This document shows, piece after piece, positions 1 through 64,000 of a DNA stretch of 64,000 bases. Where the stretch lies: NCBI GenBank assembly GCA_015065265.1, contig SVQQ01000001.1, positions 137,146 through 201,145 of the forward strand. Reading direction: 5' to 3'. The notes beneath the pieces were generated by a model. That model saw only the letters and a list, made by a program, of their open reading frames with translations, did no database searches and had not been told where the DNA came from. The number at the start of each line of letters is the position of its first letter. The first letter of the stretch is position 1. The stretch is from Oscillospiraceae bacterium. GTDB taxonomy: Bacteria > Bacillota > Clostridia > Oscillospirales > SIG627. Made by a program: the position numbers and the translations under genes.

Positions 1-2
1 AG

Positions 3-3000
3 ATGTCCTTAAACTCTGGCGTCCCCTTTGCAGTAGAGTATCTTCCGGGTCAGTTTGACCAGAGAGCAGACTCTGCCGCACAGTGTATCCAGATTATTTC
101 AAAAGGTGAAAGACCGGTTGTACGTACCGCAAAAGTGTATATTCTCTACGGAGATATCACAAACGAAGTTCTCGCAAGAGTTAAAAAGTACGTTATCAAC
201 CCCGTTGAATGCCGTGAGGCAACACTTGAAAAGGTGGACAGTATCGACACCACGTCAAATGACCCCGAAGACGTAGAAGTGCTTCACGGATTTACCGAAC
301 TTGACGCAGCAGGACTTCACAACTTCCTTGTAGGACACGGTCTTGCTATGGACGACAGTGACATTATGTTCTTACGTCAGTATTTCAGAGACGAGGGAAG
401 AGACCCCACTATCACCGAAATAAGAATGATAGATACCTATTGGTCAGACCACTGTCGCCATACCACGTTTCTTACTAATATCGATAAAGCAGAATTTGAA
501 GATGCAACTATCGAAAAAACCTATAACGATTACATAAAACTTCGCGAAGACCTTGGCTCTAAAAAGCCTGTCTGCCTTATGGACCTTGCCACAGTTGCAG
601 GAAAGGCACTTTCAAAAGCAGGTAAACTTGAAGGTATGGACCGCTCCGACGAAATTAACGCCTGTACAGTTAAAGTTAAGGTAACAGTTGACGGAGAAAA
701 ACAGGACTGGCTCCTTCTTTTCAAGAACGAAACACATAACCACCCCACCGAAATTGAACCCTTCGGCGGTGCTGCTACCTGTATCGGCGGTGCAATCCGT
801 GACCCCCTTTCAGGAAGGTCATACGTTTATGCCGCAATGAGAGTCACAGGAGCATCAGACCCCACAGGAGCAGTTGAAGATACCCTTCAAGGAAAACTTC
901 CTCAGAAAAAACTCGTAACTACTGCAGCGCAAGGTTATTCCTCTTACGGTAACCAGATTGGACTTGCTACCTGTCAGGTAGACGAAATCTATCACCCAGG
1001 CTACCTTGCAAAACATATGGAAATCGGCGCAGTTCTCGGCGCCGCTCCTCAGAAGAACGTAAGACGTGAATGTCCCGCACCCGACGACGTTGTAATACTC
1101 CTTGGCGGAAGAACGGGCAGAGACGGTATCGGAGGTGCCACAGGATCTTCAAAGTCTCACACAGAATCTTCACTTGGCTCTTGCGGAGCAGAAGTTCAAA
1201 AGGGTAACGCTCCCGAAGAACGTAAACTTCAAAGACTTTTCCGCAACGAAGAAGCGGCAAAACTCATTAAGAGATGTAACGACTTCGGCGCAGGTGGTGT
1301 ATCAGTTGCAATCGGTGAACTTGCAGACGGTTTAAAGATTGACCTTGATAAAGTAACAAAGAAATATGAAGGTCTTGACGGAACAGAACTTGCAATTTCC
1401 GAATCACAGGAACGTATGGCAGTAGTTGTTGCCCCCGAAGATGCTGAAAGATTTATGGAAATTGCGAACACCGAAAACCTCGAAGCCACAGTTGTTGCCA
1501 AGGTAACCGAAGAACCAAGACTTACAATGACCTGGCGTGGTAAGAAGATTGTAGATATTTCCCGTGAGTTCCTTAACTCAAATGGTGCACCAAAACACAT
1601 TGACGTTAAAGTTAAGAAAGGAAATATCCATAACAAGAAGAAATATAACTCTTTCAAAGAGGGTATGACAGATACCGCAAAAGATTTACTTGTATGTTCA
1701 AAGAGAGGTCTTCTTGAACGTTTTGACTCCACTATCGGTGCGACAACCGTTATGATGCCTCTTGGCGGTAAGAACCAACTTACACCCTCACAGGCTATGG
1801 TAAATAAAATTCCTCTTGAAAAAGGCAAAACCGACGACGTTTCCTTTATGTCTTGGGGATATAACCCGTATATAAGTGAATGTAGCCCCTACCACGGAGC
1901 ATACCTTGCAGTAATCGAGTCAATGTCAAAACTCGTTGCCACAGGTGCCGACATTAAAGAGGATACCTACTTCACCTTCCAGGAATACTTTGAAAAACCT
2001 CTTCGCGACCCATACCGTTGGGGCAAACCTCTTGCCGCACTGCTGGGTGCATATAAGGCACAGATGGACTTTGAAATTGCCTCAATCGGCGGTAAGGACT
2101 CAATGAGCGGTTCTTTCGAAAAGATTGACGTACCCCCGACACTTGTGTCCTTTGCTGTAACAATGGGCAAAACCGACGACGTCGTAACAAGTGAATTTAA
2201 GTCAGGCGGTCATAAGACAGTTATTATTGCACCGGTATATGACGAAAATTCTCTGCCTAAAGCCGACTCTCAGAAGAAGGTATTTGAAAAAGTTACAACA
2301 CTTGTAAGAGAGAAAAAGGCAGTTGCAGTAAGAACTCTCGGCTATGGCGGTGTTGCAGAAGCAATACTTAAAATGGCAATAGGTAACTCTATAGGCTTTA
2401 AGTTTGCACAAGGACTTAACCTTGACTCACTCTTCGACTATGGCTACGGTTCTTTCGTTGTAGAACTTGCAGACGGTGTAACAAGTGACGAATGTGTCCT
2501 TGGTTATACTACCGACGAAAAGACTATTACATTTGGAAACGAAACTTTAACCCTTGACGAAGTCCTTAATACCTATAACGAAAAACTTGAAAAGGTTTAT
2601 CCTACAAAGGCAAGTCACAGCGACATAAAACCCGAAAAATTCACATACACTGCCCCCACAACCTACAAGGCTAAAAACGGTGTGCCAATGCCCCGTGTAC
2701 TTATACCCGTATTCCCCGGAACTAACTGTGAATATGACTCGGCACGTGCTATGAGAGAAGCGGGAGCAGAACCCGAAATATTCGTTATAAATAACCTTTC
2801 TTCAACTTCGATTGCAGATTCTATTCACCGCTTTGCACTATCTGCTGCAAACTCACAGATAATATTTATCCCAGGCGGTTTCTCAGGCGGTGACGAACCC
2901 GACGGTTCAGGCAAGTTCATAACCGCATTCTTCCGCAACTCTGAAATCAGTGAAGAAGTTAAGAGTCTTCTCGAACTTCGTGACGGTCTTATGTGCGGAA

Positions 3001-3485
3001 TCTGTAATGGCTTCCAAGCACTTATCAAACTCGGACTTGTGCCATTCGGTCAGATTCTTGAGCCCTCGGCATCACATCCGACTCTTGCAGGAAACATAAT
3101 TTCCCGCCACCAGTCAAGAATCGTGCGTGTAAGAGTTGCTTCAAACAAATCTCCTTGGCTTACAGGAGTTGAGGTGGGCGAAATTTATAACGTGCCCATT
3201 TCCCACGGCGAAGGAAGATTTTTGGCATCAGACGACTTTATCCGTACCCTTGCCTCAAACGGACAGATTGCAACTCAATATTGCGATATGGCAGGAGAAC
3301 CTACAATGGATATCGACTTTAACCCCAACGGTTCGGCTCAAGCGATAGAAGGTATCCTTTCTCCCGACGGAAGAGTTATCGGTAAGATGGGTCACTCAGA
3401 GCGTATCGGTGACGGTCTTTATAAGAACGTAAGCGGTAACTACGATATGAAACTCTTCGACTCCGCTGTAAAATACTACAAATAA
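3..3485 (+). CDS. purL: phosphoribosylformylglycinamidine (FGAM) synthase, single-polypeptide form; N-terminus lies upstream of the window
   Basis: ORF open to the window edge (1160 aa). PurM-like repeat motifs are present (YWSDHCRHTTF, NETHNHPTEIEPFGGAATCIGG, GRTGRDGIGGATGSS). A class-I glutamine amidotransferase end follows (GICNGFQAL ... PISHGEGRF). A hairpin terminator follows the stop. Confidence 0.93.
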   Translation: MSLNSGVPFAVEYLPGQFDQRADSAAQCIQIISKGERPVVRTAKVYILYGDITNEVLARVKKYVINPVECREATLEKVDSIDTTSNDPEDVEVLHGFTELDAAGLHNFLVGHGLAMDDSDIMFLRQYFRDEGRDPTITEIRMIDTYWSDHCRHTTFLTNIDKAEFEDATIEKTYNDYIKLREDLGSKKPVCLMDLATVAGKALSKAGKLEGMDRSDEINACTVKVKVTVDGEKQDWLLLFKNETHNHPTEIEPFGGAATCIGGAIRDPLSGRSYVYAAMRVTGASDPTGAVEDTLQGKLPQKKLVTTAAQGYSSYGNQIGLATCQVDEIYHPGYLAKHMEIGAVLGAAPQKNVRRECPAPDDVVILLGGRTGRDGIGGATGSSKSHTESSLGSCGAEVQKGNAPEERKLQRLFRNEEAAKLIKRCNDFGAGGVSVAIGELADGLKIDLDKVTKKYEGLDGTELAISESQERMAVVVAPEDAERFMEIANTENLEATVVAKVTEEPRLTMTWRGKKIVDISREFLNSNGAPKHIDVKVKKGNIHNKKKYNSFKEGMTDTAKDLLVCSKRGLLERFDSTIGATTVMMPLGGKNQLTPSQAMVNKIPLEKGKTDDVSFMSWGYNPYISECSPYHGAYLAVIESMSKLVATGADIKEDTYFTFQEYFEKPLRDPYRWGKPLAALLGAYKAQMDFEIASIGGKDSMSGSFEKIDVPPTLVSFAVTMGKTDDVVTSEFKSGGHKTVIIAPVYDENSLPKADSQKKVFEKVTTLVREKKAVAVRTLGYGGVAEAILKMAIGNSIGFKFAQGLNLDSLFDYGYGSFVVELADGVTSDECVLGYTTDEKTITFGNETLTLDEVLNTYNEKLEKVYPTKASHSDIKPEKFTYTAPTTYKAKNGVPMPRVLIPVFPGTNCEYDSARAMREAGAEPEIFVINNLSSTSIADSIHRFALSAANSQIIFIPGGFSGGDEPDGSGKFITAFFRNSEISEEVKSLLELRDGLMCGICNGFQALIKLGLVPFGQILEPSASHPTLAGNIISRHQSRIVRVRVASNKSPWLTGVEVGEIYNVPISHGEGRFLASDDFIRTLASNGQIATQYCDMAGEPTMDIDFNPNGSAQAIEGILSPDGRVIGKMGHSERIGDGLYKNVSGNYDMKLFDSAVKYYK

Positions 3486-3486
3486 A

Positions 3487-3524
3487 AACAAAAAACCAAG
3501 TCTCAAACGAGACTTGGTTTTTTA
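3487..3524. terminator. bidirectional rho-independent terminator between purL and the convergent anti-sigma gene
   Basis: 9-bp perfect stem CCAAGTCTC (3496-3504) / GAGACTTGG (3509-3517) with a 4-nt loop. An A-run lies upstream and a T-run downstream. Confidence 0.85.
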
Positions 3525-3526
3525 CT

Positions 3527-4327
3527 TTAGTTAAAGTATAGTGCAGTACTTTCAGAGTTTTCGGGAATTTCCGACCTGATTACAGGGACACTGTTTTTTG
3601 TGAGTATCTTTTCAACACTGTGACTTTCAAGACTTACCGTTACGCAGTTTTCAGAATTTTTCAGGGTAGGGTAGGCATCGAAGAGTTTGATAACGTTCTC
3701 AATTTCCCCCTCAACTACCATAATGGCAACGTCTGTATCAAGGGAGTTTTTCGTCTGTATCACAGAAAAACTTATAACGCTTTCCTTTTTCTCACTTTCT
3801 GGGTCCCCTCTGTCACTTTCCGTTGGCTTTTGAAGGGAAGGGGAAATAACCATACTTTCGTTTTTCACGTCATCAAATAAGACGTCCGAGGCAGTGTCCG
3901 AGAAAACATTATTTTCTTCGTCTTGGTATACCGACTCTTCACTTTCCGAACTGTCTTCTGTCACACTTTCGTTTTTTAAAGGAACTTGACTTAATTCAAA
4001 ATTATCTTTTGGCATAAACCTTGAATAGAAGAACAAGGACAAAATGATGATAAGAGATGCGGCAACACCCATATGACGAAAGATAAAGGGCGTTTTCTTG
4101 GTTTTTACTTGATTTTCCCGAATCTTTTCCATAACGCTTTCCGATAGCGCCGAGTGAAGTTTTACGTCAAGCTTCTTAAAGTCCTCTTTTATCTGGATTA
4201 GTTCCTTGTATTCCGCCATACATTCAGGACACTGGGCGATATGGGAAAGTATTTCTTCTTTTTCTTGTGCATTCAGTTCCCCGTCCGACAGGGCACCTAA
4301 GTTTTCTCTTACGTCTTTACAATCCAT
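3527..4327 (-). CDS. anti-sigma factor, zf-HC2 type, single-pass membrane protein with acidic extracytoplasmic part
   Basis: N-terminus MDCKDVRENLGALSDGEL...HIAQCPECMAEY matches the H-x3-C-x2-C putative zinc-finger anti-sigma signature. One TM segment (VAASLIIILSLFFY). It lies directly downstream of the ECF sigma gene. I chose the ATG at 4327 (RBS AGGAGG upstream) rather than the longer track ORF. Confidence 0.8.
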   Translation of the reverse strand: MDCKDVRENLGALSDGELNAQEKEEILSHIAQCPECMAEYKELIQIKEDFKKLDVKLHSALSESVMEKIRENQVKTKKTPFIFRHMGVAASLIIILSLFFYSRFMPKDNFELSQVPLKNESVTEDSSESEESVYQDEENNVFSDTASDVLFDDVKNESMVISPSLQKPTESDRGDPESEKKESVISFSVIQTKNSLDTDVAIMVVEGEIENVIKLFDAYPTLKNSENCVTVSLESHSVEKILTKNSVPVIRSEIPENSESTALYFN

Positions 4328-4340
4328 TTTATCGCCTCCT

Positions 4341-4913
4341 TTATCTTTTTTCATCTGTTTTGACGGAAGATTTTGAATTTTGTTCCATAAGGGCATCTTT
4401 TAATTTAACTCTTGCCCTGTTCAGTCTGCTTTTCACAGTTCCCGATGGAATATGTAAAACTTCTGCAATTTCTTCATAATTAAGTTCTGAAAATTCCCTT
4501 AAAACAAGTATATTTCGACTGTCTTTATCAAGGGAAAATAGGGCAATTTTAAGGCTTTCCAAACGCTCTTTTTCAATTACCTTGTCTTCAGGCGTTTCAC
4601 CTGTGGACAGGTCTTGAGCCTCACAGCCTTTCCACACCTTTTTTCTCTTTTCAAGAGCATCTTTTGCCGAGTTTGCAACAATTCTGTAAAGCCAGGTCGA
4701 AAAACTTGATTTTCCCTTAAAAGTTTTAAGTTTTTCCCACACCTTTATAAAAGCGTCCTGCGCTACGTCAAAAGCGTCTTGAGAATTTCCCATATATGAA
4801 AAAGCAATATTATAAACAAATTTTTCGTAGTATCTTACGAGCACTTCAAAAGAGAGCGTGTCACCTTTTGAAGCCCTCTTTATGAGCAAATCCTCATTTT
4901 CACACTTTTTCAT
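4341..4913 (-). CDS. ECF-type RNA polymerase sigma-70 family factor
   Basis: 190 aa. Region 2 (FEVLVRYYEKFVYNIAFSYMGNSQDAFDVAQDAFIKVW) and region 4 HTH (LVLREFSELNYEEIAEVLHIPSGTVKSRLNRAR) are recognisable. It is paired with the anti-sigma gene. Confidence 0.88.
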   Translation of the reverse strand: MKKCENEDLLIKRASKGDTLSFEVLVRYYEKFVYNIAFSYMGNSQDAFDVAQDAFIKVWEKLKTFKGKSSFSTWLYRIVANSAKDALEKRKKVWKGCEAQDLSTGETPEDKVIEKERLESLKIALFSLDKDSRNILVLREFSELNYEEIAEVLHIPSGTVKSRLNRARVKLKDALMEQNSKSSVKTDEKR

Positions 4914-4927
4914 TTCTTGCCTTTCTT

Positions 4928-5866
4928 TTAAATGATATCTTTTAAAATCTCTTTTACTTCCTCTTTTGTGGCGGCGTAATTTATCTTTTGCCTGATTTTC
5001 GCCGCACCCTTCATATTCTTCACGTACCAGGCAATCTGGGCCCTCGACTCCATTATAGCCTGTCTTTCACTCTTCAAAGACACAGCAAGGTCAAGATGTG
5101 ACACAATCTCATCATATAACTCTTGTCCCACGGGTCTTTTGGGAATTTCTTCACCGGAAAGAGCAGCCTTTATTTCACGAAATATCCAAGGGCTACCTAA
5201 AGCCCCACGACCTATCATAAGGTGGTCGCACCCTGTCACGTCAAGCATATGTTTGGCACTTTCAGGGTCCTTTATATCCCCGTTTCCGATAACCTCACAC
5301 TTTAGAGCCTCTTTCACTTCTCTTATTACGTCAAGATTTACAGGGGGCGCATATAACTGACTTCTCGTCCTTCCGTGCACCGTGACACGTTTTGCCCCGC
5401 CCTTTTCTGCCATCAGGGCAACTTCAACGGCGTTTATGTGTTCTGTGTCAAAACCAAGTCTTATCTTCACACTGACAGGAATAGGGTAAACTGCCTCTGT
5501 CACACGGGAAACAATTTCATAAACCAGAGAAGGAGATTTCATCAGGGCAGAGCCCTCTGAATTTTTAACGATTTTGTTTACGGGACACCCCATATTTATG
5601 TCGATAAAATCAGGCTTCGAGGCGTCTGCAAGGATTTTTCCGCCCTTTGCCATAATATCGGGTTCACTTCCGAAAATCTGCAAGGAAAAAGGCACTTCCT
5701 CATTTGTGCGACGAGCAAGTTCCATTGTCTTTTTATCACCGAAAACCGTGGCTTTCGCAGAAATCATTTCACTTGTGACCCCGTCACAGCCATGACGCAT
5801 ACATATCGTCCTGAAAGCACTGTCTCCCACCCCTGCCATAGGGGCAAAAAATATTTTAGTAGCCAT
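4928..5866 (-). CDS. dusB: tRNA-dihydrouridine synthase
   Basis: 312 aa. The Dus family N-terminus (FAPMAGVGDSAFR), DINMGCP and the TVHGRTR motif are present. Confidence 0.88.
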   Translation of the reverse strand: MATKIFFAPMAGVGDSAFRTICMRHGCDGVTSEMISAKATVFGDKKTMELARRTNEEVPFSLQIFGSEPDIMAKGGKILADASKPDFIDINMGCPVNKIVKNSEGSALMKSPSLVYEIVSRVTEAVYPIPVSVKIRLGFDTEHINAVEVALMAEKGGAKRVTVHGRTRSQLYAPPVNLDVIREVKEALKCEVIGNGDIKDPESAKHMLDVTGCDHLMIGRGALGSPWIFREIKAALSGEEIPKRPVGQELYDEIVSHLDLAVSLKSERQAIMESRAQIAWYVKNMKGAAKIRQKINYAATKEEVKEILKDII

Positions 5867-5980
5867 ATAAATCCCTTAAAATTGTGAAAATATATTGATT
5901 AAACTTCAAGTTCATGTTAAAATGTATAATAATTATATAATATAATCCTTTCAAAAACAAGACGTAAAGAAAGAAATAAA

Positions 5981-7108
5981 ATGATTTATTTGGATAATAG
6001 CGCCACCACCCCCTTAAATGAGGCGGCAAAAGAAAAGATAACCGAAATGCTGGATGTTTTCGGCAACCCATCATCACTTCACAGCGAGGGTCTTCGCGCC
6101 GAAAAGGAAATAAGCATCGCCAGAGAAATTATCGCAAAGAGCCTCACCGCACGTCCTGACGAAGTGTACTTCACTTCAAGCGGTACAGAAGCCGATAATA
6201 TTGCAATTTTAGGGGCGGCTAAAAAGAACTTTAAGGTGGGTAAAAAGATAATCACCACAAATTCAGAACACCCCGCAGTAGCAAGAACTGTGGAAAGCCT
6301 TGAAATGCAAGGCTATCAGGTAGTAAGACTATCAACGGTAGGCGGAAAAATCGACTTAAAAGAACTTGAAGAAAATTTGTCCCCCGATATTGCCCTTGTC
6401 ACTATTATGAGAACCAATAACGAAACAGGCGCAATATACGACGTTGACGCCGTCTCACGCCTTGTGAAAAGCGTTTCCCCCCGCGCCATAGTACATACCG
6501 ACTGTGTACAGGCGTATATGAAAGAAAAACTTTCACTGTCCTCTCTTTCCGCCGACATCATCTCGGTGTCAGCGCATAAAGTCCACGCCATGAAAGGCGT
6601 TGGAGCAGTTATTATCAAAAAAGGACTGGTCTTACCCTGTCACACTTACGGTGGAGGACAGGAAAAGGGTATGAGAAGCGGTACGGAAAACACTATTGGA
6701 ATTGCATCTTTTGGCGCTGCAGTTTCAAGTCTTATGACCGACAAAACAAGGGAAGAAAAGGTAAAAGAACTTTATAACTATACCCTTAATAGATTTTCCG
6801 AGATACCCGAAATTAAAGTCAATATCCCCGAAAAACACACCTCTTCCATTGTCAGTATCTCTATTCCGGGATACAGAAGTGAAATAATATTACACAGTTT
6901 GTCAAGAGAGGGCATTTTCGTGTCAAGTGGCTCTGCTTGTTCCTCAAAAAAAGGTAAAAGCGGTGTCCTTTCGGCATTCGGTATCGATGACCTTCACGCC
7001 GACGGGACTGTGAGAATAAGTTTTTCACACTACAACGAAAAGAGCGAAATTGACGCCTTGACAACTGCCTTGAAAAAGGTTATTTCTACTACCAAGCGAG
7101 TTAAATAA
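5981..7108 (+). CDS. cysteine desulfurase (NifS/IscS class V aminotransferase family)
   Basis: 375 aa. N-terminus IYLDNSATTP, PLP-lysine motif SAHKVHAMKG and active-site loop SSGSACSS are present. It sits immediately upstream of thiI, a common sulfur-relay pairing. Confidence 0.88.
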   Translation: MIYLDNSATTPLNEAAKEKITEMLDVFGNPSSLHSEGLRAEKEISIAREIIAKSLTARPDEVYFTSSGTEADNIAILGAAKKNFKVGKKIITTNSEHPAVARTVESLEMQGYQVVRLSTVGGKIDLKELEENLSPDIALVTIMRTNNETGAIYDVDAVSRLVKSVSPRAIVHTDCVQAYMKEKLSLSSLSADIISVSAHKVHAMKGVGAVIIKKGLVLPCHTYGGGQEKGMRSGTENTIGIASFGAAVSSLMTDKTREEKVKELYNYTLNRFSEIPEIKVNIPEKHTSSIVSISIPGYRSEIILHSLSREGIFVSSGSACSSKKGKSGVLSAFGIDDLHADGTVRISFSHYNEKSEIDALTTALKKVISTTKRVK

Positions 7109-7119
7109 AAGGAGTTTTT

Positions 7120-8298
7120 ATGACAAGAACCATACTTATGAAATACGGAGAACTTATCTTAAAGGGAGCGAATAAACGCTCTTTTGAAAAACTTCTCTGT
7201 GACAGAATAAAAGCGAGAATGACAAGGGTACTTGGAGCACAAGGCTTTGAGTTTGAATGTATGCAGTCAACCCTCTACGTCACTCCGAAAGACGACTCTA
7301 TGGTAGAAGAGGCGTATGAGGACCTTAAAAGAATTTTCGGTATAGTTTCTCTTTGCATTTCATATAGAGCAGAAAAAAATATGGAAGATATTTTAAGAGT
7401 GTCTCTTGAGAATATTCCAAAACATATCAAAAACTGCCGTTCCTTCAAGGTAGATGCAAGAAGAAGTGATAAGCAGTTCCCCCTCACTTCCCCTCAGATT
7501 ATGGCAGAGGTAGGGGGAGAACTCTCAGAACTTTGCCCTGAAGTAAAGGTTGACGTAGTGCACCCCGAAATTGTTGTCAGAGTTGAAATTAGAGAAAAAT
7601 ATGCCTATATCCACGCAGGAAACGACCACGGCGCAGGCGGTATGCCTTACCTTTCAAATGGCAGAGGACTCCTTCTTTTGTCTGGGGGAATAGACAGTCC
7701 CGTCGCAGGTTATATGATGGCAAAAAGGGGAGTGGAAATAGAGGCAGTCCACTTCGAGAGTTTTCCATACACTTCCGAAAGAGCCAAAGAAAAGGTAATT
7801 GCCCTTGCAAAATGCCTTTGCAAATATACGGATAAAATCAGAATACACTTCGTAAGTCTCACCGAAATACAAGAGGCTATAAGAGACAACTGTGAAGAGG
7901 ATTACTTCACCCTTATTCTTCGTCGCTTTATGATGCCTATTGCCCAGAGAGTTGCCGAAAAATGCAATGCACAGGCACTCATAACAGGGGAAAGTATCGG
8001 ACAAGTTGCAAGTCAGACAATGTCTGCAATAGCAGTAACCGACTGCACCGCCACAATTCCCGTCTTCCGTCCCTGTATCGGTATGGACAAGGAAGAAATA
8101 GTAGAAATCGCAAGGAAGATAGACACTTTTGAAACCTCTATTTTACCTTACGAAGATTGTTGCACAGTCTTCACACCCCGTCACCCCAGAACAAAACCTC
8201 AGCTTGAAAAGGTGATCCGTGCCGAAAAGAATCTTGACAGAGAAGCACTTATAGAAAAAGCCCTTGACACTATGACGGATATGGTGGTTGAATTATGA
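7120..8298 (+). CDS. thiI: tRNA uracil 4-sulfurtransferase (4-thiouridine synthase), short form without rhodanese domain
   Basis: 392 aa. It has the N-terminal ferredoxin-like/THUMP region (KYGELILKGANKRSFE) and the PP-loop motif LLLSGGIDSPVA. Confidence 0.9.
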   Translation: MTRTILMKYGELILKGANKRSFEKLLCDRIKARMTRVLGAQGFEFECMQSTLYVTPKDDSMVEEAYEDLKRIFGIVSLCISYRAEKNMEDILRVSLENIPKHIKNCRSFKVDARRSDKQFPLTSPQIMAEVGGELSELCPEVKVDVVHPEIVVRVEIREKYAYIHAGNDHGAGGMPYLSNGRGLLLLSGGIDSPVAGYMMAKRGVEIEAVHFESFPYTSERAKEKVIALAKCLCKYTDKIRIHFVSLTEIQEAIRDNCEEDYFTLILRRFMMPIAQRVAEKCNAQALITGESIGQVASQTMSAIAVTDCTATIPVFRPCIGMDKEEIVEIARKIDTFETSILPYEDCCTVFTPRHPRTKPQLEKVIRAEKNLDREALIEKALDTMTDMVVEL

Positions 8299-8924
8299 GT
8301 ATACTTGATATTTTCGCACGTCTTGAAAAAGAGAGAATGGAAAAAGAAGTGTCAGGGAAAGTTGAGTACATTGTGGCAGGGCTTGGAAACCCCGGCAAGA
8401 AGTACGAAAACACCCGCCATAACGCAGGGTATATGACCCTTGATAAAATCTCTTCAAAATACGGATTTGGAATTGACAAAGTCAAGTTCAAATCCCTTGT
8501 AGGAGAGGGGAATATTGGCGGACACAGAGTTCTCTTTATGAAGCCTGAAACCTATATGAATAATTCAGGAGAGGCACTTGGGGAAGCGGTAAGATTTTAT
8601 AAAATCCCTGTAGAAAAAGTCATTGTTATTTCCGACGATATTTCTCTTCCAGTAGGCAAAATCAGAATACGTCGCAAAGGCTCTCACGGAGGTCACAACG
8701 GACTTAAATCCATCGAGGCTCACCTCGGGTCAAACACCTACCCAAGAATAAAAATGGGAGTAGGGGAAAAACCCCACCCCGATTACGACCTTGCAGACTG
8801 GGTACTCGGGAAGTTTTCCGCAGAGGACAAGAAAATCTTTGACACGTCTTGTGAAAAAGGTGTAGGTGCTCTCGAACTTATTTTGGAAAATAAGTTTGAA
8901 GAGGCTATGTCTAAATTCAATTAA
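8295..8924 (+). CDS. pth: peptidyl-tRNA hydrolase
   Basis: GLGNPGKKYENTRHNAGYM and GSHGGHNGLKSI motifs. The start overlaps the thiI stop by 4 nt (ATGA). Confidence 0.92.
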   Translation: MSILDIFARLEKERMEKEVSGKVEYIVAGLGNPGKKYENTRHNAGYMTLDKISSKYGFGIDKVKFKSLVGEGNIGGHRVLFMKPETYMNNSGEALGEAVRFYKIPVEKVIVISDDISLPVGKIRIRRKGSHGGHNGLKSIEAHLGSNTYPRIKMGVGEKPHPDYDLADWVLGKFSAEDKKIFDTSCEKGVGALELILENKFEEAMSKFN

Positions 8925-8957
8925 AAAATGGCAGGTACTTTTCGTACCTGCCATTTT
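8925..8957. terminator. bidirectional terminator between pth and the convergent lipoprotein gene
   Basis: 12-bp stem AATGGCAGGTAC (8927-8938) / GTACCTGCCATT (8944-8955), flanked by A- and T-runs. Confidence 0.85.
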
Positions 8958-8960
8958 AAG

Positions 8961-9269
8961 TTAATTCATAATGGGAAGTTCGTTTTCGTCAAGAGTAAAT
9001 CCTGAATTTGAAACAGATGCGTCGCTTTCGGAAGTTGTATTATTGTCTGTCGTTTCAGCGTCATCGGTGTCATCGTAGGTATCGTTTGGAATGGGTATCA
9101 TAGGAAGTTCGATAGGACCTTCGCCGAAAATATCTTCTAACGTAACTTCGTCATCTTCTTCAACCTGATTTTCTTTTTCATCCACTACTTCTTCATCGTT
9201 TACCTTGGGCGTACAAGAAACAAGAGCGAATATTAAAAGAAAAGTTAAAAGCAATAGTGATTTTTTCAT
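8961..9269 (-). CDS. small acidic lipoprotein, unknown function
   Basis: Signal peptide with lipobox (LLIFALVS-C). The mature part is rich in D/E/T. Confidence 0.6.
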   Translation of the reverse strand: MKKSLLLLTFLLIFALVSCTPKVNDEEVVDEKENQVEEDDEVTLEDIFGEGPIELPMIPIPNDTYDDTDDAETTDNNTTSESDASVSNSGFTLDENELPIMN

Positions 9270-9357
9270 AAAATAAGTCTCCTTTTATTGTTTTCTTATA
9301 TTCTAACATATAAAAACGCGTTTGTAAATAAATGTTTTTTAAATACTGCAAAATGTA

Positions 9358-9385
9358 TTGACTTTTAACTCGTTTGTGATAAAAT
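9358..9385 (+). promoter_or_regulatory. sigma-A type promoter of paralog 1
   Basis: TTGACT (9358-9363), a 16-nt spacer, and TG-n-TAAAAT (-10 at 9380-9385). The same architecture recurs at 10468-10495. Confidence 0.6.
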
Positions 9386-9449
9386 ATTCGTAAAGTTATC
9401 ATAAAAGTGAAAAAAATGGTTAATATTTTCAAAAAGAGGAGAAAAGACT

Positions 9450-10442
9450 ATGATTTGGGGACTTTATGCGATGCTGGGCGAAAATATGTGGGTAAGGGAA
9501 AAGCAAGAACTTTCCTTCAGTTTCAACGCCTGGAATAAAGTTGTAGACGCCTCTCACAAAGCAGGTATAAATATGATTATTCTCGACCTTGGCGAAGGAG
9601 TAAAATGGGAAACCCATCCTGAACTTGCCAAAAAAGGCGCTTGGGGCAGAGAACAGATAAAGAAAGAGGTTCTCAGACTTCGTGAACTTGGAATAGCCCT
9701 TATACCCAAAATTAACCTATCCACTTGCCACGACCTGTGGCTTGGTCCATATAGAACCGAGATTACAAAGCCACTTTATTATCGGGTAGTACGAGACCTT
9801 ATCAGAGAGTGCTACGACCTCTTCCTTGAGCCCGAATATATACATCTTGGAATGGATGAAGAAGGGGACTTCACTCAGCAAATATCCTATCCCAACCTCA
9901 TCCGTTACAGAAAAGGCGACCTTTTGTGGCACGACCTTAACTGGATGCTTGACTGTGTAAGAAGCACAGGTGCTACCCCTTGGATTTGGGCAGACTTCTG
10001 TATGACAGACTACGACAACTTCGTGAAGAACGTTTCCACTGAAAATCTGCTCCTTTCCCCTTGGTACTATAACGCAGTTAAGAAAGAACATTTTACATAT
10101 CTTACACCGGGCAGTGACGGTTATATAAATGCCCAGCGTTATCCATATAACTTTATGAAATTCGATTACGAAGAAGATAAACCCCTTCTTAAACTTACCC
10201 GTGAAAATATGGTACCTTGTGCTAAGGCAGGTTATGACGTTGTTCCTTGTACTTCCGACTGTTTCAAGTGTGCTTACAACACCGAAGATATGTTCGAGCA
10301 CTTCAAGGAAAACGCCCCCAAAGAGAGAGTAAAAGGCTTCATGACAGCACCTTGGAAGGGAACGATAGATTCTGAAGTTGACGAAATTTTAAAGAATATT
10401 TCTCTTCTTGCCGAGGCAAAGAAAAAATATTACGGAGAATAA
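9450..10442 (+). CDS. conserved hypothetical cytoplasmic protein, possibly TIM-barrel glycosidase-like (HLGMDEEGD motif); paralog 1 of a tandem pair
   Basis: 330-aa ORF with RBS GAGGAG and no signal peptide. It is collinear with the next gene and mostly identical to it. The functional guess rests only on alternating beta/alpha character and an H-x-G-x-D-E-like motif. Confidence 0.75.
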   Translation: MIWGLYAMLGENMWVREKQELSFSFNAWNKVVDASHKAGINMIILDLGEGVKWETHPELAKKGAWGREQIKKEVLRLRELGIALIPKINLSTCHDLWLGPYRTEITKPLYYRVVRDLIRECYDLFLEPEYIHLGMDEEGDFTQQISYPNLIRYRKGDLLWHDLNWMLDCVRSTGATPWIWADFCMTDYDNFVKNVSTENLLLSPWYYNAVKKEHFTYLTPGSDGYINAQRYPYNFMKFDYEEDKPLLKLTRENMVPCAKAGYDVVPCTSDCFKCAYNTEDMFEHFKENAPKERVKGFMTAPWKGTIDSEVDEILKNISLLAEAKKKYYGE

Positions 10443-10467
10443 AACAAGTATAAAAGCGTAAAACGTA

Positions 10468-10495
10468 TTGACTTTTAACTAAATTATGTTAAAAT
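10468..10495 (+). promoter_or_regulatory. sigma-A type promoter of paralog 2 (duplicated with the gene)
   Basis: GTATTGACTTTTAACT is identical to the upstream copy. TTGACT (10468-10473), a 16-nt spacer, TG-n-TAAAAT (10490-10495). Confidence 0.6.
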
Positions 10496-10552
10496 GGTCG
10501 TAAATAATCACACGTAGTGTGAAAAACATAGGTAACGTAAAGGAGAACCGTT

Positions 10553-11545
10553 ATGATTTGGGGACTTTTTGCAACTCTCGGACACAATATGTGGACAAAA
10601 GAGGACCAAAAACTTACTTTTAGTGAAAATGCTTGGAATAAGATAGTTGATGCCGCACATGAGGCAGGTATCAATACTATTATTCTCGACCTTGGCGAAG
10701 GCGTAAGATGGGAAACACACCCCGAACTTGCAAAGGCTGGTGCCTGGGGCAGAGAAAAGATAAAAAGCGAAGTGCTTAGACTTCGTGATATGGGAATAGC
10801 CCTTGTGCCCAAAATCAACCTTTCCACCTGTCACGACCTGTGGCTCGGCCCATACAGAACCGAGATTTCAAAACCTGTTTACTATCAGGTAGTACGCGAC
10901 CTTATAAACGAATGTTACGACCTTTTCCTTGAACCCGAATACATACATCTCGGAATGGACGAGGAAGGTGACCTTACCCATCAGGTTTGTTACAGCAACC
11001 TCATTCGTTACAGAAAGGGCGACCTTTTGTGGCACGACCTTAACTGGATGTTCGACTGTGTAAGAAGCACAGGCGCAACCCCTTGGATTTGGGCGGACTT
11101 CTGTATGAACGATTTTGATAACTTCGTGAAGAACGTTTCTACCGAAAACTTGCTCATTTCTCCTTGGTACTACTTTGCATTCAAGGAAGAACATTTCAGA
11201 TATCACGAAGAGGGAAGTGCGGGTTACATAAATGCCCAGCGCTACCCCTACAACTTTATGAACATCAAGTACGAAGAGGACAAACCCCTTCTCAAACTTG
11301 CCCGTGAAAATATGGTACCTGCTGCAAAGGCAGGTTACGATATGGTTCCTTGTACTTCAGACTGCTATGAATGTGAGTACAACACTCCCGAACTCTTTGA
11401 GCACATTAAATTCAACGCTCCCGAAGAGAGAATAAAGGGCTTTATGACAGCACCTTGGGGACATACCGTTGATGCTAACGTTGAAAAAATTCTTAAAAAT
11501 ATATCTCTTCTGGCAGAAGCAAAGAAAAAATACTACGGAGAATAA
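10553..11545 (+). CDS. conserved hypothetical protein, paralog 2 of the tandem pair
   Basis: 330 aa, the same length as 9450-10442. The identical C-terminus (KNISLLAEAKKKYYGE) and N-terminus (MIWGL) are shared. Confidence 0.75.
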   Translation: MIWGLFATLGHNMWTKEDQKLTFSENAWNKIVDAAHEAGINTIILDLGEGVRWETHPELAKAGAWGREKIKSEVLRLRDMGIALVPKINLSTCHDLWLGPYRTEISKPVYYQVVRDLINECYDLFLEPEYIHLGMDEEGDLTHQVCYSNLIRYRKGDLLWHDLNWMFDCVRSTGATPWIWADFCMNDFDNFVKNVSTENLLISPWYYFAFKEEHFRYHEEGSAGYINAQRYPYNFMNIKYEEDKPLLKLARENMVPAAKAGYDMVPCTSDCYECEYNTPELFEHIKFNAPEERIKGFMTAPWGHTVDANVEKILKNISLLAEAKKKYYGE

Positions 11546-11793
11546 AATTTCCGATAAAAAGGCACTTGTGTATTATGCACAAGTGCCTTTTTTGCAGCAT
11601 AAAGGTATATTTTTTTATTATGCGACAATAAAAAAAGTCGTTTTTTGTTAAAAGTGAACAAAAAATGAAATAAAATAGTTACAATTTCGTTGTAATTTTT
11701 TTAAAAACTATTGTGTTTTTTAACATTTTGTGATAGTATAAATAGTGCCAAAAAGTATAATTTAGGTAAAAAAACATAGGAGGTTTTCATACT

Positions 11794-14475
11794 ATGAAAA
11801 CAGGCGCACGCTTTTTAGCAATGCTTCTTGCAGTTGTAATGATTGCAAGTGCAGCACTTTCAGTTTCCGCGTTTGATGATATCGCAGGTAACAAGCACGC
11901 TGATGCAATCAACGTACTTTCACAGCTGGGAATCCTTGGCGGATACGAAGACGGTACCTTCAAACCCGATCAGAAGGTAACACGTGCCGAAATGGCAAAA
12001 CTCGTTTATGTGCTTTACACAACGTTTGTTGATGCAGGCACAGCAAAGACAGAATTCAAAGACGTTAAAGCTGACCACTGGGCAACAGGTTACATTAACT
12101 GGTGTTCAGGCAAGGAAATCATCGGCGGATTCGGCGATGGTACATTTGCTCCCAACGCTAACGTTACATACGACCAGGCTCTTAAGATGGTTGCAGGCGC
12201 TCTCGGTTACAAAAACTGGGATTCTAAACTCTGGCCCACAGACGTTAGAATGAAAGCTCTCAACGAACTTAAACTCGGTAAAGAACTTGACGGCGTTAAC
12301 GGTTCAGCAGAACTCACAAGAGCTCAGGTAGCTCAGATCATCTACAACGCTCTTGAAGTTCCCATGGCTGAAAAGAAAGTTGTTACAACTCAAATCGGCG
12401 GATACCCCATTCCTCTTGAAGTACCCAAGGTTCTCGCAACTGATATCTGGAACTTCACAAAGGATACAGCAGTTATCACAGGTACAGACAACTACGCTCT
12501 TGAAGGCGGCAAAGCTGTTGATGAAGACGAAATCCAGCTTGATGGTGTAACAGTAGCTCTCAAAGACCTCGGTCTTGAAAAATACGAAGGTAAGACAGAT
12601 AACCTTATCGGTCTTACAGTTACAACAGTTAAGAGAGACGGCAAACTCCTTGCAAGTGCTACTATCAGTGGTTCAGTAGTTGACGGAGTTAAGGTTGCAG
12701 TATCTACAGACAAGAAGAACATCACCATCAACGGTGTATCTTACAAGTCAACAAGCGAAAACATCCCTGAAATCTGGACACTTGGTGCAACTGTTGCTGA
12801 TGAAGCAATCTTCGATGGCGAAGTAGTTAAGACAGCAATTGCAACTATAGTTGCAGCTCCTTACATCGCACGTGCAATTGATAAAGACGGCGACGGTAAT
12901 ATCGACGCAATCGTTCTTGCATCAAAGGCAGCATACAAAGCAGGCAAGGAAGTTGAAGAAGACGACGTTAAATACGTTGAATACACAGACCTTGCAGGCG
13001 CTAACAAGCAGAAATTCGTTGCTTCTCAGATGACAGCAACAATTAAAGAAGGCGACGTATTCGTAGCAGCTAAGATTTCTGACATCGTATACGTAGAAGT
13101 AGTTAAGCCCGTTGAAGCAACAGCTACAAAACTCAACTCAGGCAAGGTAACTCTTGACGTAGTTGGTGAAGTAGTACACGGTGAAGCTGGTCTTGTTAAT
13201 GCTACTATCGACGCAGGCGCTCTCGGCGTTAAGCAGAACTACTGGATTTACAACGGAGAAATCATTCTCTCTGATGCAATCACTGTAGAAACAGATTCTT
13301 ACAACTTCGCAATCCTTAAAGAAGTTATTAAGAGCGACAGAGTATTCAATGAAGAAACCAAAGTTTACGAAATCGGCTACAAGGCAGTTATCGTAGTTGA
13401 CGGTGCAGAAAAAGAAATCAAACTTGCTGCTGATGAAGCTATCATCAACGGTTCTGATACACTTACTGCAACAGAAGCATTCGAAGCATACGGAATTGAA
13501 GAAGGCGTAACACAGCCTATCTATGCATACGCAGTAGTTGCAAACTATGCTGAAGCAGAAGAAGGAGCAGGTTACACACTTGTTCTTAACAAAGAATACG
13601 ATGACGTAACACTCGTTACATCAGGTAAGATCACTTACAACAAGAAGACTGACCTCTTCACAGTAGGTACAGTTAACAAGGTTGTACTTGACAACACAAC
13701 TAACGTTTACTACACATACACCAAGACAGCTACAACTAACTTCAAGTATCTTGGTAGATACACAGAAAGCAACATTCCTACAGCAGACAAATTCGAAGCT
13801 ACTATCGAAGCTGCTTACGTTGCAAAGAACGACGACGCAACATACACTCTTCTCTTCGCTCTCGTTAACTCAGTTGACACAGACAGCGATGCAGTAGTAA
13901 CTCCCGGTGAAGAATATCTCACAGACGGTCGTCTTGTAGTATACGCTCCTTACGTATCAAGCGTAGTTCTTGGCGAAGACGGCAAGAAATACTATGAATA
14001 CACATTCATGGATCTTGATACTCTTAAGAACAAGGCTCCTGTAGTTGACAAGACTCTCGAGTCTAAGGATGCTACCGAAACCAAGTCTGGAAATCTCTAC
14101 GCTTGGAACGGTCAGAAGTACGTTGATATCAACGCTGATACAACAGGTCTTGTTTCTGTAAAGAAGGTTGCTCTTACAGATCCTCTTGCAACACGTAACC
14201 TCATCGATATCGACGGTGAGACAGTTAAGATTGCTGATTCTGTAATCATCTGGGGTCTCTCAGGCGATACAGCTGACGTTTACAAGGAATACACACTTGC
14301 TGACATTGAAGATATGCTCGAAATCAAAGACGTAGATGCAGTTGAAGCTCTTGTATTCACATATGTAGATAGCGCTGATAACACAGTTATCGATTCTATC
14401 ATCATCAACGTAATCGCTGCTGATGACGAAGGCGTTGCTTACAACGTAAACGAAGCTATCTTCACAAACTTCTAA
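11794..14475 (+). CDS. cell-wall-associated SLH-domain protein (S-layer-type), 893 aa
   Basis: Signal peptide (LAVVMIASAALSVSA/FD). N-terminal SLH repeats follow (FDDIAGNKHADAINVLSQLGILGGYEDGTFKPDQKVTRAEMAKLVY; FKDVKADHWATGYINWCSGKEIIGGFGDGTFAPNANVTYDQALKMV; a third is degenerate). There is a strong RBS (AGGAGG), highly biased codon usage and a strong terminator. Confidence 0.85.
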   Translation: MKTGARFLAMLLAVVMIASAALSVSAFDDIAGNKHADAINVLSQLGILGGYEDGTFKPDQKVTRAEMAKLVYVLYTTFVDAGTAKTEFKDVKADHWATGYINWCSGKEIIGGFGDGTFAPNANVTYDQALKMVAGALGYKNWDSKLWPTDVRMKALNELKLGKELDGVNGSAELTRAQVAQIIYNALEVPMAEKKVVTTQIGGYPIPLEVPKVLATDIWNFTKDTAVITGTDNYALEGGKAVDEDEIQLDGVTVALKDLGLEKYEGKTDNLIGLTVTTVKRDGKLLASATISGSVVDGVKVAVSTDKKNITINGVSYKSTSENIPEIWTLGATVADEAIFDGEVVKTAIATIVAAPYIARAIDKDGDGNIDAIVLASKAAYKAGKEVEEDDVKYVEYTDLAGANKQKFVASQMTATIKEGDVFVAAKISDIVYVEVVKPVEATATKLNSGKVTLDVVGEVVHGEAGLVNATIDAGALGVKQNYWIYNGEIILSDAITVETDSYNFAILKEVIKSDRVFNEETKVYEIGYKAVIVVDGAEKEIKLAADEAIINGSDTLTATEAFEAYGIEEGVTQPIYAYAVVANYAEAEEGAGYTLVLNKEYDDVTLVTSGKITYNKKTDLFTVGTVNKVVLDNTTNVYYTYTKTATTNFKYLGRYTESNIPTADKFEATIEAAYVAKNDDATYTLLFALVNSVDTDSDAVVTPGEEYLTDGRLVVYAPYVSSVVLGEDGKKYYEYTFMDLDTLKNKAPVVDKTLESKDATETKSGNLYAWNGQKYVDINADTTGLVSVKKVALTDPLATRNLIDIDGETVKIADSVIIWGLSGDTADVYKEYTLADIEDMLEIKDVDAVEALVFTYVDSADNTVIDSIIINVIAADDEGVAYNVNEAIFTNF

Positions 14476-14497
14476 ATTTAGGTATTACTACCGATTT

Positions 14498-14532
14498 AAC
14501 GAGTCTCTCTTTTGAGAGACTCGTTATTTTTT
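14498..14532 (+). terminator. rho-independent terminator of the SLH protein gene
   Basis: 12-bp stem AACGAGTCTCTC / GAGAGACTCGTT with a TTTT loop, followed by ATTTTTTA. Confidence 0.88.
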
Positions 14533-14612
14533 ATTTAAACAAATTGGAAACAATTGTAATTTTATGTTGACAAAAGTCGACCTGTATGTTATTCTCTACC
14601 TGAGGTGATAAT

Positions 14613-14855
14613 ATGGGAATTAAAGGAAATATACGCGCGATAGACGAACTTGGCAGAATAGTTGTGCCGATAGACTTCAGAAGCGAACTTGAAATCAAGT
14701 CAGGCGACCTTTTGAAAATGGAACTTCAAGGAAACACTATAGTTATTAGAAAGAACACCCCCGCCTGTGTATTTTGCGGAGCAGAAGATGACCTTGTAAC
14801 TTTCGGCAGTAAGACTGTCTGCAAAAAATGTATTGATAAAATTTCAAAGATATAA
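14613..14855 (+). CDS. AbrB/MazE/SpoVT-family DNA-binding protein with C-terminal CxxC...CxxC zinc-ribbon-like tail
   Basis: The swapped-hairpin N-terminus (IDELGRIVVPIDFRSELEIKSGDLLKMELQGNTIVIRK) is typical of AbrB. The tail is CVFCGAEDDLVTFGSKTVCKKC. The upstream promoter is TTGACA (14569-14574), 17 nt, TATTCT. Confidence 0.8.
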   Translation: MGIKGNIRAIDELGRIVVPIDFRSELEIKSGDLLKMELQGNTIVIRKNTPACVFCGAEDDLVTFGSKTVCKKCIDKISKI

Positions 14856-14857
14856 TT

Positions 14858-14891
14858 AAAAACACAGACAAATTTTTGTCTGTGTTTTTTC
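14858..14891 (+). terminator. terminator after the AbrB-like gene
   Basis: Stem ACACAGACA (14862-14870) / TGTCTGTGT (14878-14886), followed by a T-run. Confidence 0.8.
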
Positions 14892-14937
14892 GTATATGTG
14901 AACTTATTTTTTAAACAAAATTTTTTTAAAAAAGGTA

Positions 14938-14989
14938 TTGACAAAGAGAATTTCATAGTGTATAATCAAAGTGTACCAAAAAGGTACAC
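14938..14989 (+). promoter_or_regulatory. consensus promoter plus palindromic operator candidate for the Rrf2-rubrerythrin operon
   Basis: TTGACA (14938-14943), a 17-nt spacer, TG-n-TATAAT (-10 at 14961-14966). A perfect inverted repeat GTGTACC-AAAAA-GGTACAC (14971-14989) lies at or just after the expected transcription start. Confidence 0.65.
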
Positions 14990-15012
14990 AATACATTGAA
15001 AGGTAGAAAGCC

Positions 15013-15456
15013 ATGCGAGTAACACAGGAAGCCGATTATGCGATAAGAATTTGCTGTGTGCTTGATGAGGCAGGAAGTATGCTTGGCGCTGAGGACATTG
15101 CCCAAAGGGTAGTAATATCCAAGAGCACCGCCCTTAAAGTTTTGAGAAAACTTCGGCAAGAGGGAATAGTCGAATCCCATAAAGGTTCTGAGGGCGGATA
15201 TCTGTTATCACAGAGCGCCGAAAACCTTACGGTGTGCAAGGTAATTGAGGCGATTGAAGGTAAAATTTCAATTTCAAAATGCCTTTGCGACGAACACCTC
15301 TGTTCTAAGAATGGTGCAAATAAAGAATGTTGCAAAATGCACGTCGCCTTTGCTACTATCAATAAAGCCTTGTCAGAACGACTTTCGGCCATCACAGTAA
15401 AAGACGTTACCGACCCTACGTTATCGTCATTTGATATTATCGAAAAAGTAAAATAA
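15013..15456 (+). CDS. Rrf2 family transcriptional regulator
   Basis: N-terminal winged-helix typical of Rrf2 (MRVTQEADYAIRICCVL...ISKSTALKVLRKLRQEGIVESHKGSEGGY). A Cys-containing region follows (CLCDEHLCSKNGANKECC). Confidence 0.88.
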   Translation: MRVTQEADYAIRICCVLDEAGSMLGAEDIAQRVVISKSTALKVLRKLRQEGIVESHKGSEGGYLLSQSAENLTVCKVIEAIEGKISISKCLCDEHLCSKNGANKECCKMHVAFATINKALSERLSAITVKDVTDPTLSSFDIIEKVK

Positions 15457-15480
15457 TTTAATTTTAAGGAGAAAAAGATT

Positions 15481-16068
15481 ATGAAAAAGTTTGTATGTCC
15501 CGTTTGCGGTTATGTTCACGAAGGAGAATACGCTCCCGAAAAGTGCCCCATTTGTAAAGTACCCGGCGAAAAGTTCAAGGTTATGGAAGAAGGCGCAGCC
15601 CTTGCAGCTGAACACGAATATGGCGTATATTCAAAGACTGTAAAGAATAACCCTGACATATCAGAAGAAGACAAGAAGTACATCTTCGAACAGCTTATGG
15701 CTAACTTCAACGGAGAATGTGCCGAAGTTGGTATGTATCTCTGTATGGCACGTATCGCTCACAGAGAAGGCTATCCTGAAATAGGTCTCTACTGGGAAAA
15801 GGCAGCCTATGAAGAAGCAGAACACGCTGCAAAGTTTGCAGAACTCCTCGGTGAAGACTTAGAACCCAATATGAAAGCCACAACAAAGGACAACTTGAAA
15901 TGGAGAGTTGACTGTGAATATGGCGCAACACAAGGCAAGTTCGACCTCGCTACCTGCGCTAAGAAGAACGGCCTTGACGCAATCCACGACACCGTTCACG
16001 AAATGGCTCGTGACGAAGCTCGTCATGGAAAAGGCTTCGAGGGTCTCCTTAAGAGATATTTTAACTAA
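15481..16068 (+). CDS. rbr: rubrerythrin, 'reverse' architecture (N-terminal rubredoxin-like Cys4, C-terminal diiron ferritin-like domain); its last ~16 codons are supplied by the inserted island
   Basis: [10 protein letters not shown]...CPICKVPG at the N-terminus. Diiron ligand motifs (GECAEVGMY..., [21 protein letters not shown]). The 3' end shares a 17-bp core with the remnant at 46636-46652. Confidence 0.88.
16019..16035 (+). repeat. attL core candidate
   Basis: CGTGACGAAGCTCGTCA inside the rbr coding sequence, identical to 46636-46652. Confidence 0.7.
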
Positions 16069-16142
16069 TTTTAGATACGAAAAAATAAAGTTAAATATCC
16101 TCTGAGAATGGCTTAAAATAAGGCTTTATAAGGAATAATCAC

Positions 16143-16185
16143 GAAACACGATTATCTGATTTTAGATAGTCGTGTTTCTTTTTTA
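16143..16185 (+). terminator. element-borne terminator serving the reconstituted rbr gene
   Basis: Stem GAAACACGA (16143-16151) / TCGTGTTTC (16170-16178) with an inner TATCT/AGATA pairing, followed by TTTTTT. Confidence 0.7.
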
Positions 16186-16206
16186 TTTATATGTATTTTT
16201 CTGTCC

Positions 16207-16229
16207 CGTGGGAAATCCGTGGGAAATGA
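16207..16229 (+). repeat. tandem CGTGGGAAAT pair (putative integrase arm-type sites), left arm
   Basis: CGTGGGAAATCCGTGGGAAATGA is identical to 46549-46571. Further single copies occur at 16319-16329 (direct) and 16257-16266 (inverted, ATTTCCCACG). Confidence 0.6.
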
Positions 16230-16449
16230 GAGAAAAATCGCACGAAAAAAAATAATTTCCCACGAAATCTCTCAAAACGCCCTTGCTACAAGGGTTTTCG
16301 GGGTGTCAAAAAATCGCTTCGTGGGAAATTTTTTCGCCCAAAAATTAAGATTTGGGATTTTTATTTGATAAAATCGGTGTGAAAAATGAGGGAAATTTCA
16401 GCTCCGAAATTGCCTATATTTTAAAATTTTTATTCGGGAGGATATTTTT

Positions 16450-17664
16450 ATGCAAGGAAGTATCAGAAAAAAAGGAGCCACCTGGTCGTACAGAGTTGAG
16501 TTCGGTGCGTCAGGCGGTAAAAGAAATCAGATTGAGAGAAGCGGCTACAAAACAAAAAAGGAAGCTGCAAAGGCTCTCAACGATGTTCTATATCTCTACA
16601 ACAATACGGGCGACTATGTGGAGAACAAGAAAATCACCTTTACCGAGGTCTACACAGAGTTTATCGAAAATGAGGCACCAGCAACAAGAGCCTATGCAAC
16701 CATTGTGCGTTATAAGTCGCTTTACAAGAATCATTATGCGGAAAGATTCGGTAGTTTTTATATGTACCAGATTAACGCAAATATGATAAGCGATTTTCTC
16801 AACGAAAAGCGTACTTATCTCAGTGAGGAATTTGTCAAGGGACTGTATAAGTTTCTGAAAGTGCTTTTCGGATACGCACACAAACGGCAATATATCAAAA
16901 AGGATATTTTCCGTGAGATAACACCGCCACCCGATCCAAGACACAAAGGTGAGATAAGAGCGTACACGCCCGATGAGCTTCGTGCAATGGAACAGCGTTT
17001 GCAGGGGTCTAATGTTATCGTGCCGTTCTATATTGCACTCAATACGGGACTACGTGAAAGCGAGGTCTTTGGACTACAATGGAGCGATATTGACTTTGAA
17101 AACCGCAAAATCAAGGTACATAAGCAGTTATTGTTTCAGGATAAGAAGTGGTGCTTCTGCCCTCTTAAAACTACAAATGCATACCGAAGCGTGAACATCA
17201 CCGACAGCTTTTGTACCTATCTAAAAAATCTCAAAGCCAAGCAAGAGGAAAACAAAGCTTTTTATGGTGACGGCTATAAGCGGAATTTTGTGACGGAACG
17301 CCTTGTGAGAAATAAGGAAAAGCTTATGGAAATCACCGACTTTGTAAATGTCAAAATCAACGGCGAAATGCTTACCACAAACAGTATTAAGTTTATGTCA
17401 AGAACACTTAAAGCTGACCTTGATATACCATTTAAATTCCATAATTTACGGCACACCTACGCTACAGTTCTTGCAGAAAGCGGAATAAGCCCGAGATATG
17501 TACAGGAAACGTTAGGACATTCAAAGCTTGAATTTACGCTCCGCTATTATACCCACATAACAGAGAAAATGGGAGGTATGGCAAGGAAGGCACTTGAGAG
17601 TGCCGTAAGCTTTGCAGCGTTTAACAATGAGGAGGATGAGAATGAGAAAACTATTTGCGAGTAA
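16450..17664 (+). CDS. int: tyrosine site-specific integrase with N-terminal arm-binding (AP2-like) domain
   Basis: 404 aa. The N-terminus (GSIRKKGATWSYRVEFG...GYKTKKEAAKAL) is typical of Tn916/phage-type Int. The catalytic residues are in TGLRESEV (R), HNLRHTYAT (H-x-x-R) and LGHSKLEFTLRYYTH (H...Y). Confidence 0.92.
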   Translation: MQGSIRKKGATWSYRVEFGASGGKRNQIERSGYKTKKEAAKALNDVLYLYNNTGDYVENKKITFTEVYTEFIENEAPATRAYATIVRYKSLYKNHYAERFGSFYMYQINANMISDFLNEKRTYLSEEFVKGLYKFLKVLFGYAHKRQYIKKDIFREITPPPDPRHKGEIRAYTPDELRAMEQRLQGSNVIVPFYIALNTGLRESEVFGLQWSDIDFENRKIKVHKQLLFQDKKWCFCPLKTTNAYRSVNITDSFCTYLKNLKAKQEENKAFYGDGYKRNFVTERLVRNKEKLMEITDFVNVKINGEMLTTNSIKFMSRTLKADLDIPFKFHNLRHTYATVLAESGISPRYVQETLGHSKLEFTLRYYTHITEKMGGMARKALESAVSFAAFNNEEDENEKTICE

Positions 17665-17995
17665 TGCAGTAAAAGAATTTTTAAATGATGCCGATGATAA
17701 GACAAGAAAGAAGATCGGATTTGTGCTTATGTATCTTACTGACGACAAAAATCCGCTGACAGAGCCATATGTAAAACACATTTCAATCGGTAAATACAAC
17801 GACCTATATGAACTTCGTACAAAGGCATCTGGCAATATGGCAAGGATTTTGTTTACACTTTCGGATAAAGATATTGTACTTCTATACGGATTTTACAAGC
17901 ACGACAAAAAGGATAATTTACGAGCATTCGGGAAGGCACACAAGTACTTAAATTGTGACAGCAAAACCGTGATAGATATACATATTTGCTCTTAA
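17642..17995 (+). CDS. Gp49-like / HigB-RelE superfamily toxin-like protein (no cognate antitoxin ORF found)
   Basis: MRKLFASNAVKEFLNDADDKTRKKIGFVLMYL...LYELRTKASGNMARILFTLSDKDIVLLYGFYKHDKK resembles phage-derived Gp49-like killer proteins. RBS GGAGG (17631-17635) favours the ATG at 17642. The gene overlaps the int stop. Confidence 0.6.
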   Translation: MRKLFASNAVKEFLNDADDKTRKKIGFVLMYLTDDKNPLTEPYVKHISIGKYNDLYELRTKASGNMARILFTLSDKDIVLLYGFYKHDKKDNLRAFGKAHKYLNCDSKTVIDIHICS

Positions 17996-18399
17996 AATTT
18001 AAGCAAAAGACCAGGAGAAAAGCACTTTTTTGAAATGTGTTTTTGAAGCTGTATAAAAAAGTCAATTTCTCCTGTTCCTGACACCTCGAAAAGCCTTGTA
18101 TATCAAGGGTTTTGAAACTTAGAATTTTCAAAAAATTAGGTTAGTCGGAGGGTACTGCGGAGGGAGGAGAAATCGGCTCAAAATATGTGCGATTTTATGG
18201 TTCGGGGCATATCCCCTTGCAGGAATTGTGGTTGCACTTACACAGAGGTAAAGCAGTGCGAAAATGCTCCACCTGAGTACAAGTATCGGCGATGCTTTGG
18301 AGAAAAAAGAGAGCGAAGTTGTGCTTGTGCAATATAAGGTGTCGAGGTGTTACAGTCGAATACACAAAACATTGGAGTTAGTAAGGAGGAGATAATTAT

Positions 18400-19215
18400 T
18401 TGTCTGTATTCAGGATAGAAAAAACAAAAGATTATACGGTTATGTCAAACCACCATTTGAGGAATAAAAATCTGTCGCTAAAAGCAAAAGGTCTGTTGTC
18501 GCAGATGCTGTCCTTGAACGACGATTGGGACTTTTCTTTAAAAGGACTTGCCTACATCAATAAAGAGGGCATAGACGCAATCAGAGAGGCTGTCAGAGAG
18601 CTTGAGCGAGAAGGTTACATAGTAAGAGGTCGTGCAAGAAACTCAAAGGGACAGCTTTCGGGAAACGAGTATGTCATTTATGAGTGTCCGCAGACTGTCC
18701 AACCTACATTGGAAAAACCTACGTTGGGAAATCCAACGCTGGACAAACCTATATTGGATAACCCTATGTTGGAAAATCCAACGCAATTAAATACTAATAC
18801 ACAAAATACTGATTCATCAAGTACTGATGTATCAAATATCGAATCACATCCTATTCCTGCCGAGAATGATGTTGAACACAACCGTGATGTGATAAAGGAG
18901 AATATCGAGTACGAATATCTTTGTAAAAATCACCGCAAAGAACAGCTTGACGAAATTGTGGATATTCTCACAGAAACAGTCTCCGGCACAACCGAAACTG
19001 TCCGTATATCTGGCAACGAATATACAAGAGATTTTGTAAAAGATAAGCTTCTGAAACTTCGCTCAGAGCATATTGAGTATGTTCTCGACTGTCTAAAAAA
19101 GAACTCTACAAAAATACGAAACATAAGACAGTATCTCCTTGCAAGCCTTTTCAACGCTCCTTCAACTATTGACAACTACTATGAGGCGGAAGTTAGGCAT
19201 GACTTAATTTTTTAA
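18400..19215 (+). CDS. HTH replication-initiator-like / DnaD-like protein of mobile elements
   Basis: TTG start with RBS AAGGAGG. The N-terminus (YTVMSNHHLRNKNLSLKAKGLLSQMLSLNDDWDFSLKGLAYINKEGIDAIREAVRELEREGYI) matches the winged-helix 'phage/plasmid replication' family seen in Firmicutes MGEs. Internal 15-bp coding repeats give (K/N)P(T/I/M)L(E/G/D) x5. Confidence 0.65.
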   Translation: MSVFRIEKTKDYTVMSNHHLRNKNLSLKAKGLLSQMLSLNDDWDFSLKGLAYINKEGIDAIREAVRELEREGYIVRGRARNSKGQLSGNEYVIYECPQTVQPTLEKPTLGNPTLDKPILDNPMLENPTQLNTNTQNTDSSSTDVSNIESHPIPAENDVEHNRDVIKENIEYEYLCKNHRKEQLDEIVDILTETVSGTTETVRISGNEYTRDFVKDKLLKLRSEHIEYVLDCLKKNSTKIRNIRQYLLASLFNAPSTIDNYYEAEVRHDLIF

Positions 19216-19331
19216 TACGCAATTACCATAATAATGTAAATCATTGACGACTCACAGATACAAAGAAGAATGAGATTTTTGAGATATGGTAAAATATATA
19301 CAGTAAACCAAAACAAAGGAGTTGTCAAACA

Positions 19332-20171
19332 ATGAAAAAAATCACTGAAAAACTTATTAAAAACTTTAGAAATTATCTGATAAACGAAGAGAAGAGCGAC
19401 GCCACGCTTGAAAAGTATATCCGTGATATATGTGCTTTTCTCGCTTGGCTCTGCGGTAGAGGTGTGGATAAACAGACAGTTCTCGAATATAAGGCGTATC
19501 TTATAGAGAACTACAAGCCTACAAGTGTAAATTCTGTTCTGTCCTCTCTCAACAGTTTTTTCACTTTTAACGAATGGTACGATTGTAAAGTTAAATCCTT
19601 AAAGATTCAAAAGCAGATATTTGCTTCCAAAGACAAAGAACTCACCAAAGCCGAGTATGAACGACTACTTGATGCGGCGAAGTCTAAAAAGAATGAGCGG
19701 CTTTACCTATTGATGCAGACTATATGTTCAACTGGTATCCGTGTGTCTGAGCTTCGTTTTGTGACGGTAGCCGCCGTTAATACAGGAGTTGCCAACATCA
19801 ACTGCAAAGGAAAACTCAGACAGGTGTTCTTGCCAAAAGCACTGTGCAAAGTTCTTACACGGTATATACGAGAGCAAAAAATAACAAGTGGCTCCGTGTT
19901 CGTATCCCGAACAGGTAAACCGCTTGACAGAAGCAATATATGGTTTGATATGAAAAAGCTTTGCGAATCCGCTGGGGTTTCAAAGGATAAAGTGTTTCCT
20001 CACAATCTCCGCCATCTTTTCGCTCGCACTTACTATTCGCTTCAGAAAGATATCGTAAGGCTTGCTGATATTCTCGGACATTCCAGTGTGAATACTACGA
20101 GAATTTATACGATGGAAACGGGTGAAGTGCATAAGAGGCAGATTGAAAAGCTGGGACTGCTAAAATGCTAA
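19332..20171 (+). CDS. XerC/XerD-like tyrosine recombinase (candidate invertase for the adjacent switch)
   Basis: 279 aa. It has an N-terminal SAM-like core-binding domain. Catalytic residues lie in STGIRVSEL (R), HNLRHLFA (H-x-x-R) and LGHSSVNTTRIYT (H...Y). Confidence 0.9.
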   Translation: MKKITEKLIKNFRNYLINEEKSDATLEKYIRDICAFLAWLCGRGVDKQTVLEYKAYLIENYKPTSVNSVLSSLNSFFTFNEWYDCKVKSLKIQKQIFASKDKELTKAEYERLLDAAKSKKNERLYLLMQTICSTGIRVSELRFVTVAAVNTGVANINCKGKLRQVFLPKALCKVLTRYIREQKITSGSVFVSRTGKPLDRSNIWFDMKKLCESAGVSKDKVFPHNLRHLFARTYYSLQKDIVRLADILGHSSVNTTRIYTMETGEVHKRQIEKLGLLKC

Positions 20172-20264
20172 AGTGACATAATTCCTATTATGTGGTATTA
20201 ATAACAGCAAAAATCAACTCGAATCTATACAAAATCAATAGAAATAAAAATTTACAGCACGAAA

Positions 20265-20306
20265 AGACCAATGAAAAATTTTAAAGTTACATTGGTCTGT
20301 TTTGTT
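20265..20306 (+). terminator. hairpin terminator inside the invertible segment
   Basis: Stem AGACCAATG (20265-20273) / CATTGGTCT (20290-20298), followed by GTTTTGTT. Confidence 0.6.
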
Positions 20307-20349
20307 ATGCCTTAATTTGTAAAAAGTTTGTGTAATATTATGTAAATCA

Positions 20350-20378
20350 TTGACTTAAAACGCATTTTGTGGTATGAT
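20350..20378 (+). promoter_or_regulatory. sigma-A type promoter inside the invertible segment (currently ON-oriented toward 20463)
   Basis: TTGACT (20350-20355), a 17-nt spacer, TG-n-TATGAT (-10 at 20373-20378). Confidence 0.65.
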
Positions 20379-20462
20379 AAACAAATAAAGTTATATTTAT
20401 ATTGCCTACAACAAAATGACAATACCACATAATAGGAATTACGTAATGGAAAGGATGTATCT

Positions 20463-21041
20463 ATGAGAAAAGACGAATATATGATGCTGCGTGAAGAAAT
20501 GATGTTTAATCAAAAACGCCAGGATAGCATAACGCAGTTTACATATACAACAACTGTTGCAATATGGGCAGCCGCCTTAACAGTAAACAATGCCTGGATT
20601 GTTTACTCGTCATTGTTTATGATTTTGTTAATGACTATGAGAATATCTAATTGTAGAAGGTGTATTGCTTTTTTAGCAGGATATATGAAAGTAGCATTAG
20701 AACCCGATTTGGATTTACAATGGGAAACAAAAAGCTTTGATTATTATGAAATAAACAAAAGAACCACTTCTGAATGGCTATTATATGTGGGTTCAAAATT
20801 CGATTTTCCAATACTTAGCATTATAAGTTCACTATTGTTTTGGGGGCTTCGAGATTGGAAATTTATGATATATAATTCCGTGCTTTTGTCGCACATCACT
20901 TTATTTATTCAAATATTTATTATAGTTTTTGAAATGCTTTTATACTTCAAGTATTCAAGTGTTGCAACAATAAAGAAAAAACTGATTAAGAACTGGGAGA
21001 TTGTTCAAAAAAATGAAAAAGAATTTAGTTGCATTAAGTAA
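20463..21041 (+). CDS. small polytopic membrane protein, unknown function (first gene downstream of the switch)
   Basis: 192 aa with about 4 hydrophobic segments (TTTVAIWAAALTV, IVYSSLFMILLMTM, FPILSIISSLLFWGL, LSHITLFIQIFIIVFEMLLYF). It overlaps the next gene. Confidence 0.6.
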   Translation: MRKDEYMMLREEMMFNQKRQDSITQFTYTTTVAIWAAALTVNNAWIVYSSLFMILLMTMRISNCRRCIAFLAGYMKVALEPDLDLQWETKSFDYYEINKRTTSEWLLYVGSKFDFPILSIISSLLFWGLRDWKFMIYNSVLLSHITLFIQIFIIVFEMLLYFKYSSVATIKKKLIKNWEIVQKNEKEFSCIK

Positions 21042-24000
21042 AGTATATGATGTGTGGCACAAAAGAGTTTTGTCACTATTGTTGGCTGTAGTTATGGTTG
21101 TTGGTATGATTCCAATTATATCGTTGCCTGTTAGTGCAGCAAGTATTGATGTGTTAAGGGAAAAATATCCCGATGGAAGATATTGGAATGGGGGTGATCC
21201 TTATAAAACAACATCTTCCCCATGTACTCATCACAAAAACTGCAGGGTATCTGGCGGATGTGGATGTAACGCATATACATACAATGGTTCAGGATATGCA
21301 ATTCAATGCATGGGTTTTGCATACCATTTACAGCAAGAAATATATGGAGGACATCCTTATAGTTGGGCTGAAAATAGAAACTATGATTCAGCAATGACAA
21401 AACTAGCTTCTGGAGATGTTATAAGATATGGAGGGCATAGTGTTTTTGTTGTATCTGTTTCTGGTGACACCGTTATAATTGCCGATTGCAACAGATATAA
21501 TGGCGAGTGCAAAATTCGATGGGATGTTCCATATAAAAAAAGTGATTTCAAAAGCTCTTTTCAATATGTAACACATGGTCTTTATGATGCAGGCGGAACA
21601 TATGTGCCTGCACCAGCACCTACACCCAACCACAGTTGCGGTAGTTGTGTTTCTATAAACAAAACTGGTTCTGTCACCGCTGCGGTTAATATAAGAACGA
21701 GTCCTAGTACATCAGGAACTCTTATTGGTGAGTTTAGCACAGGAACGAGCGTAACAATTAGTGCAAAATGCGGAAATTGGTATCTTGTTAAAAATTCAGG
21801 AGGAACAAGCGGCTGGGCTCATGCAAATTATATTAAGGTAAAGGAAAGCACAAGTTCAGGACACGAGTGTAGCAATTGCGTTTCAGTAAACAAAAGTGGA
21901 ATTGTTAAAGCTGATGTGAATGTAAGAAGCGGACCGGGTACTTCATACACATTTCTTTTTGAGTATTATACAGGAACAGATTTGAGCATCTCTGTGGAAT
22001 GTAACGGATGGTATTTTGTCAGCGATGCCGGAGGCAATTCTGGATGGGTTGCAGGAAATTTTGTCAAAGTTGATTCAACTCATTATCACGATTATGTCTG
22101 GAATTACGAAGCTGCTCACCCACACAGAGAATATGTAAAGTGTTCGTGTGGAGACTACGAATATACTGGTGAAAACTACTTTGATAAAATTTATTCAACG
22201 GAAAACGAGTATGCACATCCACATAACGAATATAAAATTTGCGGTATTTGCGGACAAACAGAATATACAGGTGCAACAAGATATGTAGATAGCTGTACAA
22301 CTTGTAATCCACCCCATACACACAGTTATACAGCCTACCATGAAGGTGTGCACCCGCACAGAGAATATATGAAGTGTTCTTGTGGAGACTATTACTATCT
22401 TGACTCATATTACTATGATAGTAGCTGTACAACCTGTAATCCGCCACATACACACAGTTACACGACATATCACGATGCTACGCATCCTCACAGAGAATAT
22501 AAAAAGTGCTCATGTGGAGACTCTTATTATCTTGATTCCTATTACTACGATAGTGGTTGTACAACCTGTAATCCACCCAAGTACACCATAACGTTTGATG
22601 CTAACGGTGGTAATTGGAGTGGAGGAAATCTCATCAAAACGCACGATGTGAATGTGACCATTCCCAATGCTTACCCCACCAGAACCGGATATACGTTCCG
22701 AGGGTGGTCCACAAGTCGAAATGGGACTATTGCGTATTTTGGCGGGGAGACATATACAACAAACAGCAGTATCACCCTTTATGCTGTATGGAAAGCAAAT
22801 ACATATACTATCAAGTATAACGCTAATGGTGGCAGTGGAAGTATGTCAAATTCATCTCATACATATGATACTGCCAAGGAACTTACTGCAAATACATTTA
22901 CAAGAACTGGATACACTTTTAAGGGCTGGTCGACAAGTTCTTCTGCAACAAGTGCAACATATACAGATAAACAGTCTGTTAAGAATCTTACGTCAACGAA
23001 TAGTGGCACTGTAAATTTGTATGCAGTATGGCAGGCAAATACATACACCATTACCTATAATGCAAATGGCGGTAGTGGTACTATGTCTAATTCGAGCCAT
23101 ACATATGATGTCGAGAAGAAACTTACATCTAATGCGTATGCGAGAGCTGGATATCATTTCAAAGGATGGTCAACAAGTGCGTCGGGTACGGTGGTATATA
23201 CAGATGAACATATGGTAAAAAATCTTTCCAGTGTAGCTAGCGGTAATGTGACTCTGTATGCCGTTTGGGAACCAAATACATATGTTGTTGATTTTTTTGA
23301 CGGTGATGAAAAGTGTCATTCAAAAACGGTTACTTATGGCCTGGAATACGGGGCACTTCCGAACAAATACAGTTCCATTGGCGAATTTTTAGGTTGGTAC
23401 ACGGATAAAAATGCCGGCGAAAAAGTTACAAAGGATACCATAGTAACAGCGCTGTCAGATCATAAATTGTATGCTAGGTGGCATATTCGTGTGGCCAATG
23501 TAACAATTAACAATACATATGCTTCGCTTGAATTGGGCGACACAACACAACTTGTTGTAGGATTTATTCCTAGTAACGCAACAAATAAAGAGGTGATTTG
23601 GACCTCCTCAAACGAAAATGTTGCTACAGTTACAAAAGATGGGTTAGTTAAAACTCTTTCAAGAGGAACGGCAATAATAACTGCAACAACAGTTGACGGT
23701 GGTTTTACAATTACATCTACTATCGAAGTATATGGCACTACCGTCACATATGATACAGACGGTGGAAGCAATTGCCCGCCAAAGCAAATTAAACAACCAA
23801 ACGTTCCACTTCGTGTTACAGATATTATTCCTGAGAAAAAAGGATTTATATTTAGCGAATGGCATTATATTTACTACGAAGGCTCTACCCAAATTATCAT
23901 AGGATATCGTCCAGGAGAAGTTATAAAACAAACAGGGGATATTGTACTTGTGGCAAGCTACTCGTCTAAGGAATATACAGTGCATTTTGATTCTGCTGGT

Positions 24001-25728
24001 GGAACATCATCTGTATCTGAAGCTACTGTGAGGTATTATTATCGCTATAAAAATCTTCCGACGGCGACGAAAGAAGGATATAAGTTTATGGGGTGGTTCA
24101 CACAACCTGTAGGAGGAGAAGAGATTACAGAAAAGTCCTATGTATTAATTGCTGAGGACCATACGCTGTATGCACAGTGGGAGCCTATAACATATACAGT
24201 TAAGTACAACGCCAACGGTGGAAGTGGAACAATGTCAACTTCTTCTCACACTTACGACGTCGAGAAAACTTTGTCGGTCAATGCTTTTACAAGAAGCGGA
24301 TATACCTTCCTTGGTTGGTCAACTGATCCTTCAGCAACAAGTGCTACATATACTGACAAACAATCTGTAAAGAATCTTACATCAACAAATAATGGTTCAG
24401 TTACTCTGTATGCTATATGGAAAGAAGAAAACCAAGAAACATATCAAATTGAAATTTGGGTTACTGACGGTGATAATACAGAAGAAATTATGTTGACAAA
24501 AAAGAAGGGAGATATAATAAATCTCAGTGATTACAAACCGAAACAGACAGGATACACTTTTATTGCTTGGGTTGATTTAAGTACTAATGAAAGTTACTCT
24601 GCTAATGATAAATTTGTTGTAACACGAGATACGCTTCTCGTATCCGGTATGCAAGCAAATTCCTATATTGTTTATTTCGATGCAAACGGAGGCGTTGTAA
24701 CTGAAGATCTAAAATCCGTTAAATTTGATTCGGCATATAGCCAACTTCCAACACCTACAAGAAACGGGTACACATTCGAAGGTTGGTTTACAGAACAAAA
24801 TGGCGGAGAGAGAATAACAGCCGACACAGTAGTTAAAACACCCACAAATCACACTATATATGCTCATTGGAGTCAAGATGTTCAAATCATTTCTCCATCT
24901 GCAGTATCTCTTAATAAAACAAGCACTACGCTAACAGTTGGAGATACAGAAACCCTTACAGCAACAGTAACTCCAAGCAACGTAACAAACAAAACTGTTA
25001 CTTGGATTTCATCAAATACAAATGTTGCAAGCGTTTCAAATGGTGTTGTTACAGCAAAAGCGGCAGGTACAGCCACAATTACTGTAAAGACCGCAGATGG
25101 AAACAAAACAGCAACTTGCGTTGTTACAGTAAATGCTATTGATGAAGATATGCCGTCTCTTAAAATTGACGATATTACTGTGGCACCGAGCGAAGATTTT
25201 TATGTAGATATTGTGGCTGAAAACTGCGACTCAGTTAAGGCAATAACTGTGAATGATATTGAATACAGCGAATCTTTAACATTAACAAATGCAGAATGGT
25301 TATTGTCAGGTTCTACACTCAGTTCTGTCGACATAAACGGAGATTCGCTTATTGCTTTCCAGAACGCAGTTGATGCAAACAAAGCTGTTATGCGACTGTA
25401 TTTTACTGCAGACAGCGAGGAAACAGATGGAGATGCTTACATCCGTTACAAAGCGATGGGAACTGATGCATCTAATAAAAACTTCGACTTTGTTGAGTAT
25501 GAAGGCAAAGTAACCATTAGAAGTTTCATTATTGGTGATTGCGACGGTGATGAGGAAATCACAGTAGATGATGCGATTTATCTTGCATTCTATACATTCT
25601 ATCCGAGCAGATATCCTCTTCCAACCGGTATGAATGTAGATTTTGACAAAGACGGAGCAATCACAGTAGATGATGCGATACACCTTGCTTTCCACACATT
25701 CTACCCGGATAGATATCCATTAAATTAA
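21013..25728 (+). CDS. giant secreted protein: CHAP-like cysteine amidase/peptidase, 2x SH3b, Cys/His-rich repeats, ~10 Listeria-Bacteroides (Flg_new) repeats, 2x Big_2, cohesin-like module, C-terminal dockerin
   Basis: Signal peptide (LLLAVVMVVGMIPIISLPVSA). CHAP-like Cys/His motifs (YAIQCMGFAY ... YGGHSVFVV). SH3b units (VNIRTSPSTSGT..GNWYLV; VNVRSGPGTSYT..NGWYFV). Repeats of the form YTITFDANGG...GYTFxGWST...LYAVW. Big_2 units (LxVGDTxxLxATVxPSNxTNKxVTWxSSN). Dockerin F-hand pair DCDGDEEITVDDAIYLAF / DFDKDGAITVDDAIHLAF. The start is taken as ATG 21013; the track ORF starts at TTG 21001. Confidence 0.85.
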   Translation: MKKNLVALSKVYDVWHKRVLSLLLAVVMVVGMIPIISLPVSAASIDVLREKYPDGRYWNGGDPYKTTSSPCTHHKNCRVSGGCGCNAYTYNGSGYAIQCMGFAYHLQQEIYGGHPYSWAENRNYDSAMTKLASGDVIRYGGHSVFVVSVSGDTVIIADCNRYNGECKIRWDVPYKKSDFKSSFQYVTHGLYDAGGTYVPAPAPTPNHSCGSCVSINKTGSVTAAVNIRTSPSTSGTLIGEFSTGTSVTISAKCGNWYLVKNSGGTSGWAHANYIKVKESTSSGHECSNCVSVNKSGIVKADVNVRSGPGTSYTFLFEYYTGTDLSISVECNGWYFVSDAGGNSGWVAGNFVKVDSTHYHDYVWNYEAAHPHREYVKCSCGDYEYTGENYFDKIYSTENEYAHPHNEYKICGICGQTEYTGATRYVDSCTTCNPPHTHSYTAYHEGVHPHREYMKCSCGDYYYLDSYYYDSSCTTCNPPHTHSYTTYHDATHPHREYKKCSCGDSYYLDSYYYDSGCTTCNPPKYTITFDANGGNWSGGNLIKTHDVNVTIPNAYPTRTGYTFRGWSTSRNGTIAYFGGETYTTNSSITLYAVWKANTYTIKYNANGGSGSMSNSSHTYDTAKELTANTFTRTGYTFKGWSTSSSATSATYTDKQSVKNLTSTNSGTVNLYAVWQANTYTITYNANGGSGTMSNSSHTYDVEKKLTSNAYARAGYHFKGWSTSASGTVVYTDEHMVKNLSSVASGNVTLYAVWEPNTYVVDFFDGDEKCHSKTVTYGLEYGALPNKYSSIGEFLGWYTDKNAGEKVTKDTIVTALSDHKLYARWHIRVANVTINNTYASLELGDTTQLVVGFIPSNATNKEVIWTSSNENVATVTKDGLVKTLSRGTAIITATTVDGGFTITSTIEVYGTTVTYDTDGGSNCPPKQIKQPNVPLRVTDIIPEKKGFIFSEWHYIYYEGSTQIIIGYRPGEVIKQTGDIVLVASYSSKEYTVHFDSAGGTSSVSEATVRYYYRYKNLPTATKEGYKFMGWFTQPVGGEEITEKSYVLIAEDHTLYAQWEPITYTVKYNANGGSGTMSTSSHTYDVEKTLSVNAFTRSGYTFLGWSTDPSATSATYTDKQSVKNLTSTNNGSVTLYAIWKEENQETYQIEIWVTDGDNTEEIMLTKKKGDIINLSDYKPKQTGYTFIAWVDLSTNESYSANDKFVVTRDTLLVSGMQANSYIVYFDANGGVVTEDLKSVKFDSAYSQLPTPTRNGYTFEGWFTEQNGGERITADTVVKTPTNHTIYAHWSQDVQIISPSAVSLNKTSTTLTVGDTETLTATVTPSNVTNKTVTWISSNTNVASVSNGVVTAKAAGTATITVKTADGNKTATCVVTVNAIDEDMPSLKIDDITVAPSEDFYVDIVAENCDSVKAITVNDIEYSESLTLTNAEWLLSGSTLSSVDINGDSLIAFQNAVDANKAVMRLYFTADSEETDGDAYIRYKAMGTDASNKNFDFVEYEGKVTIRSFIIGDCDGDEEITVDDAIYLAFYTFYPSRYPLPTGMNVDFDKDGAITVDDAIHLAFHTFYPDRYPLN
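22294..22580 (+). repeat. 132-bp tandem coding repeat (about 2.2 copies; more diverged copies from ~22081) encoding a Cys/His/Tyr-rich 44-aa unit
   Basis: Units start at 22294, 22426 and 22558. The unit is CTTCNPPHTHSYT(A/T)YH(E/D)(G/A)(V/T)HPHREY(M/K)KCSCGD(Y/S)YYLDSYYYDS(S/G). Confidence 0.85.
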
Positions 25729-25760
25729 AAGATTGGAGAATATATAAATGAAAAGATTTT
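25241..25760 (+). repeat. ~520-bp direct repeat, copy 1 (3' end of gene 21013-25728, the intergenic region, and the first 13 nt of a gene start)
   Basis: It reads identically to 28970-29489 (offset 3729). The encoded C-terminal residues and the reverse-strand track ORFs 25306-25695 / 29035-29424 are identical. Flanking homology with scattered mismatches extends upstream to about 25090 / 28820. Confidence 0.85.
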
Positions 25761-25848
25761 GGAGTTTGATAAAGCCAAATTCATCGTAAAAGAAGCATGT
25801 GTAGCTGAAAACAATTTATTTTAACAACAGATCAGGAGTTTAATAAAA

Positions 25849-28800
25849 ATGAAAAATAATTTTAAAAAACTGCTTGCTGCAATACTTGTTATAACTATGG
25901 TATTGCCGGGAATCACTGTTTTTGCAGATGATACAACTTATAGTTGTATGGAAACAAAGTACATATCTGTAGTTACTGGTAACGGAATTCTACTTTCTCC
26001 AAGTTTAACATTCAAATGTGATGCTGCCAAAGAATTTGGTTCCGATGGAATAAGCAATTATGCACCAATAATGCAATTAACAATTTATAACAATGACACC
26101 AAGGAAACTACTTACGCAAGAATTACGGGTACCGGTGCAAGTATTAGTAGTACATTAAAGCTTGAAGATAACTCTAGTTATATAGTAACTGTATCGTATA
26201 TATATGACGAATCCATCAATAAGAATGCTTTTAAAGTAGGCGGTGGTGATGGCTGGGCTGACGGCGACTGGTGGATATCTTCCACTAACAATATTAATAG
26301 TTACACTGTTTCATCAACTAAACCTTCCATAGAAACATCTGGCGGAACGGGAGATAATCAGGAAGATGAAGAGGATACACAACAAGAATCTAAGCCTTCG
26401 TATTATGCTACATGGAAAGATTTGCCATTAAATAAAACAGATACATATTATAAATATTACTTTGATCCTAGTGTAAATCCTTATTTCCCATATAATGCGC
26501 CTTACTCTCCTAACTATCCAAGTGAATACAAAAAGGATAGCGAGGGCGAGTATGTATATGGAAATTGCACATGGTATTGTTGGGCAAGAGCAAGCGAAAT
26601 GCTGGTAAGAAATGGAAAGAATCCGCTTACAAAAAGCCAACTTATAAGCAATCCGTCAGGTTGGTTTAATTGTGCAGGCGGATTGAGTTATGATAAAAAA
26701 ACATCTGCTGTTCCAAAAACAAACAGTATAGCAGTTTATCAGGGTCATGTAAGATACATCGAATATGCAGACAGCAATTATTTAATCTATTCAGAATCCG
26801 GATATCGTGATACTAATGATTATGATTATGACATGAAGACAACGGATCCGTTTAATGGTGGCAAACCTACCTGGCTATGCTACGGTGTTGGAACTGCAAC
26901 TAAAAACAGTTCCGGCAAATGGGTTTCAACTGGAAATTGGTCTTCTATATATGGTTTTGAGGTTGGAAGCGGAAGCGGAGATTCAAAACTGTTGGGGTAT
27001 ATTTATCTGAATGTAGATTCAATAAATGATGAAAATGCTCCCACTATAAATACAAACCTTGTTTCAAACTCATCTAAGAGCAGTTATACAACAGATGAAA
27101 ATGTTACCATAACATGGAATACTTATACGGGTGCGTCTTCTTACGGACTTACAATTTCTCGCAAGACAGGTTCTTCTTGGACATCGCGTGAAACAGTATA
27201 TGATAAAAACGGCTTGACTGGAAATTCTGTTAATATTGGTAAACTACCTGTAGGTGAATATCGCTTTAATATGGGTGCATACAGTAGCGGTGGTTCTCTT
27301 TTGGGAGATTATAGTGAACTTAAATATTTTACTGTAGTTGGTACATCTGGTGATGAGTCAAATGAAGACAGCACAGATCTTTACCCATATTCTTCTGCAT
27401 ATAAGAGCAGCAAATATTATACAGCATTAAACAATGTAGAGATGACTGGAGAAGAAGCTTCAGACCTCGTAAATGTTGCTTTGTCACAAGTTGGTTATCA
27501 TGAGGGTAACAGTACCTCAGAGCTTGATGGTTCAAACACTTCGGGAACTAACAATTATTCGGAATACGGATATTGGTTCGGAACACAGGTTAAAGGAAAT
27601 ACAACTGGGCATTTTTATGATTGGTGTGCTATGTTTGTAAGCTGGTGTGCAAGACATGCGGGAATATCAACAAGCACTATAAGCAATTCAGCATATGCTG
27701 GGGCAAGTAATGAAATCTATCACTTTTCAAACTTATCTTATTTCAGCAGAGGAAACGGGACACCTAAAAAAGGAGATTTAATATTTTTTGATAATCCAAA
27801 CGTGGATGGACAGTGGGATCATGTTGGAATTGTTGAATCTGTTACCTCTACACAAGTAAATACGATTGAGGGTAATGCTAACGAGCAGGTAAAAAGAAAA
27901 ACTTATAATTTGACCGATACATACATTCAGGGCTATGGAAGACCTAACTATAAGAATAGTTCTGTTGAAGATAGTACACAGTGGGGTGATTGGAGCGATT
28001 GGTCTACAACAAAACCTACTGCAAGCGATACTGTACAAGTGGAATCTAAAACACAGTATGGTTACTACCACTATATTTTACAATATTCAAATGGAAATTG
28101 TGGTGCATATCCTATTGATGCAACAACATTCAATAAAATTTTCCCAAGTTACCCCACAACACAAAAAGATTATCATACAAAATATTTTGATTCTCAATTA
28201 AGTAAAATTGATACGCTTACTTATAACGGCACAACATATAATTGTTATGCAAATACTTGCTGCCCTGATTCATATAACTATGACAATGGTTCAAATGCAA
28301 GTTATTTCTATAATCTTGGCACTCGCACTGTTTATCGCAGCAGAACAAAACTTTCAGAGACAATTTCTGTAAATAGTGTGACTTTAAATAAAAATTCGGT
28401 GACATTGGAAGTAGGAGCAACCGAATCTCTTACAGCCACAGTTAAACCAAGCAATGCAACAAACAAAGCAGTTACATGGACTTCATCAAATACAAGTGTT
28501 GCTAGCGTTTCAAACGGAGTTATTACAGCCAAAGCAGCAGGTACGGCTACAATTACTGTTAAAACCGCAGACGGCAACAAGACGGCTACTTGTACTGTCA
28601 CAGTGAAGACACCGACAGTTGCAGTAACAGGTGTTTCACTCAATAAGACTGCCACTACTCTGACAGTTGGAGGAACAGAAACTCTTATAGCGACAGTTGC
28701 ACCAAGCAACGCAACAAACAAAGCTATCACATGGACCTCATCAAATCCAAGTGTTGCTTCAGTTTCGAATGGTGTTATTACCGCAAAGGCGGCAGGTACA

Positions 28801-29457
28801 ACAACAATTACCGCAACAACGATTGACGGAAATAAAACAGCAACTTGTGTTGTTACAGTAAATGCTATTGATGAAGATATGCCGTCCCTGAAAATTGACG
28901 ATGTTACTGTGGCACCGGGCGAAGATTTTTATGTAGATATTGTGGCTGAAAACTGTGACATGGTCAAAGCAATAACTGTGAATGATATTGAATACAGCGA
29001 ATCTTTAACATTAACAAATGCAGAATGGTTATTGTCAGGTTCTACACTCAGTTCTGTCGACATAAACGGAGATTCGCTTATTGCTTTCCAGAACGCAGTT
29101 GATGCAAACAAAGCTGTTATGCGACTGTATTTTACTGCAGACAGCGAGGAAACAGATGGAGATGCTTACATCCGTTACAAAGCGATGGGAACTGATGCAT
29201 CTAATAAAAACTTCGACTTTGTTGAGTATGAAGGCAAAGTAACCATTAGAAGTTTCATTATTGGTGATTGCGACGGTGATGAGGAAATCACAGTAGATGA
29301 TGCGATTTATCTTGCATTCTATACATTCTATCCGAGCAGATATCCTCTTCCAACCGGTATGAATGTAGATTTTGACAAAGACGGAGCAATCACAGTAGAT
29401 GATGCGATACACCTTGCTTTCCACACATTCTACCCGGATAGATATCCATTAAATTAA
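25849..29457 (+). CDS. giant secreted protein: two CHAP domains, FN3-like module, 2x Big_2, cohesin-like module, C-terminal dockerin
   Basis: Signal peptide (LLAAILVITMVLPGITVFA). CHAP 1 (GNCTWYCWARASEM ... VYQGHVRYIEY). CHAP 2 (YDWCAMFVSWCARHAG ... WDHVGIVESV ... TIEGNANEQV). The C-terminal residues are identical to the end of the preceding protein. Confidence 0.85.
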   Translation: MKNNFKKLLAAILVITMVLPGITVFADDTTYSCMETKYISVVTGNGILLSPSLTFKCDAAKEFGSDGISNYAPIMQLTIYNNDTKETTYARITGTGASISSTLKLEDNSSYIVTVSYIYDESINKNAFKVGGGDGWADGDWWISSTNNINSYTVSSTKPSIETSGGTGDNQEDEEDTQQESKPSYYATWKDLPLNKTDTYYKYYFDPSVNPYFPYNAPYSPNYPSEYKKDSEGEYVYGNCTWYCWARASEMLVRNGKNPLTKSQLISNPSGWFNCAGGLSYDKKTSAVPKTNSIAVYQGHVRYIEYADSNYLIYSESGYRDTNDYDYDMKTTDPFNGGKPTWLCYGVGTATKNSSGKWVSTGNWSSIYGFEVGSGSGDSKLLGYIYLNVDSINDENAPTINTNLVSNSSKSSYTTDENVTITWNTYTGASSYGLTISRKTGSSWTSRETVYDKNGLTGNSVNIGKLPVGEYRFNMGAYSSGGSLLGDYSELKYFTVVGTSGDESNEDSTDLYPYSSAYKSSKYYTALNNVEMTGEEASDLVNVALSQVGYHEGNSTSELDGSNTSGTNNYSEYGYWFGTQVKGNTTGHFYDWCAMFVSWCARHAGISTSTISNSAYAGASNEIYHFSNLSYFSRGNGTPKKGDLIFFDNPNVDGQWDHVGIVESVTSTQVNTIEGNANEQVKRKTYNLTDTYIQGYGRPNYKNSSVEDSTQWGDWSDWSTTKPTASDTVQVESKTQYGYYHYILQYSNGNCGAYPIDATTFNKIFPSYPTTQKDYHTKYFDSQLSKIDTLTYNGTTYNCYANTCCPDSYNYDNGSNASYFYNLGTRTVYRSRTKLSETISVNSVTLNKNSVTLEVGATESLTATVKPSNATNKAVTWTSSNTSVASVSNGVITAKAAGTATITVKTADGNKTATCTVTVKTPTVAVTGVSLNKTATTLTVGGTETLIATVAPSNATNKAITWTSSNPSVASVSNGVITAKAAGTTTITATTIDGNKTATCVVTVNAIDEDMPSLKIDDVTVAPGEDFYVDIVAENCDMVKAITVNDIEYSESLTLTNAEWLLSGSTLSSVDINGDSLIAFQNAVDANKAVMRLYFTADSEETDGDAYIRYKAMGTDASNKNFDFVEYEGKVTIRSFIIGDCDGDEEITVDDAIYLAFYTFYPSRYPLPTGMNVDFDKDGAITVDDAIHLAFHTFYPDRYPLN

Positions 29458-29489
29458 AAGATTGGAGAATATATAAATGAAAAGATTTT
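28970..29489 (+). repeat. ~520-bp direct repeat, copy 2
   Basis: See 25241-25760. Identity runs through the stop codon, the RBS (GGAGAA) and ATGAAAAGATTTT of the next gene. Confidence 0.85.
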
Positions 29490-32400
29490 TAGGACTTATA
29501 CTTGCTTTAGTTTTAATGTTAACCATGCTTCCCTTTGTGACAGCAGCATCTGTACCCACTATGACAATGTCAAGTAGTAGTGGGCATGATATAGGAGATA
29601 CTGTTCCATTAACTATCTCGTTCGATTATGGTGAAAACAAAATAAAAAGTATAGCGATGGACAGCTTTACATACGATAAAGATGTTTTAAAATTAGATTC
29701 ACTTAGTTGGGAAATAGGAGGATTCCTTTCTTCTACTGATCCTGATGGGGATTCACTTATTGCTTTCACATCTGCTACAAAGGTTAGCGGTGTTGTTATG
29801 AAAGCGGAATTTAAAGTAATTGGTAAAAATAGTGATTTAACCCAAGAAATCACATTTAATTCTTTGGTAACACCTGAAACCGGCAGTAATATTACTGTCG
29901 CAGTTACAGGCGGTGTAATTACACTTAATCCTACAGAACTTACAGGTAAACAAACTGTAGCTATTACTGCTCCTGTTAAGGGTGCAACTCCTCAGAGCAC
30001 AATTGCTGCAGGTACAGGTTATACTGGAACAATTTCTTGGGAAGGTAATCCCACAAAATTCGCAGCTAACACTGTTTATGCTGCTAATATCACATTAACA
30101 GCAGCATCCGGATATATCTTTGGTAATGATGCAACAGGTAATGTTGCCGGTGCAACAATTACAAACAATTCTGTTTCAAATGACGGCAGCAAATTAACAT
30201 TTAAGGCTACATTCCCTAAAACTTCAGGCAAAGATACCCCTATTTGCGTTGCACCTGCAAATGTTACAGCAACATACGGTCAGACTTTAGCTGATATTAC
30301 ATTTAACAATCCTTCGGGCAATACAGAGGGTACATGGAGCTGGATGACCCCATCCACCACTGTTGGAAATGCCTCTGCAACACCTAAGAATTTCAAAGCA
30401 AAGTTTGTTCCTACGGATAGTGATAATTATCTGACTGTTGAAAACATTGATGTTCCTGTTACTGTAAACGCAAAGAACATTACCGTATCTGTTGCAACAA
30501 TTTCTGATCAGGAATATACCGGTAGCCAGATTAAACCTACTGTTACAGTTACAGGCGACGGCAAGACATTAGTACTTAATACTGACTACACTGTTGAATA
30601 CGGCGACAATGTAAATGCAGGAGAAAATGCTGGCTTTGTTACCGTTAAAGCAAAAGAAAATGGCAACTATACTTTTGAAAATGCTGTGAAGAACTTCAAC
30701 ATTGTTGCACAGGCTGGTACAGTTTCAATCAGCGGTAATTTGAATGTTCCCTTTGGTACAGCAGTACCTGATGTAACTATCAATAAAAATGGTAGTGACG
30801 GTGCAACAACCACTTATTACTACACAAATACAGCTTGCACAGAAGGTAAAACAACAACAAAGCCTACTGCAGCAGGCAACTACTGGGTACAGGTAGAAAT
30901 GGCAGCTGGTACAAACTTTGGTGCTGCTGTAAGTAATGCTTTGAGCTTTACAATTTCTCGTGCAGATATTACTCCGGAAGTTACCATTACAGGCTGGACA
31001 TATAAGACTACAGCGAATGATCCTTCTGTTACAGGTAACACCGGAAACGGTTCTGTAACATATAAGTATAAAGCAAAGACTGATGCAGATTCAGCATACT
31101 CAACTACAGTTCCTACAAATGCAGGTGAATATACTGTAAAGGCAGAAATTGCCGAGACTTCAAACTTCAACGCTGGTTCTGCAACAGCTAATTTCACAAT
31201 TGCTCCTAAAGTACTCGATGATACAATGGTTGCAGCAACAATAGCACCACAGGATTACACAGGAAACGAAATTAAGCCTACTCCTACTGTTACATATGGT
31301 ACAGCTCTTGTAAACAATACAGACTTTACCTACGGTTATGAAAATAACACTTATGTAGGAACAACTGCAAAGGTAACGGTTATTGGTAAAGGCAATTACA
31401 GCGGAGAGGTTGATAAAAACTTCAGCATTACCGCAATTGACCAGACACCTGCTATTACAGCAACAGCATCCGTAACCAAGGGTGGCAACACAGTTGATTT
31501 GAACCCTCTCGTTGCAAACGCTAAGGGCGATGTAAGCTTTACAATTTCCGGCGAAGCAAATGGTTGCACAATCGACAATGGTGTTCTTACATCCGGCGAA
31601 AATTCCGGCACAGTAAAAATCAATGTTGCTATCACTGCAAAGGATGTTAACGGTGACACAGTTAACGAGTATAATGCATACTCCCTCACAGACGCTATCA
31701 CCGTTACAGTAAACGACAAAGAAACGCAAGATACACTCAATATCACAAGTGCTACAACAGTTACTTATGGTCAGACACTTACACTTACGTCAAGTGGTGG
31801 TAGCGGTACAGGTGCAATAACTTATGCCGTAACAAATGGCACAGGCGAAGCAACAATCGAAGGTAACATTCTTACTCCTTCTAAGGTTGGTACTGTAACT
31901 GTTATCGCAACAAAGGGTGAAGATGAAACATACAATAGCATCTCAAGTGCTCCTGTTGTTATCACAATTGAAAAGATTAAAGTTGCTATCCCTGCTGAAG
32001 ATACAATAACATATACCTACACCGGTACAGAGCATACATATCAGATTGCTGAAAATGCTGCATACACTATCGTAGGTAATAAGCAGACAAATGCTAATGA
32101 GGCAGGATATCCTGTTACTGTAACACTTAACGATACAGAAACACACGCTTGGGCCGATGATTCTATCGAGGCAAAGAATTACACATTCATCATTAATAAG
32201 GCTACAATCACTGTTGCTGCTAAAAATCAGCAAGTATATGTAAATGGTACAGCTCCTGTTCTTGGTACTGACGATTATACAGTAACCGGTCTTGTAAACG
32301 GTGAAACACTTAAAACTGCTCCTACAATTGAATATGAAACGACTCCTGACACAAGTGCTACTGGAAGCGTTGTAATTAAGATTTACGGTGCAGAAGCTCC

Positions 32401-33313
32401 TGATGGCGGCAACTACAATGACGTTGTTCATACAAACGGTACACTTACCATTAAGAAGAAGACCTCCGGTGGTGGCAGCATTAGTGTTTCAAAGTACACA
32501 GTGAAATTTGAAACAAACGGCGGCAGCGAGGTTGAAAATAAGACGGTTAACAGAAATACTGTTCTTGAGGCTCCTGAAGCTCCTACAAAGGACGGATTTA
32601 AGTTTGACGGTTGGTTCACTGATAAGGAGTTAACAACAGCTTACGACTTCACTGCAAAGGTAACAAAGAACTTTACACTTTATGCAAAGTGGACTAAAAT
32701 TGAAAAAGAACCTGAAGTTGACAAGCCTGAAGATACGGACGATCCTGAGGTGACAGAATGGAAGAATCCTTTCAGCGATGTGAAGGCTGATGACTGGTTC
32801 TATGCAAATGTTCAGTATGTTGCCCAAAACAAACTCATGAACGGTGTTGCAGTAGATAAGTTTGCTCCTAACGATACTCTTACAAGAGCAATGCTTGTAA
32901 CTGTCCTTTATCGTAATGAAGGAGAACCTGCTGTAAACAAGAGCATACCTTTTGCTGATGTTGATATGGGTGCTTACTATGCAAGTGCAGTTATCTGGGC
33001 TAAGCAGAACGGCATTGTAAACGGCGTAACTGAAACTGAGTTTGCACCTGATGCAAATATCACTCGTGAGCAGATCGCAGCTATTATGTTCAGATATGCA
33101 CAGTACAATGGCATGGATGCTGTAACATTAGAAGAAAATCTCCACTTCACAGATGCAAGCGAGATTTCTGAATATGCAGTTTCGGCTATGAATTGGGCAG
33201 TCGACAAAGGCATTATGAAGGGTAAATCGGCTACTACAATCAATCCGAAGGATAATGCAACAAGAGCAGAAATTGCAGCGATTTTTCAAAGATTTGTTGA
33301 AAATATAAAATAG
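29477..33313 (+). CDS. giant wall-anchored protein: N-terminal cohesin-like module, many Ig-like (MBG/YTG-type) repeats, one Flg_new repeat, three C-terminal SLH domains (scaffoldin-like)
   Basis: Signal peptide (LILALVLMLTMLPFVTA). The cohesin-like segment IGDTVPLTISFDYGENKIKSIAMDSFTYDKDVLKLDSLSW...SSTDPDGDSLIAF...VVMKAEFKVIGKN is homologous to the pre-dockerin modules of the two preceding proteins (shared D-x-x-GDSLIAF). SLH repeats: FSDVKADDWFYANVQYVAQNKLMNG..., FADVDMGAYYASAVIWAKQNGIVNG..., FTDASEISEYAVSAMNWAVDKGIMKG... Confidence 0.85.
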   Translation: MKRFLGLILALVLMLTMLPFVTAASVPTMTMSSSSGHDIGDTVPLTISFDYGENKIKSIAMDSFTYDKDVLKLDSLSWEIGGFLSSTDPDGDSLIAFTSATKVSGVVMKAEFKVIGKNSDLTQEITFNSLVTPETGSNITVAVTGGVITLNPTELTGKQTVAITAPVKGATPQSTIAAGTGYTGTISWEGNPTKFAANTVYAANITLTAASGYIFGNDATGNVAGATITNNSVSNDGSKLTFKATFPKTSGKDTPICVAPANVTATYGQTLADITFNNPSGNTEGTWSWMTPSTTVGNASATPKNFKAKFVPTDSDNYLTVENIDVPVTVNAKNITVSVATISDQEYTGSQIKPTVTVTGDGKTLVLNTDYTVEYGDNVNAGENAGFVTVKAKENGNYTFENAVKNFNIVAQAGTVSISGNLNVPFGTAVPDVTINKNGSDGATTTYYYTNTACTEGKTTTKPTAAGNYWVQVEMAAGTNFGAAVSNALSFTISRADITPEVTITGWTYKTTANDPSVTGNTGNGSVTYKYKAKTDADSAYSTTVPTNAGEYTVKAEIAETSNFNAGSATANFTIAPKVLDDTMVAATIAPQDYTGNEIKPTPTVTYGTALVNNTDFTYGYENNTYVGTTAKVTVIGKGNYSGEVDKNFSITAIDQTPAITATASVTKGGNTVDLNPLVANAKGDVSFTISGEANGCTIDNGVLTSGENSGTVKINVAITAKDVNGDTVNEYNAYSLTDAITVTVNDKETQDTLNITSATTVTYGQTLTLTSSGGSGTGAITYAVTNGTGEATIEGNILTPSKVGTVTVIATKGEDETYNSISSAPVVITIEKIKVAIPAEDTITYTYTGTEHTYQIAENAAYTIVGNKQTNANEAGYPVTVTLNDTETHAWADDSIEAKNYTFIINKATITVAAKNQQVYVNGTAPVLGTDDYTVTGLVNGETLKTAPTIEYETTPDTSATGSVVIKIYGAEAPDGGNYNDVVHTNGTLTIKKKTSGGGSISVSKYTVKFETNGGSEVENKTVNRNTVLEAPEAPTKDGFKFDGWFTDKELTTAYDFTAKVTKNFTLYAKWTKIEKEPEVDKPEDTDDPEVTEWKNPFSDVKADDWFYANVQYVAQNKLMNGVAVDKFAPNDTLTRAMLVTVLYRNEGEPAVNKSIPFADVDMGAYYASAVIWAKQNGIVNGVTETEFAPDANITREQIAAIMFRYAQYNGMDAVTLEENLHFTDASEISEYAVSAMNWAVDKGIMKGKSATTINPKDNATRAEIAAIFQRFVENIK

Positions 33314-33328
33314 AATAACGATAAACAG

Positions 33329-33360
33329 AACCACACTCTGAAAACAGGGTGTGGTTTTTG
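33329..33360 (+). terminator. terminator of the surface-protein operon
   Basis: Stem AACCACACTCTG / CAGGGTGTGGTT (one mismatch), followed by TTTTG. Confidence 0.75.
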
Positions 33361-33537
33361 ATTTAATAATACTATTAGAATGTTTCTTCAATATGCCAAG
33401 AATTAAAATAATAAAAACTACTATATACCTTTTTAAGAGATATATGCCTAAGTAGTTGGCTGTATCCCTCGTTTTTTATGCAATAAGCTCATATTTAAAG
33501 CCTTTATTTAAAAGAATGTTAAATTTGTTATTCGTTG

Positions 33538-33566
33538 TTGATTTGAGTCGGACTTTGTAGTATAAT
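33538..33566 (+). promoter_or_regulatory. promoter of the Hen1-like / NTPase gene pair
   Basis: TTGATT (33538-33543), a 17-nt spacer, TATAAT (33561-33566). Confidence 0.6.
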
Positions 33567-33613
33567 GTGTTTGGAAAATTATTACAGGTATGTGCTTTGT
33601 GGAGGTGAGATGA

Positions 33614-34192
33614 TTGACATTATATCAAGAAAGGAATAAAGCAATACTAGAAATTTTGTTGTCTAACAATGTGGATACTGTATTGGATTGTGGCTGTGGA
33701 AACGGTAGATTATTAAATCTACTATTTAAGAGTTACAAATTCAAGAAATTATCAGGATTGGATAATTCAAAAAAACAAATTAGAATGGCTCGAAAAAAAA
33801 ATATGGATAGTAATATTAATTTTTTTTGTCAATCAATATTTGACTTTGCTTTCAGTTCTGATTTAAGTTATTATGATGCAATTGTAGCTTCGGAAATAAT
33901 AGAACATTTTACCAAGGATGAATTGAATGATTTCTTAAGAATCGTTTTCTCCATATTATCACCTAAAATTGTTATAATCACAACACCAAATAAGGACTAT
34001 AATTACAATTATGAAAAGTTGTACAATGGTTTACGCCATTCGACACATTATTTTGAACTCAATGAATCGGAAGCAATAAACTTTGCCGAGAATATAGAAA
34101 AAAAATATTTGAATTATACGGCAACATGTGATTTTTGTGATATTAATCATTCTTCACATTTGATTACTTTTAAGAGGAGCGTAATTTTATGA
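33614..34192 (+). CDS. stand-alone Hen1-type SAM-dependent methyltransferase (RNA 3'-terminal ribose 2'-O-methyltransferase-like)
   Basis: TTG start 8 nt after GGAGG. SAM motif I is VLDCGCGNGRLL. Three further motifs match the metal-binding and signature motifs I remember for plant and bacterial Hen1 catalytic domains: ASEIIEHF (E-x-x-E-H), TTPNKDYN, and LRHSTHYFELNESEAINFA. There is no N-terminal Pnkp-interaction half. Confidence 0.7.
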   Translation: MTLYQERNKAILEILLSNNVDTVLDCGCGNGRLLNLLFKSYKFKKLSGLDNSKKQIRMARKKNMDSNINFFCQSIFDFAFSSDLSYYDAIVASEIIEHFTKDELNDFLRIVFSILSPKIVIITTPNKDYNYNYEKLYNGLRHSTHYFELNESEAINFAENIEKKYLNYTATCDFCDINHSSHLITFKRSVIL

Positions 34193-36801
34193 AAAATATG
34201 ACACCATCTAATATAAAAAAAGTTGATTGTGCTTTGATTTTTATGCTTGATGAAGAAAGAGATTATTTTTTGAAATTTAACAATCAATTTATATTTGAAG
34301 TACGAGATTTTGGCAAGTACATTGAGTTTACTTTCTTTGATAAATTAGGATATCTTAGAAAAGGGGTAATCTGTTCTAACGGTACTGCTATGGGGAACAC
34401 AGAATCATGTTCGTTATTTTACAAACTTTCTCGTGAATATACGGCTGATTTATATATTAACCTTGGAGTTTCTGGAGTAATAAAGGATGTGAATATAGGT
34501 GATGTTGTAGTAGTTACACGTTTGTCTACACTTGGCGAAGAGAATGCAACAGGTTCACCATGGCAATTAAAGGATGTACCAGTTCAATTTGCCGATGATG
34601 CTGAAAATGCTGCAATGAAGTTACATAAATTTTTTTCAAACTTTTCTGAAAGCACAAAAGAAGGTGTTTTAGAATTAAAGAACGAATTAAAAAAAATAGG
34701 GAAAGAAAGTCTTTGTTCTTTTGATTTTAACACAATAAAAACCGGCTGGTGTGGAACTGTTCCTGAAGTTATAAAAGGAGAAAAGGGACGCGAAAATTTC
34801 CCCATTATACGGAAATTGAATATTATTGATATGGAAGCTTATTATTTGGTGCTTTGGCATTCTCTTATTAAGAAAACAGAACCAGAACACTCCAGTCAAT
34901 GTAGTGAAATATTAGTATTCAAAAGTGCATCTGATAATGGTGATGAAAATAAACAAATTATGGAAGATTGTGGAAGCCGAAAATTAGCAATGACTAATTT
35001 ATCTAATGTGGTGACAAAATATTGTACAGAAATTCACGATTTTCCTCGTAACACAAACGAAACAATTTTCACTTTTTTTAATAACGAAGTTAAAAAGAGC
35101 AGTGCGGATGAATTTGCTGAAGAATCATCACACAATTTTGACAAAACGGTCGCACAATTCGAAAAATTATGCAGTTATTTTATCGAAACAGACGAAGATA
35201 ACTTTGACAAAAATCAATGTGTAAAAGCGGCATTTGAATCTCTCTCCACTTTTAACAAAGCAATCTTTTTATGCGGACGATCTGGTACTGCAAAATCAAC
35301 ATTTATGTCATATTTATATTATTTAGTTCTAAAAAACGATTTAAAGGCTGTGTTGGTAGATTTTTCTAAATATACTGAAAGTACTAATCCTAAAGCTTCA
35401 CAATTGGTATATTTGATGGAAAAATTGTTGTATACGGAAAGCGACCTTTATATTTTTCTAGATGGTATAGATATTAGTGCTCCTTATTATAATCATCTTC
35501 TTTCGGTTTTGGATAAAGATAATTACACAAATATAAGTTATTGTATAGGAGATATAATAGGTAGTAATGAGTCTATCAATATAATTCCACAACATCTAAA
35601 TTCTACTACAATAGAATTTAGTGGGAAAAGTTTGTATTCAGATGATTTTGATGTAATGTTAGAATCTGCAGAACAGTATTTTAAAATTTTAAAACGTGAT
35701 CTTTCTGCAATAGCAGTAAAAGAGTTTGTTGCAAAATCTAAAATAACAAATGTTGATTTTAGGTTACTTAGCATGATATCTAATCATTGTGACGTTATCG
35801 CAAATTGTAGTAGTTTGTATACTTTTTTAAACAAAAGCATAATCAAAAAATTTGGCAGATCAACACTCTTAAATTATAGAGAATCTCCGTATCTTTTTTG
35901 CGCAGATCGTCCCAGCGATTTGCCAGTCGAGTTTATGAAGTTTAATCACAATACATATGCTAATTCGTTGGCGGTTGCTCAAGAAATAGTAGATATGTTT
36001 GAAAAAAATGACAGAAATCGCATATTAAAATTTGCAACCTCAAAATTTGTCTTATCAGATGATATGAATTTGTTCCTAAATCATCTATTAAAGTACAACA
36101 GAAAGTCTAACGATATTATTGATAATATTATAGACACTTTAACCGAGGATAAAAACATTAGTGTCTGTGTACAAACACAGCTTTTGTACAGTATAAGTGG
36201 TGTTGTGAAAATTGAAACTACACAGTACGACAAATTAAAACAATTATTAATAAATAAAGTTAAAATTGCCAAGAGTAATAGCATTGCTTCTAGTGATTAT
36301 CCTTGGATGATACAATATCGAACTCTATGTATTGTTCTTAATCAATACTTCAATATCTCTGATTATTTAAGTGAATATAACAAGAGCTTATTGAACAATA
36401 ACTTGATTTCTAAATATAATCTATATTTCCATTTCTTATATTATTCTAAATGTCCTTTTACTTTTGATCATATCAATAGATTCAATATAGAATTTTTAAA
36501 TCATGAAGTATTTTTGAATACTTATTACGTTTTAAAGCGCTTTATTGATAATGATTTACAAAACAAACTCTTATCTCGTAATCCGTTTGTGTTTATGAAT
36601 ATTATTACTTATATGAACCTAATACGTGAAGTAATAATCAAAGAAAACAAATTCTTATATTTATCAGATGAAATAAAAACCACTATTGATAATATAGGAA
36701 ATACTATTACAATGTTAAAAAGCCATCCGCTTCCAAAAGATATTATGGAGCAAATTGAGGATTTAGCACTTGTAATTAATCAGAAATTGTTTGTTGACTA
36801 A
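34189..36801 (+). CDS. fusion protein: N-terminal MTAN/PNP (PNP_UDP_1) nucleosidase-like domain, central NACHT-like P-loop NTPase, C-terminal ~430-aa helical region
   Basis: The start ATG overlaps the methyltransferase stop (ATGA). The N-terminal domain aligns motif-by-motif with E. coli MtnN as I recall it. IFMLDEERDYF matches IIGAMEEEV. YINLGVSGVIKDVNIGDVVVV matches IINTGSAGGL..VGDIVVS. GWCGTVPEVI matches IVSGDAFI. IIDMEAYY matches AVEMEATA. VFKSASDNGD matches VVRAISDVAD. Walker A is LCGRSGTAKST (nt ~35271-35300) and the NACHT-style Walker B is LYIFLDGID (nt ~35445-35472). Confidence 0.75.
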   Translation: MKNMTPSNIKKVDCALIFMLDEERDYFLKFNNQFIFEVRDFGKYIEFTFFDKLGYLRKGVICSNGTAMGNTESCSLFYKLSREYTADLYINLGVSGVIKDVNIGDVVVVTRLSTLGEENATGSPWQLKDVPVQFADDAENAAMKLHKFFSNFSESTKEGVLELKNELKKIGKESLCSFDFNTIKTGWCGTVPEVIKGEKGRENFPIIRKLNIIDMEAYYLVLWHSLIKKTEPEHSSQCSEILVFKSASDNGDENKQIMEDCGSRKLAMTNLSNVVTKYCTEIHDFPRNTNETIFTFFNNEVKKSSADEFAEESSHNFDKTVAQFEKLCSYFIETDEDNFDKNQCVKAAFESLSTFNKAIFLCGRSGTAKSTFMSYLYYLVLKNDLKAVLVDFSKYTESTNPKASQLVYLMEKLLYTESDLYIFLDGIDISAPYYNHLLSVLDKDNYTNISYCIGDIIGSNESINIIPQHLNSTTIEFSGKSLYSDDFDVMLESAEQYFKILKRDLSAIAVKEFVAKSKITNVDFRLLSMISNHCDVIANCSSLYTFLNKSIIKKFGRSTLLNYRESPYLFCADRPSDLPVEFMKFNHNTYANSLAVAQEIVDMFEKNDRNRILKFATSKFVLSDDMNLFLNHLLKYNRKSNDIIDNIIDTLTEDKNISVCVQTQLLYSISGVVKIETTQYDKLKQLLINKVKIAKSNSIASSDYPWMIQYRTLCIVLNQYFNISDYLSEYNKSLLNNNLISKYNLYFHFLYYSKCPFTFDHINRFNIEFLNHEVFLNTYYVLKRFIDNDLQNKLLSRNPFVFMNIITYMNLIREVIIKENKFLYLSDEIKTTIDNIGNTITMLKSHPLPKDIMEQIEDLALVINQKLFVD

Positions 36802-36804
36802 ATT

Positions 36805-36848
36805 AAGAACTACCGCCTAAACCATAATCGGTTTAGGTGGTAGTTCTT
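36805..36848 (+). terminator. long hairpin after the NTPase gene (terminator-like, weak T-tract)
   Basis: 19-bp stem AAGAACTACCGCCTAAACC / GGTTTAGGTGGTAGTTCTT (one G-U) with a 6-nt loop. Confidence 0.6.
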
Positions 36849-36961
36849 ATGTAAATACAAAGACAGGCCTGACAATATGCTGGGTTCGACTTTGCGTGTT
36901 TTGGTTAATCGTTGAAGAGGAAAAGCAAAAATCATAATGTTAAATTAATTCCATCACAGAA

Positions 36962-37035
36962 TTTCGGCTAATTTTGTAATATTTATAAAATTAGCCGAAA
37001 CTTTTATTGACAAACAGGCAAAATAGGAGTATAAT
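36962..37035 (+). promoter_or_regulatory. 14-bp perfect palindrome followed by a consensus promoter for the DUF4143-type ATPase gene
   Basis: TTTCGGCTAATTTT (36962-36975) / AAAATTAGCCGAAA (36987-37000). TTGACA (37007-37012), a 17-nt spacer, TATAAT (37030-37035). Confidence 0.65.
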
Positions 37036-37077
37036 ATACACATAATTAAACTGCCATTGTTATACACGGAGGAAATT

Positions 37078-38307
37078 ATGAGCTACATCTACCGTCATAT
37101 GGAAAACAGAATAATTGAACTATCGAAGTCATATTCGGCAATTCTCTTGACAGGTCCACGTCAGGCAGGCAAAACGACAATGCTTCGTGCTCTTGCTGAA
37201 AAGGAAAACAAGGGACGTGAATATGTGTCTCTTGATGACCTTGCAACAAGAGATATGGCGAAGAACGACCCTGCTCTCTTTTTGCAGATTCATAAGCCAC
37301 CTGTGCTGATTGACGAGGTTCAGTATGCTCCCGAGCTTTTCACATATATCAAGATTCACATTGACGAGCATCATAATCCCGGAGATTTCTGGATGACAGG
37401 CTCACAGATATTCCGACTTATGCGTGGTGTGCAGGAGTCACTTGCGGGGCGTGTTGCACTTCTTCATATGTCACCTATGTCACAGCGTGAGATTATCGGA
37501 GCTGACTGTGTGCCTTTTACGACTAATATGGAAACGCTTATAGACGAGTGCAAGAAAATCGCTCCCGTAGATACTCCCACCCTTTTTGAACGAATTTGGA
37601 AAGGCTCTATGCCGGGTATTGTATCGGGACTTTATCCTGACCGTAATATGTATTATTCCTCCTATCTCTCTACCTATGTTGAACGTGATGTGAGGGATAT
37701 TTCTGGGACGGTGGATGCGTTGAAATTCAACCGCTTCATTACCGCTGTTGCTGCAAGAACATCACAGCTTCTCAATTATCACGCACTTGCCGAGGATGCC
37801 GAGATTGATATGGCAACCGCAAAAGCGTGGGTAGATGTTCTTGAAACGCTGGGAATCATATTCCTGCTTCATCCCTATTCCAACAACGTGCTGAAACGCA
37901 CTATAAAAACGCCTAAGGTCTATTTCTACGATACTGGACTTGTGTGCTATCTTACCAAGTGGTCGTCGCCTGAAGTCGCAGAAAGTGGTGCCATGAGCGG
38001 TGCGTTGCTCGAAAACTTCACTGTGTCCGAAATTATGAAAGGCTATCAGAACGCAGGCCGTGAGCCGTACCTCTACTTCTACCGTGATCGTGATGCCAAG
38101 GAAATTGACGTAATTATGGAAGGTGACGGTAAGCTTTGCCCATTGGAGATTAAGAAAACTGCAACCCCAGACAAACGTATTATCCGCACTTTCGGCGTTA
38201 TCGATAAATCACCCTTGAAGGTTGGTACCGGTGCAGTTCTTTGTATGGCTGAACAGTTTGGAGCATTTGACAGGGCTAATCTTATTGTACCGATTTGGGC
38301 GATATAA
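37078..38307 (+). CDS. AAA-type ATPase of the AAA_14/DUF4143 family
   Basis: ATG 37078 with RBS GGAGG. Walker A is LLTGPRQAGKTT and Walker B is VLIDEVQ. The C-terminal region is typical of DUF4143 proteins (YFYDTGL..., YFYRDRDAKEIDVI). Confidence 0.8.
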   Translation: MSYIYRHMENRIIELSKSYSAILLTGPRQAGKTTMLRALAEKENKGREYVSLDDLATRDMAKNDPALFLQIHKPPVLIDEVQYAPELFTYIKIHIDEHHNPGDFWMTGSQIFRLMRGVQESLAGRVALLHMSPMSQREIIGADCVPFTTNMETLIDECKKIAPVDTPTLFERIWKGSMPGIVSGLYPDRNMYYSSYLSTYVERDVRDISGTVDALKFNRFITAVAARTSQLLNYHALAEDAEIDMATAKAWVDVLETLGIIFLLHPYSNNVLKRTIKTPKVYFYDTGLVCYLTKWSSPEVAESGAMSGALLENFTVSEIMKGYQNAGREPYLYFYRDRDAKEIDVIMEGDGKLCPLEIKKTATPDKRIIRTFGVIDKSPLKVGTGAVLCMAEQFGAFDRANLIVPIWAI

Positions 38308-38357
38308 CTGAATTTTCATAGAAAATCATATTTGAAATTATATAGAACATAGGAATT

Positions 38358-38366
38358 TGTTATAAT
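38358..38366 (+). promoter_or_regulatory. extended -10 element upstream of the four-gene operon
   Basis: TGTTATAAT (TG-n-TATAAT) at 38358-38366. No clear -35. Confidence 0.45.
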
Positions 38367-38466
38367 TTAAAAAACTTATATTTTGAGAAATTTTATAATT
38401 TGGAGGAGTAAAAGCAAACCACTTATCAAATTTAACATTCTCTGCTATGATTAGATCTTTTTTAAT

Positions 38467-39420
38467 ATGACAGAAAGGAAATATACAATGAATGATTTGT
38501 ATATAAATAAATGTAAAGCATTTATAGACTTTATGCTTTCGCAACAACAATGGTCTGGTATCACAAAAGCTAATATCGACTCTTGGTTGAGTAATTTTAA
38601 AGGATTAACTCACGAAGAACAAGAATTGGTCTATAAGCTATTGACGAACATAATATATTTTTCGGAAAACGATGTGACGGAAGCACTAAGAATAGGTGTT
38701 TATAATTGCTTGTCGTATTCGGACATTCTCCAACAACAAAAAGACTCTAATTTTTCAACGAGTACTCATACGTTGAAAAACACGCACAAGTCAAATATAA
38801 ACAAGGCTTGTTTCGTTCCTTTACTAGATAGTGGTGCCCCGCATGAAAGTGCAAATAATGTGTGTCGTATATTAGTACAGCAAGGTATTATTCCTGCAGA
38901 AAAATCGATGTTTTTGGATCAGGTGCCCTCGTTATTAAAATCAGGACAAGTCAACAATTTGATAATTGTTGATGATTGTGTTGGTAGTGGGGATCAGTTG
39001 CGAACATTTTGGGAAGAAACCAGAGTTAAAGATGATGATAATTCAATAACTATAAAAGATTTGTGTAAAAAATATGGTGCCAAGGCCAATTATCTTACAT
39101 TGTTTGGATATAATAAAAGCATTGAAGATCTTCGCGATGAATTTCCGGATTTAAACATTTTTTGTGTTCGCCAACTTAGCGACCAACACCGGGTATTTTC
39201 TGATTCTTCATATATTTGGAAGAGCGATGAAGAAAAAGCAACCGCTTTCGATTTAATTGATTCGCTTGCTAAAAACGCGGGAATACCTACATACGGGTAT
39301 AATAATTTGGATTTCGCTTTTGTTATGCATAAAACAATTCCCGATTGGTCTCTGCCAATATTTTGGAAAGAAAATTGCGATTGGAAATTACTGTTAAGGA
39401 GGAAAAACTCTAATGACTAA
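38467..39420 (+). CDS. phosphoribosyltransferase (PRTase)-like protein, helical N-terminal half
   Basis: The PRPP-loop-type motif NNLIIVDDCVGSGDQLRTF (nt ~38958-38997) fits the hhhhDDxxxxGxT/S PRTase signature. An alternative start ATG at 38488 has a weak GAAAGGA RBS. Confidence 0.55.
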   Translation: MTERKYTMNDLYINKCKAFIDFMLSQQQWSGITKANIDSWLSNFKGLTHEEQELVYKLLTNIIYFSENDVTEALRIGVYNCLSYSDILQQQKDSNFSTSTHTLKNTHKSNINKACFVPLLDSGAPHESANNVCRILVQQGIIPAEKSMFLDQVPSLLKSGQVNNLIIVDDCVGSGDQLRTFWEETRVKDDDNSITIKDLCKKYGAKANYLTLFGYNKSIEDLRDEFPDLNIFCVRQLSDQHRVFSDSSYIWKSDEEKATAFDLIDSLAKNAGIPTYGYNNLDFAFVMHKTIPDWSLPIFWKENCDWKLLLRRKNSND

Positions 39421-41338
39421 TCAATATAACCCTTTCAAAGAAAATAGAACAGAACAAATGAGAGATTTGTGGAAGTATTATGTTCCTTTTCCTGGGTTGG
39501 ATAGTGCGGGAAAACCTTTAGTGGTAGAAGGTGGGCGCGGAAGTGGGAAAACTATGTTTTTTCAGTGCAATTCGTGGCGCCAAAAAATTCTCGAATTTCA
39601 AAAGAATAGTAAGCCGATAACGGACCTTATTGATAATGAAGATTTTGTCGGAATCTATTATCGTGTTGATACTACTTTTGTATCTTCTATGCGTGAACGA
39701 GAAGAAGATAATTGGGGTGCAATTTTTGAAACCTATTTAGGAATATGTATTCTAAAAGAAATTTTAGATTTAATTTCTGCCCTAAACAAAAGTATGAACT
39801 TGAACGAAGGAACCTTATCAGAATTCTCATTGTCGTTTTCAAAAAAATTAAATACTGATAGTACCACAGATACAATTGATGAATTTCGTAAGGACTGTAA
39901 TGTATTTTTGGATATCATTGAGGATAAAATAAACGGTTCAGAAACTTTATCAAATTTGAGATGCATAAACGCCAATCGCTTTATTACTGATTTATGTGTT
40001 GCCACAAGAGAATTGCTTGGCAAAGAAGAACTGCTTTTTAAAATATTTATTGACGAATATGAAACATTACAAGAGTATCAACAGAAAATAGTCAACACAT
40101 TAATAAAGCATAGTTCTCTCCCGGTTATATTTAACATTGGTCTTCGTCCAAAAGGAATGAAAACGTCTGAAACTATTTCTGAGACTGAAACTATAGAAGC
40201 TCCACATGATTACGAATTACTCTTGTTAGGATTTGAACAAGATAAGTATCCAGAAATTATAAGAGCTATTTGTCAAAAGCGTATTGCACTTGGCAAAGAA
40301 CAGGGTAAAATACCAGAAACAGCTTCTGATGATATAGAGTTTTATTTGGGAAATTATTCAATAGAGTTAGAAATAGAGAAAATTTCTCAAACAACTAAAA
40401 AGCCTCCACACCTTGAGAAACTACGTAGATTAATAAAAACTAGAGCGTATGAGGAAAATTGTTCTGACGAAGAGTTTGAAGAGTATTGTAGAATGCTTTG
40501 CGATGAAGCACCAATACTGAATTCTCGAATGCATTATGCTTTGTTATACAAGAAAACACACTATACCCCGTCGCTTAAAGAACTATATACTTCGTACAAG
40601 AATAATGACGAAAGATATAATGATTGGCTACACAACAGAAAAAATGGTGTAATATATTTATTGTGTAAAGAAACAAAACGTGACAAAATGTATTTTGGGT
40701 TTGATGTTTTTTCAGCACTTTCCTCAAACATCGTTAGATATTTTTTAGAACTCTGTGAACAATCTTTTAAAATAGCATTTTTAAACGGTTATGAGTGGAC
40801 CTCACAAATCTCACCTGAAACGCAAACTGAAGCTGCTCGTTATGTAAGCGAATACAAAATAGTTGATATCGCAGGATACGAACCATACGGAAAAGAACTT
40901 CGTATATTTGTTCAATATTTAGGTCAAATTTTTAATAAATTGCATACCGCAGAAGACAACACATTGGGAGAGCCAGAGCCAAATCATTTTAATACTAAAG
41001 ACTTATCCTTACCAGATTCATCAAAAAAAATAATTGCATCTGCAATTATGTGGAATGTTCTGCAAGAAGGCGAAACTACAAAGAAAAAACAATCCAAACT
41101 ATCTCCCGAAACAGTAGATTATTATTTAAATAAGATATATGTTCCGTACTTTGGAATATCATATCGTAATCAAAGAAAAATATTTATTTCAGTTGATATT
41201 CTGCAAGAACTGTTTTCTGGCAATGAGGAATCTGCAAATAGTGGATTTAAAAAATTCTTTAGAACAGATATTGATGCCAATCCTGGCGGTACACAACTCA
41301 CTTTTTTCAATATGGATACGGAGGATAATGATGATTAA
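39413..41338 (+). CDS. P-loop ATPase, ORC/Cdc6-like AAA+ (tentative family assignment)
   Basis: 641 aa. Walker A is VVEGGRGSGKTMF (nt ~39531-39557) and Walker B is LFKIFIDEYETL (nt ~40045-40070). The start overlaps the upstream stop by 8 nt. Confidence 0.6.
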   Translation: MTNQYNPFKENRTEQMRDLWKYYVPFPGLDSAGKPLVVEGGRGSGKTMFFQCNSWRQKILEFQKNSKPITDLIDNEDFVGIYYRVDTTFVSSMREREEDNWGAIFETYLGICILKEILDLISALNKSMNLNEGTLSEFSLSFSKKLNTDSTTDTIDEFRKDCNVFLDIIEDKINGSETLSNLRCINANRFITDLCVATRELLGKEELLFKIFIDEYETLQEYQQKIVNTLIKHSSLPVIFNIGLRPKGMKTSETISETETIEAPHDYELLLLGFEQDKYPEIIRAICQKRIALGKEQGKIPETASDDIEFYLGNYSIELEIEKISQTTKKPPHLEKLRRLIKTRAYEENCSDEEFEEYCRMLCDEAPILNSRMHYALLYKKTHYTPSLKELYTSYKNNDERYNDWLHNRKNGVIYLLCKETKRDKMYFGFDVFSALSSNIVRYFLELCEQSFKIAFLNGYEWTSQISPETQTEAARYVSEYKIVDIAGYEPYGKELRIFVQYLGQIFNKLHTAEDNTLGEPEPNHFNTKDLSLPDSSKKIIASAIMWNVLQEGETTKKKQSKLSPETVDYYLNKIYVPYFGISYRNQRKIFISVDILQELFSGNEESANSGFKKFFRTDIDANPGGTQLTFFNMDTEDNDD

Positions 41339-42245
41339 AGAAGAATACTCTTTTTGCCATATGGAAGATTATTTGTATAATAATATAGATTTGCTAATAT
41401 CTGGTCAGCCTAATTCAGAAGAGAGAAGTTCTTTTTTCTCAAGTTTGTGGATGTCAAAAAACAAGGATGTTCTTTTTATTGATCTAGAAAACAATGAAAC
41501 TGTTATTTTTAAATATCTTTCTAACAATAACATGGTGTTAAATCGAAGATGTGATCTTTGTGTTGGTTTGCCAAAATTATTGAAACAAATAGGTGTCTCG
41601 GACAAAAATGTATTGTTGGATATGTCAAGTTTAGGTAATGTCTTAATTATGTTTTTGACTAAACAATTGTTAACAAAGGTTGTGCCAAATTCTTTTTTTG
41701 CATCTTATATAAGACCAGAAAAATATAGCAGTGAATCAGGAAATATTGGATATGAATTGTGTCAACAAATCGGAGCTGTTGATGCGGTTCCTGGTTTTAC
41801 AAAACGCGAATCAGATAATCAAACATTGTGTGCTTTTCTAGGCTTTGAAGGTGTTAGGCTAAAAGGGGTTTTAGAAACTGTACATAGTTTTGAAAGATTA
41901 GTGCCTATTGTAGCATTTCCCACGGGAACACCTCAATGGTATAATGTAACAATGTGGAATAGTATGGATATTCTTCAGAGTGAAGGCAAGAATCTTTCTG
42001 TATATAAGTGCTATTCAGAAAGTGTCTTTGAGGCAATCAATCTACTTGACAATATAATTGCTCAAGATGAAACAGTTGTATTAGCACCACTTGGCACTAG
42101 ACCACATTCTATGGCTTGTGCGATATTCGCATGTCATCATGAAGCGACTAAAATATTGTATGATTTTGTTATAGAAAGCAACCACCGTGCTATCGGGGTA
42201 TCGGATATAACAATATATCATCTTTCTTCATTCATAAAATCTTAG
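41331..42245 (+). CDS. hypothetical alpha/beta protein; the C-terminal half is possibly CARF/Csa3-like (speculative)
   Basis: ATG 41331 (or 41328) after GGAGG 41320-41324, overlapping the upstream stop. The track ORF from 41139 is an out-of-context extension. Strand-helix periodicity is visible. The motifs CAFLGFEGVRLKGVL and VVLAPLGTRPHSMACAIFA recall Csa3-type CARF motifs. Confidence 0.5.
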   Translation: MIKEEYSFCHMEDYLYNNIDLLISGQPNSEERSSFFSSLWMSKNKDVLFIDLENNETVIFKYLSNNNMVLNRRCDLCVGLPKLLKQIGVSDKNVLLDMSSLGNVLIMFLTKQLLTKVVPNSFFASYIRPEKYSSESGNIGYELCQQIGAVDAVPGFTKRESDNQTLCAFLGFEGVRLKGVLETVHSFERLVPIVAFPTGTPQWYNVTMWNSMDILQSEGKNLSVYKCYSESVFEAINLLDNIIAQDETVVLAPLGTRPHSMACAIFACHHEATKILYDFVIESNHRAIGVSDITIYHLSSFIKS

Positions 42246-42263
42246 TATAACGGAGGTGAGAAT

Positions 42264-43334
42264 GTGGATTATAGCAAATTTTATACTCCACTAGAAATCG
42301 CAACCGCTTTAATTAACGAACTTACTATTCCCAAACCAGAAAAAATTGTAGATATTTGTTGCGGAAGTTGCAATTTGCTTTTTGCTGCAAAGAAAAAATG
42401 GACAGAGTCCAAATTGTATGGAATAGATGTATCCAACCAAGCTGTTGCAGATAAAGTCAACTTTGAAATAAAAGATGGTAGACAATTTGCTATTGAACAT
42501 CCTCGTGAGTTTTCTTTGGTTGTAGCAAATCCGCCTTTTGATTATGTAGAAAACAAAAATCAATTTCCCGAATTATTTGTTGACCAATTCAATGCAATAA
42601 ACACTTCGCGTCTAGAAATAGAAATGCTAATAGCCAATTTAAGACTTTTACAACCCCATGGCGTTTTGTTAATTATTCTACCCAGTAGTTTTGTGGAAGC
42701 CGAAAGGCATAAAAGAATTAGAAAAATTGTTGCGGAGAATTATTATGTTGAAAGTATAATAAAACTTGATGAATCTACATTTGGTGCTTCCAGAATTAAC
42801 AGTTATGCATTAATAATACACAACGAATTACAAAATGAACGCGATTCGAAGTTTGGTTTTTCCAAAGGGAGTGTTATTTCATATTCCTCCTATGTTAGCT
42901 GGAGTGCATTAAAAGAAGGAAACTGGGAATTAGATACTAGTAACAATGACACTCGTTTAGTAAACATCAAACGTGGGAATATATCCAGTGCCTCTTTCAT
43001 AACTAGAGGACAACCTATTCTGCACACAGCTAAAAATAGTAGCAATTGGCAACCTAGCAAAAGATATATTTCAAAAAAAACTATTCCTACTGTTGTTGCT
43101 GAAGCTGGAGATATAATTGTGAGTCGCATTGGAAAATCTGCAGGTCAATGGTGTGTGTATAATGGGAAAAGAATTGCCATTTCTGATTGCTTGTATCGTA
43201 TTAAAGATCCAAATTCTCTTATATTCAGCAAAATAAATGGTAAAACTTTTAATAGAGAATTAAAAGGTGTTGCAACAAGGTACATAACAATAACAGATTT
43301 TTGTTCTTGGATTAACTCGATTTTGGATGAATAA
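42264..43334 (+). CDS. N6-adenine DNA methyltransferase (gamma-class, TaqI/Eco57I-like) with fused C-terminal HsdS-type target-recognition domain
   Basis: GTG start 42264 after GGAGGTG. Motif I is IVDICCGSCNLL and motif IV is LVVANPPFDY (NPPF at 42528-42539). The C-terminal segment GDIIVSRIGKSAGQWCVYNGKRIAISDCLYRIK resembles TRDs of type I S subunits. Confidence 0.8.
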   Translation: MDYSKFYTPLEIATALINELTIPKPEKIVDICCGSCNLLFAAKKKWTESKLYGIDVSNQAVADKVNFEIKDGRQFAIEHPREFSLVVANPPFDYVENKNQFPELFVDQFNAINTSRLEIEMLIANLRLLQPHGVLLIILPSSFVEAERHKRIRKIVAENYYVESIIKLDESTFGASRINSYALIIHNELQNERDSKFGFSKGSVISYSSYVSWSALKEGNWELDTSNNDTRLVNIKRGNISSASFITRGQPILHTAKNSSNWQPSKRYISKKTIPTVVAEAGDIIVSRIGKSAGQWCVYNGKRIAISDCLYRIKDPNSLIFSKINGKTFNRELKGVATRYITITDFCSWINSILDE

Positions 43335-43520
43335 ACATTATATGTTATCAACATTTTAGATTTGCTAATCTTGATAGGATATTTTACAATCCATAATTGC
43401 TGTTCAAGAATAATTCAAACCGGTACACCTTTGATAGGCACATAAACAACAAACTCGCCCAGTATATATTAACTTCCTGTAAACATTTCACGAAATATAC
43501 TATTATTTTTCCTTCACATA

Positions 43521-43549
43521 TTGCAAATACGCTTTATTTGTGTTACAAT
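43521..43549 (+). promoter_or_regulatory. promoter candidate for a non-coding leader or sRNA
   Basis: TTGCAA (43521-43526), a 17-nt spacer, TG-n-TACAAT (-10 at 43544-43549). Confidence 0.5.
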
Positions 43550-43555
43550 AACATT

Positions 43556-43783
43556 GTAAAAATGGTAAGCAGTTAAAATGGTAAGCAGTTTGAAGGTCTT
43601 GGGGAAGGTATGTTAATTTACCCGACTGAGCCTTTGGTTAAAAGTCGCTTTTAGGAGTAGTATGCTCTTTTGAGAGTGAGTAACTGATTATAAAACAATT
43701 TAATAGGCACTAAAATATTTATTTATCGGTATTAAACACACATTTGTATCTATTTAGGATACGTATGTGTGTTTTCCTTTTTC
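43556..43783 (+). ncRNA. candidate ~230-nt non-coding transcript or attenuator leader (promoter-to-terminator unit)
   Basis: It begins just after the -10 at 43549. It contains the tandem 16-nt repeat AAAATGGTAAGCAGTT x2 (43559-43590). It ends in a long hairpin, AAACACACATTTGTATC (43734-43750) / GATACGTATGTGTGTTT (43758-43774), followed by TCCTTTTTC. No ORF longer than 12 codons is present. Confidence 0.4.
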
Positions 43784-43822
43784 TTGCTAAATTCGCAATC
43801 CCCGCATTAACAAGAAAAGGAG

Positions 43823-44188
43823 GTGGTGCCTATACCCATAGATCTCAAAGGTCTTATTGCAGACTGGTGTAAACGCACAGAACCTATTGATATTCCTATC
43901 TATTTAAGCGAAAAAGAAATCCGAAAAGAATCAAGAAAAATATTTGATAAATTAGTAATACGGATTATAAAAAATGAAATAGACAACCAAATATTGGCTG
44001 ATGAAATATTAAAATTACAAAGGAATGAACGAATCGTTATAACACTAAACATAGTAGAAGAAATGACTCCGGCAGAAATAGCGGAGCTACTCGGAATTAA
44101 CACCAACAATGTGTACGTACAAAAGAACAAGGCTTTAAACAAACTACGGAAACAACTTGAAGAACGAAATTTCAGACACAGGAGGTGA
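43823..44188 (+). CDS. sigma-70 region-4-like HTH protein (Tn916 Orf7-like regulator)
   Basis: LQRNERIVITLNIVEEMTPAEIAELLGINTNNVYVQKNKALNKLRKQL is a region 4.2-type HTH. The start is uncertain because the GTG at 43823 abuts the RBS. Confidence 0.65.
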   Translation: MVPIPIDLKGLIADWCKRTEPIDIPIYLSEKEIRKESRKIFDKLVIRIIKNEIDNQILADEILKLQRNERIVITLNIVEEMTPAEIAELLGINTNNVYVQKNKALNKLRKQLEERNFRHRR

Positions 44189-44193
44189 ATTTT

Positions 44194-44424
44194 ATGACTG
44201 AAAAAAGATTTGACAATCCGCAGGAATTGCTGTATACAATAAGTGAGACAGCAGAGCTTTTGAAGATAAACAAGAATTTTGTTTATACTCTTATAAATCA
44301 GGGGCATCTGAAGTCTATCAAACTCGGCTGCCGTAAGGTAACAAGAAAGTCCCTTTTGGAATTTCTTGATAAGTATGACGGCTTGAACTTTGATGAAATC
44401 CTCGCTTGTGATACAGAAAAGTAA
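44194..44424 (+). CDS. xis: excisionase-family HTH DNA-binding protein (Xis candidate)
   Basis: LLYTISETAELLKINKNFVYTLINQGHLKSIKLGCRKVTRKSLLEFL matches the MerR-like excisionase fold signature. The ATG at 44194 lies 8 nt after GGAGG. Confidence 0.7.
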   Translation: MTEKRFDNPQELLYTISETAELLKINKNFVYTLINQGHLKSIKLGCRKVTRKSLLEFLDKYDGLNFDEILACDTEK

Positions 44425-44438
44425 TTATATAGAGCAGA

Positions 44439-44472
44439 TAAGGCTTCGGAGCGATCCGAGGCCTTATTTTTT
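44439..44472 (+). terminator. terminator after the xis-like gene
   Basis: Stem TAAGGCTTCGGA / TCCGAGGCCTTA (one wobble) with loop GCGA, followed by TTTTTT. Confidence 0.8.
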
Positions 44473-44742
44473 GATGTGCCGAAATAGCAGTTCTTGAAGT
44501 GCTTAAATATTCGAATTTTACATTATTAGAGGTGGCGCTGTTGACCTAAAAAAATGATTTTCAAAACAATGAAAAAATTAATCGACAGCGTCACCTCTAA
44601 ACGCCAAGAAAAGCCTTGAAACAAGGGGTTTTTCGGTGTCTATAGAAACACAAAAAGATAGTCAACAGCACCGTAGGGTAGGAGGTGACGCTGTGGGGTA
44701 TTTTCTGATCGAAATTGTTCGGTCTTTAAGGCATTGAAAATC

Positions 44743-45396
44743 TTGCAGGAATAGCCCTCGTAGATTTGCAGGAATTAGTTAAATTGCTATGCTTTCCTGT
44801 GTGGATGAATCCCTTGCAGGAATTGCGGAATGTGCTATTCAGAAGTGTCAAAGTGAGAAAGCGAGCTATGCGAAAAAGATTCAACAGAGCCTTGGAGGAA
44901 TTTAGGAGAGAATACTTGTTTTTTATGTGTTGCTGAGTTGGGAGTAATGCAGGTGAAAGAGACAAAGCATAGAAGGAATTTCAACAAAAAAATATATACT
45001 ACTTCTCAGTTTCTCTTGATATGCTATTTTGGCAGTTCTTAATCTCGAAAAATAGCCTTTTTGCGAGTAAAACATAAGAAAACACATAGCTTTTGCTATT
45101 AAACCTAAAATTTAAGATATGCCGAAATGGAAGTTCTTAAATATATATCTCCATTGATATTGCTAAGCTATACTTCCTCGCTCTAATTTTCTGAATAACT
45201 CAATCAACATTTCACACTAAATTTCCTCCAATATACTCTGTTGATACATTCTTGTTATTGCAACACACAACCTCAATACAACGCTATGATTACCTCCGAA
45301 ATTCCTCCAAGGGATTATTCCTGCAAGGGTAAAGCGGAGGCTTCTTTTTCTCTCTGAATGAAAAAATCACGAAAAATCAAGACAAAATTCCTGCAA
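44743..45396. repeat. array of the 10-bp motif TTGCAGGAAT in dyad arrangement within non-coding DNA
   Basis: Direct copies at 44743-44752, 44766-44775, 44814-44823 and 44892-44901 (variant TTGGAGGAAT). Inverted copies at 45301-45310 (variant), 45317-45326 and 45387-45396. One more direct copy lies at 18217-18226, upstream of the rep-like gene. Confidence 0.8.
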
Positions 45397-45819
45397 AGAG
45401 AAAGTGGGAAAATCCCACACTGATTTGAGTATGTTTTCACACCATCTCGTCAGCCTCCATACTAGTGCACACTTTTTGCAAATTTGTAATTTTACAAGGC
45501 TCGAAAAGTGCCGTATTTTTAAGGGCTTTTAGAGGTTTTAGGGTGACGAAGTAAGTGTAAATTTCATTTTTTGAAAAATTGCTTTTTTGCAAAAACTTCG
45601 TCAGCCTTAACGTTGGATTTTTCCACCCATAAACACATTTTTGAAATCGATAAATGCCTGTGTAGCATGCAAGACAGATTGATATACTTCTGTAGAAGTA
45701 TAGTTAAAACAAAATTTTGCTTTTTACAAAATGCACTTTTAATGATTTTGTTTCTGTGATATAATATCTTAAAAAGTTTTGAGATGTAAAATTGAAGATT
45801 TGATGGAGGTATAAAGAAT

Positions 45820-46416
45820 ATGGCAGAGGTTTATACATTAAAAATCGTTTACATAGATTGTGATGAGAGAATATGGAGAGAAGCACAGGTGTCCTCTAAC
45901 AACACTCTTGCGAGTATCGGATATATGGTACTTGCAACGTTTGATACCCTGGCATATCATTTGTTTAACATTTCGTATAATGGAACAACCTTTGAGCTTC
46001 CGAACGAAGATTTCGAAATCGGGGAAGATGAATGCCTGTTTTATGTAAAGTTTTCACAGTTAAAGCTGAAGGTTGACGACAAATTGGGAATGCTGTATGA
46101 TTTCGGATGCGAACAGTGTTTTGACATTGAGATAGTCGATATTCAGCCGATGCCCAAGGGCTCAGGAAGAGCTTATCCAAAAATCACGGATGGTGAGGGC
46201 AAAGGAATACTTGACGATACTACTGCTGATGAAACACTTGAAACAATCAAGGAAACTGACAAAAAAGGCAAATCAACACATACATACCTGACACGGTATG
46301 AAGATGAATGCTTATGGGATTACAGAGATTTTGATCTAAAATATGAGAATATTATGCTGAAGGGCGTTATTAAACGAATCGCCGAGGGCTATGAAGTTTT
46401 TGACGAGTATATGTAA
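45820..46416 (+). CDS. pRiA4b ORF-3-like family protein (MGE passenger protein of unknown function)
   Basis: YTLKIVYIDCDERIWREAQVSSNNTLASIGYMVLATF...LYDFGCEQCFDIEIV resembles the PRiA4_ORF3 family pattern (Y-x-L-K-V..., YDFGD-x-W-x-H-x-I). RBS GGAGG is present. Confidence 0.55.
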   Translation: MAEVYTLKIVYIDCDERIWREAQVSSNNTLASIGYMVLATFDTLAYHLFNISYNGTTFELPNEDFEIGEDECLFYVKFSQLKLKVDDKLGMLYDFGCEQCFDIEIVDIQPMPKGSGRAYPKITDGEGKGILDDTTADETLETIKETDKKGKSTHTYLTRYEDECLWDYRDFDLKYENIMLKGVIKRIAEGYEVFDEYM

Positions 46417-46548
46417 TTAAAACTTTTGTGAAATGACCAAAATTAACACCTTGTACATTGACATTCCGCCTCATTTATGATAATATAAATACAAACAGCA
46501 GGAAGCAATTTCTGCTGTGAAAAATCTCATATGTGGGAAGCGGTTTTG

Positions 46549-46571
46549 CGTGGGAAATCCGTGGGAAATGA
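46549..46571 (+). repeat. tandem CGTGGGAAAT pair (putative integrase arm-type sites), right arm
   Basis: CGTGGGAAATCCGTGGGAAATGA is identical to 16207-16229. Confidence 0.6.
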
Positions 46572-46629
46572 AATTTTATAAATTCTCTAAACCCCTGTAT
46601 TTACGGGCAAAATCGGCAATTCTCAATCA

Positions 46630-46695
46630 GATATTCGTGACGAAGCTCGTCACGGCAGAGGTCTTGAAGGACTTTTAAAGAGATATTTTAAATAA
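46630..46695 (+). pseudogene. rbr: displaced original 3' end of the rubrerythrin gene (attR side)
   Basis: It reads [21 protein letters not shown]. This is colinear with the C-terminus of the intact gene ([21 protein letters not shown]) but diverged at the nucleotide level after the 17-bp core. It has no start or promoter of its own. Confidence 0.8.
46636..46652 (+). repeat. attR core candidate
   Basis: CGTGACGAAGCTCGTCA is identical to 16019-16035. Confidence 0.7.
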
Positions 46696-46706
46696 ACATA
46701 TAAACG

Positions 46707-46740
46707 AAAAATCGGTTATCGAAAGATAACCGATTTTATT
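46707..46740 (+). terminator. probable native rubrerythrin terminator, now separated from its gene
   Basis: Stem ATCGGTTATC (46711-46720) / GATAACCGAT (46725-46734) with loop GAAA, followed by TTTTATT. Confidence 0.8.
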
Positions 46741-46833
46741 TTACTTTTGATATAAAAATATTGAAAAATATTTCGTTTTGTGATAACATATAGTGTTAGA
46801 TAGAATTACATTTAAAACAAGGGAGAAAAAGAA

Positions 46834-47688
46834 ATGTATAGAATTGCAGACAAAAAAATACTTAATCCCACAGTTATACAACTGCATATAGAGGCTCCCT
46901 TGGTAGCAAATAAGGCAAAACCGGGGCAGTTCATTATTCTTCGCGTTGACGAGGAAGGTGAGAGAATCCCCCTCACCGTTGCAGGTTGCGACAAAGAAAA
47001 TGGAACTGTAAAGATTATATATCAGGTTGTAGGCAGTACCACAAAGAAACTCTCTCAAAAAGAAAAAGGCGACTACATTCAGGACTTTGTAGGACCTCTT
47101 GGCACTCCCACCCGCCTTGAAAACCTTAAAAAAGTGTGTGTTATCGGGGGCGGAGTAGGTTCGGCTATCGCTATGCCCATTGCAGAAAAACTTTGTGAAA
47201 TGGGGGCAGAAGTCACAAGCATTATCGGTTTCAGAAACCGTGACCTTGTAATCCTTGAAGAAGAGTTTAAAAAGTGTTCAAACCGCCTTTACGTTATGAC
47301 TGACGACGGAAGTTACGGTGAAAAAGGAAACGTCACAGCACCTCTTGTAAAACTTCTTGAAGAGGGCGAAAAATTTGATATGATTATAACTATCGGGCCC
47401 CTTATTATGATGAAATTCGTAGTACAAAGCGCCCGTCCCTTCGGTGTTCCGGTAACTGTTTCTATGAACCCTATTATGATTGACGGAACGGGAATGTGCG
47501 GAGGATGTCGCCTGACTTTGAACGTTGACGGAAAGAAAGTCACGAAATTTGCCTGTGTGGACGGTCCCGACTTTAACGGATACGAAGTGGATTTCGACGA
47601 GGCTATGAGCCGAGGCAGAATGTACTCGGACTTCGAGAGACACGCCTATGAAGAAAGTTGTAACTTGTTTAATAAGGAGGTACTGTGA
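46834..47688 (+). CDS. FAD/NAD(P)-binding ferredoxin-reductase-type subunit with 2Fe-2S (NfnA / sulfide-dehydrogenase-like small subunit)
   Basis: PGQFIILRVDEEGERIPLTV (FAD-binding barrel), GGGVGSAIAMP (NAD-binding) and the C-terminal Cys cluster GMCGGCRL...FACVDGP. It is followed by a GltD-type partner. Confidence 0.82.
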   Translation: MYRIADKKILNPTVIQLHIEAPLVANKAKPGQFIILRVDEEGERIPLTVAGCDKENGTVKIIYQVVGSTTKKLSQKEKGDYIQDFVGPLGTPTRLENLKKVCVIGGGVGSAIAMPIAEKLCEMGAEVTSIIGFRNRDLVILEEEFKKCSNRLYVMTDDGSYGEKGNVTAPLVKLLEEGEKFDMIITIGPLIMMKFVVQSARPFGVPVTVSMNPIMIDGTGMCGGCRLTLNVDGKKVTKFACVDGPDFNGYEVDFDEAMSRGRMYSDFERHAYEESCNLFNKEVL

Positions 47689-47689
47689 T

Positions 47690-49102
47690 ATGGCAAATAT
47701 GTCACCAAAAAGAAACGAGATGCCGACACAGGCACCTTATGAACGCGCCTCAAACTTTAAGGAAGTAGCCCTTGGCTATACCGAGGACGTTGCCATAGAC
47801 GAGGCAAACAGATGCTTAAACTGTAAGAACATGCCCTGTGTTGACGGATGCCCCGTAAAAATACATATCCCAGAGTTTATCTCGAAAATCAGAGAGGGCG
47901 ACTTTGAGGGAGCATATCAGATAATTTCAAAATCTTCGTCACTTCCCGCGGTATGTGGCAGAGTATGTCCTCAGGAAACCCAGTGCGAATCAAAGTGTGT
48001 CAGAGGAATTAAAGGCGAATCGGTAGGAATAGGCAGACTTGAACGCTTTGTTGCCGATTGGCATAACACTTTTGCCACTTCCGACCCCAAAAAAGCAGAG
48101 CCCAACGGACATAAAGTGGCTGTGGTAGGGTCAGGTCCCTCAGGACTCACCTGTGCAGGTGACCTTGCCAAGAAAGGATATGCAGTTACAGTTTTTGAAG
48201 CCTTACATACCCCAGGCGGAGTTTTAGTTTACGGAATTCCCGAATTCCGTCTGCCAAAATCCATTGTGGCAAAGGAAGTCGAAACCCTGAGAAAACTTGG
48301 CGTCGATATCGAAACCAACGTAGTTATAGGTAAAACCCTGACAGTCGACGAACTGTTTGATATGGGCTGTGAGGCGGTGTTTATAGGCTCGGGAGCAGGA
48401 CTTCCGAACTTTATGTCAATCCCCGGTGAAGCCCTGAAAGGCGTATATTCCGCTAACGAATTTTTGACCAGAAGTAACCTTATGAAAGCCTATAAAGAAA
48501 ACTCCGACACCCCAATTATGAAGGGTGGCAGGGTAGCAGTTGTAGGCGGTGGCAACGTGGCTATGGACGCTGCAAGAAGCGCCCTTCGTCTCGGTGCTAA
48601 AAAGGTGTATATAATATACAGACGTTCAATGAGCGAACTTCCAGCAAGACGTGAAGAAGTGGAACACGCCATTGAAGAGGGCATAGAAATGCAACTTCTG
48701 ACAAACCCCGTTGAAATTTTGGGCTATAATAACCCCAACGACCCGAGAGACTCAAGAAACGGATTTGTAACGGGTATCAGATGTATAAAAATGGAACTTG
48801 GCGAACCCGATGAAAAGGGCAGACGACGCCCTGTGGAAGTTGAAGGAAGCGAGTTTGAAATAAAAGTTGATACAGTTATAATGTCCATCGGAACCTCTCC
48901 CAACCCCCTTATTAAATCTACTACCGAAGGGCTTGAAGTAAACTCAAGAGGCGGAATTGTAGTAAACGAAGAGGGACAGACCACCCGTCACGGAGTATAT
49001 GCAGGAGGAGACGCTGTAACAGGAGCGGCAACCGTCATTTCTGCTATGGGCGCAGGTAAGAGAGCGGCACAGTCAATAGACGAGTATTTATCAAAAGAAT
49101 AA
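47690..49102 (+). CDS. NADPH-dependent glutamate-synthase-small-chain-like oxidoreductase (NfnB / GltD family)
   Basis: ATG 47690 after AGGAGG. Two 4Fe-4S motifs (CLNCKNMPCVDGCP; CGRVCPQETQCESKC). Dinucleotide folds VAVVGSGPSGLTCA and VAVVGGGNVAMD. Confidence 0.88.
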   Translation: MANMSPKRNEMPTQAPYERASNFKEVALGYTEDVAIDEANRCLNCKNMPCVDGCPVKIHIPEFISKIREGDFEGAYQIISKSSSLPAVCGRVCPQETQCESKCVRGIKGESVGIGRLERFVADWHNTFATSDPKKAEPNGHKVAVVGSGPSGLTCAGDLAKKGYAVTVFEALHTPGGVLVYGIPEFRLPKSIVAKEVETLRKLGVDIETNVVIGKTLTVDELFDMGCEAVFIGSGAGLPNFMSIPGEALKGVYSANEFLTRSNLMKAYKENSDTPIMKGGRVAVVGGGNVAMDAARSALRLGAKKVYIIYRRSMSELPARREEVEHAIEEGIEMQLLTNPVEILGYNNPNDPRDSRNGFVTGIRCIKMELGEPDEKGRRRPVEVEGSEFEIKVDTVIMSIGTSPNPLIKSTTEGLEVNSRGGIVVNEEGQTTRHGVYAGGDAVTGAATVISAMGAGKRAAQSIDEYLSKE

Positions 49103-49106
49103 CAAA

Positions 49107-49132
49107 AAGGCGAATGTGTCACATTCGCCTTT
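49107..49132 (+). terminator. hairpin after the nfnB-like gene
   Basis: Stem AAGGCGAATGTG / CACATTCGCCTT. The T-tract is short. Confidence 0.6.
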
Positions 49133-49140
49133 GATATTAT

Positions 49141-49177
49141 TTGACATTTTTTTACCTTTGTGGTATACTACAAAGGT
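49141..49177 (+). promoter_or_regulatory. mntP promoter overlapped by a near-perfect 24-bp palindrome (operator candidate)
   Basis: TTGACA (49141-49146), a 17-nt spacer, TG-n-TATACT (-10 at 49164-49169). The arms ACCTTTGT (49154-49161) and ACAAAGGT (49170-49177) bracket the -10. Confidence 0.6.
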
Positions 49178-49209
49178 TCTTTGAATATAAATTTGATGGA
49201 GTGATTTTT

Positions 49210-49794
49210 TTGGAACTTAACCTTTCATTTTTCCTCACCAGCATTTTCCTTGGTGCAGGGCTTTCTATGGACGCTTTTTCCATATCCCTTGTGGCAGGGC
49301 TTAACGAAGTTAAAATGAAAAAAAGAAAAATGACACTTGTTGCAGGAGTTTTCGCCTTCTTTCAGGCTCTGATGCCTATGATAGGTTGGCTCCTTATACA
49401 CACAGTTCTCGGACTTTTCGAGTCTCTTGAACGCTTTATTCCCATTATTGCCTTTGTCATTCTTTCTTATATCGGCGGAAAAATGATAGTAGAGGGAGTA
49501 AGGTGCAAAGGCAAGGAATGTTGCGGACAGGCACTTACAGTTTCAGCCCTTTTCATTCAGGGAATTGCCACTTCAATCGACGCACTTTCAGCAGGACTTG
49601 AACTGTCGTCATATCTCTTGCTTCAAGCCCTAATTTCAGCCTTGATTATCGCAATCGTCACCTTTATCATATGTTATTTTGGAATTATCATAGGTAAAAA
49701 AACAGGCACACTTCTCTCTTCAAAGGCTACGGTTTTTGGCGGTGCGGTGCTTGTAATTATCGGTCTTAAAATTCTCATTTCAAGTATTATGTAA
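49210..49794 (+). CDS. mntP: manganese efflux pump MntP family (DUF204 repeats)
   Basis: GAGLSMDAFSISLVAG and GIATSIDALSAGL are the duplicated MntP motifs, and there are six hydrophobic segments. The start is uncertain; I chose the TTG at 49210, 9 nt after GGAG, while the track ORF begins at 49141. Confidence 0.8.
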   Translation: MELNLSFFLTSIFLGAGLSMDAFSISLVAGLNEVKMKKRKMTLVAGVFAFFQALMPMIGWLLIHTVLGLFESLERFIPIIAFVILSYIGGKMIVEGVRCKGKECCGQALTVSALFIQGIATSIDALSAGLELSSYLLLQALISALIIAIVTFIICYFGIIIGKKTGTLLSSKATVFGGAVLVIIGLKILISSIM

Positions 49795-49800
49795 AATAAA

Positions 49801-49827
49801 GCAAAGGGTTTTGCCCTTTGCTTTTTC
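49801..49827 (+). terminator. mntP terminator
   Basis: GCAAAGGG / CCCTTTGC stem followed by TTTTTC. Confidence 0.75.
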
Positions 49828-49968
49828 TTTTTTGTCTTTATGGAGAAAAGAGAAACTTAAGAAATACAACTTTTTTCTTTTTCTGCGTATAATATTATAG
49901 GTCGAAACTGTCCGTTGGAGCACGACTCTTTCGGACTTAAAAAATAATCTTATGAAAGGAAAAAAGTT

Positions 49969-51240
49969 ATGAACCCCCTTAAATTAAAACCCTGCACACT
50001 TGAAAGTACCATTATGGACTGGGCAGATATACGCCCTATGAGTTATGACAAGTGGGCAGACCCATACACGAGATGCCGTGTAATTTTAATGAACGGTACA
50101 GAGTTTGAAGCAAACTGGTTCACTCACCAGTTTTCAAGAAACTGCAATAACAACGACGTCAGACGAGTTCTCGCCTTTATCAGAAGAGGAGAACAGCAAC
50201 AGCAAAAACTTATAAGCCTTTTAAAACCCGTTGATGAAACAGTCCTTGAACACACGATAGGTTACGAACAGTTGGCAGTAGACCTCACCGCCCACCTTGC
50301 TAAAAAAGAGCCCGATAAATACGTAAAGAAAGCCTTGGACTTCGCACTTCTCGAAGACTTTGACCACCTTTACAGATATGCTAACTTTCTCGATATGGAA
50401 ACGGGAGTACACGCAGAAAACCTCGTTGGCGGATATACCGAAATTATGCCTGCACGTCCCACCGTTTCCCACTACCGCCACCCACTTGACACAATCCGTT
50501 ATTCTATAAACAATAACACCGCGTCCCCCTTAACACGTCTTTGTGTCGGCATTATCACCGCCGCAGAACAGCAGACAATGAACTTCTATATGAACGTTTG
50601 CGGTCTTTACCCCAACGACAGAGGAAGATTTTTGTATCAGGAAATCGGTATGGTAGAAGAAGACCACGTAACCCACTACGGAAGCCTTATGGACCCCTGC
50701 GCCTCGTGGTTTGAGAACCTCGTAATGCACCAGTACACCGAAGCATACCTTTATTATTCAATGTACCAGACAGAAACCGATATGAACGTAAAGAAAGTTT
50801 GGGAAAGACTCTTCGAGCAGGAAGTTGCCCACCTTCACGTAGCGTCAGACTTGCTTCGCCGATTTGAAAATAAAGAGCCCGAATCGGTTATCGGTTCCGA
50901 CGGTACCTTCCCTGACGTGCTCTGCCTTGAATCTAATATTCCTTACGTTCGTCGCGTCATTGAAAAATCAGCCCAGATGACTTCGAACTGCGAAGACTAT
51001 ATCTGTGTTAACAGTTTAAGAGACGACAGCAGATTCTTCGCATACCAGAACGCCGTAAACACTGACTTAAACTACGTTCAGAGCCATATGATTATAGAAG
51101 ACAGAATCCGTCAGCGTGGCGAGGACTACCGCTTTGAAACAGCGCCCAATCCTCTTGAAGAACTCCGTTGTCGTACCTGTGACAATACGGAACTTGGCAG
51201 AGTTCGTGACGCCTCTTGCGCTTGTAGTCTTGAAATCTAA
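49969..51240 (+). CDS. ferritin-like diiron-motif protein, unknown function
   Basis: 423 aa. Repeated E-x-x-H-type motifs lie in helical contexts (LLEDFDHL, MVEEDHVTHY, EQEVAHLH). A C-terminal Cys cluster is present (CRTCDN...CAC). Confidence 0.55.
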   Translation: MNPLKLKPCTLESTIMDWADIRPMSYDKWADPYTRCRVILMNGTEFEANWFTHQFSRNCNNNDVRRVLAFIRRGEQQQQKLISLLKPVDETVLEHTIGYEQLAVDLTAHLAKKEPDKYVKKALDFALLEDFDHLYRYANFLDMETGVHAENLVGGYTEIMPARPTVSHYRHPLDTIRYSINNNTASPLTRLCVGIITAAEQQTMNFYMNVCGLYPNDRGRFLYQEIGMVEEDHVTHYGSLMDPCASWFENLVMHQYTEAYLYYSMYQTETDMNVKKVWERLFEQEVAHLHVASDLLRRFENKEPESVIGSDGTFPDVLCLESNIPYVRRVIEKSAQMTSNCEDYICVNSLRDDSRFFAYQNAVNTDLNYVQSHMIIEDRIRQRGEDYRFETAPNPLEELRCRTCDNTELGRVRDASCACSLEI

Positions 51241-51244
51241 AAAA

Positions 51245-51272
51245 CAAAAAAACCGCCATTGGCGGTTTTTTT
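51245..51272. terminator. bidirectional terminator
   Basis: AACCGCC / GGCGGTT stem flanked by A- and T-runs, between convergent genes. Confidence 0.8.
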
Positions 51273-51277
51273 AGTTG

Positions 51278-52567
51278 CTATTCTTTGCTTTCCATTTTTT
51301 GTTTTGCAATGTCACGGGCACTTACCGCGCCCTCAGGCTTAATTTCACCTGCTTTCATAAGGGCGATTTTTGTAAGGAAAGGACCTACGAGTTCGTAAAT
51401 CAGTACCGAGAAGAGAGTAATGTTTGCTACCACTATTCCCACGTCCCCGAGAGACGCCTCCGCCTTTATTGCCATACCTAATGCAACTCCCGCTTGAGGA
51501 AGGAGGGTGATACCTAAGTATTTAACTATGTTTGAATCGCACTTTACAGCCTTTGCACTGAAGAAGGCACCCGAGTATTTTCCGAGTGAACGGAAAATTA
51601 TGTAAACGACTCCTATAAGTACAATCAGAGGTTTACGGAAAATTGACAGTTCAAGTTCAGCACCGCTTATAACGAAGAAAAGTATAAACAAAGGTGCACT
51701 CCAACGGTCTATACGGTCCATAAGTTCTTCTGAAAAATCGCAGAAATTACAGAAGACAGTTCCAAGCATCATACAAACGAGCAACGACGAAAACGCCACG
51801 TGTACTCCAAAGACGTTAAACTCAATCATGGAAAGAGCAACTGTCAGAAGTACAAAGGCAACCGACATTGAAAGACGCTTTGACCTTGAATGGAAAAATC
51901 TTTCAAAATATGTAAAGAGAAGTCCCATAACGAAACCGAGGAGTAGTGAAAGAACCACTTCGAGTAAAGGCTCAAGAATTACCGAAAGAACGTCCACGTG
52001 CCCTGAAATGAGAGCCTTGGATATACCAAGAGATACTGCAAAAAGGATAAGTCCTACCGCGTCGTCAAGGGCAACGATTGGCAGAAGTATGTCGGTAAGG
52101 GGCCCCTTTGACTTATATTGCTTTACAACCATAAGAGTTGCCGCAGGAGCAGTAGCAGAAGCCACAGCACCAAGTACTATTGCAGCAGGAAGAGGAAGTA
52201 CATCGGGGATTATAAAGTGAAGTCCGATAAGAGCGGCGTCTACGAAAATAGTGGCAACTACCGCTTGAAAAATACCGATGACCGTTGCCTGACGTCCTGT
52301 TTTTTTCAGTTGTGCAAGGCGGAACTCGTTGCCGATAGAAAAGGCGATAAAGCCGAGAGCAACGTCGGAAATAATCGATAAGGATTTAATTTCCTCGTGA
52401 CTTGTAAAGCCAAGCCCGTGAATGTTAAGTGCTCCTAAAAGATAAGGTCCTATAAGTATTCCTGCCACAAGATAGGCAGTAACCGCAGGAAGAGTCAGAA
52501 CTTTGGCAAGTCGTGACATCATAAGCCCTACCACAAGAGCAATAGATAAAACCAGTAACGTTTGCAT
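51278..52567 (-). CDS. cation:proton antiporter (CPA2 / Na+-H+ exchanger family)
   Basis: 429 aa, about 12 TM. The N-terminus (LLVLSIALVVGLMMSRLAKVLTLPAVTAYLVAGILIGP) is typical of Kef/NapA-type exchangers. Confidence 0.8.
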   Translation of the reverse strand: MQTLLVLSIALVVGLMMSRLAKVLTLPAVTAYLVAGILIGPYLLGALNIHGLGFTSHEEIKSLSIISDVALGFIAFSIGNEFRLAQLKKTGRQATVIGIFQAVVATIFVDAALIGLHFIIPDVLPLPAAIVLGAVASATAPAATLMVVKQYKSKGPLTDILLPIVALDDAVGLILFAVSLGISKALISGHVDVLSVILEPLLEVVLSLLLGFVMGLLFTYFERFFHSRSKRLSMSVAFVLLTVALSMIEFNVFGVHVAFSSLLVCMMLGTVFCNFCDFSEELMDRIDRWSAPLFILFFVISGAELELSIFRKPLIVLIGVVYIIFRSLGKYSGAFFSAKAVKCDSNIVKYLGITLLPQAGVALGMAIKAEASLGDVGIVVANITLFSVLIYELVGPFLTKIALMKAGEIKPEGAVSARDIAKQKMESKE

Positions 52568-52656
52568 TAAAGCACCTTCTTTGATGAACTAAATTAACTA
52601 TGTTATTGTATCACAATTTATGAAAAATTCAAGTAGTGCGATAAAAATAGTTTAAC

Positions 52657-53118
52657 TTATTTTCTATATCTCCATAGGTAAAAAAGTTCACTTCCGTTTT
52701 TGCACACTCCCATGCACACAAAACCCATTTTTTCATACAGTGCCTGTGCGCGAAGGTTGGCAACGTGGGTGGTCAATTGTAACCCGCCCTTATTTTCCTC
52801 TATCATCTTTTCCTGAAGGAAAGACACCATTTTTTCGCCCAGTTTTTTTCCTTGGTACTCGTCTCTTAAGGCAATACCTAAAGTCGGAATTGTAGTGTCA
52901 TAGTCAAGTAAGAAAACGTACCCCAACATAACGCCACCCTCTTCAAAAATATAATATCTACGGGTATCATCGGGTTTTAAGAGATACTTTATAATACCTC
53001 GCCTGTTGTAGTCACGCCTGTTAAAGAGTGCGCGGGTTTCCCCCGAAAGACTGTCGAAAAAATCGTTTATTATTTTTTCGTCACCCTCTTTTGCAATTCT
53101 AAGTTCTATCTTTTTCAT
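52657..53118 (-). CDS. GNAT family N-acetyltransferase
   Basis: Acetyl-CoA motif A (RDEYQGKKLGEKMV) and the C-terminal NLRAQALYEKMGF. The start is taken at MKKIELRIAKEGDE (53118). Confidence 0.8.
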   Translation of the reverse strand: MKKIELRIAKEGDEKIINDFFDSLSGETRALFNRRDYNRRGIIKYLLKPDDTRRYYIFEEGGVMLGYVFLLDYDTTIPTLGIALRDEYQGKKLGEKMVSFLQEKMIEENKGGLQLTTHVANLRAQALYEKMGFVCMGVCKNGSELFYLWRYRK

Positions 53119-53259
53119 AACCGTTCTCCAAAAAACTTTTCTTTTTAAATATTGTAGCATAAATTTTTCCCTTTATCAATGTGTTAAGAAAATATAAATT
53201 TCTATTGAAAAAAGGAGATAAATGTTTTATAATGAAATAAATAAAAGTAAAGGTAAGTG

Positions 53260-54939
53260 ATGAAAATGATGACAGATATTGAAATTGCCCAGTCGGCAAA
53301 AATGCAGCCTATTGTAGATATTGCAAAAAAAGCGGGAATACCCGACGAAAAACTTGAACCTTACGGAAAGTATAAAGCAAAGTTGGATCTTTCTCTTTTG
53401 TCTGACCTTGAAGAAAAAGCGGACGGTAAACTCATTCTCGTTACCGCTATAACTCCCACCCCTGCAGGAGAGGGAAAAACTACTACCACTATCGGACTTG
53501 CCGACGGACTTTCAAGAATTGGCAAGAAGACCGTAATTGCCCTTCGTGAGCCCTCCCTTGGCCCCGTTTTCGGAGTTAAAGGCGGTGCGGCAGGTGGCGG
53601 ATATGCACAGGTTGTGCCTATGGAAGACATTAACCTTCACTTTACAGGTGACTTCCACGCAATCGGTGCCGCAAATAACCTTCTTGCAGCAATGCTCGAT
53701 AACCACATCTATCAGGGCAACCGCCTTAATATCGACCCTCGCAGAATTACCTGGAAGAGATGCGTTGATATGAATGACCGTCAACTTCGTTTCGTTACCG
53801 ACGGACTTGGCGGAAGAGTTAACGGCGTTCCCCGTGAAGACGGATACGATATTACAGTTGCATCTGAAATAATGGCAGTCCTTTGCCTGTCATCATCTAT
53901 TTCAGACCTTAAAGCGAGACTTTCGAGAATTATCGTTGGTTATACCTACGACGAAAAGCCCGTTACCGCAGGTGACCTTAAAGCCGACGGAGCGATGGCA
54001 GCCCTTCTCAAAGACGCCCTCAAACCCAACCTTGTGCAAACCCTTGAAGGCACTCCCACCTTCGTTCACGGTGGACCTTTTGCCAATATTGCCCACGGTT
54101 GTAACTCGGTAATTGCCACAAAGATGGCTATGAAACTTGGTGACTACGCCATTACCGAAGCAGGTTTCGGCGCAGACCTCGGCGCTGAAAAATTCCTTGA
54201 CATTAAATGCCGTGAAGCAAACATCACCCCCTCGGCAGTAGTGATAGTCGCAACTATCCGCGCCCTTAAAATGCACGGTGGCCTTGCTAAGACCGAACTT
54301 GGCTCAGAAAACCTTGAAGCACTTGAAAAGGGTATCCCCAATCTTTTAAGACACGTGTCTAACATCAAGGACGTTTACTCACTTCCCTCTGTTGTAGCAA
54401 TAAACCGCTTCCCCACAGATACCGATAGGGAAGTAGAACTCATAATTGAAAAATGCCGTGCCCTCGGCGTAAACGTTGTCCTTTCTAACGTTTGGGCAGA
54501 AGGGGGACGCGGAGGAGAAGACCTTGCAAGAGAAGTTGTACGTCTTTGCGAAGAAGAAAAGGGCAACTTCAAGTTCTCTTACGACTCATCTCTTTCAATC
54601 GAAGATAAAATCCGTGCTATCGTTCAGAAGATTTACAGAGGAAAAGATATCACAATTCTTCCTCAGGCAAAGAAACAAATCGAAAAACTTCGTGAACTCG
54701 GCTTTGACTCTTCACCCGTGTGTATGGCAAAAACTCAGTACAGTTTTTCCGACGATCCCACAAAACTTGGCGCTCCCGAAGACTTTACAGTAACTATCAA
54801 GAACGTTAAGGTTTCCGCAGGTGCAGGATTTATCGTTGCCCTTACAGGTGACATTATGACAATGCCTGGCCTTCCCAAAGTACCCGCCGCCGAAAATATC
54901 GACGTCGACGAAAACGGAGTTATCCACGGGCTATTCTAA
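53260..54939 (+). CDS. fhs: formate--tetrahydrofolate ligase
   Basis: TDIEIAQ N-terminus, P-loop [16 protein letters not shown], and full-length collinearity with the Fhs pattern (…[13 protein letters not shown]…). Confidence 0.93.
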
Positions 54940-54944
54940 AAATC

Positions 54945-54979
54945 AAAACCGCTATTGAGAAATCAATAGCGGTTTTTTT
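54945..54979. terminator. bidirectional terminator between fhs and malQ
   Basis: 13-bp stem AAACCGCTATTGA / TCAATAGCGGTTT with loop GAAA, followed by a T-run. Confidence 0.85.
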
Positions 54980-56408
54980 ATATTCTCCCATACGTTCTGT
55001 TTAACTTCATAAACTTGTTTTTGTCAATGGAATTTAACTGTTCACTCGTTACCCTGAAAAGCCAGTTTCCACCCACAGTACCGGGACAGTTCATACGTGT
55101 GTCACAACCGAACTTCAAAAGGTCTTGAATAGGGAAAATCACAAGCCCTGCATGGCTTTGTAGCATCTGACGTAAAATAGCATCAAAACACAAGTCAATG
55201 TCGTCACCCATAACACCGAAATAATCGAATATCTCTTGTCGTTTACTCTTTTCACACTCCCAAAGATAGCCAAGGAGAGTATTGTTATCATGAGTGCCTG
55301 TGTATGCCACACAATTGTTTTTATAGTTGTGTGGTAGATGCGGGGAGTGAGGGTCGGATAAAAAACCAAACTGCAAAACTCTCATGCCTGGGAAAGTACT
55401 TTTGTCGAGAAGTTTTACCACCCTGTCCGTTATTTCACCCAAGTCCTCTGCAATAACGAGTTTTTCTCCCACAACCTTTTTTATTTCTTTAATAAAGGAT
55501 AGCCCGGGCCCTTTTTTCCATTTGCCATATTTTGCAGTTTTCTCTCCGAAAGGCACTTCAAAATATGACTCAAATGCTCTGAAATGGTCAATTCTTACCC
55601 CGTCGAAAAGTTTTAAATAAAACGAAAAACGCCTCTTTAAGAAGTCGTAATTATCCTTCTTTATCGAATGAAAATTATATAAAGGATTTCCCCATACCTG
55701 TCCGTCAGGGGAAAAATAGTCGGGAGGCACTCCTGCAACCGACCTTGGTGTAAAATCCTCTTTCAAGTCGAAAAGTTTCGGACTGTTTTTAACCTCTGCC
55801 GAGTCGAAGGACAGGTAAAAAGGCAGGTCGCCTATTATTTTTATCCCCCTTTCGTTTGCGTAACTTTTCACCTTTTTCCACTGACAGTTTAAAATGTATT
55901 GGGAAAAGAGCCAAAGTCTTAAATCACCTTTGTCAAAGCCTTGTTTATCCCATAAGTGCCACTCTCTGCCATTATTAAAACTCTTTTCTGCCATAAAGTT
56001 TGCAAAAGTCTCAATATCCTTTTCCTCTTTGTAAAAGTCTTCGCACTCGGAAAAATCGAATTTTTCCGACGCTTTTTTTAAAAGTGACAGCCTCTGACTT
56101 TTCAGCCTTTCAATTTCACACCTGAAACTTTCCTTTTCTCTTGATAGGGCAAGTTCCTCTTTTGTAATAAGACCCCTTTCATATAAATCTTCAAGGTCTA
56201 AAAAATAAGGATTGATACTGAAAGTAGAATAGGACTTATAGGGCGAAAAAAACTCGTCTGGCATACAGAAGGGTAAAACCTGCCAAAAGGTAAACCCCGA
56301 CTCTTTTAAAAAGTCTATAAACTCAAATGAACATTTTCCGAAATTCCCGCAAGAATATCCCGAGGGAAGAGAGGACACGTGCATAAGTACACCGCTTTTT
56401 CTTTCCAT
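54978..56408 (-). CDS. malQ: 4-alpha-glucanotransferase (amylomaltase, GH77)
   Basis: SGVLMHVSSLPS N-terminus, VRIDHFRAF, GDLPFY, IAEDLG and YTGTHDN motifs. Confidence 0.92.
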   Translation of the reverse strand: MERKSGVLMHVSSLPSGYSCGNFGKCSFEFIDFLKESGFTFWQVLPFCMPDEFFSPYKSYSTFSINPYFLDLEDLYERGLITKEELALSREKESFRCEIERLKSQRLSLLKKASEKFDFSECEDFYKEEKDIETFANFMAEKSFNNGREWHLWDKQGFDKGDLRLWLFSQYILNCQWKKVKSYANERGIKIIGDLPFYLSFDSAEVKNSPKLFDLKEDFTPRSVAGVPPDYFSPDGQVWGNPLYNFHSIKKDNYDFLKRRFSFYLKLFDGVRIDHFRAFESYFEVPFGEKTAKYGKWKKGPGLSFIKEIKKVVGEKLVIAEDLGEITDRVVKLLDKSTFPGMRVLQFGFLSDPHSPHLPHNYKNNCVAYTGTHDNNTLLGYLWECEKSKRQEIFDYFGVMGDDIDLCFDAILRQMLQSHAGLVIFPIQDLLKFGCDTRMNCPGTVGGNWLFRVTSEQLNSIDKNKFMKLNRTYGRI

Positions 56409-56587
56409 AAAAACACCTCGTTTATATGTTTATCTCGAAAAAGCGAAACTATGCAAGGGCAAAAACTCACTTTTTTATAATTTTTTGAAAAATATATAAA
56501 TTGATTGCAATTTAATCAATATTTGTTAAAAATTAAGTGCTATTATATACTCGAAATAAAACCTACCCACGCAAAAGGAGGCCCCTT

Positions 56588-57979
56588 ATGTCAGAAAAGG
56601 ACATTAACACAAATTTTGAAAATAATAACGAATTAAGAGAGGGAGAAATTCTTAAAAACGAGAACAGTTTTGAAGATATCCCCCCAAGACCCATAGATCC
56701 TCAACCTCACACTCAAAACAGTTACGGAGGCTTTTCACAGAAATGGAACTATGAACGCCACGAACAGAAAATGAGAAACAAAGGCAAAGTGGCAAAGGCT
56801 CTCGCCCTTACAATGTCTTTCCTTTTTGTTATTACTCTTACCGCTTTCGTTACCTACTACTACGTTGATAACCACCTTGATAACGGTAACAACTCAATTT
56901 TTTCAGGAACGAAAAATAACAACTCAAATACCGACGTAAACATCAACGAAAAAGTGACCTATGCCGAAAGAGACGACGCCACAGAAGTTATCTCCCAGTA
57001 CACAGGGGCAGAACTTACAAGTCAGGAAATTATAAACCTTGCTACCCCCAGCGTAGTAGGTATTAAAACTATGATTGAGCAGTATTATTCCTTCTACGGT
57101 ACACAGACCTATGAGGGCGTTGGCTCAGGCTTTATCATTACCGAAGACGGTTATATAATAACTAACTACCACGTAATTGAAGATGCAGTTAGCATTAAGG
57201 TAGTTATGTCAGACGGTACCGAATACGATGCCGAAACCGTTGGCTTTGACTCACTTTCCGACGTTGCTGTTTTGAAAATTGAAGCCGAGAATCTTCCTGC
57301 CCTTGTTGTAGGAAACTCCGAGGCAGTTGTGGCAGGGGATACCGTTATTGCTATCGGTTGTCCATCGGGAATTGACCTTGCAGGTACCGCAACACGCGGT
57401 ATGGTGTCAAAGGTAAACCGTGAAATTGCCATCACCGACTACTACGGAAGAAACCAGAAAATAATGAACGTAATTCAGATAGACGCCGCTATCAACCCCG
57501 GAAACTCAGGAGGACCCCTCCTTAATTCCAGAGGGGAAGTAATAGGTATAAATACCCTTAAACTTTCCTCAACCTCATATGAAGGAATAGGATTTGCGCT
57601 CCCCATTAACGGAGTTATGGCGCTTGTTGACCAGATATGCGAAAACGGAGCAGTCGTTGAACGCCCTGCCGACAGTTTCGTTACAGGAAAAGCAGCCCTT
57701 GGCATCTCCTACCGTGAGATTACCCCCTCCGAGTCCAGAAAGTACTCACTTCCTCAAGGTGTCCTTGCAGTCCTTGTTTACCAAGGCGGAGCCGCACAAA
57801 AAGGCGGTATTAAGAGCGGTGACATCATCGTTGAATTCGACGGAGTTGAAGTCACCACCGACGATAAACTTATCGAACTTCTCGACTCCAAGAAACCGGG
57901 CGACGTTGTAAAGGTTAAAGTGTATCGCGACGAAGAGTATAAAACCCTTGACGTCACCCTTACCGAAGCATCTGAATAA
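56588..57979 (+). CDS. htrA: membrane-anchored HtrA/DegP-type serine protease with PDZ domain
   Basis: ATG 56588 after AAGGAGG. A TM anchor is present. The catalytic triad context is TNYHVIED, SDVAVLKI and GNSGGPLLN. A C-terminal PDZ follows (GGIKSGDIIVEFDGVEV). Confidence 0.9.
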   Translation: MSEKDINTNFENNNELREGEILKNENSFEDIPPRPIDPQPHTQNSYGGFSQKWNYERHEQKMRNKGKVAKALALTMSFLFVITLTAFVTYYYVDNHLDNGNNSIFSGTKNNNSNTDVNINEKVTYAERDDATEVISQYTGAELTSQEIINLATPSVVGIKTMIEQYYSFYGTQTYEGVGSGFIITEDGYIITNYHVIEDAVSIKVVMSDGTEYDAETVGFDSLSDVAVLKIEAENLPALVVGNSEAVVAGDTVIAIGCPSGIDLAGTATRGMVSKVNREIAITDYYGRNQKIMNVIQIDAAINPGNSGGPLLNSRGEVIGINTLKLSSTSYEGIGFALPINGVMALVDQICENGAVVERPADSFVTGKAALGISYREITPSESRKYSLPQGVLAVLVYQGGAAQKGGIKSGDIIVEFDGVEVTTDDKLIELLDSKKPGDVVKVKVYRDEEYKTLDVTLTEASE

Positions 57980-57987
57980 AAAACAAA

Positions 57988-58015
57988 AAGCCGATGCACC
58001 CGCATCGGCTTTTTT
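57988..58015 (+). terminator. htrA terminator
   Basis: GCCGATGC / GCATCGGC stem followed by TTTTTT. Confidence 0.85.
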
Positions 58016-58147
58016 ACGCCTTATTCTTCAACACGTTTAGCGGATTTTCCGCTAAACACGAATAAAAAAGAAGATTTTGCCCTCGCAAAATCCACCAAAA
58101 CTTTTCACTCTTCACTAAAAAAGCGTGTGGAAAAACCACACGCTTTT

Positions 58148-58852
58148 TTATCTGAAATTCACTCTGTACGCTCGTTTTTTTGCATTGTTTTCATAAATGC
58201 GCTTTTTGTGAAGGGTCTGTCTGTGACGACTCGTCTCCATATTTGTGGAAATGAATGACTCCACACGTTTTATCATGTCCCTTGTCATACGCCTGTCGGT
58301 CTTTCTTCTCTTTATGTAGTAACTAAGAGAGGAAAGTTTTATAACGTCTTTTACGTTCTTTGAGAAAGTTACGTTTGACGAGGTGAATACGACAACGGTA
58401 TAAATGGGAAGACTTAAAAGGCTCTGCCTTTTGCGTAAAACGTTTTCAAGGGCGGCCTTGTGCACGTTGTTTTGATGCACGGGATTGTGGAACCTGACTA
58501 CCTTGTCACGCCAACGCTGTGTCCAGAACTTGCCCTCGGTTATGATATAACCGTTATGGCTTTTTACCTCAATAATGAAAATTCCTTTATTTGAAATGAA
58601 AATGGTATCAAGTTCGGTAAGACCGTTATTAGTTTTCAGATAAACGTCTTTCATAATAACTGCCCTTGGAAAATTTTTTTTAAGGAAATCCACAACTTTC
58701 TTTTCCGCGTCGTCACCGTAATGGTCTACTTTGTTCTGCTTTATGCGACTTTTTACCTTGGACGAAATACGCCACACGATAAAAGAAAAAAGGGTAATAA
58801 AATTTATAATACCGAAGACTAAAACCAGAAGTGTAAGTTTTTCGCTTGACAC
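58148..58852 (-). CDS. NERD (nuclease-related domain) protein with N-terminal membrane anchor
   Basis: GTG start at 58852, 7 nt after AGGAG. The TM is LTLLVLVFGIINFITLFSFIVW. The NERD core is AEKKVVDFLKK...ELDTIFISNKGIFIIEVKSHNG. Confidence 0.75.
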   Translation of the reverse strand: MSSEKLTLLVLVFGIINFITLFSFIVWRISSKVKSRIKQNKVDHYGDDAEKKVVDFLKKNFPRAVIMKDVYLKTNNGLTELDTIFISNKGIFIIEVKSHNGYIITEGKFWTQRWRDKVVRFHNPVHQNNVHKAALENVLRKRQSLLSLPIYTVVVFTSSNVTFSKNVKDVIKLSSLSYYIKRRKTDRRMTRDMIKRVESFISTNMETSRHRQTLHKKRIYENNAKKRAYRVNFR

Positions 58853-59113
58853 AAAATTTCTCCTAATCTTATTTTTAAAAAATGAGCAGAAAAACTTTCT
58901 GCTATTACATTTTATCATAAGAGGGAGACAATTACAACAAAAATGATAAAAAAGCAAAAGTATTCATAAAAATTTTTTAAAAAAGTACCCTTTTTTATAT
59001 TTACAATTCACAAAAAAAGTGCTATTATATATCCGTATGATAAAAAACTGGTAGATTGTGAAAAAACAAATACATATTTCACAGGACAGTTAATACTAAG
59101 GAGGAGAAACCAA

Positions 59114-62100
59114 ATGGCAAGAAGAAAAATTTCCATGGACGGTAATACCGCCGCAGCCCACGTATCATATGCGTTTACAGAAGTAGCGGCAATTTATCCC
59201 ATCACCCCTTCAAGCCCTATGGCCGAGGTAACAGACGCTTGGTCAGCAGCCGATAAGAACATTTTTGGCGAACCTGCCAGAAACATTTTCGGCGAAACAG
59301 TAAAAATGGTAGAGATGCAGTCAGAGGCAGGTGCCGCAGGTGCGGTTCACGGTTCTCTTGCAGCAGGTGCGCTCACAACCACCTACACAGCATCACAGGG
59401 TCTTCTTTTGATGATCCCCAATATGTACAAAATCGCAGGTGAATTGCTTCCTAACGTAATTCACGTATCTGCTCGTTGTGTTGCGACTCACGCGCTCAAC
59501 ATTTTCGGAGACCACTCCGACGTGTATGCTTGTCGTCAGACAGGTTATGCAATGCTTGCAGAAAGCAATCCTCAGGAAGTAATGGACCTTGGTGCAGTTG
59601 CTCACCTTGCAACTATCAAGGGCAGAGTTCCTTTCCTTAACTTCTTTGACGGTTTCAGAACATCTCATGAAATTCAGAAGATTGAAGCATGGGACTACGA
59701 AGACCTTAAAGAAATGGTAGATATGGATGCAGTTGCAGCTTTCCGTGCACGTGCAATCAACCCCGAACATCCTACTCTTCGCGGAAGCGCTGAAAACGGC
59801 GACATCTTCTTCCAGCACAGAGAAGCATGTAACAGATACTATGACGCTCTTCCCGAAATCGTTGAAGAGTACATGGCAAAAGTTAATGCAAAAATCGGTA
59901 CAAACTATCAGCTCTTCAACTACTACGGAGCACCCGATGCAGACAGAGTTATCATTGCAATGGGCTCTATCTGTGACGTAGCAGAAGAAGTTATCGACTA
60001 CCTCAACGCTCACGGCGAAAAGGTTGGTCTTATCAAAGTTCGTCTTTACAGACCTTTCCGTGCAGACAAACTTATCGCGGCTATCCCCGCAACTGCAAAG
60101 AAGATTGCAGTTCTTGACAGAACAAAAGAACCCGGCTCTCTCGGTGAACCCCTCTACCTTGACGTTGTTACTGCTCTTGCACAGGCAGGACGTGCAGCAA
60201 CAGTAGTTGGCGGTAGATACGGTCTTGGTTCTAAGGACACACCTCCTTCAAGTGTATTCGCAGTATTTGAAAACCTTAAGGCAGATGCTCCCAAGAACAA
60301 CTTCACTATCGGAATTGTTGACGACGTTACAGGTCTTTCTCTTGAAGAGAAACCCGCTCCCGACACAGCAGCACCCGGCACTATCAGTTGTAAGTTCTGG
60401 GGTCTTGGCGGTGACGGTACAGTTGGTGCTAACAAGAACTCTATCAAGATCATCGGTGACCACACCGATAAATATATTCAGGCATACTTCCAGTATGACT
60501 CAAAGAAGACAGGTGGTATCACAATTTCTCACCTTCGTTTCGGTGACAAACCCATCAAGTCTCCTTACTACATCAATAAGGCTAACTTCGTTGCTTGTCA
60601 TAACCAGGCATACCTTACAAAGTATGATATGGTTTCCGACATTCTTCCCGGTGGTACGTTCCTTCTTGACTGTCAGTGGACAGCAGAAGAACTTGACGCA
60701 CACCTTCCCGCAAGTGTTAAGTCTTATATCGCAAACAACAACGTTAAATTCTATATAATCAATGCTACCGACATCGCTCTCAACCAGATTGGCGACGGTA
60801 AGGTTAAGAACACAGTTCTTCAGTCTGCATTCTTTGCACTTGCAAAGATTCTTCCCGCAGAAGAAGCAATTGATTATATGAAGAAGATGGCATACAAGTC
60901 ATATAGCAAGAAGGGTCAGGAAATCGTTGACAAGAACTACGCCGCAATCGATGCAGGTGCAGGTGCTCTTGTTGAAGTTAAAGTTCCTGATGCATGGAAG
61001 AACTGCGTTGCAGATGCTCCCGCTCCTCTTGCAGACGGTGACCGTCCCGAACTCGTTGAATTCGTTAACAAGGTAGTAACACCTGTTGGCGCAATGAAGG
61101 GCGACTCACTTCCTGTTTCAGCTTTCGAAGAATACGTTGACGGTACCTTCCCTCAGGGCGCAGCCGCTTACGAAAAACGTGGCGTTGCAGTTAAGGTTCC
61201 TTCATGGATTCCCGAAAACTGTATCCAGTGTAACCAGTGTTCATACGTTTGTCCTCACGCAACTCTTCGTCCTTATGCACTTAATAAAGATGAAGTTGCA
61301 GCAGCACCCGCAGCAATGAAGAGTGCTCAGATGAAGGGCAAGGGTTGTGAAGACTACACCTTCACTATCAGCATTTCACCTCTCGACTGTATGGGCTGTG
61401 GCGCTTGTGCTAACATCTGTCCTGCAAAGGAAAAAGCACTCGTTATGGTACCTCAGGCGAAGGAATCAGCACAGGCTGACGTTTGGACCTACACAACTGA
61501 AAAGGTTTCTAAGAAGGACGTTCCCTTCGCAGAAAACACAGTTAAGGGTAGCCAGTTCAATCAGCCCCTCCTTGAGTTCTCAGGTTCTTGTGCAGGTTGT
61601 GCAGAAACAACGTATGCAAGACTTATTACTCAACTCTTCGGCGAAAGAATGTATATCTCCAACGCAACAGGTTGTTCTTCAATCTGGGGTGGTTCCGCTC
61701 CTTCTACTCCTTACACAGTAAATAAGGATTCAAAACGCGGACCCGGTTGGGCTAACTCACTCTTCGAAGACAATGCTGAACACGGTCTGGGTATGCACCT
61801 CGGTCAGAAGGCAATTCGTGCAAGACTTATCTCAAAGATTGAAGATATGATGAAGTCCGATAAGGCTTCCGACGACTTCAAGGCTGCCGCTCAGAACTTC
61901 CTTGATACAAAGGACGACGGTAAGAAGAACGAGTCTGCTACAAAGGCACTTATTGTAGAACTTGAAAAGGCTGCAAAGGACGGTTGTCCCGTTGCTCCCG
62001 AAATCCTCAAGGAAAAAGAATACCTCTCCAAGAAGTCAGTTTGGATCTTCGGTGGAGACGGATGGGCATACGACATCGGATTTGGTGGTCTTGACCACGT

Positions 62101-62692
62101 TATCGCTTCCGGTGAAGACGTAAACATCATGGTATTCGATACAGAAGTTTACTCTAATACAGGTGGACAGGCTTCCAAGGCTTCTAACATCGGTCAGGTT
62201 GCACAGTTCGCTGCAGCAGGTAAGGCAATCAGCAAGAAGAACCTTGCACAGATCGCTATGTCCTACGGTTACGTTTACGTTGCACAGATCGCTATGGGCG
62301 CTGATATGAATCAGACAATCAAGGCTATCTGCGAAGCAGAAGCATATCCCGGACCTTCACTCATTATCGGCTACTCACCTTGTGAACTTCACAGAATCAA
62401 GGGCGGTATGACTAACTGTCAGGCTGAAATGAAGAAGGCTGTTCAGGCAGGTTACTGGCAGAACTTCAGATATAATCCCACTCTTAAAGCAGAAGGTAAG
62501 AATCCTCTTACCATCGACTCTAAGGAACCCACAGCAGATTATATCGAGTTCATCAACTCTGAAGTTAGATACTCCAGTCTTACCCGTGCATTCCCCGACA
62601 GAGCAAATGCTCTCTTCGAGGCTGCTGCTGCCAAGGCTCGTGAAAAGTACGAAGACCTTGTAAGACAGTCAAAAATGTACGACAACGAATAA
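59114..62692 (+). CDS. nifJ: pyruvate:ferredoxin (flavodoxin) oxidoreductase, single-chain PFOR
   Basis: 1192 aa. MDGNTAAAHVSYAFTEVAAIYPITPSSPMAE N-terminus, a 2x[4Fe-4S] ferredoxin domain (CIQCNQCSYVCPH ... CMGCGACANICP), and the TPP domain GGDGWAYDIGFGGLDH. Confidence 0.95.
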   Translation: MARRKISMDGNTAAAHVSYAFTEVAAIYPITPSSPMAEVTDAWSAADKNIFGEPARNIFGETVKMVEMQSEAGAAGAVHGSLAAGALTTTYTASQGLLLMIPNMYKIAGELLPNVIHVSARCVATHALNIFGDHSDVYACRQTGYAMLAESNPQEVMDLGAVAHLATIKGRVPFLNFFDGFRTSHEIQKIEAWDYEDLKEMVDMDAVAAFRARAINPEHPTLRGSAENGDIFFQHREACNRYYDALPEIVEEYMAKVNAKIGTNYQLFNYYGAPDADRVIIAMGSICDVAEEVIDYLNAHGEKVGLIKVRLYRPFRADKLIAAIPATAKKIAVLDRTKEPGSLGEPLYLDVVTALAQAGRAATVVGGRYGLGSKDTPPSSVFAVFENLKADAPKNNFTIGIVDDVTGLSLEEKPAPDTAAPGTISCKFWGLGGDGTVGANKNSIKIIGDHTDKYIQAYFQYDSKKTGGITISHLRFGDKPIKSPYYINKANFVACHNQAYLTKYDMVSDILPGGTFLLDCQWTAEELDAHLPASVKSYIANNNVKFYIINATDIALNQIGDGKVKNTVLQSAFFALAKILPAEEAIDYMKKMAYKSYSKKGQEIVDKNYAAIDAGAGALVEVKVPDAWKNCVADAPAPLADGDRPELVEFVNKVVTPVGAMKGDSLPVSAFEEYVDGTFPQGAAAYEKRGVAVKVPSWIPENCIQCNQCSYVCPHATLRPYALNKDEVAAAPAAMKSAQMKGKGCEDYTFTISISPLDCMGCGACANICPAKEKALVMVPQAKESAQADVWTYTTEKVSKKDVPFAENTVKGSQFNQPLLEFSGSCAGCAETTYARLITQLFGERMYISNATGCSSIWGGSAPSTPYTVNKDSKRGPGWANSLFEDNAEHGLGMHLGQKAIRARLISKIEDMMKSDKASDDFKAAAQNFLDTKDDGKKNESATKALIVELEKAAKDGCPVAPEILKEKEYLSKKSVWIFGGDGWAYDIGFGGLDHVIASGEDVNIMVFDTEVYSNTGGQASKASNIGQVAQFAAAGKAISKKNLAQIAMSYGYVYVAQIAMGADMNQTIKAICEAEAYPGPSLIIGYSPCELHRIKGGMTNCQAEMKKAVQAGYWQNFRYNPTLKAEGKNPLTIDSKEPTADYIEFINSEVRYSSLTRAFPDRANALFEAAAAKAREKYEDLVRQSKMYDNE

Positions 62693-62703
62693 TTAAAAAA
62701 TTT

Positions 62704-62733
62704 GGATGGGAAATTTTTCCCATCCATTTTTTT
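62704..62733 (+). terminator. PFOR terminator
   Basis: GGATGGGA / TCCCATCC stem followed by TTTTTTT. Confidence 0.85.
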
Positions 62734-62854
62734 GCTTGAAAGTCAAATTTTTAAAAAATAATAATATCTCTTTGAGGACATAATATTTTCGGAGACCAAA
62801 ATCTCCGAAAATACCTTTTTGTATAATAGACGAAAAAACACAGGGAGAATTATA

Positions 62855-63112
62855 ATGAAAAAAATTTGCCTTGCCATTGGACTTGTGTCAATTCTTTCTC
62901 TCTCTCTTACCTCTTGTAGAAACTTTGAAGCCCAGAACGGTAGATACGGATACTATAACGATAGAGTAACCGATAGAGAATATAACGAAAGAAATATGGC
63001 CGACAAGACAGAAAACAGAATAAGAAACTCTTACGAAAACGCTAAAAGCAATATAAAAAATACCTTTGATAATGCCACAGAATATATTGGCAACGCAATG
63101 GGCGTAAGATAA
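62855..63112 (+). CDS. small lipoprotein, unknown function
   Basis: MKKICLAIGLVSILSLSLTS-C lipobox. The mature part is N/R/E-rich. I chose the ATG at 62855 rather than the start of the track ORF. Confidence 0.6.
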   Translation: MKKICLAIGLVSILSLSLTSCRNFEAQNGRYGYYNDRVTDREYNERNMADKTENRIRNSYENAKSNIKNTFDNATEYIGNAMGVR

Positions 63113-63149
63113 CGAAAAAGTGCTTAAAACCTTCGGGCTTTAAGCACTT

Positions 63150-63374
63150 TTATCTTTCAGGATATTTATATCCTTTTTTTATTCCAATAAGATAGTCGGA
63201 AGACACCTTGAAGTAATTACATAAAGCTATTATGTCCTCAAGGCTGGGCTCACATTTTCCACACTCTATATAGGATAACTTCCTCTGTGTCATATTTACC
63301 AAAGTCCCAAGTTCAGTCTGATTTAAATTTGCGTCTTCTCTTAAGTTTTTTATCTTCTCACCAAAAGACAACAC
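63150..63374 (-). CDS. XRE-family HTH transcriptional regulator
   Basis: FGEKIKNLREDANLNQTELGTLVNMTQRKLSYIECGKCEPSLEDIIALCNYF is a canonical Cro/C1 HTH. Confidence 0.85.
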   Translation of the reverse strand: MLSFGEKIKNLREDANLNQTELGTLVNMTQRKLSYIECGKCEPSLEDIIALCNYFKVSSDYLIGIKKGYKYPER

Positions 63375-63492
63375 AACTTCTCACTCCTTTTACAACTTGT
63401 AATACTATTATAGGTTAGACAGAAACTTTCTATTGACTTTCAGACAAAAAATGTCTATAATGTGGTTATAAAAACTGCGAAAGGACATTAAA

Positions 63493-64000
63493 ATGAAGAA
63501 GCTCTTACAGGTATTTTTGATTCTGACTCTTTTAACAGTGACTCTTGCTCTCACGGCAACTGCCGCCACCTACGGCGACCTGACCTACAAGGTTTCAAAC
63601 GACGAGGTCACCATTACCGACTGTAATACGTCGGTAACCTCTGTCACTATCCCGTCAACCATCGACGGCTATCCCGTCACAAGCATAGGCTCATATGCAT
63701 TCTCTATTTGCACAAGCCTCACCTCAATCACCATCCCCTCGAGTGTCGCAAGCATAGATGATATGGCATTCGGTGGTTGCACAAGCCTCACCTCAATCAC
63801 TATCCCTTCGAGTGTTACGAGCATAGGCTCAGAGGCATTCTATAATTGCTCAAACCTCACCGCTGTTACTTTTGAAGAAGGAAGCAAGTGCACGAGCATA
63901 GGTGATAGGGCATTCAGAGGTTGCACAAGCCTTACCTCAATCACTATCCCCTCGAGTGTTACGAGCATAGGCTCAGAAGCATTCTATTGGTGCGATAGCC
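63493..64000 (+). CDS. secreted leucine-rich-repeat (BspA/LRR_5-type) surface protein, 3' end beyond the window
   Basis: ATG 63493 with signal peptide (LLQVFLILTLLTVTLALTAATA). Repeated units of the form C-T-S-L-T-S-I-T-I-P-S-S-V-x-S-I-G-x-x-A-F. The ORF is open to the window end, so it is absent from the stop-to-stop track. Confidence 0.8.
   Translation, partial: MKKLLQVFLILTLLTVTLALTATAATYGDLTYKVSNDEVTITDCNTSVTSVTIPSTIDGYPVTSIGSYAFSICTSLTSITIPSSVASIDDMAFGGCTSLTSITIPSSVTSIGSEAFYNCSNLTAVTFEEGSKCTSIGDRAFRGCTSLTSITIPSSVTSIGSEAFYWCDS

Follow-up and report, generated by a model that had tools for sequence, protein, structure and literature searches.

Sequence comparison supports the insertion of a 30.6-kb mobile island, with its own replacement gene end, into the 3' end of the rubrerythrin gene (rbr) of a rumen/gut Oscillospiraceae bacterium. 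The island was analysed within a window of 64,000 nucleotides, the whole stretch of DNA under study. The interval from 16008/16026 to 46635/46652 is very probably one site-specific integrative element, belonging to a clade with a lambda/Tn916-type tyrosine integrase. The integration strategy is well known, and rbr as a target and this integrase clade appear to be undescribed. The predicted features are listed in the table.

Table. Features of the rbr island and its junctions (window coordinates).
Feature	Position	Strand	Evidence or remark
Hybrid rbr gene: host body (to 16007), core, element-borne tail	15481-16068	+	Pfam RUBY_RBDX and Rubrerythrin
attL core (TCGTGACGAAGCTCGTCA)	16008-16025	+	Exact repeat; identity break against L201 falls here
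Element-borne replacement tail	16026-16068	+	43/43 identical to L201, whose rbr body is only 84% identical
Terminator hairpin of hybrid rbr, element-borne	16143-16178	+	16-pair stem, then T run
Four arm-type decamers (CGTGGGAAAT)	16207 and 16218 direct, 16255 inverted, 16320 direct (16207-16329)	.	Exact copies
Tyrosine integrase, N-terminal arm-DNA-binding domain	16450-17664	+	Pfam Phage_integrase (3.7e-24), Arm-DNA-bind_4, Phage_int_SAM_3
Gp49/HigB-like toxin-family gene	about 17642-17995	+	Pfam Gp49 (3.2e-14)
Replication-initiator-like protein, HTH_36 and DUF6017	18400-19215	+	Pfam; PHROG replication initiation/DnaD-like (E=4e-22)
Second tyrosine recombinase, XerC/D-like, putative invertase	19332-20171	+	Pfam, NCBIfam
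Putative invertible segment	20176-20444	.	24-nt inverted repeats 20176-20199 and 20421-20444
192-aa ORF and three giant cell-surface protein genes	20463-33313 (giants 21001-25728, 25849-29457, 29477-33313)	+	Pfam CHAP, SH3_3, Big_2, Flg_new, SLH
Defence-type cargo	33614-43334	+	Pfam; PADLOC PDC-S01, PRTase_III-A, CARF6, MTase_II models
Sigma-70 region-4 protein	43823-44188	+	Pfam; sigma70-ECF
HTH_17 excisionase-family protein	44185-44424	+	Pfam; TIGR01764 'excise'
1.4-kb stretch with no convincing ORF	44425-45819	.	No Rfam match; where any oriT would be expected
PRiA4_ORF3-family gene, last gene of the island	45820-46416	+	Pfam (2.6e-20)
Two arm-type decamers (CGTGGGAAAT), right arm	46549-46569	+	Conserved in L188
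attR core, palindromic with flank	46635-46652	+	Identity break against L188 falls here; contig L189 starts at 46639
Displaced native rbr tail, now outside any gene	46653-46695	+	Commonest tail among close Rbr homologues
Native rbr terminator	46708-46737	+	13-pair hairpin, then T run

The island is bounded by two exact copies of an 18-bp direct repeat. Only two copies of the 17-mer CGTGACGAAGCTCGTCA are present in the window (16009-16025 and 46636-46652), against a chance expectation of about 0.01-0.02 matches for the core repeat. The earlier note had the right copy in its correct place, but its left copy (16019-16035) lay 10 bp too high. A 77-nt direct repeat with 78% identity encloses the 18-bp identity and spans the remaining reading frame. 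The G+C content is 0.27-0.41 in most of the island versus 0.42-0.47 in most flanking kilobases.

Copies of the rbr end, each followed by a different terminator, had been described at both junctions, and both pairs were recovered. The left copy completes the rbr open reading frame. The right copy reads on in frame to a stop codon ending at 46695, and further stop codons interrupt the same frame upstream of this copy. This right-hand tail seems to be the native one, being the commonest among 134 close Rbr homologues collected, a sample biased because the query itself carried that tail. The exact hybrid Rbr protein was found on 17-22 metagenome/MAG contigs, where the integrase always comes next. 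The element-borne terminator region is conserved in three sister loci (L041, L201, and L202).

Comparison with related loci places the boundaries at the cores. The sibling element in locus L201, with an integrase 97% identical to that of the window, resides in a different host, where Lon and FUR genes lie upstream of rbr instead of the Rrf2-family regulator gene found in the window. At the nucleotide level the rbr bodies of the two loci are 84.1% identical. The cores match at 17/18 positions and the tails at 43/43, and identity is 96.1% from tail to integrase, the arm region, and 88.5% in the integrase gene. These alignments show that the left tail, terminator, and arm repeats move between hosts together with the integrase and not with the host gene. 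Strand exchange must lie inside the attL core. At the other end, locus L188 shares 98-100% identity with the chromosome right of the core and about 83-88% on the island side, showing by the position of the identity break that the right boundary between chromosome and element is the second core. The pattern recurs in another host, where loci L110 and L113 share 92-100% identity with each other per 100-nt bin upstream of the core, mostly 97-100%, and 38-70% downstream of it.

The integrase was used to search for sister elements in rbr genes, as had been proposed. All 14 informative relatives (53-97% identity) are located at the rbr core, and their integrase genes start 350-460 bp downstream of core and tail; this holds for none of 152 loci with distant integrases (≤33% identity). 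In this comparison the clade is shown to sit always at the same rbr position. Its members are diverse, comprising a conjugative element with TraC/VirB4-like, PrgI, and NlpC/P60 genes, a phage-like element, small defence islands, tandem arrays (L074 and L202), and integrase-less remnants. The claim that a site-specific element inserts into a conserved part of rbr, preserving the gene with a replacement tail, is thus borne out by comparative evidence from L201, L188, and the integrase clade, with no empty site among it.

The integrase gene starts 425 bp inside the left core, close to the 400 bp estimated before. Alignment A1 shows no variation at the candidate catalytic residues of the integrase (R202, H331, R334, H357, and a C-terminal Tyr). 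The best matches share 31% identity in INPHARED and PLSDB and 33% in IMG/VR; by this measure it is no recognised phage or plasmid integrase. The sigma-like/excisionase pair lies 2.2 kb inside the right core, as the earlier note had it, and is backed by Pfam and NCBIfam matches at 43823-44424. Xis homologues also accompany the integrase in L074 and L288. Arm-type repeats beside both cores had been overlooked: six exact copies of the decamer are clustered at the two ends of the island. The left-end layout, which runs from the core through tail and terminator to a pair of direct decamers, an inverted one, another direct one, and the integrase, is kept, with similar decamer spacing, in 13 of the 14 sister elements examined. 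L074 and L013 have pairs analogous to the right-arm decamers to the left of the second core.

These features suggest a mechanism. The integrase would recombine attP with the rbr codons for R-D-E-A-R-H. Its N-terminal domain would bind the arm repeats, four near the integrase gene and two at the opposite end of the element, and its core domains the inverted half-sites CGTGAC/GTCACG, with strand exchange across the 7-bp overlap GAAGCTC. The attR core and its flank form the palindrome CGTGAC-GAAGCTC-GTCACG, and GAAGCTC is probably the exchange site within the core, an assignment of overlap and half-sites based on sequence symmetry and on homology end points in sister sites. With attP supplying about 43 bp of rbr-like coding sequence and a terminator, a full-length hybrid rbr would result. 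The hybrid Rbr would differ at three residues (R to K, L to F, and K to N), and insertion would move the native tail and terminator 30.6 kb downstream. Excision, aided by the HTH_17 excisionase, would restore rbr with its native tail.

The cargo had been described as almost entirely surface and defence functions. This is broadly right but omits an invertase switch, a toxin gene, and the replication-initiator-like gene; the second tyrosine recombinase and the Gp49/HigB-like gene had been overlooked. The Gp49/HigB-like gene co-occurs with the integrase in L201 and L202. The replication-initiator-like gene contains 15-nt tandem repeats (18701-18784). The second recombinase has a 96% identical copy in L201. 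Between the 24-nt inverted repeats downstream of it lie 221 nt with a promoter-like site (20350-20378). This segment is reversed in L201 relative to the window, and contig ends coincide with the edges of its repeats. The island carries what is, by these signatures, a DNA-inversion promoter switch upstream of the three giant surface-protein genes. The defence-type region encodes a methyltransferase, a PNP_UDP/AAA protein, a DUF4143 ATPase, PRTase-CE, ORC/Cdc6-like and CARF6-like proteins, and an N6 DNA methylase. The PRiA4_ORF3-family gene is 87% identical in the variant element L188, the only sister locus with similarity to the 1.4-kb stretch before it.

In agreement with the earlier note, searches against Pfam, NCBIfam, and PHROGs detected no relaxase, coupling protein, VirB4, capsid, or terminase among the long ORFs scanned from 16450 to 46416, nearly the whole island. 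Since conjugation and virion genes are absent, transfer between cells must need a helper, and we infer an IME-like element; related conjugative elements share the site. No recognisable oriT was identified in the island by sister-locus comparison or Rfam. With neither relaxase nor oriT found, the mobilisation route is conjecture.

An empty site, with rbr ending in the 46653-46695 tail, had been predicted. None was found among conspecifics: the island is present on every contig with an identical flank protein, whether Rrf2, Rbr, or DHODB-like (about 22 contigs for each). The Rbr protein expected from an empty site does not occur in a collection of about 15 billion sequences. The excised-circle and repaired-attB junctions suggested as a check were not found either, the attP junction being absent from IMG/VR and the 39-nt attB from metagenome contigs. 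Present-day excision thus stays a prediction, and the lineage may by now have fixed the island. These results, together with the missing transfer genes and the ORF-free stretch close to the right end, would fit an immobilised relic that arrived by the proposed mechanism but can no longer excise or transfer. It would be a conjugative element decayed by loss of its transfer module and now inherited vertically as an island of surface-protein and defence genes. The true conjugative element among the clade members makes the loss of such a module plausible. We nevertheless consider a relic unlikely. No damage is evident in the integrase, the excisionase, either core, or any arm repeat, and the L201 sibling, with its 100% identical tail in a different host, and the diverged L188 variant in a near-identical chromosome point to recent movement or replacement at the rbr site.

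It is doubtful, with a small probability, that the 30.6 kb arose by tandem accretion of at least two elements, followed by loss of the internal att site. The tandem arrays at this site in L074 and L202 are precedents, the G+C content is mosaic within the island (in order, 0.37-0.41, 0.27-0.32, 0.445, and 0.32-0.37), and the DUF6017 gene is missing from sibling L201. However, no third copy of core and tail is present in the window with up to three mismatches allowed, other GTGGGAAA matches are isolated and form no second arm-repeat cluster, and the island holds a single integrase of the clade. A prophage or phage satellite integrated in rbr is highly improbable: the Gp49 and integrase families are common in phages, and phage-type genes for nucleotide metabolism and homing endonucleases come after clade member L288, but Pfam and PHROGs scans revealed no capsid, terminase, portal, tail, or lysis module, and IMG/VR holds no close integrase relative. 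A chance repeat or local duplication of the rbr 3' end without mobile DNA, conceivable in that the core is a conserved coding motif, is refuted by the low chance expectation, the identity breaks at the core in L188 and L201, and the association with the integrase clade.

The site-specific integrative element preferred here can be compared with several known systems. Streptococcal ICEs and IMEs target the 3' ends of housekeeping genes, such as fda for ICESt1/ICESt3 and ribosomal-protein genes for IMEs, and form CIMEs (integrase-less, att-flanked remnants) and tandem accretions at the same site (PMC5704250). Like them, the rbr island has a tyrosine integrase and an excisionase, targets the 3' end of a conserved protein-coding gene, and leaves it undisrupted with the gene end within one flanking repeat; the rbr site likewise has integrase-less att-flanked remnants and tandem arrays. 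The rbr island differs in target, in integrase clade, in its hosts (Oscillospiraceae and other gut Clostridia), and, for the element in the window, in having neither conjugation module nor relaxase. MGI-type relaxase-less IMEs (such as MGIVflInd1), mobilised by SXT-family ICEs, are 18-33 kb in size and encode just an integrase and an RDF but no conjugation protein (PMC5704250). The rbr island, at 30.6 kb with integrase and Xis and no transfer genes, resembles them. However, MGIs carry a demonstrated mimic of the helper oriT, whereas no oriT or helper similarity was found in the rbr island, and their hosts and integrases are unrelated to those of the island.

The element e14 and phage 21 reside in the 3' coding part of the conserved metabolic gene icd of E. 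coli. They carry an alternative, slightly diverged icd 3' end, and lysogens make a hybrid protein. The rbr island shares the insertion within the 3' coding part, the diverged replacement end, and the predicted hybrid protein. In contrast to these lambdoid (pro)phages of Proteobacteria, it is non-viral, is found in Clostridia, and has another integrase and target. The rbr-clade integrase resembles the heterobivalent integrases of lambda and Tn916 in its N-terminal arm-binding domain (Pfam Arm-DNA-bind_4), and the island shares with this type putative arm sites repeated to either side of the core, as well as a small HTH excisionase. Target specificity is loose in Tn916 and strict in the rbr clade. 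The nearest annotated integrases, from Clostridioides difficile phages phiC2 and phiMMP01, share only 31% identity with that of the rbr island.

The island of 30.6 kb lies in the 3' end of a rubrerythrin gene (rbr), and its two ends carry copies of the same core sequence. A 17-mer occurs exactly twice in the window (about 0.01 occurrences expected by chance), at 16009-16025 and 46636-46652. The earlier note had also reported two copies and had placed the right one correctly; its coordinates for the left copy (16019-16035) are 10 bp too high. The full exact identity covers 18 bp, TCGTGACGAAGCTCGTCA, and lies inside a 77-nt direct repeat at 78% identity. The flanking direct repeats thus share their core with the target, and across genomes identity breaks at both cores. 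A chance repeat is ruled out both statistically and by the comparisons between genomes. The right core copy runs on in frame into an rbr-like end, and stops upstream of it separate it from any start codon. A degenerate pattern with three mismatches allowed matched only the two known copies, and no third copy of core and tail (the last codons after the core) was found in the window. The G+C content between the core copies is lower.

Read directly from the sequence, the window core and its right flank form CGTGAC-GAAGCTC-GTCACG, that is, two 6-bp inverted half-sites separated by a 7-bp spacer. Homology between the paired copies begins only at GAAGC in comparison locus L013 and ends at ...GTCA in the window; because of these limits, the crossover is placed within GAAGCTCGTCA. 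The right-hand tail is the commonest one among the 134 close Rbr homologues collected in a search biased by the query. The gene upstream of the window rbr (15013-15456), for which a PerR label was considered and rejected, encodes an Rrf2-family regulator; a FUR/PerR-family regulator is found in several other hosts of this integrase clade (L087, L201, L285). A MazE-family gene is located at 14613-14855. The predicted features of the rbr gene and the island are listed in the table.

Features predicted in the rubrerythrin gene and the integrated island (window coordinates)
Feature	Coordinates	Remarks
Rubrerythrin gene	15481-16068	195 codons; Pfam RUBY_RBDX and Rubrerythrin; holds left core copy
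Hairpin terminators	16143-16178 and 46708-46737	One after each core copy
Tyrosine integrase with arm-DNA-binding domain	16450-17664	PF00589 (3.7e-24); Arm-DNA-bind_4
Gp49/HigB-like toxin-family gene	about 17642-17995	Overlaps integrase gene 3' end
HTH_36 and DUF6017 protein	18400-19215	N-terminus similar to PHROG replication-initiator / DnaD-like families
Second recombinase, XerC/D-like	19332-20171	
Inverted repeats, 24 nt	20176-20199 and 20421-20444	Directly after second recombinase; enclose 221 nt
Strong promoter-like site	20350-20378	TTGACT, 17 nt, TG-n-TATGAT
192-codon ORF	20463-21041	
Three giant surface-protein genes	21001-33313	CHAP, SH3, Big_2, Flg_new, SLH
Methyltransferases, PNP_UDP/AAA protein, DUF4143 ATPase (PADLOC PDC-S01), PRTase-CE, ORC/Cdc6-like, CARF6-like	33614-43334	
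Sigma region-4 protein	43823-44188	
HTH_17 excisionase-family protein	44185-44424	HTH_17 and TIGR01764 'excise'
Stretch without convincing ORF	44425-45819	1.4 kb; several inverted repeats
PRiA4_ORF3 gene	45820-46416	

The origin of the tail was examined by comparison with L201, an NCBI metagenome-assembled genome with a different rbr neighbourhood (Spo0A, Lon and FUR genes upstream) that contains an integrase with 97% protein identity, the Gp49 gene and the second recombinase. Nucleotide identity between the window and L201 is 84.1% over the rbr body, 17/18 in the core, 43/43 in the tail, 96.1% in the arm region and 88.5% in the integrase gene. Because identity is higher in the tail and arm region than in the rbr body, the tail, terminator and arm repeats are assigned to the element. 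The proposal that the element supplies a replacement tail is therefore upheld by a tail that is identical despite diverged rbr bodies and that is an in-frame homologue of the displaced end. In L074, each of two tandem elements has its own tail. At the other boundary, the chromosome right of the core in L188 is 98-100% identical to the window and the island side is about 83-88% identical, with the switch at the core; contig L189, of the same strain type as L188, starts inside the core. L110 and L113, from a human-gut host, share 97-100% identity in most of the 600 nt that precede the core (92% in the final 100-nt bin) and 38-70% identity after it, and their integrases differ. The comparisons of the window with L188 and L201 are indirect signs that the rbr site has seen recent movement or replacement.

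Both an integrase arm-binding domain and arm-type repeats flanking the core are present. Six exact copies of the decamer CGTGGGAAAT are clustered at the two island ends, four between rbr and the integrase gene (16207-16329) and two 66-87 bp left of the right core (46549-46569). The layout of two direct, one inverted and one direct decamer is kept in 13 of the 14 sister elements examined, the exception being L109. Across both ends of the window island and the left-end (attL) regions of L041, L074, L108-L115, L201, L202, L285 and L288, GTGGG is constant and the 3' half of the decamer differs between elements (AAAT, CAAA, CACT, AACA or CTGT). This 3' half covaries with integrase residues at about positions 7-11 (KKGATW, KRGNTW, KRKNNAW, KKRKNAW, KRYNNAW), and the decamers of the two tandem elements in L074 differ from each other.

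The integrase belongs to a clade of 234 cluster representatives (90% identity clusters) retrieved at E ≤ 1e-60. All 14 integrases with enough upstream sequence (relatives of 53-97% identity plus the window) start 350-460 bp downstream of an rbr core and tail. The informative loci are L041, L074 (both elements), L108, L109, L110, L111, L113, L115, L201, L202, L285, L288 and the window. No rbr match or core motif was found at any of 152 loci whose integrases are at most 33% identical. Three clade members all have R202, H331, R334, H357 and the C-terminal Tyr, indicating that the catalytic residues are intact. Clade members are carried by a conjugative element with TraC/VirB4-like, PrgI and NlpC/P60 genes (integrase 74% identical) and by a phage-like element with NrdD, ThyX and homing endonucleases. 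In L074 (10511-17215) two elements stand in tandem, one of them a 6.3-kb ParA/ParB/ATPase element, and L202 (9480-10001) is an array in which only core and tail precede the integrase, adjoining another island. L013 (10532-11370), L021 (10532-11450) and L061 (10538-11760) have duplicated tails around short inserts lacking an integrase, which look like cis-mobilizable elements or remnants. Arm-like GGTGGGCA repeats are retained in L013, and L056 (10514-11018) is also among the rbr 3'-end hotspot loci.

The integrase-Gp49 gene pair of the island is also found in L201 and L202; no recognisable HTH antitoxin ORF follows the Gp49/HigB-like gene in the 17612-18400 region. The DUF6017 protein has no match among PDB sequences, and a literature search on DUF6017 gave nothing relevant. 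Inside its replication-initiator-like ORF, five to six 15-nt tandem repeats (18701-18784) encode the pentapeptide (K/N)P(T/I/M)L(E/G/D), and could be a linker or iteron-like sites. This gene is absent from the sibling element in L201. The promoter-like site between the 24-nt inverted repeats lies upstream of the 192-aa ORF and of the giant surface-protein genes, and in the window it faces the surface-protein genes, an orientation shared by all complete conspecific contigs. In L201 (13020-13282) the enclosed segment is flipped relative to the window (89.5% identity across 247 nt of the opposite strand), and contigs L099, L200 and L201 end exactly at the inverted-repeat edges. Together, there is good evidence that the island bears an inverton-type DNA-inversion switch. 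The 3' parts of two surface-protein genes (about 24650-25728 and 28378-29489) share long repeats (about 840 nt, 94% identity) that contain 89-nt blocks of 100% identity, which suggests recombination or gene conversion between these paralogues. Several metagenome contigs break in this repeat region, at about 25347-25380.

In the defence-related part of the island, genes encoding PRTase-CE, ORC/Cdc6-like and CARF6-like proteins stand side by side ahead of an N6 DNA methylase gene (38467-43334). These genes match the PADLOC candidate-defence models PRTase_III-A and CARF6. The 870-aa PNP_UDP/AAA protein and the DUF4143 ATPase are encoded just upstream. The cargo also demonstrates joint movement of phase-variable giant surface proteins with candidate defence systems on islands of this kind. 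Near the right end, the HTH_17 protein is a candidate recombination directionality factor (excisionase), as judged from its sequence-level match. The adjacent stretch without convincing ORF has no Rfam match and no similarity to sister loci except L188, and it is possibly an oriT site or a decayed gene. No oriT-like similarity was detected between the island non-coding stretches and sister loci. Neither a tRNA gene in the window nor an Rfam family in the island was found.

With regard to element type, the island has its own genes for integration, a pair of regulators and a gene resembling replication initiators, and no transfer or virion genes. It carries its own integration and excision module (integrase and Xis) without a complete conjugation apparatus (no T4SS match), as expected of an IME. 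These features fit a relaxase-less IME of the kind described previously (PMC5704250), and they fit a decayed conjugative element equally well. An intact ICE was rejected since there is no conjugation module: relaxase, coupling protein, T4SS and VirB4 were all absent from the island in Pfam, NCBIfam and PHROGs searches. A prophage was also rejected, as Pfam and PHROGs searches gave no capsid, terminase or other virion structural or packaging genes in the island, and no integrase relative above 33% identity was present in phage, plasmid and viral-contig collections, with no close relative in IMG/VR. We propose a lambda/Tn916-type reaction in which the N-terminal domain of the integrase would bind the arm repeats and its core domains the half-sites, and the small HTH protein would direct excision. 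Integration would produce a hybrid Rbr with three residues different from the predicted native protein.

A search was also performed for the empty site (attB) and the excised-circle junction (attP), and neither was seen in assembled contigs or protein collections. All contigs with an identical right-flank protein, Rbr or Rrf2 regulator (about 22 each) have the island, as do those returned by a look-up with a 1-aa variant of the right-flank protein; no island-free conspecific was retrieved. The predicted empty-site Rbr protein is absent from the protein collection, where a homology search gave only clusters of ≤95% identity. The predicted 39-nt attB has no match among metagenome contigs, and the predicted attP junction has none in IMG/VR. 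At 80 rbr loci in GTDB species representatives, the DHODB-like gene was never downstream of rbr. The nearest DHODB-like homologues (86%) have other neighbours, as do the closest Rbr bodies; therefore, synteny with the right flank is not conserved in other species.

A literature search found no report of rubrerythrin as an integration or att site. Taken together, we give an even chance to the joint reading that the RDEARH codons of rbr are an undescribed, widely used att hotspot in gut and rumen Clostridia, served by one integrase clade on conjugative, phage-like, small-defence and surface/defence elements, with diversified arm specificities that may permit tandem stacking of several elements with separate excision, and with element-borne tails that may be rewriting the Rbr C-terminus across species. 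The conserved core and arm layout provides a simple marker for detecting islands, their limits and tandem arrays in MAGs of little-studied Oscillospiraceae. The integrase/att pair is also a candidate tool for inserting DNA site-specifically into gut anaerobes of poor genetic tractability.

Mobile elements that integrate at a gene 3' end and supply a replacement tail are textbook cases, and the mechanism is not new. Element e14 and phage 21 in icd behave in the same way as the window island. What is new is the target, rubrerythrin, an oxidative-stress gene found throughout anaerobes, and the integrase clade, which is found repeatedly among Clostridia of the rumen and the human gut, on elements of widely differing types. 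The integration behaviour of the window island matches that of streptococcal ICEs and IMEs, which insert at the 3' end of housekeeping genes and show CIMEs and tandem accretion (PMC5704250).

Follow-up and report, generated by a model that had tools for sequence, protein, structure and literature searches.

Introduction

Invertible promoters lying beside tyrosine recombinase genes have already been reported from gut Clostridia (PMC11892184) and from C. difficile (PMC8844915). The fimS switch of E. coli is summarized in the latter report (PMC8844915), and the studied examples in Clostridia are the RecV switches of C. difficile (cmr, cwpV, and flgB), of which the cmr switch holds a promoter (PMC8844915, PMC5903667). 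In the hCom2 survey, the read-verified inverton group 139 falls in Clostridia in 32 of 33 cases and nearly always adjoins a tyrosine recombinase of invertase group 35; its sizes include 13-nt repeats with 228 bp in Intestinimonas butyriciproducens DSM 26588 at 1750639-1750893 and 25-nt repeats with 206 bp in Clostridium sp. D5 at 3525576-3525832, and its orientation shifted with passage and with surface attachment (PMC11892184). Group 139 is probably the closest report to the locus described below, a likeness of dimensions and recombinase adjacency. Searches of the literature for rumen-bacteria invertons, phase-variable cellulosomes, or phase-variable cohesin systems found nothing relevant.

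In this study, we analyzed a 64-kb stretch of DNA from an Oscillospiraceae bacterium (the window; all coordinates are counted from its first letter). A preliminary description of the window had proposed a promoter that is inverted by a neighboring recombinase and controls an operon of giant surface proteins. We examined the parts of this locus, collected its relatives, and compared the orientations in which they have been assembled.

Repeats, hairpin, and promoter of the switch

The recombinase gene and the switch behind it comprise the following features:

19231-19295, + strand: 5' end of the cassette, presumed recombinase promoter, with a AAATCATTGAC box (19238-19249) and an extended -10 element TGgTAAAAT (19287-19295)
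19332-20171, + strand: Xer-like tyrosine recombinase, 279 aa, presumed invertase, with a Phage_integrase domain and a SAM-like N-terminal domain
20176-20199, unstranded: left inverted repeat (IR-L), a recombination site made up of a dif-like core, ACATAAT-TCCT-ATTATGT (20176-20193), and the inner extension GGTATT
20200-20420, unstranded: 221-bp invertible segment, ON in the window; homologous segments are reverse-complemented in L004 and L005 and are found both ways in sister loci
20262-20310, unstranded: hairpin GACCAATG...CATTGGTC with flanking A-run and T-run, folding on both strands and conserved in the family
20350-20378, + strand: predicted switch promoter TTGACT-17-TGgTATGAT, with an expected transcription start near 20385
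20421-20444, unstranded: right inverted repeat (IR-R), the inverted copy of the site, with one outer half-site mismatch (ACGTAAT for ACATAAT)

A repeat search returned the arms at 20176-20199 and 20421-20444 as a 24-nt inverted repeat that is 96% complementary, with one mismatch and 221 nt in between, and inside it a perfect stretch of 21 nt (20179-20199 and 20421-20441); the 21-bp perfect repeat, or 24 bp with one mismatch, that had been described around 221 bp is thus present at exactly the positions given for it. The 21-mer occurs only at these two places within the 64 kb, and none of 100 dinucleotide-preserving shuffles yielded any match. Both arms are intact at 23 of 24 positions. The window has two elements of invertons, namely, an inverted repeat pair around a short segment (the 24-nt arms and their 221 nt) and a predicted promoter that is directed at the genes under control when the segment lies one way round. 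Near-matches to the core elsewhere in the window, at 22081 and 33998, have different centers and lie inside genes, and they were treated as chance.

With a score of 10/12, the switch promoter is joint top within 18.8-21.2 kb and is the sole top-scoring match there with a TG extension. The good promoter previously noted at 20350-20378 and aimed at the operon accordingly stands as the best sigma-70 match of the region, and it would be the main promoter of the operon.

Ahead of the promoter, where a hairpin terminator had been placed at 20265-20306, we found a hairpin at 20262-20301 (-15.8 kcal/mol, z = -2.5) that is followed by UGUUUUGUU, also written TGTTTTGTT. The folding energies on the two strands are close (-15.8 versus -15.1 kcal/mol), a U-run follows the + strand form and just four U follow the form on the other strand, and compensatory double changes occur in 5 of 9 pairs among related loci. 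It had been argued that flipping would turn the terminator antisense, but a hairpin that folds about equally on both strands would not be disabled in this way. In either orientation the hairpin sits between the recombinase gene and the operon. Most likely it stops read-through whichever way the segment lies, and as a probable two-way terminator it would protect the operon from transcripts of the recombinase gene. An Rfam scan of 19.0-21.2 kb detected no RNA family in the switch and gave only a sub-threshold snoRNA inside the first operon gene.

The operon downstream of the switch and its island

Beyond IR-R lie the following features:

20463-21041, + strand: first operon gene, a hydrophobic protein of 192 aa without a family match, with the ribosome-binding site GGAAAGGA just after IR-R
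21013-25728, + strand: giant surface protein 1, about 1571 aa, with SH3, Listeria-Bacteroides repeats (Flg_new), Big_2, and a C-terminal EF-hand-like repeat pair
25849-29457, + strand: giant surface protein 2, 1202 aa, with CHAP peptidoglycan hydrolase domains, Big_2, and a C-terminal repeat pair as in protein 1
29477-33313, + strand: giant surface protein 3, 1278 aa, with a Listeria-Bacteroides repeat and three SLH cell-wall anchoring domains
33329-33362, + strand: intrinsic terminator closing the operon, AACCACAC...GTGTGGTT followed by TTTTGATTT, as read from the sequence

These features agree with the operon of about 12.8 kb that had been proposed to start at 20463: four genes run on the same strand to 33313, and a hairpin with a T-run follows. 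The ATG of the first gene (20463) lies 18 nt past the 24-nt arm. A homologue of this gene was sought in the sister loci and none was found, which places it outside the cassette defined below. The start of giant surface protein 1 (21013) is that of the gene call in L001 and overlaps the preceding gene. In the C-terminal repeat region, 89 nt are 100% identical between giant surface proteins 1 and 2. A low-threshold Pfam search for dockerin or cohesin domains in the cargo proteins gave weak EF-hand matches only and confirmed neither domain. Between 20463 and 33313, a single terminator-like site was found on the + strand, a weak one inside the ORF of the third gene. There are also weak promoter-like matches inside the operon, so some switch-independent expression of it is possible.

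A rubrerythrin gene has at its 3' end an inserted island of about 30 kb, which carries the whole locus and has its boundaries at 16.0-16.2 kb and 46.5-46.7 kb. The island is marked by a 23-nt direct repeat without mismatches (16207 and 46549), by a gene end that is present twice (16008-16084 and 46635-46711), and by a gene for an arm-type integrase (16450-17664). No tRNA gene was found in the 64-kb window, so the island is not tRNA-targeted.

The adjacent tyrosine recombinase

The product of 19332-20171 belongs to the tyrosine recombinase superfamily, matching Pfam PF00589 Phage_integrase at 1.6e-29, above the cut-off. Its sequence is identical to MBE6700393.1 from a Ruminococcaceae/Oscillospiraceae MAG, and its homologues number in the thousands. 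The catalytic residues R137, K161, H224, R227, H250, and Y259 are all present; R137, H224, R227, H250, and Y259 are invariant in 118 homologues, K161 being outside this tabulation. The nearest solved structures are XerA (4a8e) and XerD (1a0p), and the catalytic residues align to those of 4a8e. We also considered more specific assignments. The NCBIfam equivalog scores were 144 bits for XerA (cut-off 220), 133 for XerD (cut-off 330), and 115 for XerC (cut-off 335), far below the curated values, and the protein is therefore called Xer-like in the broad sense only, not a XerA, XerC, or XerD equivalog. An assignment as a FimB/FimE-type invertase was rejected on the same ground, with 34 bits against a cut-off of 221 for NF007370 and 25 against 222 for NF007371.

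The recombinase gene had been said to end 6 bp before IR-L. The adjacency holds and the distance does not: from the end of the stop codon it is 4 nt to the 24-nt arm and 7 nt to the perfect 21-nt arm. As the gene is intact with its catalytic residues and is strictly adjacent to the switch in all related loci, we infer that this recombinase, rather than one acting in trans, would be the invertase. Upstream of the gene, the cassette 5' block is kept in sister loci whose upstream genes are unrelated, and 19231-19248 repeats 20337-20354 at 17 of 18 positions. Expression of fimE in E. coli depends on the orientation of its switch; here too the recombinase gene reads into the switch, and one may speculate that its expression depends on orientation as well.

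Related loci share one arrangement

For a census of relatives, the DNA around the exact recombinase protein and around ten close homologues was collected, and every locus was scored. A protein-seeded metagenome scan contributed no more than five useful relatives, and most loci were obtained by exact-protein look-ups. About 14 related loci, with recombinases 76-97% identical to that of the window, show the same order of core, hairpin, promoter, and inverted core after the gene. Wherever the switch is complete, the recombinase stop is followed after 3-15 nt by the core ACATAAT-NNNN-ATTATGT, whose inverted copy lies 215-260 nt further on; between the cores come an A-rich stretch, the hairpin with its T-run, and, toward the distal end, a TTGAC[AT]-N17-TGnTAnnnT promoter. 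Homologous loci were thus checked for the inverted repeats, and repeats, hairpin, and promoter had all been kept. In two cultured species the architecture is still present although protein identity has fallen to about 52%. Monoglobus pectinilyticus has the same core motif in 22-nt perfect repeats 252 nt apart; in Pusillibacter faecalis MM59 (pMM59_01, about 430.3-431.0 kb), an SLH protein is preceded by 26-nt repeats that differ in sequence and are separated by 268 nt.

Eight central tetranucleotides were seen across the loci (TCCT, TCCA, TGAA, TCTT, TTCT, CACA, TACA, and TCTC), and the two arms of one locus always carry the same one. Centers that vary among loci yet match between arms are as expected for the crossover region of a tyrosine recombinase, where the partners must match.

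Homology among the loci extends from the AAATCATTGAC box, which lies about 105 nt ahead of the recombinase start and is followed by the extended -10 element, as far as IR-R; these limits define the unit as a portable cassette of about 1.25 kb. Neighbors of the sister cassettes include pheT, ara genes, a Big_2 protein gene, and a resolvase/YpsA pair, and the cassettes are not bound to islands. The preliminary description had regarded a switch on a mobile island driving a PG-hydrolase display operon as unusual, which is too strong: invertible promoters beside tyrosine recombinases are already on record, and the island location is incidental, sister cassettes sitting in ordinary chromosomal contexts (pheT, ara genes). 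Ten contigs with cohesin/SLH (scaffoldin-like) cargo were all OFF, and the loci with TetR-like and VWA cargo were all ON. Further cargoes are Tad-type pilus genes, an FtsK/FHA secretion ATPase cluster, and, in the window, the giant CHAP/SLH wall proteins. Across related rumen and gut Oscillospiraceae, the cassette thus stands before many different surface or secretion operons.

The conserved hairpin inside the segment raises the question of whether control is exerted after initiation at an outside promoter, by termination or anti-termination in a leader as for cwpV, or whether the segment serves mainly to regulate the recombinase itself; the recombinase gene reads into the switch, so that read-through transcripts could arise in principle, and the OFF promoter is antisense to that gene. 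However, all related switches have a TTGAC[AT]...TGnTAnnnT promoter at an equivalent position, which turns over together with the segment, and in every ON relative this strong extended -10 promoter is at the operon-proximal end. In the ON state the hairpin precedes the promoter and is unable to terminate its transcripts, and its apparent termination in both directions speaks against an orientation-specific terminator. It is thus very unlikely that leader control or self-regulation, rather than the inverting promoter, is the main function of the segment.

Both orientations occur in relatives

Inversion of the window allele would create the OFF junctions TATGTGGTATT joined to GTCATTTTGTTG and GCTGTTATT joined to AATACCACATAA, or in another spelling TATGTGGTATT joined to GTCATTTTGTTGTAGG and GATTTTTGCTGTTATT joined to AATACCACATAATAGG. 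We used as query the predicted junction of IR-L with the reverse complement of the right inner end. It was matched in two Eubacteriales MAGs that are species-representative genomes, L004 and L005. Their homologous recombinases are 96% and 88% identical to that of the window and end a few bases before the repeat, and their inner segments, 89-93% identical to that of the window, are wholly reverse-complemented, with the promoter aimed at the recombinase gene. That flipping would turn the promoter into the 3' end of the recombinase gene, as had been predicted, is therefore an arrangement that exists in both genomes. L004 also carries the same island, with 88% nucleotide identity to window positions 15444-18429; sharing both the island and a 96% identical recombinase, it is a close relative of the window element in the OFF state.

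Four sister loci, with recombinases 92-97% identical to that of the window, have been assembled in both orientations from different samples, and at each of them the recombinase and flanks are identical between the opposite assemblies. Eight assemblies represent the P0015 locus, at which pheT is followed by the recombinase, the switch, and then Band_7/zinc-ribbon and FtsK/FHA genes; of these assemblies, L022 and L025 are ON and L020, L021, L023, L024, L026, and L028 are OFF. They share the same recombinase protein and flanking genes, with one base difference in the compared downstream flank, and their inner segments are identical at 226 of 227 positions once reverse-complemented. Polymorphic bases just inside the P0015 cores change arms with the inversion, which confines the crossover to the 18-nt core. 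The P0123 locus, with TadZ-like and T2SSE pilus cargo, was found three times ON and three times OFF. The samples with the P0015 and P0123 loci include the XIEF21-1 series and ERZ27256761 and ERZ27256764. At P0124 and P0127, three sites are present in several arrangements, with the promoter in ON and OFF states; a 16-nt piece between two of the sites is on the left in some contigs and on the right, reverse-complemented, in others, as expected from successive inversions between different pairs of sites. Assembler error is unlikely to have produced these orientations, given that the repeats measure 18-26 nt, far below the length of reads or assembly k-mers.

We also asked whether the repeats could bound a small mobile element, either MITE-like or of the Xer "dif module" type, or be the island's attachment sites, the orientations then being independent insertions. 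The sites are indeed dif-like, the locus rides on an integrative island of about 30 kb, and the cassette has been mobile over evolutionary time, as its varied genomic contexts indicate. Independent insertions are nevertheless hard to reconcile with four loci found both ways between identical flanks at the same base positions, with an inner segment identical at 226 of 227 positions, and neither target-site duplications nor empty sites were seen. The boundaries of the island lie elsewhere (16.0-16.2 and 46.5-46.7 kb) and are accompanied by its own arm-type integrase. In a viral collection, the degenerate core pattern gave three single-site matches, none with a recombinase nearby, which were judged to be chance. 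A mobile-element origin of the two orientations can be set aside as extremely improbable.

Inversion of the segment accounts for the opposite assemblies at the four sister loci, for the OFF copy of the island, and for contigs that end on site boundaries (see below), in support of the proposed recombinase-driven invertible promoter. The anatomy of the locus, the conservation of its parts across the family, and both orientations at sister loci were observed directly. Therefore, we may conclude that this family very likely inverts and that the window holds its ON state, forming a fimS-type, recombinase-driven promoter switch for a surface-protein operon. The ON reading agrees with the state assigned earlier, the predicted promoter pointing into the operon at 20463-33313.

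State of the window allele

The exact allele of the window was found in eight assemblies, all of them ON and none OFF, and the exact OFF-junction 24-mer had no match in the JGI metagenome collection. Samples with this allele include JGI 3300032167, 3300031555, 3300018494, and 3300022661 and ENA ERZ27248314 and ERZ27248370. Because this allele is ON in each of the eight, switching of this particular copy is something we infer.

Contig ends provide a further view of the alleles in their populations. Among 23 contigs with an end no more than about 500 nt beyond the recombinase stop, six terminate exactly on the last base of a core site. Ends at a core site would be explained by the assembly graph, which must fork there if two sequences follow the site. 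L063, a 150-kb contig from sample 3300032167 with the window allele, starts exactly at 20421, the first base of IR-R. These break positions suggest that both orientations coexist in one population.

Other contigs break off the site boundaries: L003, which comes from sample 3300032167 as does L063, ends inside the switch at window position 20305, and the end of L062 is at 20319.

It might be supposed that the family inverts while the window copy is effectively fixed ON, as a fossil or through very rare flipping, and that the operon is constitutive in this lineage. The eight ON assemblies and the unmatched OFF junction would fit this, as would the outer half-site mismatch in IR-R, and some degenerate relatives are evidently locked: L031-L034 have IR-L and a reversed promoter without IR-R, and L007 has merely 17 nt between its sites. 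Nevertheless, the recombinase ORF with its catalytic residues is intact and identical across the assemblies, and the sites are intact at 23/24 positions. The P0123 locus, too, has the ACGTAAT half-site variant in one of its arms and flips nonetheless (3 ON, 3 OFF), so the mismatch in IR-R is unlikely to disable the switch. A contig start such as that of L063, on the first base of IR-R, is the mark that an assembly fork with two alternative upstream sequences leaves, and an assembly shows only the majority orientation. A copy fixed in the ON state is thus improbable, and we consider it likely that the copy of the window still flips.

Proposed mechanism

According to the model suggested by these data, the recombinase encoded at 19332-20171 would bind the two inverted dif-like sites, each made up of the half-sites ACATAA and TTATGT around an asymmetric center (TTCCTA in the window), and strand exchange in the central region would invert the 221-bp segment. 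In the ON state, transcription from 20350-20378 would start near 20385, cross IR-R into the 13-kb operon, and stop at 33329-33362. In the OFF state, the 3' end of the recombinase gene would be read in antisense from the promoter, which the hairpin would now separate from the operon. If the hairpin ends the transcripts of the recombinase gene in both states, as is probable, the operon would depend on the switch promoter.

Discussion

Several points go beyond the ordinary for such a switch: the cassette is portable, its sites have locus-specific centers, variants with three sites occur, and the surface systems that it controls are varied. One possible, still tentative reading is that a self-contained portable cassette of about 1.25 kb has been copied before many unrelated surface and secretion operons of rumen and gut Oscillospiraceae, its private centers insulating paralogous switches so that each operon flips independently. 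If so, cellulosome-like surface display in these fibre degraders would be phase-variable.

For the window itself, the switch would allow an uncultured rumen or gut Oscillospiraceae bacterium to turn on and off a 13-kb block of giant wall proteins, including a peptidoglycan hydrolase, and such proteins are likely targets of phages and of recognition by the host or by competitors. With the same cassette before cohesin/SLH, pilus, and secretion operons, surface heterogeneity may be common in these fibre degraders, and metagenomic "strain variation" or contig breaks at such loci may in fact be phase variation. The core ACATAAT-NNNN-ATTATGT is a simple handle with which to search for further copies. 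Monoglobus pectinilyticus and Pusillibacter faecalis are cultured carriers of related switches in which the mechanism is testable.

Compared with fimS of E. coli, the present locus likewise has a short invertible segment (about 300 bp in fimS) whose promoter drives a surface-structure operon in one orientation only, and a tyrosine recombinase gene directly upstream that reads toward the switch. It differs in having one recombinase instead of two (FimB/FimE), in its 24-nt repeats with a dif-like core instead of 9 bp, and in its host, a Gram-positive-type Clostridia bacterium. The RecV switches are likewise Clostridia elements, of about 150-200 bp between repeats of about 21 bp, acted on by a tyrosine recombinase and placed upstream of surface or signaling genes; the cwpV product is also a large cell-wall protein. 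RecV, however, is one distant, unlinked master recombinase for several switches, whereas each switch here has its own adjacent recombinase, and in cwpV and flgB control is exerted after the transcription start (by a terminator or Rho) and no promoter flips. The members of group 139 were found in human-gut isolates, while the window family was seen in this analysis only in uncultured Oscillospiraceae/Eubacteriales MAGs and in relatives at about 52% identity from Monoglobus and Pusillibacter.

The likeness to Xer/dif concerns both partners. The recombinase is most similar to XerA, XerD, and XerC, and the sites of the window family consist of two inverted arms, ...CATAA and TTATG..., around a 6-bp center. 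Their layout, ...CATAA / T-NNNN-A / TTATG..., echoes E. coli dif, GGTGCGCATAA-TGTATA-TTATGTTAAAT. In the Xer system, however, a single terminus site serves chromosome dimer resolution, whereas here two inverted sites 221 bp apart bring about inversion of a promoter. The type I restriction hsdS shufflons with PsrA or CreX resemble the present family in that small Xer-like tyrosine invertases are encoded beside the repeats that they invert, and a PsrA-annotated protein is 30% identical to the window recombinase over 95% of the query. In their behavior the three-site sister loci are also like small shufflons, although in the hsdS systems coding segments are inverted and the specificity of the enzyme changes, while here the segment is a noncoding promoter. 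The kind of device is thus well known, and the cassette family extends established biology rather than changing it.

Probable integrative island carrying the switch

The invertible promoter switch lies on a likely integrative island that spans about 30.3 kb, and the probable boundaries of this element are at window positions 16008-16229 and 46549-46711. An exact 23-nt direct repeat, CGTGGGAAATCCGTGGGAAATGA, occurs at 16207 and 46549, and the 3' end of a rubrerythrin gene (16008-16084) has a second copy at 46635-46711 with 78% identity. The left end of the island holds the following genes.

16450-17664, arm-type integrase
Left end, Gp49/HigB-like ORF
18400-19215, DUF6017/HTH_36 protein

Downstream on the same island, the region 34189-43334 contains genes that look like parts of defence or conflict systems.

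Within 34189-43334, PNP_UDP_1-like and P-loop protein of 870 aa
Within 34189-43334, AAA_14/DUF4143 gene
38467-41338, PRTase-CE and ORC-CDC6-like pair
42264-43334, N6 DNA methylase

Repeated elements around the recombinase gene and in the operon

Sequence comparison within the window reveals an 18-nt direct repeat (19231-19248 versus 20337-20354, identical at 17 of 18 positions), one copy of which lies upstream of the Xer-like tyrosine recombinase gene and the other at the switch promoter's -35 region. Sister loci, the related cassettes with other cargo operons and unrelated neighbours, keep the box AAATCATTGAC 5' of the recombinase gene. With a spacing of 40 nt, this box is too distant to be the -35 element of the extended -10 upstream of the recombinase gene; candidate roles are a regulator site and a second promoter.

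A search of the window for CATAAT-NNNN-ATTATG returned four matches against 0.33 expected by chance, and two of the four are the real recombination sites. The other two, at 22081-22096 (centre CACG) and 33998-34013 (centre TACA), have one mismatch each, both fall within coding regions and differ in their centres from the real sites; they are probably chance matches, and it is less probable, though conceivable, that they act as cryptic partner sites.

In the operon facing the switch promoter, the same pair of approximately 30-aa repeats (GDCDGDEEITVDDAIYLAFYTF...) closes giant proteins 1 and 2 (window 25528-25718 and 29257-29447), and over the first repeat the two genes share 100% DNA identity. 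On these repeats Pfam gave only weak EF-hand matches (E of about 0.008). They look like candidate dockerin-like repeats, a reading that would agree with the cohesin and SLH cargo of the sister loci.

Related switches and contig breakpoints

The switch layout is shared by cultured relatives, whose recombinases are about 52% identical to that of the window.

L086, 3311-3606, Monoglobus pectinilyticus switch with the same core and 22-nt perfect repeats
L085, 3324-3643, Pusillibacter faecalis pMM59_01 switch with a different 26-nt repeat (GACAAAAACAACATTT...)

The P. faecalis switch, which also has a second direct copy of its 26-nt repeat, precedes an SLH protein gene of 4.5 kb, and both species are well suited to experimental work on the switch.

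Metagenome contigs were very often broken at or within the switch (L003, L004, L027, L036, L041, L063, L072, L076, L079 and L083). Six contigs end at the exact last base of a core site and one starts at the exact first base of IR-R, the exceptions being L003, which ends at window position 20305, and L062, which starts at 20319. Breakpoints at core sites are a possible handle for detecting invertons in assemblies without reads.

Degenerate and three-site switches

Contigs L031-L034 (3840-3945) retain IR-L and the reversed promoter and lack IR-R, and the sequence after this promoter passes directly into a dockerin-protein ORF; therefore, these switches are apparently locked OFF or truncated. In L007, an inverted core pair is separated by just 17 nt, and promoter and hairpin are both absent.

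Other sister loci (L035-L041, L073-L075 and L080-L084) carry three-site versions, in which two direct site copies 16-17 nt apart lie on one side and a single inverted copy lies opposite. L075 has two site copies on each side, which may be a scaffolding artefact. The three-site switches occur in several arrangements among the sister-locus contigs and resemble a shufflon in miniature.

Follow-up and report, generated by a model that had tools for sequence, protein, structure and literature searches.

A putative cohesin-dockerin operon for the surface display of peptidoglycan hydrolases on an island of a gut Oscillospiraceae bacterium

Precedents have been described in the genus Ruminococcus. In R. 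flavefaciens, the protein RflaF_05439 carries two NlpC/P60 modules and an XDoc, and binds the surface ScaE cohesin; protease activity of the NlpC/P60 modules was not detectable (PMC3573020). In R. bromii, the cohesin of Amy4 binds dockerins, including its own (PMC4611034). The locus described here is, in our reading, probably a non-cellulosomal cohesin-dockerin operon for the surface display of peptidoglycan hydrolases, carried on an integrative island of a gut Oscillospiraceae bacterium. The domain identities, the fold, the operon structure, the borders of the island and a conserved cargo-anchor synteny with swapped cargo are direct observations.

The window, meaning the whole 64-kb stretch of DNA analysed, encodes three consecutive secreted proteins, P1, P2 and P3, which have a module of about 130 residues in common. 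The features are listed in Table 1. A preliminary description of this DNA had reported the shared module and its cohesin-like pattern, a duplicated F-hand dockerin at the C-terminus of P1 and P2, three CHAP-type domains plus SH3b domains in the same two proteins, and in P3 an N-terminal cohesin-like module and three C-terminal SLH domains with no dockerin. All five of these sequence observations were found in place. Those points of its interpretation that lend themselves to computation were all supported as well. The segment 20463-21041, at the start of the range that it gave, is not part of a giant but a separate gene for a membrane protein, for which Pfam, NCBIfam and PHROGs gave no match.

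Table 1. Features of the operon, its promoter switch and its island (positions in the window; bits of cohesin and dockerin rows are scores of the leave-self-out family profile).
Feature	Position	Strand	Details
Left att repeat, rubrerythrin gene 3' end	16008..16068	+	adjoins integrase 16450-17664
Tyrosine recombinase, 279 aa, candidate invertase of adjoining switch	19332..20171	+	Pfam Phage_integrase E=1.6e-29
Putative invertible promoter segment	20176..20444	.	24-nt inverted repeats 20176-20199 and 20421-20444 around 221 bp
Sigma-70-like promoter within the segment, facing the operon (ON)	20350..20378	+	TTGACT, 17-nt spacer, TATGAT
First operon gene, 192-aa multi-pass membrane protein	20463..21041	+	3' end overlaps P1 start
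P1, cargo 1, 1571 aa	21013..25728	+	Pfam domains; NCBI MBE6700395.1 'hypothetical protein'
P1 papain-like Cys/His hydrolase core (QCMGFA ... GGHSVFV ... DCN)	21295..21492	+	Pfam CHAP 24.8 bits, E=3.1e-5
P1 two SH3b (SH3_3) wall-binding domains	21667..22077	+	Pfam SH3_3 E=3.3e-20, two stretches
P1 cohesin module	25141..25527	+	aa 1381-1509; 93 bits
Perfect direct repeat copy A, 521 nt	25240..25760	+	cargo gene 3' end, ribosome-binding site, first 13 nt of P3-type ORF
P1 dockerin, two F-hand repeats DCDGDEEITVDD and DFDKDGAITVDD	25519..25725	+	helix after each; 72 bits
P2, cargo 2, 1202 aa	25849..29457	+	NCBI MBE6700396.1 'CHAP domain-containing protein'
P2 CHAP-1 (GNCTWYCW ... GHVRYIE ... SESG)	26551..26805	+	Pfam CHAP 29.2 bits, E=1.3e-6, above cut-off
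P2 CHAP-2, endolysin-like (DWCAMFVSW ... DHVGIV ... IEGN)	27613..27882	+	aa 589-678; PHROG endolysin match
P2 cohesin module	28870..29256	+	aa 1008-1136; 98% identical to P1 copy; 97 bits
Perfect direct repeat copy B, 521 nt	28969..29489	+	same unit as copy A
P2 dockerin	29248..29454	+	identical to P1 dockerin; 72 bits
P3, putative anchoring scaffoldin, 1278 aa	29477..33313	+	NCBI MBE6700397.1 'hypothetical protein'
P3 cohesin module, no dockerin after	29543..29953	+	aa 23-159; 70 bits
P3 triple SLH wall-anchoring region	32765..33304	+	Pfam SLH E=4.4e-32, three stretches
Intrinsic terminator at operon end	33327..33362	+	14-bp hairpin, -20.3 kcal/mol, z=-5.9, then U run
Right att repeat, displaced copy of rubrerythrin 3' end	46635..46695	+	~60-bp duplication

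The copies of the shared module in the window have no match to the Pfam Cohesin model even at E<=10. Three indirect tests, two on sequence and one on a predicted structure, agree that the module is a cohesin. The family recovered by an exhaustive profile search comprises 221 related proteins, and of 42 members sampled, 31 match Pfam Cohesin, at best with E=3.5e-17. A profile of the family that excluded the window sequences was scored on the window modules, with the results given in Table 1; in the PDB, the family profile hits cohesins and dockerins at 1e-7 to 1e-8, the solved dockerins at about 1e-8. Structure prediction, a check set beforehand, gave a cohesin fold: AlphaFold2 modelled the cohesin-dockerin dyad with a pLDDT of 95.6 and a pTM of 0.82, and when this model was searched against the PDB with Foldseek, the top 36 matches were all solved cohesins (lowest E 4e-9, highest TM 0.76). 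The P1 and P3 modules are 29% identical over 98 residues (pairwise E=9e-10). The P1-type cohesin found in P1 and P2 has closer relatives than the P3 cohesin, so that a common specificity is not implied.

The dockerins of P1 and P2 reach only E=0.31 with Pfam Dockerin_1, which is below threshold, and this model is matched by 18 of the 42 sampled family members. Among PDB sequences, the P1 dockerin is matched best by that of A. cellulolyticus ScaB (E=0.03). The window dockerin is symmetric and has D at positions 1, 3, 5 and 12 of both calcium loops, and the dyad model places a helix behind each loop, at residues 142-153 and 176-187. The dyad is present in 101 of 147 family representatives, at either end of the protein, and is by this distribution of sequences a general and widespread tag. 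Other proteins that bear it include BspA-type LRR proteins and C-type lectins.

In P1 and P2 the dockerin is fused directly to the cohesin, the first calcium loop following the last cohesin strand without a linker, and the pTM of the two-domain model suggests a fixed geometry. The dyad cohesin might therefore have a purely structural role next to the dockerin, like that of the X module in XDoc dyads, and bind nothing, so that P1 and P2 would dock singly on P3 and would not chain. We regard this as possible, if on the unlikely side. The fusion is kept across the family as would be expected if the two domains were obligate structural partners, there are established XDoc dyads with binding to anchoring cohesins (PMC3573020), and 4iu2/4iu3 and 4wkz are among the Foldseek matches. 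However, the cohesin fold of the P1-type module is complete, and the module groups with the free cohesins and tandem cohesin arrays of its family, 32 members of which have two or more cohesin modules, and the Amy4 cohesin does bind dockerins. A P1-type dockerin also occurs with no adjoining cohesin, in the protein P0003, and the dyad cohesin is therefore perhaps dispensable for docking. By analogy with Amy4, chaining of P1 and P2 is plausible.

P1 most likely starts with the ATG at 21013, in agreement with the public gene call. It consists of a signal peptide, a papain-like (CHAP-like) domain, two SH3b domains, Cys/His-rich repeats, Flg_new and Big_2 repeats, and the dyad. The SH3b, Flg_new and Big_2 parts of the cargo proteins are read as binding the wall or glycans, or as spacers. 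The papain-like domain falls just below the Pfam CHAP cut-off of 26 bits, with the Cys and His in the right order. P2, of which the exact protein is found on 13 contigs, has a signal peptide, an N-terminal domain of unknown type, CHAP-1, an fn3-like region, CHAP-2, a W-rich domain, two Big_2 domains and the dyad. As a whole it matches Pfam CHAP with E=2.7e-18 in two stretches, of which CHAP-2 scores best. None of the three hydrolase domains has a sequence match in the PDB. In line with the proposal that the cargo is of peptidoglycan hydrolase type, at least one domain, P2 CHAP-2, is endolysin-like and matches three phage endolysin families in PHROGs (1e-24, 2.3e-21 and 9.4e-15).

It is conceivable, though in our view unlikely, that the cargo proteins serve chiefly as adhesins, or as proteases with substrates other than peptidoglycan, such as host or food glycoproteins, and that the operon is a phase-variable device for adhesion or antigenic variation. 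Phase-variable wall proteins such as CwpV of C. difficile have roles in aggregation and phage resistance. Most of P1 consists of Flg_new (internalin-type) and Big_2 repeats, a sister cargo protein (P0006) has ricin-type lectin domains, the dyad is also borne by the LRR proteins and lectins mentioned above, and the modules of RflaF_05439 gave no detectable protease activity (PMC3573020). A function in wall hydrolysis is favoured instead by the endolysin match of CHAP-2, by the two SH3b domains of P1, which are typical wall-targeting modules of lysins, and by the cargo proteins of three related loci, in every one of which one or more papain-like Cys/His domains still have their catalytic residues intact.

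P3 contains a signal peptide, the N-terminal cohesin, a β-rich stalk of about 850 residues, a Flg_new domain and the three SLH domains. As far as its sequence goes, it is built like a monovalent anchoring scaffoldin attached by SLH domains. In the family, free N-terminal cohesins are combined with choline-binding, Cu_amine_oxidN1 and further wall anchors, and thus a cohesin tip on a wall anchor is a recurrent architecture. An SLH protein is also encoded on the host chromosome outside the island, at 11794-14475.

The membrane-protein gene, P1, P2 and P3 have one promoter and one terminator in common. The gap between P2 and P3 is 19 nt, and the other genes of the operon overlap or stand close. 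On two related contigs (L010 and L011), the same recombinase and the same anchor flank a different cargo with the same dyad, in which a papain-like domain is combined with ricin lectin domains (P0006). In L010 the recombinase occupies the same position and is 95% identical, the anchor is 87% identical to P3 over its full length, along 1276 residues without gaps, and the first gene encodes a 213-aa membrane protein unrelated to the 192-aa protein of the window. On a third contig (L004), the gene behind a cargo gene with this dyad begins after a gap of 19 nt and encodes a P3-type cohesin joined to another kind of dockerin; this small protein is, by its domain content, an adaptor, with the cohesin there instead of on an SLH anchor. 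Its cohesin, the orthologue of that of P3, has a weak Pfam Cohesin match (E=7e-4). The P1-type papain-like domain is also N-terminal in the cargo proteins of L010 and L004.

These loci bear on whether P1, P2 and P3 are partners of each other. They could be a cluster of related surface proteins which engage scaffoldins or dockerin proteins encoded elsewhere: the survey spans 64 kb of the genome and other partners may exist, many dockerin subtypes exist in this large family, and the L004 adaptor, with its different dockerin, must dock elsewhere. We consider this quite improbable, in that three independent genomic contexts have a P3-type cohesin gene behind a gene for cargo with a P1-type dockerin, each time with the 19-nt gap. 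The heads of the cargo and the remainder of the cohesin protein are swapped between these contexts, while the cargo-cohesin pairing is kept. The common promoter and terminator also speak for a partnership, as does the 521-nt perfect repeat, which shows that the cargo 3' end travels together with the intergenic region and the start of P3 as a single unit. A remnant P3-type ORF (MKRFWSLIKPNSS, ended by a stop codon) stands after the P1 gene.

This repeat and the remnant do show recent rearrangement, but that the modules are by-products of domain shuffling, with no present function, in decaying or silent island genes is most improbable, given three intact ORFs of 1202-1571 codons, identical in 11-16 contigs from many samples, an anchor conserved without gaps in a diverged locus, and modules predicted to fold with high confidence. 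The location on a mobile island, suggested earlier, agrees with the integrase and with the duplication of the rubrerythrin 3' end as att repeats. The island is about 30.6 kb long, and its G+C is lower.

Upstream of the operon, the inverted repeats of the putative switch are 96% complementary. Each arm has a palindromic core, ACATAAT-N4-ATTATGT, with spacers (TCCT and AGGA) that are mutually reverse-complementary, and the core site occurs only twice in the window. L010 has the same arms but different spacers. The promoter inside the segment matches 10 of 12 consensus positions and has a TG upstream of TATGAT; an equivalent promoter (TTGACT...TATAAT) is at the same place in L010. The adjacent recombinase has XerA/XerD-like NCBIfam matches and weak matches to models of tyrosine-type DNA invertases. 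Given that the promoter lies between inverted recombinase core sites, beside a dedicated tyrosine recombinase, expression of the operon is therefore probably phase-variable. Among seven assemblies only the ON orientation was seen, and the OFF orientation was not found. The contigs L002 and L011 start exactly at the right inverted repeat.

On our favoured reading, the promoter in the switch would transcribe the membrane protein, P1, P2 and P3 as one transcript. The SLH domains of P3 would bind a wall polymer and hold the single cohesin at the tip of the stalk. The dockerin of P1 or P2 is expected to plug into this cohesin with Ca2+, although which cohesin accepts it, like the binding itself, is inferred; if so, the hydrolases would stay attached to the outside of the producer's envelope. 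The dyad cohesin would offer a second socket, on which P1 and P2 could stack. The catalytic domains may be lytic against the peptidoglycan of a neighbouring cell or against the producer's own wall.

On balance we think that parts of a cellulosome-style assembly are reused here for the display of peptidoglycan hydrolases. RflaF_05439 is a precedent, as an NlpC/P60-XDoc protein, for papain-like cargo tagged with a dockerin, and SdbA of C. thermocellum is a further precedent. The prior description of RflaF_05439 and the wide distribution of the dyad tag lessen the novelty of the P1-P3 system. Like Amy4, which has a cohesin and a dockerin in one protein and binds itself, P1 and P2 also carry both.

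The analysis points to Ca2+-dependent docking of P1 and P2 on P3, which would display wall hydrolases, as the most likely function of the operon. It consists of four co-directional open reading frames, encoding a 192-residue membrane protein followed by three much larger proteins, P1, P2 and P3 (1571, 1202 and 1278 residues), for which direct reading indicates Sec-type signal peptides. The P1 reading frame is open from 21001, and the likely ATG is the one used in the public gene call. Identical P1, P2 and P3 proteins are found on 11–16 public contigs. The NCBI entries MBE6700395.1 to MBE6700397.1, which derive from a MAG with the label Ruminococcaceae/Oscillospiraceae bacterium, annotate them as 'hypothetical', 'CHAP domain-containing' and 'hypothetical' respectively.

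Positions of the operon, its putative switch and the surrounding island in the window
Feature	Position	Remarks
Chromosomal SLH protein	11794-14475	outside the island
att repeats	16008-16068 and 46635-46695	~60-bp imperfect duplication of rubrerythrin 3' end
23-nt motif	16207 and 46549	just inside both island ends
Integrase	16450-17664	adjoins left rubrerythrin 3'-end copy
Tyrosine recombinase	19332-20171	ends 5 nt upstream of inverted repeat
Putative invertible promoter segment	20176-20444	24-nt inverted repeats 20176-20199 and 20421-20444; 221-bp interior
Hairpin within segment	20262-20301	upstream of promoter
Operon	20463-33313	four genes
Membrane protein	20463-21041	192 aa
P1	21013-25728	1571 aa
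Cys/His-rich repeats of P1	22081-22578	aa 361-526
521-nt direct repeat	25240-25760 and 28969-29489	perfect
Remnant of P3 start	25749-25790	13 codons
P2	25849-29457	1202 aa
P2 domain shared with L004 cargo	27979-28350	aa 711-834
P3	29477-33313	1278 aa
Operon terminator	33327-33362	-20.3 kcal/mol
Genes downstream of operon	33614-43334	

The three proteins share one module, which lies before the C-terminal tail in P1 and P2, and directly after the signal peptide in P3. Pairwise comparison of the P1 and P3 copies gives 29% identity over 98 residues (E=9e-10). Pfam Cohesin (PF00963) does not match the window modules even at E<=10, and a word-indexed homologue search returned only four relatives of the P1 C-terminal region and none of the P3 module. 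An exhaustive HMMER profile search of 1.84 billion representatives identified 221 relatives of the module at E<=1e-3. Forty of these were extracted and aligned with the window sequences, giving an alignment of 42 members (A2). Pfam Cohesin matches 31 of the 42 members (best E=3.5e-17) and Dockerin_1 matches 18, while all ten of the relatives tested that carry a cohesin with no dockerin match PF00963. The A2 profile matches solved cohesins and dockerins in the PDB at 1e-7 to 1e-8, the cohesins being R. flavefaciens ScaB, C. acetobutylicum CohA2 and those of C. cellulolyticum and C. thermocellum. When rebuilt without the window sequences and their close relatives, the profile scores the cohesins of P1 and P2 at 93–97 bits and that of P3 at 70 bits.

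A single-sequence AlphaFold prediction for the module reached a pLDDT of only 53.6, and an alignment-based run was used instead. AlphaFold2 with the A2 alignment gave a model of the P1 module and tail with a pLDDT of 95.6 and a pTM of 0.82, consisting of a β-sandwich of about 10 strands and then two helices. The cohesin fold is a nine-stranded flattened β-sandwich (jelly-roll), and this is the fold predicted by the model, which covers the P1 module. In a Foldseek search of the PDB the top 36 matches were all cohesins (36/36; E 4e-9 to 6e-6, TM <=0.76), of types I and III as well as non-cellulosomal. The preliminary description had proposed a cohesin from the sequence pattern, with structure prediction as a check; because the profile, the model and the fold search agree, we consider that reading of the fold to be correct. 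Many ruminococcal cohesins are missed by sequence-based detection (PMC13463774), with which the present result is in accord.

The P1-type and P3-type cohesins were considered as possible sister groups. This was rejected since they are not reciprocal best matches, and the GDSLIAF motif that they share is therefore no evidence of a common specificity. Weak matches to the module (28–31% identity) were also seen in four loci (L005, L007, L008 and L009) from a gammaproteobacterial tubeworm endosymbiont and Chromatiales MAGs, which suggests that cohesin-like modules may occur far beyond the Firmicutes.

A dockerin is made up of two F-hand repeats of about 22 residues, each having a 12-residue calcium loop (D/N at positions 1, 3 and 5, and D at 12) and a helix. 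The tails of P1 and P2 (GDCDGDEEITVDDAIYLAFYTFYPSRYP ... DFDKDGAITVDDAIHLAFHTFYPDRYP) contain two such loops, DCDGDEEITVDD and DFDKDGAITVDD, whose starts are 34 residues apart. Both loops are 12 residues long and carry Asp at positions 1, 3, 5 and 12; a helix comes after each of them, at 142-153 and 176-187 in the P1 model. On this structural pattern the tails are predicted to be dockerins of the PF00404 type, in agreement with the duplicated F-hand dockerin first described for both proteins. Pfam Dockerin_1 (PF00404) gives E=0.31 and 11.7 bits for the window tails, its cut-off being 22.9; a family profile built without the window sequences scores them at 72 bits, and the family profile matches PDB dockerins at around 1e-8. 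By direct reading the two repeats are identical at 21 of 29 positions, with 74% identity at the DNA level. In other dockerins, repeat symmetry accompanies dual binding modes. The entries 2vn5 and 2vn6 are present among the PDB fold-search matches of the model.

A feature overlooked in the preliminary description is that the cohesin of P1 and P2 runs into the dockerin without a linker, forming a cohesin-dockerin dyad. The same arrangement, with the calcium loop beginning at the cohesin end, is found in 101 of 147 family representatives, at the C-terminus in 89 and at the N-terminus in 12; at least two cohesins are present in 32 of the 147. Proteins tagged with the dyad include BspA-type LRRs, ricin or C-type lectins, Big_3, and CHAP with fn3. 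A 113-residue ENA fragment (P0003) has a P1-type dockerin (77% identical) after a β-rich segment that is not a cohesin, so that dockerins of this subtype can occur without a fused cohesin.

Family cohesins that have no dockerin are typically N-terminal, on proteins that end in wall anchors (choline-binding repeats, Cu_amine_oxidN1 and CD1107-like domains). P3 is a further version of this plan of tip cohesin plus wall anchor. Its signal peptide is followed by the cohesin at residues 23-159, and three SLH stretches occupy residues 1097-1276 (Pfam SLH E=4.4e-32), so that the N-terminal cohesin and the three C-terminal SLH domains originally assigned to it are both retained. This predicted order is that of an SLH-anchored anchoring scaffoldin. 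SLH anchoring is in use in the host, since a chromosomal SLH protein is encoded outside the island. Neither a multi-cohesin scaffoldin nor a glycoside hydrolase bearing a dockerin is found in the operon or in the 64-kb window, and P3 is therefore best regarded as similar to an anchoring scaffoldin, but outside any cellulosome.

The cargo of P1 and P2 is quite different from that of a cellulosome. Pfam CHAP matches P2 in two stretches (E=2.7e-18 and 66.7 bits for the whole protein), of which the better is CHAP-2 at residues 589-676; CHAP-1 alone scores 29.2 bits, against a cut-off of 26. The preliminary description gave the proteins three CHAP domains plus SH3b domains. This holds for the two CHAP domains of P2 and for two SH3b domains in P1, while the papain-like domain of P1 scores 24.8 bits with Pfam CHAP and thus falls just under the cut-off. 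Cys and His are present in the correct order in all three papain-like domains (direct reading). CHAP-2 matches three phage endolysin PHROG families (best 1e-24), and sequence searches of the PDB with the three hydrolase domains gave no relatives. The P2 domains are CHAP / NlpC-P60 domains by profile, and a hydrolase role is predicted for them. P1 also contains four 44-residue Cys/His-rich repeats, eight Flg_new repeats and two Big_2 domains. Pfam identifies no glycoside hydrolase or CBM in P1, P2 or P3. Given cargo of CHAP, SH3b, Flg_new and Big_2 domains, and cohesin proteins that are all monovalent, the trio as predicted is not a cellulosome, amylosome or mucinolysome.

Some parts of the cargo have no family match. 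The Cys/His-rich repeats of P1 (HPH.EY.KCSCGD ... CTTCNPPHTHSY) have no match in Pfam, and many family members have CxxCG motifs just upstream of the cohesin; both may be small metal-binding modules. A domain starting WGDWSDWS...YGYYHY is common to P2 and the cargo protein of a related locus, L004, and matches nothing in Pfam or PHROG. The N-terminal domain of P2 (residues 27-170) is likewise without family assignment.

Comparison with related loci provides clues as to which parts belong together. A scan of a genome collection with an alignment designated A1 picked out one locus that is close, L004, and five that are distant. L004, from an Oscillospiraceae MAG of goat rectum, encodes a cargo protein with two papain-like domains and the same dyad (80% identical), and 19 nt past it a protein of 219 residues (8603-9262 in that locus) consisting of a signal peptide and a P3-type cohesin fused to a different dockerin. 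This small protein looks from its sequence to be an adaptor. Its dockerin is of another subtype (DAIYLMYYTFFPDDYP), which implies another anchoring cohesin in that genome. In two more loci, L010 and L011, the recombinase is 95% identical to that of the window, and the order is switch, unrelated small membrane protein, cargo protein (P0006) and P3 orthologue (87% identity over 1276 residues). P0006 combines a papain-like domain with a ricin lectin, Flg_new and Big_2, and its C-terminus is the same dyad. In the window, L010/L011 and L004, a P1-type dockerin gene thus stays adjacent to a P3-type cohesin gene while the surroundings change. This conserved adjacency is the best available evidence on the point, and it is from gene adjacency only that we propose the two as partners.

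The cargo genes themselves have been rearranged. The 521-nt direct repeat runs from the 3' end of a cargo gene through the ribosome-binding site into P3, of which it includes the first 13 nt. Together with the remnant of the P3 start that remains after gene 1, this shows that the second cargo gene was gained by recombination in that unit. Recombination between the two copies would remove P2. Many public assemblies end within this repeat. Shorter P1 variants from other samples (990-1456 residues) were rejected as real forms, their contigs being truncated inside the repeat.

The segment between the recombinase gene and the operon contains a hairpin and a promoter (TTGACT, a 17-nt spacer and TG-TATGAT) oriented toward the operon. 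The repeat arms have a palindromic core, ACATAAT-N4-ATTATGT, with two spacers that are mutually reverse-complementary. The same arms are found in L010 and L011 with a different spacer, and are conserved in L010 (5625-5918) although that locus has diverged. The hairpin is conserved there also (~5719-5749). Inverted repeats around a promoter, beside a site-specific recombinase and in two diverged loci, are the predicted layout of an invertible promoter. The ON orientation is present in 7/7 assemblies carrying the recombinase. However, contigs of two locus types (L002 and L011) start exactly at the right repeat and a third (L018) stops within the segment, and mixed orientations would disrupt assemblies in this way. 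Contig breaks at the repeat are seen in samples 3300032167 and ERZ28653801. A scan of a metagenome collection for the OFF junction gave no matches; this result has no weight, because the same collection yielded no relative of the window P3 cohesin module. Inversion of the segment is thus likely on the basis of sequence and contig breaks. A multi-cassette shufflon was rejected, a search of the window for recombinase core sites beyond the two switch arms having found none.

The first gene past the switch encodes the 192-residue protein, which is multi-pass and has no family match. At this position L010 (5939-6580) encodes a membrane protein of about the same size but unrelated to it, so that the small membrane protein varies along with the cargo head. 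It may function in immunity, in export or as a chaperone.

The integrase, the duplication of the rubrerythrin 3' end and a lower G+C content inside delimit an element of about 30.6 kb. A tyrosine integrase at one end and target-duplicating direct repeats mark this, at the sequence level, as an integrative genomic island, and the original placing of the trio on an island is borne out. Contigs of about 10 samples share this insertion. The 23-nt motif near both ends, CGTGGGAAATCCGTGGGAAATGA, may be an arm-type site of the integrase. Downstream of the operon, the island encodes a SAM methyltransferase, an 870-residue PNP_UDP/AAA protein, a DUF4143 ATPase, a pair of PRTase-CE and ORC-CDC6-like proteins and an Eco57I-type N6 methylase, and this part looks like a defence cluster. 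An island-borne wall hydrolase could be associated with conjugation, as in the CwlT or PrgK type. This was rejected because type IV secretion and coupling-protein genes are absent among the scanned island ORFs, and because P1-P3 are giant Sec-secreted repeat proteins.

We hypothesise that the dockerins of P1 and P2 would dock in a Ca2+-dependent manner onto the tip cohesin of P3, and that the docked wall hydrolases would be kept at the outer face of the envelope. The cohesin of the dyad may permit stacking of P1 and P2. Most of what is known of cohesin-dockerin assembly comes from polysaccharide degradation, in cellulosomes, amylosomes and, latest, mucinolysomes. Here the plug-and-socket parts form a compact mobile operon, apparently switchable, with cargo directed toward bacterial walls and not dietary fibre. 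What appears to be new is the combination of peptidoglycan-directed, endolysin-like cargo, a cohesin replacing the X module in the dyad, a compact single operon with swappable heads, an island location and an apparent phase switch. If binding and lysis are confirmed, gut Oscillospiraceae would tether bacteriolytic enzymes on a stalk and swap the heads by recombination. The SLH anchor, cohesin tip and cohesin-dockerin tag would constitute a natural minimal three-part display, and a function would be provided for a surface family of more than 200 proteins whose cohesins evade standard annotation. The dyads on lectins, LRR adhesins and hydrolases also raise the question of whether they assemble into non-covalent fibres on Gram-positive surfaces.

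A more far-reaching reading, which we consider improbable, is that Gram-positive gut anaerobes use the whole cassette (recombinase, switch, membrane protein, swappable cargo and constant anchor) as a mobile contact weapon subject to phase variation. Interchangeable wall-degrading heads (predicted CHAP/SH3b or papain-like/ricin lectin) would be loaded by a private cohesin-dockerin pair on the tip of the SLH stalk, possibly in stacked chains, and would lyse neighbouring bacteria that they touch, with the variable membrane protein giving cognate protection or acting as an export helper. If true, cellulosome parts would here have been turned into a new kind of contact-dependent antagonism.

The proposed docking of P1 and P2 on P3 has a precedent for its SLH anchoring in SdbA-type anchors, and for the docking itself in Amy4 (PMC4611034) and RflaF_05439 (PMC3573020). 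RflaF_05439 of R. flavefaciens combines two NlpC/P60 modules with an XDoc whose partner is the surface cohesin ScaE (PDB 4EZY; PMC3573020). Like P1 and P2, it is a secreted protein from a host of the same order, with duplicated papain-like domains of the NlpC/P60 superfamily, a C-terminal dyad of β-sandwich and dockerin, and a direct tether (here proposed) to a wall-anchored monovalent cohesin. It differs in that its dyad uses an X module where P1 and P2 use a cohesin, ScaE is sortase-linked whereas P3 is SLH-anchored, and its gene belongs to a full cellulosome gene set and not to an island operon; an invertible switch, SH3b and endolysin-like CHAP are all absent from it. R. bromii Amy4 has a cohesin and a C-terminal dockerin, as do P1 and P2, and its dockerin binds both the Sca2 anchor and its own cohesin to give multimers; Sca2, a monovalent wall-anchored cohesin, also binds the dockerins of peptidases and LRR proteins (PMC4611034). 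Unlike the P1-P3 operon, Amy4 and Sca2 have GH13 amylase cargo, a sortase-type anchor and dispersed constitutive genes with no mobile element.

The anchoring scaffoldins of the SdbA/OlpB type in C. thermocellum (reviewed in PMC12484212) have a signal peptide, distal cohesin(s), a linker and, at the C-terminus, an SLH triplet for non-covalent binding to wall polymer, and P3 has its parts in the same order. Their type II cohesins accept a primary scaffoldin through its XDoc, and this scaffoldin is loaded with glycoside hydrolases. No such multi-cohesin scaffoldin was found in the operon or the 64-kb window, and P3 has a single divergent cohesin, apparently taking enzymes directly, on a β-rich repeat stalk of about 850 residues.

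The tyrosine-recombinase phase switches fimS (with FimB/FimE, in E. coli) and cwpV (with RecV, in C. difficile) control operons for surface structures. They resemble the window segment in being short, bounded by inverted repeats, beside a tyrosine recombinase gene and upstream of a surface operon, and the cwpV product is also a wall-anchored surface protein of a Firmicute. The cwpV switch acts via a terminator whereas the window segment, whose inversion we infer from sequence, holds a promoter, and neither fimS nor cwpV governs a cohesin-dockerin assembly. Finally, phage endolysins and secreted bacteriolysins combine catalytic CHAP domains with wall-binding SH3b domains. P1 and P2 resemble them in these parts, and CHAP-2 of P2 in particular matches endolysin families; they differ in being Sec-secreted proteins of 1200-1570 residues with long repeat spacers, which are proposed to be tethered to the producer rather than released.
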